Below are positions 1 to 13,387 of a stretch of DNA of 13,387 bases, piece after piece. The translations under genes were made by a program, and so were the position numbers. The notes beneath the pieces are model-generated. The model made no database searches. It had not been told where the DNA came from and saw only the letters and a list, made by a program, of their open reading frames with translations. Positions within the stretch are counted from its first letter, which is position 1; each line of letters begins with the position of its first letter. The stretch comes from a virus, in IMG/VR virus record IMGVR_UViG_3300045988_085209, positions 1 to 13,387 of that record; one strand, given 5' to 3'.

Positions 1-19
1 CTACCTAATAAGGCAAATG

Positions 20-41
20 TGTAAAGGTTTTCCCCTTTACA
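20..41. repeat. Near-terminal 8-bp inverted repeat TGTAAAGG-N6-CCTTTACA
   Basis: 20-27 TGTAAAGG pairs with 34-41 CCTTTACA. A further direct CTTTACA copy lies at 44-50. The element is mirrored in the right ITR at 13347-13368. Confidence 0.8.
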
Positions 42-66
42 TACTTTACACCTAACATTTGGTAAA

Positions 67-82
67 TTGGTTGGTCAACCAA
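67..82. repeat. 16-bp near-perfect palindrome TTGGTTG-GT-CAACCAA inside the ITR
   Basis: 67-73 TTGGTTG is the reverse complement of 76-82 CAACCAA, with a 2-nt centre. This is too tight for a hairpin, so it is more likely a dimeric protein-binding site. It is mirrored at 13306-13321. Confidence 0.7.
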
Positions 83-110
83 CTTACTTATGTCCGGCCC
101 AGATCACAGA

Positions 111-182
111 CCTGCATATAGCGCAGGAGCTATGAGCATATAACAAATTTGATATATAGCAAACCTGCTATAAGCATATAAC
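111..182. repeat. Iteron-like repeats inside the ITR
   Basis: AGCTATGAGCATATAAC (128-144) and TGCTATAAGCATATAAC (166-182) match at 15 of 17 positions, 38 bp apart. GCATATA occurs three times (114-120, 136-142, 174-180). A 5-bp inverted repeat joins CCTGC (111-115) and GCAGG (123-127). The block is mirrored in the right ITR at 13206-13277. Confidence 0.7.
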
Positions 183-193
183 GAAAGAAGTAT

Positions 194-222
194 TTTACAA
201 CAGCCATACATAATATTATAAT
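194..222 (+). promoter_or_regulatory. Inward-facing sigma-A/sigma-70-type promoter in the left ITR
   Basis: -35 TTTACA (194-199), a 17-nt spacer, then -10 TATAAT (217-222). It lies about 55 nt upstream of the first + strand ATG (279). The leader contains an AGGC-GAAA-GCCT hairpin (234-245) and the SD GGAGGG (268-273). Confidence 0.7.
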
Positions 223-278
223 AAAGATGTTCCAGGCGAAAGCCTAACCAATTACAGCCCCAGGGGCAGGAGGGTAAT

Positions 279-452
279 ATGAAAAATTATGATGTGAGAT
301 ACTGGATCAAGGCTAATAGGGCCGAAGTTGAATATTCCATGATTGTATTTGCGAAAGATGCGAAAGAGGCTTGCAGGATCTGCAAGGAACGAGTAAAAGA
401 AAACTGTGGTCGAAATGCATTCCGGCCTGTAGCGAAAAGAGCGGAGGTGTAA
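279..452 (+). CDS. Hypothetical small basic early protein, 57 aa (not in the ORF track)
   Basis: Hand translation: MKNYDVRYWIKANRAEVEYSMIVFAKDAKEACRICKERVKENCGRNAFRPVAKRAEV, with stop TAA at 450-452. The SD GGAGGG lies 5 nt upstream, inside the ITR. There are 14 K/R against 8 D/E, and a CxxC-x7-C pattern. Confidence 0.65.
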   Translation: MKNYDVRYWIKANRAEVEYSMIVFAKDAKEACRICKERVKENCGRNAFRPVAKRAEV

Positions 453-454
453 TC

Positions 455-613
455 ATGCCAGCGATTATAGCCGCAATGAAGAACGACATCCTTGATATTC
501 CGAACACTTTCTATTTTCCAACATGGAAAGCTGCGCTGTCTTTCTATAAGAAGTACGGTGCAAATCTGATTGTAGTGCGGAACGCAATACTTCCGGAAGA
601 TTTGGAGTGGTGA
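455..613 (+). CDS. Hypothetical early protein, 52 aa
   Basis: ATG 455 is in frame within ORF-track entry 371..613, which begins at a TTG with no SD. SD GGAGG (444-448) lies 6 nt upstream of ATG 455. Product: MPAIIAAMKNDILDIPNTFYFPTWKAALSFYKKYGANLIVVRNAILPEDLEW. Confidence 0.6.
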   Translation: MPAIIAAMKNDILDIPNTFYFPTWKAALSFYKKYGANLIVVRNAILPEDLEW

Positions 614-622
614 GGAGGTTGA

Positions 623-784
623 ATGATGGTTGAATGTGTAGATCGTAAAGCGCTGGAGAAAGCATTAACAATAGCAGCGGCCAGCGGGAAAGACAAAGAT
701 CGTCGAATATGGGCCAAGGCGATTTGTGTGCTGCATGATATGCCAACGATTTTAATTGACCCAGAAGATGGAGGAAAAGCATGA
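623..784 (+). CDS. Hypothetical early protein, 53 aa (not in the ORF track)
   Basis: SD GAGGAGG (612-618) is followed by ATGATG at 623/626, and either ATG could be the start. Product: MMVECVDRKALEKALTIAAASGKDKDRRIWAKAICVLHDMPTILIDPEDGGKA. The stop TGA (782-784) overlaps the next ATG as ATGA. Confidence 0.6.
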   Translation: MMVECVDRKALEKALTIAAASGKDKDRRIWAKAICVLHDMPTILIDPEDGGKA

Positions 785-951
785 AATACTCACTCATTTA
801 CCATGACAATTGGTCATCGCTCGTAATGGGGAAATATGACACTTACGGAGAAGCACTCCTTGCAATGCTGGAAGCTCGAAAGTGGCATGAAATGCACCAC
901 GGCTATAACATAGTCAGATTTGAAATTCGGGAGGATTGCTATTATGGCTAA
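781..951 (+). CDS. Hypothetical early protein, 56 aa (not in the ORF track)
   Basis: The ATGA overlap with the previous ORF suggests translational coupling, and SD GGAGG (770-774) lies 6 nt upstream. Product: MKYSLIYHDNWSSLVMGKYDTYGEALLAMLEARKWHEMHHGYNIVRFEIREDCYYG. Stop TAA is at 949-951. Confidence 0.6.
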   Translation: MKYSLIYHDNWSSLVMGKYDTYGEALLAMLEARKWHEMHHGYNIVRFEIREDCYYG

Positions 952-1588
952 ATTCTCGGTCGATAAGTTAATCGCAAAGTACGGTTTACAGGGTGGGCGC
1001 GAGGCGCTCACCCCTTACGCGCTTGAGAACACCGAGATTTCAAAGCAGGATCTCAAGAAACTATATACAGAACTGCGCGACATTGCCAACAAGCGCATCA
1101 AGAGAGCGCAGAAAGCCGGTTACGGCCAGAATCTTGTTATTCGGCAGGGCGCGAAAAAGATCCCGAAGATCTCGGAAATCCGCACTGATGCGGAGCTTAG
1201 ATATCGAATTGGGGAAACTGCAATGCTTTTGGAGAATCCGCTTTCGACTATTTCCGGAATCGAGCGTATCGAATCGAAAAAGCTCGCAACTCTTGCGAGG
1301 CACGGGTTCGATTTCGTAAATGAGGGGAATTTGCAGGATTTCGGGCGTTTTATGGAATGGGTGCGCGCCAACTATTCCGATATGCTTTATGATTCAGATT
1401 TGGTCGCCAAACTTTATAAAACTGTCACCAAAGGTGGATTTACAGTAAGGGCCCTTAAGCGGATGTTTGATGAATATATGGATAATCTGGACGCATTCAC
1501 TCAGGTTGTAGAAGAAAATCCGGGCCGCACTGCGGCTTGGTACAGAAAGCAGCTGAAAAAGCGTGGCGTGTGGGTTGAGGAGGATTAA
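944..1588 (+). CDS. Putative terminal protein (replication primer), 214 aa
   Basis: It lies immediately upstream of the protein-primed polymerase in the same operon, as in phi29 gene 3/gene 2. ATG 944 has SD GGGAGGA (929-935); the ORF-track start at 920 is a TTG without an SD. The N-terminal segment KKLYTELRDIANKRIKRAQKAGYGQNL resembles phi29 TP KAEYARLVKNTKAKIARTKKKYGVDL by eye. The priming residue cannot be assigned from sequence. Confidence 0.6.
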   Translation: MAKFSVDKLIAKYGLQGGREALTPYALENTEISKQDLKKLYTELRDIANKRIKRAQKAGYGQNLVIRQGAKKIPKISEIRTDAELRYRIGETAMLLENPLSTISGIERIESKKLATLARHGFDFVNEGNLQDFGRFMEWVRANYSDMLYDSDLVAKLYKTVTKGGFTVRALKRMFDEYMDNLDAFTQVVEENPGRTAAWYRKQLKKRGVWVEED

Positions 1589-1591
1589 GGC

Positions 1592-3589
1592 GTGATCATT
1601 AGGGCAGATGATTTTGACCATGAATATATGAAGCTAACCGGCCTGCGGCGCATGCAAAAGAAGCATCGGGGGAATCCTGGGACACGAGCAAGGCGCAGAT
1701 ATCGCGATGAGGTAACGGCTTTTGATATTGAAACCTCCACGATTCCGGGAACACAGCAAGCGGTCATGTATATCTGGCAATGGCAGATCGGGGATTTCAC
1801 TGTTATTGGCCGCACTTGGGAAGAATTCCAGGATCTTTGTTACCGGCTCAAAGCGCAGTGCAAAGAGGATCAGTATATTGTGGTGTATGTGCATAACCTA
1901 TCCTTTGAATTTCAGTTTTTGGCAGGCATCTATGAATTTCAGCCGGAAGAAGTATTCTGCATCGAAAGCCGGAAGATCCTCAAATGTGACATGTTCGGCT
2001 GTCTGGAATTCCGCTGCTCCTACCTGCACAGTAACATGTCATTGGATGAATTCACACGCAAAATGGGAGTGGAGCACGCAAAGCTGCACGATTTCGACTA
2101 CAATCAATTCAGAGGGCCTTGGACAGCTCTAACAGATGATGAACTGCAATACTGCATAAACGATGTGCAGGGCCTTGTAGAGGCCCTTAAAATCGAAATG
2201 AAGCATGACGGAGATAATTTGTATTCCATCCCTCTGACCTCCACCGGCTATGTGCGCAGGGACGCGAGAGCAGTTCTAAAGGGCGTGAAGCATTTCATAG
2301 TGCAGGATATCCTGCCGGATTATGAAGTGTTTGAGATGCTCCAGGAAGCATTCCGCGGGGGAAACACCCATGCAAACAGATATTATGCAGGGCTGATCCT
2401 GGAGAATGTGAAAAGCGCGGATCGCTCCAGCAGTTACCCAGATGTACAGGTAAATTGCAAATATCCCATGTCGCGCTGGTTTCGTTCCGGAAACATCACA
2501 ACAGACCAATTATTTGACCTCATAGACCGCAGAGGGCGCGCAGTGGTAATGCGTGTTGCTTTATTCAATGTGCGCTTACACGATGAATTTTGGGGGTCTC
2601 CGTACCTTTCTATAAGCAAGTGCCGGAATATCAAGAATCACGAGCCGGACAATGGACGCATCCTATCTGCTGACTACTTGGAAACTACCATTACAGATAT
2701 TGATTTGAAGATCATCACTGACGAATACGATTTCGACAGCATGACCATTATCGACAGCGCGCACAGCAGATACGGCTATCTGCCGCGGAAATTTGTGGAG
2801 CTGGTCAACAAGTATTATCGGCTGAAAACAGAGCTGAAAGGCTCCGAGGATCTCTTTGACCAGCTGCTATACATGAAAAGCAAAAACAAGCTCAATTCGT
2901 TGTATGGCATGAGTGCCCAAAACCCCATCAAACCGGAAACGCAATTCAAGCAGGGCGAATTCAGCATCTTAGAGGAGGACTACAAAGAGAAGCTAGAAGC
3001 GCAAAACAAAAAAGCATTCTTTAACTATGCCTGGGGGGTGTGGTGTACGGCCTGGGCACGGCTGCGGCTGGAAGAGGGAATCCGGCTGGCCGGAAGCCGC
3101 TTTGTTTACGCTGATACGGATAGCGTGAAATATCTTGGCGAAATAGATTGGAGCGAATATAACGCCATCCGGGAAGCGCAGAGCAAAGCCCATGGGGCCT
3201 ATGCCATCGACAAAAAGGGAAAGGCCCATTACATGGGTGTCTTTGAGTATGAGGGCGAATATGCGAAATTCTCCACGCTGGGAGCCAAAAAATACTGCTG
3301 TGAGGACGCGGAGGGCAATTTGCAGATAACCATTGCCGGAGTGGGTAAAAAGGCCGGTGCGACCGAATTACGCCGGGCTGGCGGCATTTCCAGATTCAAG
3401 CCGGGATTTATCTTCCGGGAGGGTGGCGGATTAGATGCCGTTTATAACGATGATCCGGAGATAAAGGAAGTAACGATAGACGGCCACAGGCTGGAGATCA
3501 CCCGCAATGTGTGTCTTGTGCAGGGCGAATACACGCTGGGCCTTGCAGGGGATTATGAACGGCTATTGGATAGACTTGCGATAGAGTAA
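1592..3589 (+). CDS. Protein-primed family-B DNA polymerase (phi29 gp2-like), 665 aa
   Basis: Exo I is FDIETST, Exo II is HNLSFEF and Exo III is YCINDVQGL. Motif A is DRSSSYP (Dx2SLYP type), motif B is KNKLNSLYG (Kx3NSxYG), followed by TAWAR. Motif C is YADTDS and KxY is KKY. The start is GTG 1592 with SD GGAGG (1579-1583) 8 nt upstream. The next in-frame ATG (1628) has no SD. Confidence 0.97.
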   Translation: MIIRADDFDHEYMKLTGLRRMQKKHRGNPGTRARRRYRDEVTAFDIETSTIPGTQQAVMYIWQWQIGDFTVIGRTWEEFQDLCYRLKAQCKEDQYIVVYVHNLSFEFQFLAGIYEFQPEEVFCIESRKILKCDMFGCLEFRCSYLHSNMSLDEFTRKMGVEHAKLHDFDYNQFRGPWTALTDDELQYCINDVQGLVEALKIEMKHDGDNLYSIPLTSTGYVRRDARAVLKGVKHFIVQDILPDYEVFEMLQEAFRGGNTHANRYYAGLILENVKSADRSSSYPDVQVNCKYPMSRWFRSGNITTDQLFDLIDRRGRAVVMRVALFNVRLHDEFWGSPYLSISKCRNIKNHEPDNGRILSADYLETTITDIDLKIITDEYDFDSMTIIDSAHSRYGYLPRKFVELVNKYYRLKTELKGSEDLFDQLLYMKSKNKLNSLYGMSAQNPIKPETQFKQGEFSILEEDYKEKLEAQNKKAFFNYAWGVWCTAWARLRLEEGIRLAGSRFVYADTDSVKYLGEIDWSEYNAIREAQSKAHGAYAIDKKGKAHYMGVFEYEGEYAKFSTLGAKKYCCEDAEGNLQITIAGVGKKAGATELRRAGGISRFKPGFIFREGGGLDAVYNDDPEIKEVTIDGHRLEITRNVCLVQGEYTLGLAGDYERLLDRLAIE

Positions 3590-3590
3590 A

Positions 3591-3620
3591 ATAAGCCCTC
3601 CCCGAATGGGGAGGGCTTAT
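3591..3620. terminator. Bidirectional rho-independent terminator at the convergence point of the two arms
   Basis: A perfect 13-bp stem joins ATAAGCCCTCCCC and GGGGAGGGCTTAT around the 4-nt loop GAAT. The GC-rich core is followed by TTATTTT-type runs on both strands. It sits between the polymerase stop (3587-3589) and the stop of the - strand gene (3622-3624). Confidence 0.85.
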
Positions 3621-3621
3621 T

Positions 3622-4032
3622 TTAGGTAAACGAAATATCGTTAAACCGAATATAGGATTTTGAATACAGTCTTACCGTTGCATTATCAATTTGCGCTTTT
3701 GCCGGTATATCAAGATTAAATATGTCCGATGGGTTGACAGTGTTTTTTCCTACCGAATAGAGCTGATTCCCAGAACTATCATAGATGTAAAAATAAAATT
3801 CTGCTGCCGAAGAACCAATCTTGGTTTCATCCAATTTCGCTTTAGTTCGGCCTTTTAACGGAACCCCCTGAAATTCACATTGTGAAAATGAGTACATTAC
3901 AAGCCCGTCAGCAGCTAAGTTGACAGTTCCGCTTATTTTAACATATTTATAATCCGTTTTGGCGTTCGCAAAAAGATGTATTTCTTTTGGAGCAGCTTTT
4001 CCCATATACATATACGCAGTATTAACGATCAT
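3622..4032 (-). CDS. Hypothetical beta-rich protein, 136 aa; possible carbohydrate-binding or receptor-binding accessory module
   Basis: SD GAGGAGG lies 7 nt upstream of ATG 4032. This is the last gene of the late operon, directly after a fibre gene. G+C is much lower than in its neighbours. The alternating hydrophobic pattern and the C-terminal YIRFNDISFT resemble beta-sandwich CBM-type modules, but this is a weak by-eye impression only. Confidence 0.7.
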   Translation of the reverse strand: MIVNTAYMYMGKAAPKEIHLFANAKTDYKYVKISGTVNLAADGLVMYSFSQCEFQGVPLKGRTKAKLDETKIGSSAAEFYFYIYDSSGNQLYSVGKNTVNPSDIFNLDIPAKAQIDNATVRLYSKSYIRFNDISFT

Positions 4033-4044
4033 CTTGACACCTCC

Positions 4045-4761
4045 TCACCCCAGGTTGATGATGTTCATGTAGACACTCTGCTCCGGAATGCTGGTGGCGT
4101 AGAATGTCACCTGATTCTGCGCCTGCGCGGTCGCTCTGATCTGCGCTGCCACAGCAGCATCAAAGCTGTTAGGGCTGGGGGAGATCACAAGATTGGTATT
4201 CGCGTTCACCTGCGCCACAGTCGCGATCTGCTGGTAGCCTTCCCCGGAGACAGTCCAGCCGGCCACGGTCAGCTGCACACTGGAGCCGGTCGATTTATTG
4301 GCCTTGGTTTCCAGCTGGGCCGCGGTGGCGAAATAGTCCGCGCTATGGCCATCCAGGGTGTCCGCGTCAATAGGGCCGGAATCCGCAGCGCCTGCGACAA
4401 AGACGGTCAGCAGGGTATCAACCAGGATGCCCAGCACGCTGGATCCGATGATCCATGCGCCATCCGGGGGGGTTGTCCCGCCGGGGGTAAGTACGGAGAC
4501 CTGCGTTCCGTCAATGGTCATGGTGTCCCCGGATTTCCACTTGCCGGTGGCCTTAAAGGTGATAACCTTATTATCCGGCTGCTGTCTGGTGAGGGCGTGT
4601 ACAGTGCCGCTAACCACTTCGGTGGCGTTTCCGACACCGAGCACCTGCACCTGCTTCAGAGCGGTATCAACGCGCTGCATGTTCACATTCTCAACGGAAA
4701 GGGGATTAAAAAGGTCGCTGCCCTCATATTCAATGAGGTTGAAATTGGTGGTATTAGTCAT
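4045..4761 (-). CDS. Tail fibre / receptor-binding protein, 238 aa
   Basis: SD AAGGAGG lies upstream. The N-terminus TNFNLIEYEGSDLFNP...NVNMQRVDTAL matches the widespread Firmicutes-phage fibre N-terminal motif (xNYxLxKPExxD...NxNMDxID). The DADTLDGHSADYFAT motif is typical of phage fibres. The C-terminal head is beta-rich. Confidence 0.75.
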   Translation of the reverse strand: MTNTTNFNLIEYEGSDLFNPLSVENVNMQRVDTALKQVQVLGVGNATEVVSGTVHALTRQQPDNKVITFKATGKWKSGDTMTIDGTQVSVLTPGGTTPPDGAWIIGSSVLGILVDTLLTVFVAGAADSGPIDADTLDGHSADYFATAAQLETKANKSTGSSVQLTVAGWTVSGEGYQQIATVAQVNANTNLVISPSPNSFDAAVAAQIRATAQAQNQVTFYATSIPEQSVYMNIINLG

Positions 4762-4775
4762 GTTTCACTACCTCC

Positions 4776-4994
4776 TTAAAACTGTTTCAGCCGGGAAATG
4801 ATCTCCGGCGCTTTTTGATTGCTGGTGGTGATAATGAATGTCCAGCGCGCGTTTCCGCTCTCCTTGGCCGCTTCATAGGTGAATTGGTTTTGCTCCAGGA
4901 AGTTTATCACCTGGGAAGCGTTTCCGCCATTTTCGGTGGCCCACAGGAGATTTGCTTCCTGCGCACCCCATTCGTCAAAGGTGATGGGATTCAT
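4776..4994 (-). CDS. Hypothetical protein, 72 aa, between the two fibre genes
   Basis: ORF-track entry with SD AAGGAGG 8 nt upstream of ATG 4994. No recognisable motif. From its position it may be a fibre assembly or adaptor protein. Confidence 0.6.
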   Translation of the reverse strand: MNPITFDEWGAQEANLLWATENGGNASQVINFLEQNQFTYEAAKESGNARWTFIITTSNQKAPEIISRLKQF

Positions 4995-5007
4995 TTAATT
5001 TACCTCC

Positions 5008-5592
5008 TTAGTTGGGATAGAAGATCTGATAGCCATTAACCACAATGTCGGTGCAGGTGGCCTTATAGCCCACAACGGTGGTAACGGTGCGCTGTGCATT
5101 CCCGATCTGTGCCACACTGATTGCGCCGGTGAGATGGAACGCGGACAGATAATCGAACATCTCCTGCACTGTCACATACTTGCCGGTAAACAGGTTCAGC
5201 ACCTTTAGATCAATCAGACCCTTGGAGATTTCCTCCATCAGAAATTCATTATTCTGTGCGATCTGCGCATTGGTGTAACCTCTCGCGGCCACCAAATTCG
5301 CGTCAATTTCCGCATCCTGCTGTTTCAGCTGCTCCTGGAATCCAGACAGTGCGCCATTGACCACATTTTGAAAATCTCGAATCGCGGTTTCAACAGATTG
5401 TTTCAGTTCCAGATTAGCTTGGTTGGAGCGTTCCGCTTCGGCTGCGACCTTTTCATCCGTATAGGTTTTGGCCGCGTCCAGAACTTCAGTGCTCCACTTG
5501 TCCACCGCTTCCGAAACCCTCTTGACCTCTTTTAACACCCAGTCAAGGTTGAGATCATGGAAATTGGTATAGGGGAACTGTTCAAATGCCAT
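5008..5592 (-). CDS. Putative tail fibre/appendage protein with central coiled coil, 194 aa
   Basis: SD GGAGGTG lies 5 nt upstream of ATG 5592. The N-terminal FPYTNFHDLNLDWVLKEV motif recurs at the N-termini of Firmicutes prophage fibre proteins (from memory). Residues ~25-110 are heptad-like and helical. The position corresponds to phi29 gene 12. Confidence 0.55.
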   Translation of the reverse strand: MAFEQFPYTNFHDLNLDWVLKEVKRVSEAVDKWSTEVLDAAKTYTDEKVAAEAERSNQANLELKQSVETAIRDFQNVVNGALSGFQEQLKQQDAEIDANLVAARGYTNAQIAQNNEFLMEEISKGLIDLKVLNLFTGKYVTVQEMFDYLSAFHLTGAISVAQIGNAQRTVTTVVGYKATCTDIVVNGYQIFYPN

Positions 5593-5605
5593 TGTATCAC
5601 CTCCA

Positions 5606-6166
5606 TCAATAAACTAACAGGCAAAATCTTTCTTTGAATTCGCCTATGATCTCGTACACGGTCGAATATTTCCGGCTTTCGCGTTCGCTCTCCAGCATCT
5701 GCTGGGTGGTGGTCACGCCGATATTACCGGAGATCCTCGCGGTGTGTCTGCTCTGCGAGGTTGTGGCAGTTCCGGTTCCTGCGGTCTGAACTGTGCGTTC
5801 CCGGTCAGCCATATCCGCTTCATTGAATCCCGCAACGGAAAGGTCGGTGATGTTGCTTCCGGAATTTTTTACGCTTCCTGCGCCATCATCCACCCAATCT
5901 TCCTGCCGGTCGTAGTTGTGAATCGGATTGTATTCCACCGTTTCCGTGTCCAGCATCTTCGACCAGGCATTTACACGCACATTCGACCATCGGCCCAGAA
6001 GCTGTTTTATGATATCCGGATTGGGTGTCAGTAGTTCCAATTCGGCAGTGTCAAACAGGAGCATTTCAATAAAATCGTCCCTATCAATGCCTGCAGGCAG
6101 CTTGAGATCGTCCAGAATATCCTCGCGGAAACTATACAGCCCCAGCAGGCTCAATGTTGCCATCAT
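5606..6166 (-). CDS. Putative lower collar / head-tail adaptor, 186 aa
   Basis: The ORF-track entry 5606..6232 is trimmed to ATG 6166 (Met23), which has GGGAGGTG 6 nt upstream. It lies directly downstream of the portal gene, as phi29 gene 11 follows gene 10. The function is assigned by synteny only. Confidence 0.45.
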   Translation of the reverse strand: MMATLSLLGLYSFREDILDDLKLPAGIDRDDFIEMLLFDTAELELLTPNPDIIKQLLGRWSNVRVNAWSKMLDTETVEYNPIHNYDRQEDWVDDGAGSVKNSGSNITDLSVAGFNEADMADRERTVQTAGTGTATTSQSRHTARISGNIGVTTTQQMLESERESRKYSTVYEIIGEFKERFCLLVY

Positions 6167-7061
6167 CGGAAGCACCTCCCATCTCCGGAATTTCGCGCCA
6201 GCGAACAGACATCGATATGCCGAACATGTCATTAACCCTCTTGCAGGCGTCTTGCAGATTTTCCAGCCACATAGCGCATTTGGAATAGGTTTCGATATTG
6301 TTCGCGTTTACCTCGTCCTGGATAAGCCGCTCGCGTTTGTCGGTGTTTGCATTGGGGATGCCGATCTCGGTATCGAACATAGATTCAATCTTCCGAAGAT
6401 CCGCCAGCAGGTTGGTAACGATATAATTGCCGCCTACATTCTGCTCGAAGGATTTCCAGGTTTCCTCCCCATCGGCAGCGTTTTTAAGCCGGGAATCAAT
6501 GACAACGGCAGGCTCTCCGCTGGCGATCTGGTCGTACATCTTCTTGAGAGATTCCGCCAGGGCCTTTGTTTTTGCAGTAAACACATAGGATAGCTTACTA
6601 TTCAGAAGATTGACGGAAACGGATTGGCTCGCCAGCGCCATCTGCTCTGCATAGTGGCCCACAAGATCCAGAATGCCGGAGAAGTCTGGCTGGAGCTTCA
6701 GCAGCTCGCATTGGGCTCCGATACGCGGCTCCAGAATGCCGGTCAGCAAGGGATTTGCTATCACTGCATTAGTGGGGGCATAGAACACATCATAGCCCTT
6801 TAGGCCGCATCCCTGCGGGATCACACCGAATTTATCGGTATTGATAACCGCAACATATCCCCAGCAGTACAGCACATACAGAAAATAGTCCTTGTTCCAG
6901 GTCTCCGGCAGATCCCATTCAAACACGCTCATGGCCTTTTGAAGCAGATACTTTGTGAAATACCTGCACAGGCCGCTATCCTTTACATGAACGGTGGAGG
7001 GTGTGACCTGGGAAGTTTCTGCGTTGATGTAGTTGTAATAATAGGGCGCACCGTTAATCAA
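6132..7061 (-). CDS. Portal / upper collar connector (phi29 gp10-like), 309 aa
   Basis: The length equals phi29 gp10 (309 aa). Matching segments are FEWDLPE vs FEWENLP, IGIPNANTDKRERLIQDEVNANNIETYS vs [28 protein letters not shown], and VNDMFGISMSVRWR vs INELYGLNVKVKFR. The start is TTG 7061 with SD GGAGG (7075..7071) 9 nt upstream. No in-frame ATG occurs before residue 44. Confidence 0.9.
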   Translation of the reverse strand: MINGAPYYYNYINAETSQVTPSTVHVKDSGLCRYFTKYLLQKAMSVFEWDLPETWNKDYFLYVLYCWGYVAVINTDKFGVIPQGCGLKGYDVFYAPTNAVIANPLLTGILEPRIGAQCELLKLQPDFSGILDLVGHYAEQMALASQSVSVNLLNSKLSYVFTAKTKALAESLKKMYDQIASGEPAVVIDSRLKNAADGEETWKSFEQNVGGNYIVTNLLADLRKIESMFDTEIGIPNANTDKRERLIQDEVNANNIETYSKCAMWLENLQDACKRVNDMFGISMSVRWREIPEMGGASDDGNIEPAGAV

Positions 7062-8442
7062 AATGCATTCCTCCTTCCATGTAAGATTTGATCATGTCGA
7101 TTTCGCCGGAAGTGGCCGGGATCTGCAATTCCGTATCCACAGTTTGCAGATAGCCGGAAAGCGTGTTGATTTTCCGTCTTGCGCAGAGAGGGCGGCCCAG
7201 ACGGTCATTATCTTCTGCGGCAATCTCGAAGAACTGGCATTCCAGCTGCGGGAGATAGACAAAATCGGCCAGTGAGCCGTTAGATCCGCTGGATCTTACT
7301 TGCGGTATAGTGCTATCAATAGCATTACTGATGCCAGACAAGCCGCCAGCCAGCAGAGAAGCGCCACCGGTGGCAATCGCGGTGCCTATGGACTCCACCG
7401 CGCTAACCGCAGCGCCTTTGTAATCAACAGAGATTTGTGCGAGAGATATATCTACTCCCACCTTGCCGCGAACAATAGCAGCATAGCCGCCGCCAGTTGT
7501 AATTCTTAAAATCCCCTGCCCGGTAACCATGTCCACACTCATATTGGCATTAAATCCCCGGTCGTCACCATCCGGGAAATATGCAGAATCCAACGGAATA
7601 TCACCAAACGGCCCGAAATGAAGAATATAACGCGAATATGGCGATTTATTGAGATATAGACCCCTGGCGGATTGCGGGTGATTCGGAATAGAAAAAGTCG
7701 CTACTTTTCCAAATACAGGACTTGCCGGAATGTTGTTGCATTGGCAGGAAAGTTCCCACCATCCAAAATCGACCGTAGACCTTGCAGCGCCTTTTGGAAG
7801 CGTGAACGGAAACCACTGACAATAAACAATGTATTGCAGAGGATTGAATTGCGCTTTGAAAGTCGCGATTTCTTCCGTAGCAATGTCATATATGCTGGTG
7901 TCTCCGTATAGCTTTTGTCCGAACGCCAGAAACTGCGCAGGAGTCATAACATAATAATTTACCGCTCCCATCCCGGTTCCGGATTTTCCGACAATGCCGA
8001 CAACATACTCTCCACCGGCCAGAGTATTTGCGAATGGGTTCGCGTCAACCGGTACGGTTTGAATTGTGCATTTAGAGAGCGCCGGATACATGGTATCCTG
8101 AACATACCCATTAGACGCGCTGGCAGACCTCAACACATATTGATAAGTGTTCCCGATCTCCTCTTTCCAGCTGGCCAGCGGATCAATAGTAAGGGTCGCG
8201 GCCCACTGGCCGCGGTTAACTGTCCAATCTGCCACCCAATAGTAGCGGTTATACTCCGCTATATATGCATAGTTGGCCCCGGTAGGGTTGGCCTGTGGCC
8301 CTACATTAAGCAGGATCACAGGCCGCAGGATGCTGCACGCATCCAGCATACGGCATTCGTATTCTGCCATAGGCTCCCCGGTCGGCAGTGCGGTGCTGTT
8401 GACAGCTTTGGAGACGCTGTAAAATTTTACGGTTAGTGCCAT
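7054..8442 (-). CDS. Tail knob / distal tail tube protein (phi29 gp9-like), 462 aa
   Basis: SD AAGGAGGTG lies upstream of ATG 8442. It sits between the capsid and portal genes, as phi29 gene 9 does. A Gly/Ala/Ser-rich loop (IGTAIATGGASLLAGGLSGISNAI) precedes a C-terminal block (RLGRPLCARRKINTLSGYLQTVDTELQIPATSGEIDMIKSYMEGGMHF). This parallels the phi29 gp9 membrane-active loop and its C-terminus (KYGYKINRVKK...[34 protein letters not shown]). Confidence 0.75.
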   Translation of the reverse strand: MALTVKFYSVSKAVNSTALPTGEPMAEYECRMLDACSILRPVILLNVGPQANPTGANYAYIAEYNRYYWVADWTVNRGQWAATLTIDPLASWKEEIGNTYQYVLRSASASNGYVQDTMYPALSKCTIQTVPVDANPFANTLAGGEYVVGIVGKSGTGMGAVNYYVMTPAQFLAFGQKLYGDTSIYDIATEEIATFKAQFNPLQYIVYCQWFPFTLPKGAARSTVDFGWWELSCQCNNIPASPVFGKVATFSIPNHPQSARGLYLNKSPYSRYILHFGPFGDIPLDSAYFPDGDDRGFNANMSVDMVTGQGILRITTGGGYAAIVRGKVGVDISLAQISVDYKGAAVSAVESIGTAIATGGASLLAGGLSGISNAIDSTIPQVRSSGSNGSLADFVYLPQLECQFFEIAAEDNDRLGRPLCARRKINTLSGYLQTVDTELQIPATSGEIDMIKSYMEGGMHFD

Positions 8443-8461
8443 GCCCGCACCTCCTTATTGG

Positions 8462-9673
8462 TTAGTCAAGCAGCAGTACAACTGCCTTTTCGGTCAGGTC
8501 AGACCAGCTGCGCTGCGTCTCGTGGATCCACATGGTGGTATAACCGCCGCGGGCATTGAAAGGCGCAGGATTGGCCCACTGCTGCATGGTGGTGTATCCG
8601 AGAGCTTCCTCATCAAAGATGATGCCGAAGATTCCGGCCTGCTCCACAGCGGTATCAGGAGTAACCAGAGCGCCATCAGTGCCGATGTAGACCGGCTTCA
8701 CGCTGATGCTGTCGGGGGTTTCAATGCTCTGCCAGAAGTTTACCGTTTCATTATCCGCAAAGCGCAGGAAGTTATCGTGGTAGGTGTCCGCGATGGCCAT
8801 GGTCTCGGTCTGGAATCTTGCGGGCGCATAGAGATAGACTTTCTGACGATCCAGCGGAGTGTGGCGCAGAATATGCATTTCATTTACCACGGTCTGGAAC
8901 ATCTCGCTGCGCTCGGTCATCATGGCCGAAATGGAAGAAATCCGCGCGAACACCCACTGCATGAACGGTTTGAAATTCGCAGGCTGATAGACGCTTTGGG
9001 CAGTGAGATCGGCAAGACCGGTAAGGGTCTTATACTCGGTCAGCAGATGCACAACGCGGCCCTCCTGGGCCTCCTTGCAGATTGCCCCGATGTGGTTTGC
9101 AATGGTTGCGCGGGCGATGTTTTCACGCACCTGCTCCAGCTTGTCGGTGACATTCTGCGTTACCATTGTAATGAAGCGGCTGAACTCGTCCGGAGTAGTA
9201 AACGCGCAATCCAGCTGATCCTTATAGATGGTGTAATAGTCCTGATAGACATTTGCGCCATAGAAATTGGTTTCGAGGATCTTAGGCTTACGCTGGATCT
9301 GCTGATCAACAGCCAGACCGTCACCGTTAGGAGGGGTCTTGCCTGTGGTATATGCGACCGGGTACTGATAACGGTCGTCATTTACCAAATCGCTGTCAGC
9401 GATGGACAGCTTGCGAACGCGATTGCCATAGGTGATCTGATCCACCATGATGCCGTTAAATTTCCGGCGATAAGGACGGACAGAAAAAATGGTGCGGGAA
9501 AGTACCTGGGAAATGGCTTTCATCAGAGGATCATAGCCAGTTTTAAGCGCGGTCTGTGCGGAAGTGATAAAGCTCGCGCTATCTACAGCTGCGATAGTAG
9601 ATTTCCCGGTAGCCTGGCTCTGAATCTCGTTCAGAATCGCCGATGCCTGGGTAAAAGTAAGATCATTGGCCAT
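8462..9673 (-). CDS. Major capsid protein (phi29 gp8-like, HK97 fold expected), 403 aa
   Basis: SD AAGGAGG lies upstream, and a TAATG overlap links it to the scaffold gene. The C-terminal NARGGYTTMWIHETQRSWSDLTEKAVVL parallels phi29 gp8 [28 protein letters not shown]. Size and position after the scaffold fit a capsid protein. Complete avoidance of TTA/CTA/TCA codons suggests high expression. Confidence 0.85.
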   Translation of the reverse strand: MANDLTFTQASAILNEIQSQATGKSTIAAVDSASFITSAQTALKTGYDPLMKAISQVLSRTIFSVRPYRRKFNGIMVDQITYGNRVRKLSIADSDLVNDDRYQYPVAYTTGKTPPNGDGLAVDQQIQRKPKILETNFYGANVYQDYYTIYKDQLDCAFTTPDEFSRFITMVTQNVTDKLEQVRENIARATIANHIGAICKEAQEGRVVHLLTEYKTLTGLADLTAQSVYQPANFKPFMQWVFARISSISAMMTERSEMFQTVVNEMHILRHTPLDRQKVYLYAPARFQTETMAIADTYHDNFLRFADNETVNFWQSIETPDSISVKPVYIGTDGALVTPDTAVEQAGIFGIIFDEEALGYTTMQQWANPAPFNARGGYTTMWIHETQRSWSDLTEKAVVLLLD

Positions 9674-10029
9674 TAGGATTTAACCTCCTTAAAAGAAAAT
9701 GGTGTGCCGCTGGTTTTCTGCGGCGGATTGATAATGGATGCCAGGATATCATCAACAGATTCCTGGGGCGGCTGCTGTGCCTGCTGCAGGTTTGCCTTTA
9801 CTATCGCATCGCTCAGCTTTGCAAACTCTGCGGACAGCATTTGAGAGAGATCCTCCAGGCCCTGCGGCTTAGGCGGTGCCGGGGGATCGGCCTGCGCGGG
9901 TGGTGCAGGCGGTGCTGAGGGATCTGCCTGCGCGGGTGGTGTGGGCGGTGCTGCAGGGGCCTGCATTGCCGCGATCTGATCTCTTGTGTAGCCAGCTTTC
10001 ACCAGCAAAATGATATCCTCATAGTTCAT
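9673..10029 (-). CDS. Putative scaffolding protein, 118 aa, with a Pro/Ala-rich repeat linker
   Basis: SD AAGGAGGG lies 8 nt upstream of ATG 10029. It is a small, acidic, helical protein immediately upstream of the capsid gene and translationally coupled to it, in the position of phi29 gene 7. Confidence 0.55.
   Translation of the reverse strand: MNYEDIILLVKAGYTRDQIAAMQAPAAPPTPPAQADPSAPPAPPAQADPPAPPKPQGLEDLSQMLSAEFAKLSDAIVKANLQQAQQPPQESVDDILASIINPPQKTSGTPFSFKEVKS
9871..9957. repeat. 36-bp imperfect tandem repeat, about 2.4 copies, within the scaffold gene
   Basis: Unit 1 (9871-9906) and unit 2 (9907-9942) match at 32 of 36 positions, and a partial third unit spans 9943-9957. On the - strand it encodes APPTPPAQADPS / APPAPPAQADPP / APPKP. 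Confidence 0.85.
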
Positions 10030-10732
10030 TGATTTTGCCCTCCTTAATAATTACCGGATAGCCAATGGCGGACAGCTCATCGGCCATCTTCTGCGCGTTT
10101 TCTTTGGAGCGGAAAGCGCCAACCTGGACGCGATAAATAACATCGGTCTTTTCGGCCAGCTTTTCCGCTACTCTTGATCTGAATTTGTCCATGTTTTCCC
10201 CGAAACCAAAGAAATAGGATTCCGGATCCCCATGGTTTGAAGCATACCCTGCCGCAGCCGCTTCCTTGTGGGAGGTGATCTTGTCTACCGAAAACCCATA
10301 CTTGCGGCAAAGATCCGCGACCAGCTCAACCAGATAAGCATACCCGGTATGGAAATACTGTGCGTCCGTCATATCGCTCTCGCAGAATTCAATCTGAATA
10401 TATGCCGTAGGTGGATAATTGTAGGATCCTTTCTTTCCGGCTCCGCAGCCCCAACAGGCAATATTAAGCGGCAGAACTTCGCAAGTGGCCATGTGTCCTG
10501 CTTTATCCAGGCCAACAAAAAGATGTGGGCTTTTCTTAATTCCGGGTTGGTTCCAATGATTCCCGTACTTGTTTTCACCCAGGATATCCGGAGCGTCTAC
10601 ATAGCGCCGCAAATTGGGATTTGCTGCCCCAGTGCTATGTACCAAAATTCCGACAGGGTTAATGGGAATCTGATTTGCAGGAATGCTTAGTATTTCGTGC
10701 TTGATGTGGTGAGTGATATAGTAGTTTATCAT
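10019..10732 (-). CDS. Endolysin: N-acetylmuramoyl-L-alanine amidase domain with a C-terminal SPOR domain, 237 aa
   Basis: An ATGA overlap links it to the holin gene. The N-terminal part has amidase-type motifs (ILVHSTGAANP, ITSHKEAAAAGYASNHGDPE). The C-terminal IYRVQVGAFRSKENAQKMADELSAIGYPVIIKEG is a textbook SPOR motif (YRVQVGAF...A..L...G). Confidence 0.8.
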   Translation of the reverse strand: MINYYITHHIKHEILSIPANQIPINPVGILVHSTGAANPNLRRYVDAPDILGENKYGNHWNQPGIKKSPHLFVGLDKAGHMATCEVLPLNIACWGCGAGKKGSYNYPPTAYIQIEFCESDMTDAQYFHTGYAYLVELVADLCRKYGFSVDKITSHKEAAAAGYASNHGDPESYFFGFGENMDKFRSRVAEKLAEKTDVIYRVQVGAFRSKENAQKMADELSAIGYPVIIKEGKINEL

Positions 10733-10917
10733 TTCGGTTCCATCCTCTCCACCAGCTTCGTCATAACAACAGTATTGTTGTTAATGGCCTCTACGAATTT
10801 TTCAGATTCCAGCTTGTGATCTTCACGCTCTTTGTTAAGCATCCAGAACATGGCCACCAGACACGCAACAGGAACTCCCAGATTGCTGACGATCTGAACG
10901 ATTGCGGTTACATCCAT
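10729..10917 (-). CDS. Holin, BhlA/UviB-like, 62 aa
   Basis: SD AAGGAGG lies 8 nt upstream of ATG 10917. It has a single N-terminal TM segment (IVQIVSNLGVPVACLVAMFWML) followed by KEREDHKLESEKF and a charged helical tail, like B. subtilis BhlA (...FCWLLFYVMKTSKERESKLYNQ...). It lies immediately upstream of the endolysin. Confidence 0.8.
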   Translation of the reverse strand: MDVTAIVQIVSNLGVPVACLVAMFWMLNKEREDHKLESEKFVEAINNNTVVMTKLVERMEPK

Positions 10918-10940
10918 GAATACACCTCCTTAAATTAAGA

Positions 10941-11017
10941 ATAGAGACCCCATTCAGTCCGCTGCACGGCGGAATGGGCAGGCTTCCGGCCTTGTGCATA
11001 GCCCTTGGGGTCTCTAT
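10941..11017 (-). ncRNA. Structured ~77-nt RNA element (three-way junction) followed by a U-rich tract; leader, terminator or small RNA
   Basis: P1 is a 12-bp stem (10941-10952 with 11006-11017). Hairpin A pairs 10976-10983 with 10989-10992 plus 11001-11004 (8 bp), with a 5-nt loop and an 8-nt bulge (10993-11000). Hairpin B pairs 10959-10962 with 10969-10972 and has flanking pairs 10953/54 with 10974/73. The hairpin B loop TGCAC (10963-10967) is complementary to the bulge GTGCA (10994-10998). On the - strand the element is followed by UCUUAAUUU and then the holin SD. Confidence 0.55.
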
Positions 11018-11021
11018 GTTC

Positions 11022-11049
11022 ATTATAGCGCGATTATTTTCTTTGTCAA
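11022..11049 (-). promoter_or_regulatory. Exact-consensus sigma-A/sigma-70 promoter embedded in the 3' end of the ATPase gene
   Basis: On the - strand, TTGACA is at 11049..11044 and TATAAT at 11027..11022, with a 16-nt spacer. The TATAAT contains the ATPase stop codon TAA (11025..11023). The expected start, about 7 nt downstream, falls at the first bases of stem P1 (~11017-11014). Confidence 0.65.
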
Positions 11050-12039
11050 GTATTCTTTGACAAGATAATCCTCGCAGTATAATTCCCCACTTAGATACTT
11101 CCGCAGGATCCAGCCATATTTAAGGCGAAAGCGCTTAATATCAATATCGTCTCCGGTGTAGGTTTCCGGACTACCGGATGTGTGAAATGTGGCGTACAAT
11201 GTGCCATCGCTCTTGTGAGAATAAATACAAACTTCGCCAACTTTCACAATAGAAATATACTCCCGGAGCGGCTTGGATTGAATGTGCGCTGCATCATCCT
11301 CGCGGAAAGCATTATTTAACGCCATCTCATTAAAGCGGCTATCCTTTGCTGTAGCCTTGTAAAGCGCCGTATTTGCTTTCTGTGCACTTATGTGGCTGTC
11401 ACTTAGAATGTATATCCCAATACCGCGATCACGAAGCAGAGACATATTCTTTCCGGTCTGCTGCATCCTCATGGCCCTGCTGACAAGGCCCAATTCCATA
11501 AAGATAGGATTCCCCAGGTCGTTGGCATTTGCCAGGCACAGCGTTTGGATCGGCCTTTGGCCCTGCAATTCGCGGTTACGGTTCATTGTCTCATAAGCGT
11601 TCAGGAACGCGGCTCCCTCGTTCTTGATAGGCCGCTCATGCCGTTCCGGTATGAATTCATCAAAAATCCACAGCTGCACATCTGATGCGTCAAAGCCGCG
11701 CAGATTCGACATTGTGGAAAGGGCCGAAGCATAGCCAATTGGATCGCCGCTATCATCCGCGTAAAAGCCGGTATTATACTTGGTTATCTTCGCAGCGGTA
11801 ATATCTACACCCAGATCCCGGTTAATAGGCTTGAATGGGCTGAACTCATTCTTTGTGACAATATCTATCTGCGCCTGGGTGCGGCGCGTCAGCATGAACT
11901 TGATGTTATCCTCGACCACAACTTTCAGTGCCCCATAGGTCTTACCAGTTCCGCGTCCGCCCACCAGGAAGTTGAACGGCAGGCCCTGTGCAAGAATCCA
12001 TCGAATATCTACATAGCCGTTGGGCAAATATAAGCCCAT
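11023..12039 (-). CDS. DNA packaging (encapsidation) ATPase, phi29 gp16-like, 338 aa
   Basis: Walker A FNFLVGGRGTGKTYG matches phi29 gp16 LNFVIGARGIGKSY. Walker B LWIFDEFIPE matches TIVFDEFI. CLANAND matches CLSNA. The size is similar (phi29 gp16 is 332 aa). SD AGGAGGTG lies upstream of ATG 12039. Confidence 0.9.
   Translation of the reverse strand: MGLYLPNGYVDIRWILAQGLPFNFLVGGRGTGKTYGALKVVVEDNIKFMLTRRTQAQIDIVTKNEFSPFKPINRDLGVDITAAKITKYNTGFYADDSGDPIGYASALSTMSNLRGFDASDVQLWIFDEFIPERHERPIKNEGAAFLNAYETMNRNRELQGQRPIQTLCLANANDLGNPIFMELGLVSRAMRMQQTGKNMSLLRDRGIGIYILSDSHISAQKANTALYKATAKDSRFNEMALNNAFREDDAAHIQSKPLREYISIVKVGEVCIYSHKSDGTLYATFHTSGSPETYTGDDIDIKRFRLKYGWILRKYLSGELYCEDYLVKEYLTKKIIAL
11043..11063. 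promoter_or_regulatory. Operator-like palindrome overlapping the -35 box
   Basis: TTGTCAA (11043-11049) and TTGACAA (11057-11063) are exact 7-bp inverted repeats separated by 7 nt. One half-site contains the -35 hexamer. I found no other copy in the window. Confidence 0.4.
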
Positions 12040-12059
12040 TAAAACACCTCCTAAAGAGA

Positions 12060-12079
12060 TGGGAGCCGTTAGGCTCCCA
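12060..12079 (-). terminator. Possible intrinsic attenuator/terminator hairpin between the SSB-like and ATPase genes
   Basis: An 8-bp GC-rich stem (TGGGAGCC / GGCTCCCA) closes the tetraloop GTTA. On the - strand it is followed by UCUCUUU, a weak U-tract that runs straight into the ATPase SD. Confidence 0.35.
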
Positions 12080-12086
12080 ATGTAAA

Positions 12087-12464
12087 TTAGAACGAAGTAT
12101 CATTGTCGCTGTCAGGATCGGCCCATTCCTGGACTACAATAACAGGTGTCTTGATCTCATCTCCAGCTTTGGTCTGGAAGATCTCGAAGGTCAGGAATGC
12201 TTTTGCGATATCGATCTCGAAATTCATGCCGCCATCGGCTTCCGGGGCATCACCTTTCATAAAGCGGACATTGAAATAGAGGTTCGACCATTCACCATCG
12301 TCATTCTTGATGCCGATGGATGTGGAGAATTTTAGGAACGATGCTGGCTTCCCATTCTTATTGTAGTTCACCTCCTGCGCGTAAACGCGCATCCTGCCGG
12401 TCAAATCGCTGCTCCAGTATTTGACCTTCTCGCTCTGCTTCTTACTTTGTTTCTTAACTGCCAT
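12087..12464 (-). CDS. Putative single-stranded DNA-binding protein (OB fold) with an acidic C-terminal tail, 125 aa
   Basis: SD GGAGG lies 7 nt upstream. The beta-rich pattern FLKFSTSIGIKNDDGEWSNLYFNVRF...PVIVVQEW resembles SSB OB folds. The C-terminus DPDSDNDTSF recalls the acidic tip ending in F of bacterial SSBs (DDDIPF). Its size is similar to phi29 p5 (124 aa), and it lies in the early region. Confidence 0.55.
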   Translation of the reverse strand: MAVKKQSKKQSEKVKYWSSDLTGRMRVYAQEVNYNKNGKPASFLKFSTSIGIKNDDGEWSNLYFNVRFMKGDAPEADGGMNFEIDIAKAFLTFEIFQTKAGDEIKTPVIVVQEWADPDSDNDTSF

Positions 12465-12483
12465 GGTTAATACCTCCTATTAT

Positions 12484-12615
12484 TTAGGCCGGAAGGGCCT
12501 TATTGGCTTCATCGTACAGGCCCAGCAGATGAATATATAACCGGGCCTTGTCATAGTCTGCGGCCTTGAGGGCCTCGCAGATTTGATATTGAATGCGCCT
12601 GCGTTCTTTAGTCAT
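12484..12615 (-). CDS. Hypothetical small helical protein, 43 aa (not in the ORF track)
   Basis: An ATGA overlap links it to the upstream gene stop, and SD GGAGG lies 7 nt upstream. Product: MTKERRRIQYQICEALKAADYDKARLYIHLLGLYDEANKALPA. Stop TAA is at 12486..12484. Confidence 0.5.
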   Translation of the reverse strand: MTKERRRIQYQICEALKAADYDKARLYIHLLGLYDEANKALPA

Positions 12616-12941
12616 GTTTCTACCTCCTGCATCCAAAATTCGCGACAACAATCTACACACTTTATTACGGGTTCTTTACAGTCGCCATCACCGTCTCTGT
12701 GTGCGGCAGAAATATACCTCGGACAAAGCCGCAGCACCCCGGAATCATCAACAAGTGACTCCGGATAGTGCTCCATAAACACGCTTTGCCGCGTCTTGCG
12801 CGGGTGCGCAGCAGCCCAGTCCTCGACTTCTTTTACCACATTCTCCGCGCTAACAGTCATGCTGAATAAATTATACTTTGGGTATTTCCCTGTAACATCA
12901 AACATTCGTCTGCGCTCCTCGACAAACTTTACAGCATCCAT
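12612..12941 (-). CDS. Hypothetical Cys-rich (possibly zinc-binding) early protein, 109 aa
   Basis: The ORF-track entry starts at TTG 12944. I prefer ATG 12941, which overlaps the upstream stop as TGATG and has GAGGAGG (12955..12949) upstream. The C-terminal part carries the Cys cluster CPRYISAAHRDGDGDCKEPVIKCVDCCREFW. Confidence 0.7.
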   Translation of the reverse strand: MDAVKFVEERRRMFDVTGKYPKYNLFSMTVSAENVVKEVEDWAAAHPRKTRQSVFMEHYPESLVDDSGVLRLCPRYISAAHRDGDGDCKEPVIKCVDCCREFWMQEVET

Positions 12942-13108
12942 CAATCCACCTCCTCGATCATTCCAGATAGGATGATTGCATCATCGTTCAGCTCGAAGAA
13001 CATCTTAGAAAGCTGTGCGGGCATCTCCCGGCCGTCATTAAGAGTTTGGATCAGATCTCTGGTGCTGCGGATCGCTGCGCGGATTACTTTAAGTTCAGTG
13101 TTACTCAT
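12941..13108 (-). CDS. Hypothetical small acidic helical early protein, 55 aa (not in the ORF track)
   Basis: This is the first gene of the right arm. ATG 13108 lies 6 nt after the ITR-borne SD. Product: MSNTELKVIRAAIRSTRDLIQTLNDGREMPAQLSKMFFELNDDAIILSGMIEEVD. Stop TGA is at 12943..12941. Confidence 0.6.
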   Translation of the reverse strand: MSNTELKVIRAAIRSTRDLIQTLNDGREMPAQLSKMFFELNDDAIILSGMIEEVD

Positions 13109-13110
13109 AT

Positions 13111-13387
13111 TTACCCTCCTGCCCCTGGGGCTGTAATTGGTTAGGCTTTCGCCTGGAACATCTTTATTATAATATTATGTATGGCTGTTGTAAAATACTT
13201 CTTTCGTTATATGCTTATAGCAGGTTTGCTATATATCAAATTTGTTATATGCTCATAGCTCCTGCGCTATATGCAGGTCTGTGATCTGGGCCGGACATAA
13301 GTAAGTTGGTTGACCAACCAATTTACCAAATGTTAGGTGTAAAGTATGTAAAGGGGAAAACCTTTACACATTTGCCTTATTAGGTAG
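13111..13387. repeat. Right inverted terminal repeat (277 bp)
   Basis: Perfect reverse complement of 1-277. Left position x corresponds to 13388-x. Confidence 0.98.
13166..13194 (-). promoter_or_regulatory. Inward-facing promoter in the right ITR (identical copy)
   Basis: Mirror image of 194-222. On the - strand, TTTACA is at 13194..13189 and TATAAT at 13171..13166. It drives the - strand operon that starts at ATG 13108. Confidence 0.7.

Follow-up and report, generated by a model that had tools for sequence, protein, structure and literature searches.

Next to the packaging ATPase gene of the 13,387-nt stretch analysed here (the window), we identified a small structured RNA of 77 nt that appears to be undescribed, and whose predicted fold resembles the packaging RNA (pRNA) known so far only from Bacillus phages. 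This RNA, found in the window genome and its relatives, is the new element, whereas the genome type is already known. We put at roughly 85% the probability that the window is real and gives, essentially in full, the linear dsDNA genome of a mammalian-gut phage, short-tailed, virulent and uncultured, that belongs to the phi29-like supergroup. The genome is 13.4 kb long, with 22 tightly packed genes between inverted terminal repeats (ITRs) covering 97.7% of the non-ITR sequence (Table 1). The genome itself is ordinary, being one more member of a populous and already surveyed group, and the phi29 type is common in public metagenomes.

Table 1. Features of the window, with positions, strand and supporting observations.
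Feature	Position	Strand	Basis or remark
Left ITR	1..277	.	presumed replication origin; regulator sites, promoter, 5' UTR and Shine-Dalgarno of first gene
8-bp hairpin near terminus	20..41	+	mirrored at 13347-13368; retained in L012 and L026
Four ATATARC heptamers in two 32-nt repeats	116..182	+	upstream of ITR promoter; mirrored at 13206-13272
Inward-facing sigma-70-type promoter inside ITR, TTTACA-17-TATAAT	194..222	+	11/12 consensus; mirror 13194-13166 on - strand
Four small ORFs, variable early cassette	279-452, 455-613, 623-784, 781-951 (span 279..951)	+	
Terminal-protein candidate, 214 aa, all-helical	944..1588	+	gene order; 3 nt upstream of pPolB
Protein-primed family-B DNA polymerase (pPolB), 665 aa	1592..3589	+	DNA_pol_B_2 E 9.8e-12; PHROG 1907 E 1.2e-66
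Perfect 17-bp hairpin between convergent operons	3587..3624	.	inverted repeat I10
Hypervariable protein, 136 aa	3622..4032	-	~30% identity in relatives whose adjoining genes are >90% identical
238-aa and 72-aa proteins	4045..4994	-	position; weak PHROG 23587 match
194-aa protein	5008..5592	-	N-terminal part matches 434-815 aa proteins at tail-fibre position of relatives (L002, L008, L011)
Lower collar, phi29 gp11 analogue, 186 aa	5606..6166	-	family profile vs PDB 6qz9 E 6e-4; synteny
Portal / upper collar (gp10), 309 aa	6132..7061	-	PF05352 E 3e-23, 83 bits; BLASTP vs phi29 gp10 E 4e-19
Tail knob, gp9 analogue, 462 aa	7054..8442	-	fold: Foldseek 5fb5 (phi29 gp9) E 1.2e-13
Major capsid protein, phi29 type, 403 aa	8462..9673	-	PF25622 E 4.8e-17, 62.8 bits
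Scaffold candidate, 118 aa	9673..10029	-	position only: directly upstream of capsid gene
Endolysin, Amidase_2 + SPOR	10019-10732	-	
Holin	10729-10917	-	
77-nt three-way-junction RNA, pRNA-like topology	10941..11017	-	just after ATPase gene
Perfect consensus promoter, TTGACA-16-TATAAT	11022..11049	-	start of RNA and late operon
gp16-type packaging ATPase, 338 aa	11023..12039	-	PF05894 E 7e-15, 55.6 bits; PHROG 2150 E 9e-32
Right-end early genes, 125, 43, 109 and 55 aa	12087..13108	-	ORFs
Right ITR	13111..13387	.	100% complementary to 1-277 over 277 nt; both contig ends reached

Using RNA covariance models, we found one full-length copy of the RNA per genome, in late-gene orientation, in 75 of 91 sources; 3 further sources were recovered with filters off, giving about 78 related genomes altogether. 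In the alignment, 95.9% of cells were paired versus 56% in shuffles, double changes occurred at 22 of the 23 pairs, and the covariation score was 0.98 compared with at most 0.19 for slid controls. RNAalifold independently gave the same fold, with 23/23 pairs compensated. The complementarity between bulge and D loop averaged 4.56 nt in cognate versus 2.73 nt in non-cognate combinations, across 28 different sequence pairs. No Rfam family matched the RNA, and the pRNA model RF00044 gave no score. The preliminary description had credited the window with the full phi29 packaging core, but without a pRNA; the Rfam pRNA model is unmatched, though a pRNA-like RNA is present. On our analysis, this RNA would be the best candidate for the adaptor supplied in phi29 by pRNA.

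We give an even chance to a reading in which the RNA is no packaging RNA but works in cis as a 5' leader of the late operon, whether by stabilising the mRNA, by attenuation or antitermination, or as a regulator binding site; the bulge-loop pairing would then be a tertiary contact inside one molecule. The RNA does lie at the start of late-gene transcription: at 71 of 74 related loci it is preceded by a promoter whose -10 element ends at most 11 nt, and mostly 3-8 nt, before it, and a ribosome-binding site and start codon follow within 4-55 nt. The three best promoter matches in the window are all intergenic and correctly oriented. A universal terminator is absent from the RNA, a U-tract following the closing helix in some lineages only, and in two relatives whose ATPase gene lies elsewhere (L002 and L010) the RNA is still upstream of the late genes; that it keeps to the late operon and not to the ATPase gene fits a cis-acting leader. 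Since the C and D arms are near-equal (4 bp and 5 bp), the bulge-loop pairing could also form within one molecule and is sterically conceivable there. Against a leader, however, the RNA carries the full set of pRNA features, namely 5' and 3' ends that pair with each other, a three-way junction, a 7-9-nt 5'-side bulge on one arm, a hairpin on the other and a covarying bulge-loop complementarity, and we know of no leader that combines them. The CGGAA loop hardly varies, which suggests that a conserved protein recognises it, and these phages encode a gp16-type ATPase, whose phi29 counterpart needs pRNA in order to dock on the prohead (PMC5066667).

That the genome is real and essentially complete follows from the agreement of independent assembly ends, the unequal repeats of a pig-gut relative and a ceiling on contig size. 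As the preliminary description stated, the ITRs are perfect over 277 bp to the first and last base, and identity drops abruptly inside the border, where 16 of the next 100 positions match. Exactly identical arms with symmetric ends are also what an assembler yields when it passes through a single repeat node two times, and for this reason they do not count as independent evidence; in that case the ITRs would be an artefact, and the molecule really circular, incomplete or a fragment of something larger, for instance a prophage. We regard this as very improbable, since contigs from other samples and assemblers terminate 0-5 nt from one common base. The MEGAHIT contig L017, from another sample and another assembler, starts at the same base as the right ITR, and two diverged relatives, L012 from pig gut and L026, extend 2-5 nt past the first base of the window, which makes the true terminal nucleotides uncertain by a few bases. 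An ENA contig, L001, equals window positions 278-13110 exactly, bar 2 SNPs, and thus a second assembly breaks precisely at both repeat borders. The ITR copies of L012 are mutually only 90% identical and were therefore assembled separately; MT835998 has a partial ITR. Among the well over a thousand related contigs seen, the longest is about 15 kb (about 14.9). The two arms sit at the termini in inverted orientation with 12.8 kb of unique sequence between them and are not a fold-back of adjacent sequence, and the contrary signs listed in the preliminary description (a circular junction, a contig past the ends, a fold-back pattern) were absent from the assembled contigs. We consider it slightly less probable still that the window is a linear plasmid, phage-plasmid or other pPolB-carrying mobile element. 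Although pPolB and ITRs are known in linear plasmids too, and some phi29-like sequences are phage-plasmids (PMC11476376), this genome is filled by a complete virion and lysis module, and the family scans of the window detected no genes for partition, a toxin-antitoxin system, an integrase or a repressor. Placement of the phage in an established family such as Guelinviridae, which would make it taxonomically nothing new, is unlikely. NCBI lists Amedibacillus phage AD70P2 under unclassified Guelinviridae, and AD70P2 and AD70P3, the closest cultured phages by gene content, share with the window the polymerase, lower collar, portal, tail knob, capsid, holin and ATPase. However, the proteins are only 21-37% identical to those of AD70P2, no GenBank phage resembles the window at the nucleotide level, and a 2024 survey separates the Amedibacillus phages from Clostridium Guelinviridae in capsid and terminase clusters (PMC11476376).

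The window phage is unclassified and uncultured, but it is neither a new kind of virus nor the smallest of its kind. Its placement at the small extreme for tailed phages was overstated, given Vibrio phage K58 g2 (10.4 kb), Astrithrvirus (11.6 kb) and AD70P2 (12.3 kb). The suggestion of an undescribed lineage is borne out in its lack of classification and culture, and megablast against GenBank phages found nothing, hence no near-identical hit to a classified genus. Against that suggestion, near-identical contigs number in the hundreds, its 90%-identity protein clusters have 497-650 members, GenBank TPA genomes included, IMG/VR contigs reach 85-93% nucleotide identity, and a 2024 survey (PMC11476376) already covers the phi29-like gut group of 11-15 kb. 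Four of these contigs (L003-L006), with 97-98% polymerase identity and the same ITR architecture, belong to the same genus or species group. IMG/VR UViG 3300045988_066173 is among the closest uncultured gut genomes, TPA "Caudoviricetes sp." proteins (DAH39820.1, DAK50777.1) fall into the same 90% clusters, and MT835998 (Mexico, 14.0 kb), at 56% identity in the polymerase and 49% in the capsid, represents a sister lineage. All of these uncultured relatives are unclassified and carry automatic annotation only. Of the copies seen, the window is the most complete. The host is probably a Clostridia (Oscillospiraceae-like) bacterium, as the closest endolysin homologues in genomes are from Oscillospiraceae and Clostridia MAGs (47-55% identity), an assignment that is weak because endolysins move between phages.

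The left-ITR architecture is kept in L012, L026, L005, L006 and L003. In relatives, the -10 hexamer of the ITR promoter is invariant and the last base of the -35 differs in one of eight aligned sequences. ATATARC occurs 12 times in the window, 8 of them inside the ITRs, versus a whole-window expectation of 3.5 (0/200 shuffles reached 12). The 32-nt repeats bearing these candidate binding sites for a regulator or end-binding protein are direct-repeat families D1 and D6. In L012, a single 360-aa gene replaces the four small early ORFs. The terminal-protein candidate gene lies directly upstream of pPolB in the window and 10 related loci, and its family (815 clusters at 50% identity) has invariant Y41 and S151. 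It is homologous to the protein encoded at that position in Astrithrvirus (hhalign 97% probability) and AD70P2 (56% probability). The earlier proposal of an adjacent terminal protein is a matter of synteny, the 214-aa protein being a candidate by gene order only; no sequence or fold similarity to known terminal proteins, that of phi29 included, was detected; similarity to the phi29 protein is likewise undetectable outside Salasmaviridae (PMC11476376). In pPolB, ExoI, ExoIII, motifs A, B and C and KxY are invariant relative to phi29, with E in ExoII replacing phi29 D66, and identity to any cultured phage compared is at most 37%. The hairpin at its 3' end, with weak Thr_leader-like matches on both strands, is likely a bidirectional terminator.

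The earlier reading of a complete phi29-like genome, bounded by ITRs and equipped with pPolB and the morphogenesis core of phi29, is supported, fold or profile methods being needed for the gp9 and gp11 analogues. The latter matched the phi29 proximal tail tube connector (6qz9) at 77% hhalign probability. The tail knob model (AF2, pLDDT 80; low confidence in a Gly/Ala-rich loop at residues 336-388) also matched phage C1 gp12 (4eo2, E 2e-10), and BLASTP of the ATPase against phi29 gp16 gave E 2.5e-17. The scaffold candidate, 114 to 131 aa in relatives, contains a Pro/Ala-rich 36-nt tandem repeat (9871-9942, family D3). By position, the 238-aa and 72-aa proteins are probable tail fibre or appendage parts; the 194-aa protein also has a coiled-coil-like match, and the hypervariable protein is a candidate receptor-binding tip. 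The four right-end early proteins had no family or PDB match, and an acidic C-terminal tail suggests that the 125-aa protein may be an SSB.

Each ITR is probably a replication origin, with initiation at both ends and the 214-aa protein serving as covalent primer for pPolB. Within each ITR there are also an inward promoter, a 5' UTR and a ribosome-binding site, the same at both ends, and the repeat stops just short of the first start codon, which gives two convergent units meeting at the hairpin. The left unit contains small genes, the terminal-protein candidate and the polymerase. The right comprises small early genes and the ATPase, followed by the perfect-consensus promoter, whose transcript begins with the 77-nt RNA and runs on through the lysis genes (holin, then endolysin) and those for scaffold, capsid, tail knob, portal, lower collar and fibres. 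DNA would be packaged by the gp16-type ATPase through the gp10-type portal.

Among small phi29-like genomes, Astrithrvirus (Salmonella phage astrithr), DU_PP_III, Phanie and Vibrio K58 g2 resemble the window in a pPolB of 33-36% identity and a homologue of the terminal-protein candidate upstream of it, but infect Gram-negative hosts, arrange their genes differently and have a short ITR of at least 18 bp; the RNA models found no match in them. AD70P2 and AD70P3 share the size class, a perfect ITR, the core genes and the homologous protein upstream of the polymerase. They differ in protein sequence (21-37% identity), ITR length (55 bp), GC content (27% versus 49%) and in having nearly all genes on one strand. 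An RNA of the same topology could be folded by hand in their 123-nt gap after the ATPase gene; the covariance models did not reach it, and a bridging match in MT836587 has its bulge and loop motif in common.

Like phi29 (Bacillus; Salasmaviridae, Picovirinae), the window is linear, with ITRs, a pPolB with every catalytic motif, a small helical protein gene directly upstream of it, and genes for the gp16 ATPase, capsid, tail knob, portal and lower collar. Both lack a small terminase, and in both the transcription units converge on a bidirectional terminator, a likely one in the window. The shared gene order runs scaffold (assigned here from position alone), capsid, tail knob, portal, lower collar. 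In contrast, it measures 13.4 rather than 19.3 kb with an ITR of 277 instead of 6 bp, its polymerase, portal and ATPase are 23-28% identical to those of phi29, and only profile or fold comparison detects its capsid, tail knob and lower collar. The terminal-protein candidate is unrelated to its phi29 counterpart by sequence and fold, there is no head fibre, no family match to a gp13-type tail hydrolase was detected, several small fibre proteins stand against an 854-aa appendage, and ATPase and lysis genes precede the structural genes. The phi29 pRNA is a 174-nt RNA at the left end, and RF00044 pRNAs (117-174 nt) are separate early genes with their own terminator; the 77-nt RNA lies at the late promoter, with a closing helix of 11-12 bp lacking the pRNA bulges and without domain II. 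Both kinds of RNA occur in phages encoding a gp10 portal and gp16 ATPase, and both have their 5' and 3' ends paired in a closing helix, a three-way junction, one arm with a 5'-side bulge (9 nt in the window and in phi29, 7-10 nt in relatives) and then a short hairpin, a hairpin as the other arm, and a covarying complementarity between bulge and hairpin loop.

The preliminary description had read the window as a complete, ITR-bounded, phi29-like genome, and this interpretation holds, with the hallmark genes all present and contig ends from independent assemblies in agreement. The ITRs themselves were borne out: the two 277-bp arms are 100% complementary, extend to both contig ends, and stop abruptly, matching at only 16 of the next 100 positions past the border. 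The window is itself a JGI/IMG contig. A 12,833-nt ENA contig from another assembly (L001) equals window positions 278-13110 with two SNPs and breaks precisely at both ITR borders, and a MEGAHIT contig from a third sample (L017) has the same first base as the window. ITRs of the window's design, ending 2-5 nt outside its first base, were found in a 13,519-nt relative from pig gut (L012) and in contig OKRW01003485. The ITR copies of L012 share only 90% identity with each other and are therefore not the assembler's product of a single node. A partial ITR is present in MT835998, from a sister lineage, and the longest contig among relatives in all searches was about 14.9 kb. Based on these independent observations, the genome is linear, bounded by ITRs and complete but for a few terminal bases at most; it has the linear, ITR-flanked form associated with phi29-like replication. 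In the window itself, the perfect match of the two arms may still be an assembly product. An exact search of IMG/VR with the first 35 nt gave no match, and the conserved ITR pattern was matched once in metagenome contigs (OKRW01003485) and not at all in IMG/VR.

Alignment of the ITRs of four lineages resolved the arm into the elements listed in the table. The ATATARC heptamer has 12 matches in the window, eight of them within the ITRs, versus 3.5 expected window-wide, and by analogy these might be candidate sites for a regulator or for an end-binding protein like phi29 p6. As the ITR stops one to two bases short of the start codons of two different first genes, it is a combined end element and expression cassette. 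The right end of L003, one of the IMG/VR contigs closest to the window, holds at 12665-12975 an inverted copy of its left end (window 139-452) through gene 279-452; the ITR of L003 is therefore longer and takes in a copy of this gene, so ITR borders shift between close relatives. ITRs elsewhere measure 55 bp in Amedibacillus phage AD70P2 and at least 18 bp in astrithr.

Between the ITRs lie 22 genes covering 97.7% of the unique sequence. The four small ORFs, the terminal protein (TP) candidate and the polymerase (pPolB) are on the + strand and all other genes on the - strand, the two sets converging on a perfect 17-bp hairpin. All six phi29-like hallmarks (p2, p8, p9, p10, p11 and p16; PMC11476376) were found. 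Family scans supported the polymerase, portal, capsid and packaging ATPase named in the preliminary description (table), and no scan of the window matched a small terminase. Aligned with phi29, the polymerase has invariant ExoI, ExoIII, motifs A, B and C, and KxY, whereas its ExoII reads NLSFE, with Glu at residue 106 in place of the phi29 metal ligand Asp66, as is also the case in AD70P2, MT835998 and L012. The tail knob had no sequence-family match; its AF2 model (pLDDT 80) matched phi29 gp9 (5fb5, E 1.2e-13) and phage C1 gp12 (4eo2, E 2e-10). For the lower collar, the evidence is weak but specific: the top PDB match of its family profile is phi29 gp11 (6qz9, E 6e-4), hhalign gave 77% probability and the gene is syntenic, with the protein shortened to 186 aa compared with 293 aa in phi29 gp11. 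No tRNA genes were found in the window.

Features of the window and positions of the RNA in related sequences
Feature	Position	Strand	Characteristics
ITR arms	1-277 / 13111-13387
Conserved terminal stretch of ITR			about 60 nt, with an 8-bp hairpin at 20-41
Variable stretch of ITR			inward of the conserved terminal stretch
Two 32-nt repeats	116-182 (mirror 13206-13272)		four ATATARC heptamers, starts 116, 138, 154, 176; upstream of ITR promoter
ITR promoter	194-222		TTTACA-17-TATAAT; -10 invariant, -35 nearly invariant among lineages
Innermost ITR parts			GGC-GAAA-GCC hairpin, then GGAGG ribosome-binding site
Four small ORFs	279-951	+
TP candidate	944-1588	+	214 aa
pPolB (p2)	1592-3589	+	665 aa; PF03175 DNA_pol_B_2 44.9 bits (cut-off 25.8), E 9.8e-12; PHROG 1907 E 1.2e-66
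Convergence hairpin	3587-3624		perfect, 17 bp
136-aa protein	3622-4032	-
Tail knob (p9)	7054-8442	-	462 aa
Scaffold candidate	9673-10029	-	tandem duplication at 9871-9942
Major capsid protein (p8)		-	PF25622 Phi29_MCP 62.8 bits (cut-off 27), E 4.8e-17, profile positions 2-321 of 323
Portal / upper collar (p10)		-	PF05352 Phage_connector 83.1 bits (cut-off 25.6), E 3e-23; BLASTP phi29 gp10 E 4e-19
Endolysin		-	Amidase_2 + SPOR
Holin		-	PHROG holin family
Three-way-junction RNA	10941-11017	-	77 nt
Closing helix of RNA			11-12 bp; 5' and 3' ends of RNA
Arm 1 of RNA			4 bp, 7-9-nt bulge on 5' side, 4-bp hairpin with nearly invariant CGGAA loop
Arm 2 of RNA			5-bp hairpin
Promoter before RNA	11049-11022	-	TTGACA-16-TATAAT
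gp16-type packaging ATPase (p16)		-	PF05894 Podovirus_Gp16 55.6 bits (cut-off 25), E 7e-15; BLASTP phi29 gp16 E 2.5e-17
Terminator-like hairpin	12060-12079	-	between 125-aa gene and ATPase gene
RNA copies in related sequences	L007 5606-5679; L009 4785-4861; L008 5161-5235; L002 1047-1123
RNA copies in related sequences	L010 5764-5840; L025 7944-8019; L109 8564-8637	-
RNA copies in related sequences			most of L029-L105
RNA candidate in AD70P2	~6384-6506	-	123-nt gap after ATPase gene

Several genes have features of their own. Residues 336-388 of the tail knob form a Gly/Ala-rich hydrophobic segment of low model confidence. In phi29 gp9 a long loop is thought to insert into the membrane, and the segment may be its counterpart. 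Identity of the 136-aa protein drops to about 30% in L012 and the close contigs L003 and L005, compared with more than 90% for neighbouring genes, a pattern suggestive of a receptor-binding, host-range module. In L012, one 360-aa gene (273-1355) replaces the four small left-end ORFs, which on this comparison would constitute a swappable early cassette beside the ITR. The scaffold candidate, 114 to 131 aa long among close relatives, contains a 36-nt tandem duplication (89% identity) encoding a Pro/Ala-rich repeat. The two differences from L001 lie at positions 8698 and 10147, and in the L001 gene calls the capsid gene falls into two products, of 61 aa and 325 aa, at about position 8698; this suggests that the change there introduces a stop codon, in line with either a defective variant or a sequencing error in that assembly. 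At the right end, the 125-aa protein had no PDB or family match, and its acidic C-terminus raises the idea of an SSB. The terminator-like hairpin next to its gene may mark the boundary between an early right-end unit and the ATPase gene.

The 214-aa protein belongs to a family of 815 clusters at 50% identity in which Tyr41 and Ser151 are invariant, and its model is all-helical (pLDDT 90.8). It had no match in Pfam, PHROGs, NCBIfam, PDB sequences or the phi29 gp3 profile, and Foldseek found no PDB fold match, with BFVD giving only uncharacterised small-podophage proteins. As similarity to the phi29 TP is undetectable outside Salasmaviridae, even with HHpred (PMC11476376), these negatives carry no weight against the assignment. 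All ten related loci examined have a homologue immediately upstream of the polymerase, and the protein is homologous to the equivalent gene products of astrithr (hhalign 97%, E 5e-11) and AD70P2 (56% probability). From this gene order we infer a putative terminal protein. Virus sp. ctxAI8 (13,382 bp, 49.8% GC; PMC11476376) was considered as the window's virus and rejected: its protein at the TP position is only 22% identical by fold alignment, and ctxAI8 is therefore a separate lineage.

A megablast of the whole window against GenBank phages returned no hit. By tblastn of the polymerase, the best hits were MT835998 from human faeces in Mexico (14.0 kb, 56%), Amedibacillus phages AD70P2 and AD70P3 (12.3 and 12.2 kb, 37%), Clostridium phage HM2 (17.5 kb, 36%), Astrithrvirus and allies (10.4-11.9 kb, 33-36%) and Bacillus phi29-type phages (about 25%), and capsid-protein searches gave the same relationships. 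The sizes of Astrithrvirus and its allies make the earlier placement of this genome at the small extreme an overstatement. Compared with phi29 (Salasmaviridae), the polymerase is 23%, the portal 25% and the ATPase 28% identical, and other proteins were undetectable by BLASTP; the closeness in proteome or nucleotide sequence to phi29-type Bacillus phages that is expected within Salasmaviridae was not found. In a Guelinviridae comparison that is pairwise only, AD70P2 proteins were 21-37% identical to those of the window and the HM2 polymerase 36%.

Four IMG/VR contigs share 85-93% nucleotide and 97-98% polymerase identity with the window, at least 439 IMG/VR contigs have a related ATPase, and the protein clusters at 90% identity have 497 members for the polymerase, 650 for the capsid and 613 for the ATPase, with the TPA entries DAH39820.1 and DAK50777.1 among them. 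A 2024 survey had already covered 2,115 phi29-related genomes, many of them human-gut genomes of 12-15 kb (PMC11476376). The suggestion of an undescribed lineage was thus right in that the lineage is unclassified and uncultured, and went too far in that it is heavily sampled and surveyed, being neither a new kind of phage nor the smallest; the genome is a new uncultured member of a known, populous group. The nearest endolysin homologues in genomes are from Oscillospiraceae or Clostridia (47-55% identity), a weak hint that the host may belong there. Taken by itself, the genome contributes little beyond being a complete reference copy of a common unclassified gut lineage, with a clear ITR anatomy comprising presumed origin, promoter and ribosome-binding site.

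The best promoter match of the window falls in the 105 nt that separate the ATPase and holin genes; promoter-like sites number 15 window-wide versus 17.7 expected by chance, and only the three best, all intergenic, were used. Directly after this promoter, a stretch is 100% conserved in relatives while its flanks are 83-98% identical, and the closing helix of the RNA encoded here shows compensating changes and compensating 1-nt insertions among relatives. Distant relatives with different sequence have the same layout of promoter, closing helix, CGGAA-loop hairpin and second hairpin. Since a MAFFT alignment of the diverged copies was out of register, the first covariance model was built from three near-identical sequences of the window's genus and a hand-written structure, and then iterated. 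The first model gave 22 significant full-length hits and the second 75 hits in 91 sources, with three further hits when filters were off. In the results of the second model each genome has a single copy, encoded on the same strand as the ATPase and usually 20-100 nt past the ATPase stop codon.

In the 66 distinct sequences of the covariation set, whose alignment was fitted to the model, 95.9% of cells were paired versus 56.3% in shuffles, 580 cells were compensated versus 157, and changes on both sides occurred in 22 of the 23 pairs. The covariation score was 0.98, compared with at most 0.19 with slid partners. RNAalifold alone gave the same three-way junction; all 23 pairs were compensated and the covariation term was -11.0. 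In 57 of 66 sequences, a stretch of 4-6 nt in the bulge of arm 1 complements the loop of the second hairpin, a level reached by only 17% of non-cognate pairs, and 28 different sequence pairs are used (e.g. UGCAC/GUGCA, GGUCA/UGACC, GAAACA/UGUUUC, AACCAA/UUGGUU). At 71 of 74 distinct loci, a promoter with nine or more of the 12 consensus positions (fourteen of these promoters being perfect) has its -10 ending no more than 11 nt, and mostly 3-8 nt, before the first paired base, indicating that the RNA forms the 5' end of a primary transcript. That the structured RNA exists is beyond reasonable doubt. It also appears to be undescribed. It is absent from Rfam 15: RF00044, which in a control recovered the phi29 pRNA at 145 bits, had no hit in the whole window at E ≤ 1 and none in a 151-nt region at E ≤ 10, and no other Rfam family scored it.

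Two other accounts of this locus were discarded. A 62-aa ORF over the RNA (10835-11023) overlaps the holin gene in a different frame, and two compensating 1-nt insertions in the close contigs L005 and L006 keep the helix and would shift the frame. A plain terminator of the ATPase operon, made of closing helix and U-tract, is contradicted by the position of the promoter, which follows the ATPase stop codon and precedes the helix, as well as by the many lineages without a U-tract.

As for function, we tentatively propose, at a probability of about 0.4, that the RNA and its counterparts in about 78 related genomes are a miniature homologue of the phi29 prohead RNA (pRNA), which by analogy would form a ring through intermolecular bulge-loop pairing and dock the gp16-type ATPase on the portal. 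Consistent with this proposal, the 5' and 3' ends form a closing helix, the three-way junction bears a D hairpin and a C-E arm that is bulged on its 5' side, and the CE bulge and D loop are complementary with covariation. The main rival explanation is a cis-acting leader of the late operon, and the same pairing bears on it, since arms 1 and 2 are similar in length and the bulge and loop could therefore pair inside one molecule. A leader is also favoured by related contigs L002 and L010, where the ATPase gene is elsewhere and the RNA is still upstream of late genes, and the restriction of the U-tract after the closing helix to some lineages argues against a simple pRNA.

In the cultured phage AD70P2, the gap after the ATPase gene hand-folds into the topology of the window RNA (UGAGGG / GUUGC / bulge AUAUCCAA / hairpin / AGUA-GGGA-UACU / CCCUCA), with a loop GGAU complementary to bulge AUCC; the covariance models did not detect this candidate. 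MT836587, a significant model hit, has the bulge/loop motif UAUCC / GGGA in common with it. The set of pRNA-like RNAs probably includes that of AD70P2.

With a covariation-backed RNA of pRNA topology present across a large diverged clade, ATPase docking in other phi29-like phages becomes testable. The literature searched treats pRNA as a feature of phi29 and its Bacillus-phage relatives only (PMC5066667, PMC11476376), and the examples newly named by a 2025 Infernal-based search, seeded with the Bacillus-phage pRNAs of phi29, GA1 and DLc1, were Bacillus-type (PMC12670572). If the pRNA reading is true, RNA-dependent packaging would not be peculiar to Bacillus phages, and would be ancestral, or at the least widespread, among phi29-like phages of gut anaerobes; if confirmed, the RNA would also offer a self-assembling scaffold of natural origin and much smaller size, together with dozens of orthogonal loop pairs found in nature. 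The window RNA does not reach the gathering score of RF00044. In that family's consensus, the phi29 pRNA consists of an A helix, a C helix, a 9-nt CE bulge, an E hairpin, a short junction and a D hairpin, which the window RNA matches point by point, and its covarying bulge/D-loop pairing corresponds to the pairing that joins phi29 pRNA into a ring (PMC5066667, PMC12670572).

Follow-up and report, generated by a model that had tools for sequence, protein, structure and literature searches.

In reviews and surveys from 2016, 2024 and 2025, the prohead RNA (pRNA) of the DNA-packaging motor is known only from phi29 and related Bacillus/Cytobacillus phages (PMC5066667, PMC11476376, PMC12670572). 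The E loop of phi29 pRNA touches loops of the capsid protein and the N-terminal helix of the ATPase touches pRNA, and by cryo-EM there is little contact between pRNA and the portal (PMC8104870). Another short phage RNA, putL of HK022 (~70 nt), is located just downstream of PL (PMC9378689).

The window analysed here (the whole 13,387-nt stretch of DNA, IMG/VR record IMGVR_UViG_3300045988_085209) represents a 13.4-kb phi29-like gut phage whose MCP, connector, ATPase and PolB are all of the phi29 type. Its proteins match PF05894, PF05352 and PF25622 (gp16 ATPase, gp10 connector and phi29-type capsid set), and BLASTP links them to phi29 gp16 and gp10, the ATPase having 28% identity to gp16. The gene for this gp16-type DNA-encapsidation ATPase (11023-12039, - strand; PF05894, E = 7e-15; phrog_2150) and the gene for a 62-aa holin-like protein (10729-10917, - strand) flank a gap of 105 nt (10918-11022), which the initial annotation had singled out as the only large intergenic gap outside the ITRs. 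The ORF table bears this out: the gap is the largest non-ITR gap of the window and the others do not exceed 47 nt (47 nt at 12040-12086, 32 nt at 3590-3621). Beyond it lie the holin, endolysin and structural genes, and its position is the switch point between early and late genes. The gap very probably (with a probability of roughly 0.85) encodes a small structured RNA that acts as an RNA in its own right. The most likely job of this RNA, proposed tentatively and by analogy, is to serve the DNA-packaging motor as an adaptor, as a miniature counterpart of the prohead RNA of phi29.

Fold and covariation of the RNA

On the - strand, to which all features below belong, the sequence at 10941-11017 (~77 nt) folds into a 12-bp closing helix that encloses two hairpins, forming a three-way junction. 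The 5' strand of this helix A, AUAGAGACCCCA (11006-11017), pairs with its 3' strand, UGGGGUCUCUAU (10941-10952). The C/E arm has the order GGGC-UAUGCACA-AGGC-CGGAA-GCCU-GCCC, in which helix C is formed by GGGC (11001-11004) and GCCC (10976-10979), the 8-nt bulge UAUGCACA (10993-11000) lies on the 5' side, and hairpin E (AGGC-CGGAA-GCCU, 10980-10992) is capped by the conserved pentaloop CGGAA (10984-10988). The other arm is hairpin D (CCGC-CGUGCA-GCGG, 10959-10972), and ACUGAA (10953-10958) forms the D-to-A junction, which in the alignments is 4-6 nt long and A-rich among relatives. Five bases of the bulge, UGCAC (10994-10998), pair with GUGCA of the D loop (10963-10967), so that the 53-nt interior within helix A contains a pseudoknot as well as covarying helices. 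Both the closing stem with its two hairpins and the 5-bp complementarity of loop and bulge had been described correctly in the initial annotation; comparative data now back the three-way junction, and the loop/bulge pairing covaries among relatives.

Folding energy by itself is weak evidence for the structure, and covariation is decisive. The folding energy has a z-score of -2.3 on the - strand, with 4 of 200 shuffles as stable. The nested consensus structure has an energy of -35.4 kcal/mol versus -36.7 kcal/mol for the MFE structure, which turns both strands of the pseudoknot into a nested helix; with the pseudoknot duplex (-5.2 kcal/mol) added, the comparative fold is the most stable.

When 61 distinct sequences were aligned, 85% of cells were paired versus 55% in shuffles, and the covariation score was 0.745 versus 0.193 in shuffles, none of 500 shuffles reaching the observed value; slid registers of the same set scored 0.2 or less. 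An independent set gave 89% paired versus 54% and a covariation score of 0.807 versus 0.193. Strong covariation is seen in each of the four helices, in two independent alignments, and in the bulge/loop pairing. The initial annotation would have counted stems that neither covary nor are conserved in relatives against function, and in both sets the stems are conserved and covary. In helix A all 8 of the modelled pairs covary, the length ranges from 8 to 17 bp with perfect pairing and no conserved bulges, and paired insertions of 1 nt (L003) and 2 nt (L002) occur. Helix C has 4 bp in nearly all members and is 98-99% paired, while helix E, in which many double changes occur, is 99% paired and has the loop C(G/A)(G/A)AA in most members.

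The bulge is 7-9 nt long and its 3' part forms 4-6 Watson-Crick pairs with the D loop. By a register-free test of complementarity, at least four contiguous Watson-Crick pairs between bulge and D loop are possible in 53 of 61 and 31 of 39 sequences, versus 11-18% in controls, and 24 pair types occur in each of the two sets. The closest divergent relative (L105, 86% identical to the window) has AACACA/UGUGUU, which amounts to two double compensatory changes; the notion that the pseudoknot evolves faster than the helices holds for the window versus this relative but not generally. A single-stranded segment is the bulge partner in the L092 variant, and the D loop of phage AD70P2 and of L091 is a GNRA-type GGGA. 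Unpaired adenines are conserved in the bulge and the junctions, and G-U pairs are tolerated only on the RNA strand (-). As judged from these patterns of substitution, the gap contains a real RNA, read from the - strand.

Promoter, distribution and genomic settings

The best-scoring sigma-70 promoter of the window (TTGACA-16 nt-TATAAT, 12/12 consensus) directly precedes the RNA: its -35 hexamer TTGACA (11044-11049) lies within the 3' end of the ATPase gene and its -10 hexamer TATAAT (11022-11027) overlaps the ATPase stop codon (11023-11025). Transcription is predicted to start around A11015 (11014-11017), 6-8 nt past the -10 hexamer and at the first bases of helix A. The earlier suggestion of a promoter that starts transcription at the 5' strand of the closing stem is thus borne out, and the discrete RNA of ~80 nt that it made plausible is, as a predicted transcript, backed by comparative data. 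A promoter matching at least 9/12 is sited 3-10 nt ahead of helix A in 73 of 80 distinct relatives; of the 41 loci in the independent set, 28 have one ending 2-11 nt ahead of the helix.

On the 3' side, helix A is followed by UCUUAAUUU (10932-10940), a tail only moderately U-rich (5 T in the first 8 nt) that in this clade may form a partial terminator with helix A, and by the Shine-Dalgarno sequence AAGGAGG (10925-10931) of the holin-like gene, whose ATG (10915-10917) stands 23 nt after the helix. The U-rich tract recognized in the initial annotation is therefore present in the window but not conserved in the family, in which the 8 nt after helix A contain 0-7 T and many members have no U-run. 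Roughly one quarter of lineages possess a U-run or an explicit terminator 3' of the RNA, terminators being located there in L061-66, L108, L143, L155, L168, L175 and L176; in L031 and L071 a terminator lies ahead of the promoter. The distance from the RNA to the next start codon is 16-57 nt, and because most lineages have no terminator in this interval, a processing step has to be assumed.

The RNA is conserved in well over 100 related phage genomes. Its covariance model, which detects exactly one copy per genome, matches 81 of the 84 sequences of the first round and 41 of the 64 independent MAG contigs, and confirmed 54 of 70 matches to a context-blind pattern. All 54 confirmed matches are on contigs no longer than 14.4 kb with a gene for a gp16-type ATPase, which none of the remaining 16 chance matches has on its contig. 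A divergent version is present in the cultured Amedibacillus phage AD70P2 (OP172638), where the candidate spans 6404-6475 on the - strand. No copy was found in relatives that lack the gap (MT836125 and Acinetobacter phage Phanie). A hand-written structural descriptor for divergent copies in gap-less relatives was too permissive, giving several equal-scoring false matches per genome.

Adjacency to the packaging ATPase gene, as stated in the initial annotation, is found in most genomes (51 of the 54 context-blind matches have the RNA directly after this gene) but not in the L095 clade, where the RNA heads the late operon, 8.4 kb from the gene for the ATPase. In the L168/L175/L176 clade, promoter, RNA and a strong terminator form a unit followed by convergent genes, with no same-strand gene after it, and the structure is preserved through compensatory changes. 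A tRNA-Ile gene begins 4 nt past the RNA in L142. Going by these arrangements and by the terminators that follow it elsewhere, the RNA is independent of any downstream gene.

No match on the RNA strand was returned when the whole window was compared with Rfam 15 at E values up to 10, nor when a 181-nt region and six relatives were searched, riboswitch and ribozyme families included. A match to a terminator-only motif, which the initial annotation had allowed for, was likewise absent from the scans of the window, the 181-nt region and the six relatives. Sub-threshold Rfam matches to Thr_leader in the window are merely a terminator at 3587-3624. The literature searched contains no description of such an RNA.

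Candidate functions

Three readings had been offered in the initial annotation, and the first of them, an analogue of pRNA, survives as the leading single hypothesis: the layout matches, but the arms are short and the Rfam pRNA model has no match. The variable length of helix A, the processing step that most lineages would need and the lack of a copy in gap-less relatives also speak against it. If phi29 is a guide, the prohead vertex would be the docking site of the conserved E loop and helix A would present its paired 5' and 3' ends to the gp16-type ATPase, with the bulge/D-loop pairing either locking the fold or linking neighbouring copies. Release of the RNA in the window might occur by partial termination at helix A and UCUUAAUUU or by cleavage in the AU-rich linker, and read-through from its promoter would yield the mRNA for holin, endolysin and structural proteins. 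Strong conservation marks the first 25 residues of the ATPase family. The window's connector is without the basic N-terminus of its phi29 counterpart, which is a weak counter-argument because pRNA barely contacts the portal in cryo-EM. A ring of five or six members would have an inner diameter of ~48-62 A by our own length-based estimate, too small for the 66-A connector stalk, which argues against a 5-6-mer ring.

A more specific version, in which the phi29-like phages of gut and rumen (12-15 kb, mostly uncultured) use a ~70-nt miniature pRNA whose copies pair bulge to D loop and assemble on the portal vertex, is possible but doubtful; it would extend RNA-dependent packaging beyond Bacillus phages. 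If true, the RNA stoichiometry of the packaging vertex may be unlike that of phi29, and an ancestral RNA component of the phi29-type packaging motor would be indicated. The same segment layout in a different and very large phi29-like branch is a concrete candidate for testing whether an RNA-dependent motor is ancestral, and its divergent version in cultured phage AD70P2 makes a bench test feasible. At ~70 nt, the RNA would further offer RNA nanotechnology, which now relies on the phi29 three-way junction, a compact scaffold of natural origin. If packaging is not its role, it is nonetheless a new small phage RNA, widespread, pseudoknotted and with no match in Rfam 15.

A fairly unlikely alternative is a compact protein-binding RNA with another function in trans, in which the pseudoknot would be intramolecular and the CGGAA loop and junction adenines would bind a conserved host or phage protein, whether as a decoy or sponge or as a boxB-like target of a small early protein rich in arginine. 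Aptamer-like folds typically show conserved unpaired adenines, arms of fixed length and a conserved pentaloop, as this RNA does, and the single-stranded bulge partner of L092 and the GGGA loops of AD70P2 and L091 also favour such an RNA. The window encodes an early ORF of 43 aa that begins MTKERRRIQ, but the small early proteins have no family matches and are not conserved outside the window clade, and this ORF was rejected as an N-like arginine-rich partner on the same grounds, the early proteins having no PHROG matches. CsrA, which depends on GGA, is an unlikely partner because the loops CAGAA and CGAAA also occur.

A riboregulator acting through hairpin E, in cis or in trans, is unlikely, yet it accounts for a feature that a packaging RNA would not need. 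In about one third of lineages, a covarying 6-7-nt complement of the 5' strand and loop of hairpin E is located just upstream of the Shine-Dalgarno sequence of the next gene. The folded core would then be a stable scaffold for hairpin E, whose 5' strand and loop (e.g. AGCCGGA), on pairing just ahead of the Shine-Dalgarno sequence in the first late gene or elsewhere, would adjust translation or mRNA decay. Of 80 loci, 25 have a complement of 6 nt or more ~13-17 nt ahead of the ATG, versus 1.4% of shuffled flanks, and the two sides change together (AGCCGGA/UCCGGCU, GGCCGGA/UCCGGCC, CCCGGA/UCCGGG, CUCGGAA/UUCCGAG, UCCCGG/CCGGGA); it is also present in L089, L092, L108, L111, L114 and L128. The complement lies past a terminator in L061-66 and L108, so that pairing there would take place in trans or only in read-through RNA. 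However, neither the window clade nor many other clades have it, the E loop shows conservation instead of free covariation, and a base-pairing seed leaves the strict three-way junction, the pseudoknot and the fixed arm lengths unexplained. Two exact CUUCCGGC sites occur in - strand transcripts of the window, but these may be due to chance because CCGGAA is compositionally common there, being the most over-represented hexamer (37 occurrences versus 6.3 expected; a Markov model predicts 33.7). A DNA-level CCGGAA motif was rejected as the cause of E-loop conservation, given this Markov prediction and the absence of the enrichment from relatives.

A cis-acting gate of the late operon, which was the second reading of the initial annotation and included riboswitch-like control, is improbable and cannot be the conserved function because no same-strand gene follows the RNA in the L168/L175/L176 clade, where it is retained with compensatory changes; it may apply secondarily in the window. 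From a constitutive promoter, such a gate would produce a short leader that is terminated or read through into lysis and structural genes, similar to lambda PR'-6S-tR'/Q or HK022 putL, and pairing of the 5' end would also shield the mRNA from 5'-end-dependent decay. The gene order of most genomes (promoter, RNA, a Shine-Dalgarno sequence within 16-57 nt, then holin, endolysin and structural genes) would suit a gate, as would the U-runs and terminators of one quarter of lineages and the RNA of the L095 clade, which heads the late operon at a distance from the ATPase gene. Processing of the tRNA in L142 would, however, detach the RNA, and in the window the late operon has gaps of 19 nt or less and no evident internal terminators. 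A search of the early proteins identified no Q-, N- or p4-like protein and no PHROG match. A universal cis leader, 5' stabiliser or put-like antiterminator was ruled out by the stand-alone clade and the tRNA-linked copy.

The remaining reading of the initial annotation, merely an elaborate intrinsic terminator at the end of the right-hand early operon (ATPase gene), is highly improbable and, for the family, is rejected. The window does have a GC-rich helix of 12 bp ahead of UCUUAAUUU, with no further terminator between the ATPase gene and the late genes, but a U-run that lacks conservation shows that the RNA is no plain terminator; in addition, the interior covaries and contains a pseudoknot, separate terminators exist in some relatives, and the promoter is directly upstream, so that its own transcripts include the entire hairpin. 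The chance that the gap is coding is next to nil, as the ORF at 10835-11023 (62 aa), despite an ATG that overlaps the ATPase stop codon (TAATG) in the manner of coupled genes, overlaps the well-supported holin-like gene by 83 nt, shows substitutions that follow a paired-RNA pattern, and is shifted or truncated by the paired indels of helix A in relatives that are 97-99% identical (23 aa in L002, frame changed and then restored in L003 and L004), with no ATG in L006 and 29 aa in L105.

Comparison with known RNAs

Purine riboswitch aptamers and natural hammerheads consist of a closing helix with two side arms, a tertiary contact and conserved junction purines, and the new RNA has the same three-way plan with contact between the arms. 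It differs from riboswitch and ribozyme families in having no Rfam match and in suggesting neither a ligand nor a cleavage site; a hammerhead or twister-sister-like ribozyme was rejected on account of unsuitable junction lengths and the absence of an Rfam match. In the lambda PR'/6S/tR'/Q system, too, holin, endolysin and structural genes are directly preceded by a constitutive consensus promoter and a short leader, and some lineages of the new family share a terminator there as well. Unlike the 6S leader, the new RNA has a conserved tertiary fold, and unlike the lambda arrangement it has no Q-like protein among the early proteins searched, no terminator in many lineages and in one clade has no downstream genes. 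The put elements of HK022, which are cis-acting antiterminators that bind RNA polymerase, resemble it in being ~70 nt long, structured, promoter-proximal (putL) and at the head of a long operon. They are composed of two stem-loops and a triplex, whereas the new RNA is a closed three-way junction with a bulge/loop pseudoknot, and its stand-alone copies have nothing to antiterminate.

Between the new RNA and phi29 pRNA (RF00044, domain I) there is no detectable similarity of sequence or profile. The pRNA model RF00044 had no match on the - strand of the window at E values up to 10 (whole window and 181-nt search) and none at its gathering threshold in 6 relatives, phi29 pRNA itself scoring 145 bits, and the covariance model R1 of the new RNA had no match in phi29. 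The core of the new RNA is 65-80 nt long, versus 117 nt for pRNA; helix C has 4 bp instead of 9, helix D 4-5 instead of 6, and helix A is a perfect 8-17 bp instead of ~25 bp with conserved bulges needed for ATPase function. Of the junction linkers, the long one joins D to A in the new RNA and C to D in pRNA. The new RNA is usually found between the ATPase and late genes and usually lacks a terminator of its own, whereas pRNA has its own terminator and is found at the genome end. In pRNA the pairing of bulge and D loop is intermolecular and builds a ring on the prohead, to which pRNA is bound, and packaging is RNase-sensitive; in the new RNA that pairing may be either intra- or intermolecular.

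The two RNAs nevertheless share the segment order of the Rfam pRNA consensus (A5', C5', 5'-side bulge, E, loop, E3'/C3', linker, D, A3'), with E3' and C3' contiguous in both. In the consensus the 5'-side bulge is 9 nt, the E helix 4 bp and the loop small, and in the new RNA the bulge is 7-9 nt and the E helix 4 bp; the loop of hairpin D is ~5 nt in both. Each has a three-way junction, 5' and 3' ends paired in helix A, and its own strong promoter with +1 at helix A. Both occur in phages with a gp16-type ATPase, a gp10-type connector, a phi29-type capsid protein and a protein-primed PolB. In both, the 3' end of the bulge supplies the bases that pair with the D loop through 4-6 covarying Watson-Crick pairs, and one clade of the new family has the D loop UUGGUUG and the bulge AACCAA, resembling the GGUU/AACC of phi29.

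A probable small RNA gene in the largest intergenic gap

The gap at 10918-11022 of the window holds a feature that is real, far beyond chance, and that we read as encoding a small three-way-junction RNA with a pseudoknot (probability about 0.85). At 13,387 bp, the window is a complete linear genome that ends in perfect inverted terminal repeats of 277 bp (ITRs; 1-277 and 13111-13387). Its + strand codes for a protein-primed type-B DNA polymerase (polB; 1592-3589). Genes on the - strand specify an encapsidation ATPase of gp16 type (11023-12039), a holin-like protein of 62 aa (10729-10917), an amidase/SPOR endolysin, a major capsid protein of phi29 type (8462-9673) and a connector of gp10 type (6132-7061). 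In alignments with phi29 proteins, the ATPase shares 28% identity with gp16, and the connector 25% with gp10. The closest GenBank records are human-gut phage contigs without annotation; the Amedibacillus phages AD70P2 and AD70P3 are more remote.

All other non-ITR gaps are 47 nt or shorter. On the - strand, a closing stem of 12 bp, helix A (11017-11006 with 10952-10941), encloses hairpin C/E (GGGC, bulge UAUGCACA, AGGC, loop CGGAA, GCCU, GCCC) and hairpin D (CCGC, loop CGUGCA, GCGG), and UGCAC in the bulge is complementary to GUGCA in the D loop. The three top sigma-70-type promoters of the genome are one in each ITR, facing inward (11/12 matches; 194-222, + strand, and 13194-13166, - strand), and a perfect 12/12 match within the 3' end of the ATPase gene, aimed into the gap. 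The -10 hexamer of the latter ends at 11022, which puts +1 near A11015, within the first bases of helix A. The initial annotation's claims of the largest gap, a closing stem around two hairpins, a 5-bp loop/bulge complementarity and a promoter at the stem were thus borne out. Its proposed folding check gave z = -2.3 for the - strand, which taken alone is no more than suggestive; the comparative structure (-35.4 kcal/mol, versus -36.7 for the minimum free energy fold, in which both pseudoknot strands are part of a nested helix) becomes the most stable fold once the pseudoknot duplex (-5.2 kcal/mol) is included.

Other potential regulatory elements were observed in the genome. Upstream of each ITR promoter is an imperfect 32-nt palindrome (116-147 versus 154-185), which may serve replication or protein binding. 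An inverted repeat, TTGTCAA-N7-TTGACAA (11043-11063, - strand), overlaps the -35 element of the internal promoter and could be an operator; it lies within conserved coding sequence and is only partly retained in the related loci L105 and L006. The 47-nt gap ahead of the ATPase gene (12045-12086) contains a GC-rich hairpin, TGGGAGCC-TAAC-GGCTCCCA (12079-12060, - strand), followed by UCUCUUUAGGAGG, which may attenuate the ATPase gene or mask its ribosome-binding site. Where polB (+) meets the late operon (-), a perfect inverted repeat of 17 bp, flanked on both sides by A/T runs (3587-3624), is a bidirectional terminator, and accounts for sub-threshold Rfam matches to Thr_leader and other leaders. 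The variable early-gene slot (12487-12944) includes a Cys-rich 110-aa ORF (12612-12944) with no counterpart even among near-identical relatives; the adjacent ORF, probably of 43 aa with an ATGA-coupled start at 12615 and an arginine-rich N-terminus (MTKERRRIQ), is conserved in the window clade only.

Distribution and covariation among relatives

At E values up to 1e-10 the ATPase has 2,856 homologues, and conservation of the region following its gene can be seen down to 46% protein identity. Among 84 loci taken from IMG/VR using the ATPase, a covariance model (R1) matches 81 sequences, exactly once per genome and always on the ATPase strand. R1 also matches 41 of 64 MAG-binned contigs left out of model building. 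Two gut-phage records in GenBank, MT835998 and MT836263, are hit as well, and MT835901 and MT836115 have weaker variants. When 2.9 million viral contigs were screened for a 16-base pattern without regard to context, there were 70 matches: 54 are confirmed by R1, every one on an ATPase-encoding contig of at most 14.4 kb, and the ATPase gene is absent from all 16 others. The RNA is confined to phi29-like phages of 12-15 kb from gut and rumen, which form a very large family. By eye and unconstrained folding, the same layout is found in MT836155, MT836587, L107 and the cultured Amedibacillus phage AD70P2. AD70P2 (6404-6475) and MT836587 (5063-5126) have a GNRA-type D loop, GGGA, a bulge that includes AUCC, and deviating E loops (CGA, AGCC). 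In MT835901 (6020-6100) hairpin D is absent, and the bulge AAAAGGAA pairs with single-stranded UUCCUUUU.

Comparison of these sequences indicates that the RNA structure is under selection. Among 61 distinct sequences, 85% of cells are paired versus 55% in shuffles, and the covariation score of 0.745, reached by none of 500 shuffles, compares with 0.193 in these (slid registers score at most 0.2); an independent set gives 89% versus 54% and 0.807 versus 0.193. Pairing reaches 98-99% in helices C and E, with numerous double substitutions, and in genomes 97-99% identical to the window helix A has gained matching 1- and 2-nt insertions on both its strands. G-U pairs on the - strand would be A-C mismatches on the opposite strand, so the RNA is the window - strand. 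In a register-free test for at least four contiguous Watson-Crick pairs, the bulge pairs with the D loop in 53 of 61 and 31 of 39 sequences, versus 11-18% of cross-paired or shuffled controls. There are 24 pair types per set, such as UGCAC/GUGCA, AGUCA/UGACU, GCACA/UGUGC, AACCAA/UUGGUU and GAAACA/UGUUUC. In L105, the closest divergent relative of the window (ATPase 86% identical), the pairing is AACACA/UGUGUU, two double compensatory changes in an otherwise nearly identical RNA.

Genomic contexts and possible functions

The RNA has its own promoter, with a -10 element ending 3-10 nt ahead of helix A, at 73 of 80 loci, and at 28 of 41 in a second set (2-11 nt). Arm lengths are constant (C, 4 bp; bulge, 7-9 nt; E, 4 bp; D, 3-5 bp), and the E pentaloop is C(G/A)(G/A)AA in most lineages. 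For most genomes its place is between the ATPase gene and the first late gene, with the start codon of the latter at a distance of 16-57 nt. The L095 clade has its ATPase gene beside polB on the opposite strand, with the RNA 8.4 kb off at the head of the late operon; L179, L242 and L244 look alike in this respect. In L168, L175 and L176 the order is TP-Pol-ATPase, promoter, RNA, strong terminator and convergent late genes, so that promoter, RNA and terminator(s) form a stand-alone unit (792-918, 3237-3360 and 5374-5500, respectively) with no same-strand gene downstream. Compensatory changes in helices A, E and D and in the pseudoknot distinguish L168 from L176, which has an extra insert of ~15 nt in the bulge region. 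In L142 (5930-6073) a tRNA-Ile(UAU) gene, flanked by GTTAACTAGTCA copies, starts 4 nt after helix A, between the RNA and the holin-like gene. Promoter and RNA are all that is invariant across these contexts, and the conserved function must then belong to the RNA itself. The leading reading, at less than even odds, is a packaging cofactor like the phi29 packaging RNA (pRNA); a protein-binding RNA of another kind is less likely.

A riboregulator acting via hairpin E, somewhat less likely again, has its main support in a second pairing. In about one-third of lineages, a stretch of 6-7 nt directly upstream of the next gene's Shine-Dalgarno sequence is complementary to the 5' strand and loop of hairpin E (25 of 80 loci versus 1.4% of shuffled flanks) and covaries with helix E. 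Relatives that have it include L016 (1539-1570), L008, L033, L056 and L061, and further cases are L089, L092, L108, L111, L114 and L128. This complement is absent from the window clade, and in L061-66 and L108 it is located past a terminator. The pairing points to a further, regulatory use, either within the precursor before processing or in trans. In the window, exact 8-nt E-loop complements (CUUCCGGC) occur twice on the - strand (12495-12488 and 7112-7105), ~24 nt ahead of the ATG of a 125-aa gene and ~45 nt ahead of the connector start. The most over-represented hexamer of the window is CCGGAA/TTCCGG (37 occurrences versus 6.3 expected); under a Markov model the prediction is 33.7, and the enrichment does not extend to relatives.

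The 12/12 promoter would probably also feed the late genes of the window through read-through, but gating of late transcription in cis, one reading of the initial annotation, is improbable as the main role: L168, L175 and L176 keep the RNA without a same-strand gene downstream, and 5' processing of the L142 tRNA would detach it. A purely cis-acting late-operon leader was rejected because of these contexts. The U-rich tract reported after helix A is present in the window as UCUUAAUUU, but is not constant in relatives (0-7 T in 8 nt, with explicit terminators or long U-runs in L061-66, L108, L143 and L155), which rules out the earlier suggestion of a plain terminator as a credible reading; no Rfam model matches the RNA. 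The coding reading, a 62-aa ORF starting at the ATPase stop codon, has practically no probability, being destroyed by the paired helix A insertions of the genomes 97-99% identical to the window.

Comparison with phi29 packaging RNA

The Rfam pRNA consensus consists of the 5' strand of A, 1 nt, C (9 bp) with a 9-nt 5'-side bulge before E (4 bp, 6-nt loop), contiguous 3' strands of E and C, 3 nt, hairpin D (6 bp, 5-nt loop) and the 3' strand of A; in phi29, AACC/GGUU pairing links the 3' end of the bulge with the D loop. The gap RNA shares these parts and their order, and its pairing bases are likewise at the 3' end of the bulge. Unlike phi29 pRNA, it has far shorter helices C and D, a bulge-free helix A of variable length (8-17 bp) and a long junction linker at a different place, and it usually lacks its own terminator. 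The pRNA analogy drawn in the initial annotation stands for the parts, their order and the covarying bulge/D-loop pairing, but not for arm length or profile searches, in which neither RNA matches the other. The reviews and surveys consulted report pRNA from Bacillus- or Cytobacillus-infecting phages only, and no description of the gap RNA was found in the literature searched.

By our estimate, C, pseudoknot and D together span ~14 bp (39-43 A), so that a five- or six-copy ring would not be wide enough to surround a connector stalk of the phi29 type. If the gap RNA has a role in the motor, that would be as a monomeric adaptor or within another kind of assembly. The pRNA of phi29 docks on capsid-protein loops through its E loop, is bound by the N-terminal helix of the ATPase and barely touches the portal (PMC8104870). 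The non-basic N-terminus of the window connector therefore counts for little, and a role in capsid docking would predict an E loop that is conserved, as in the gap RNA.
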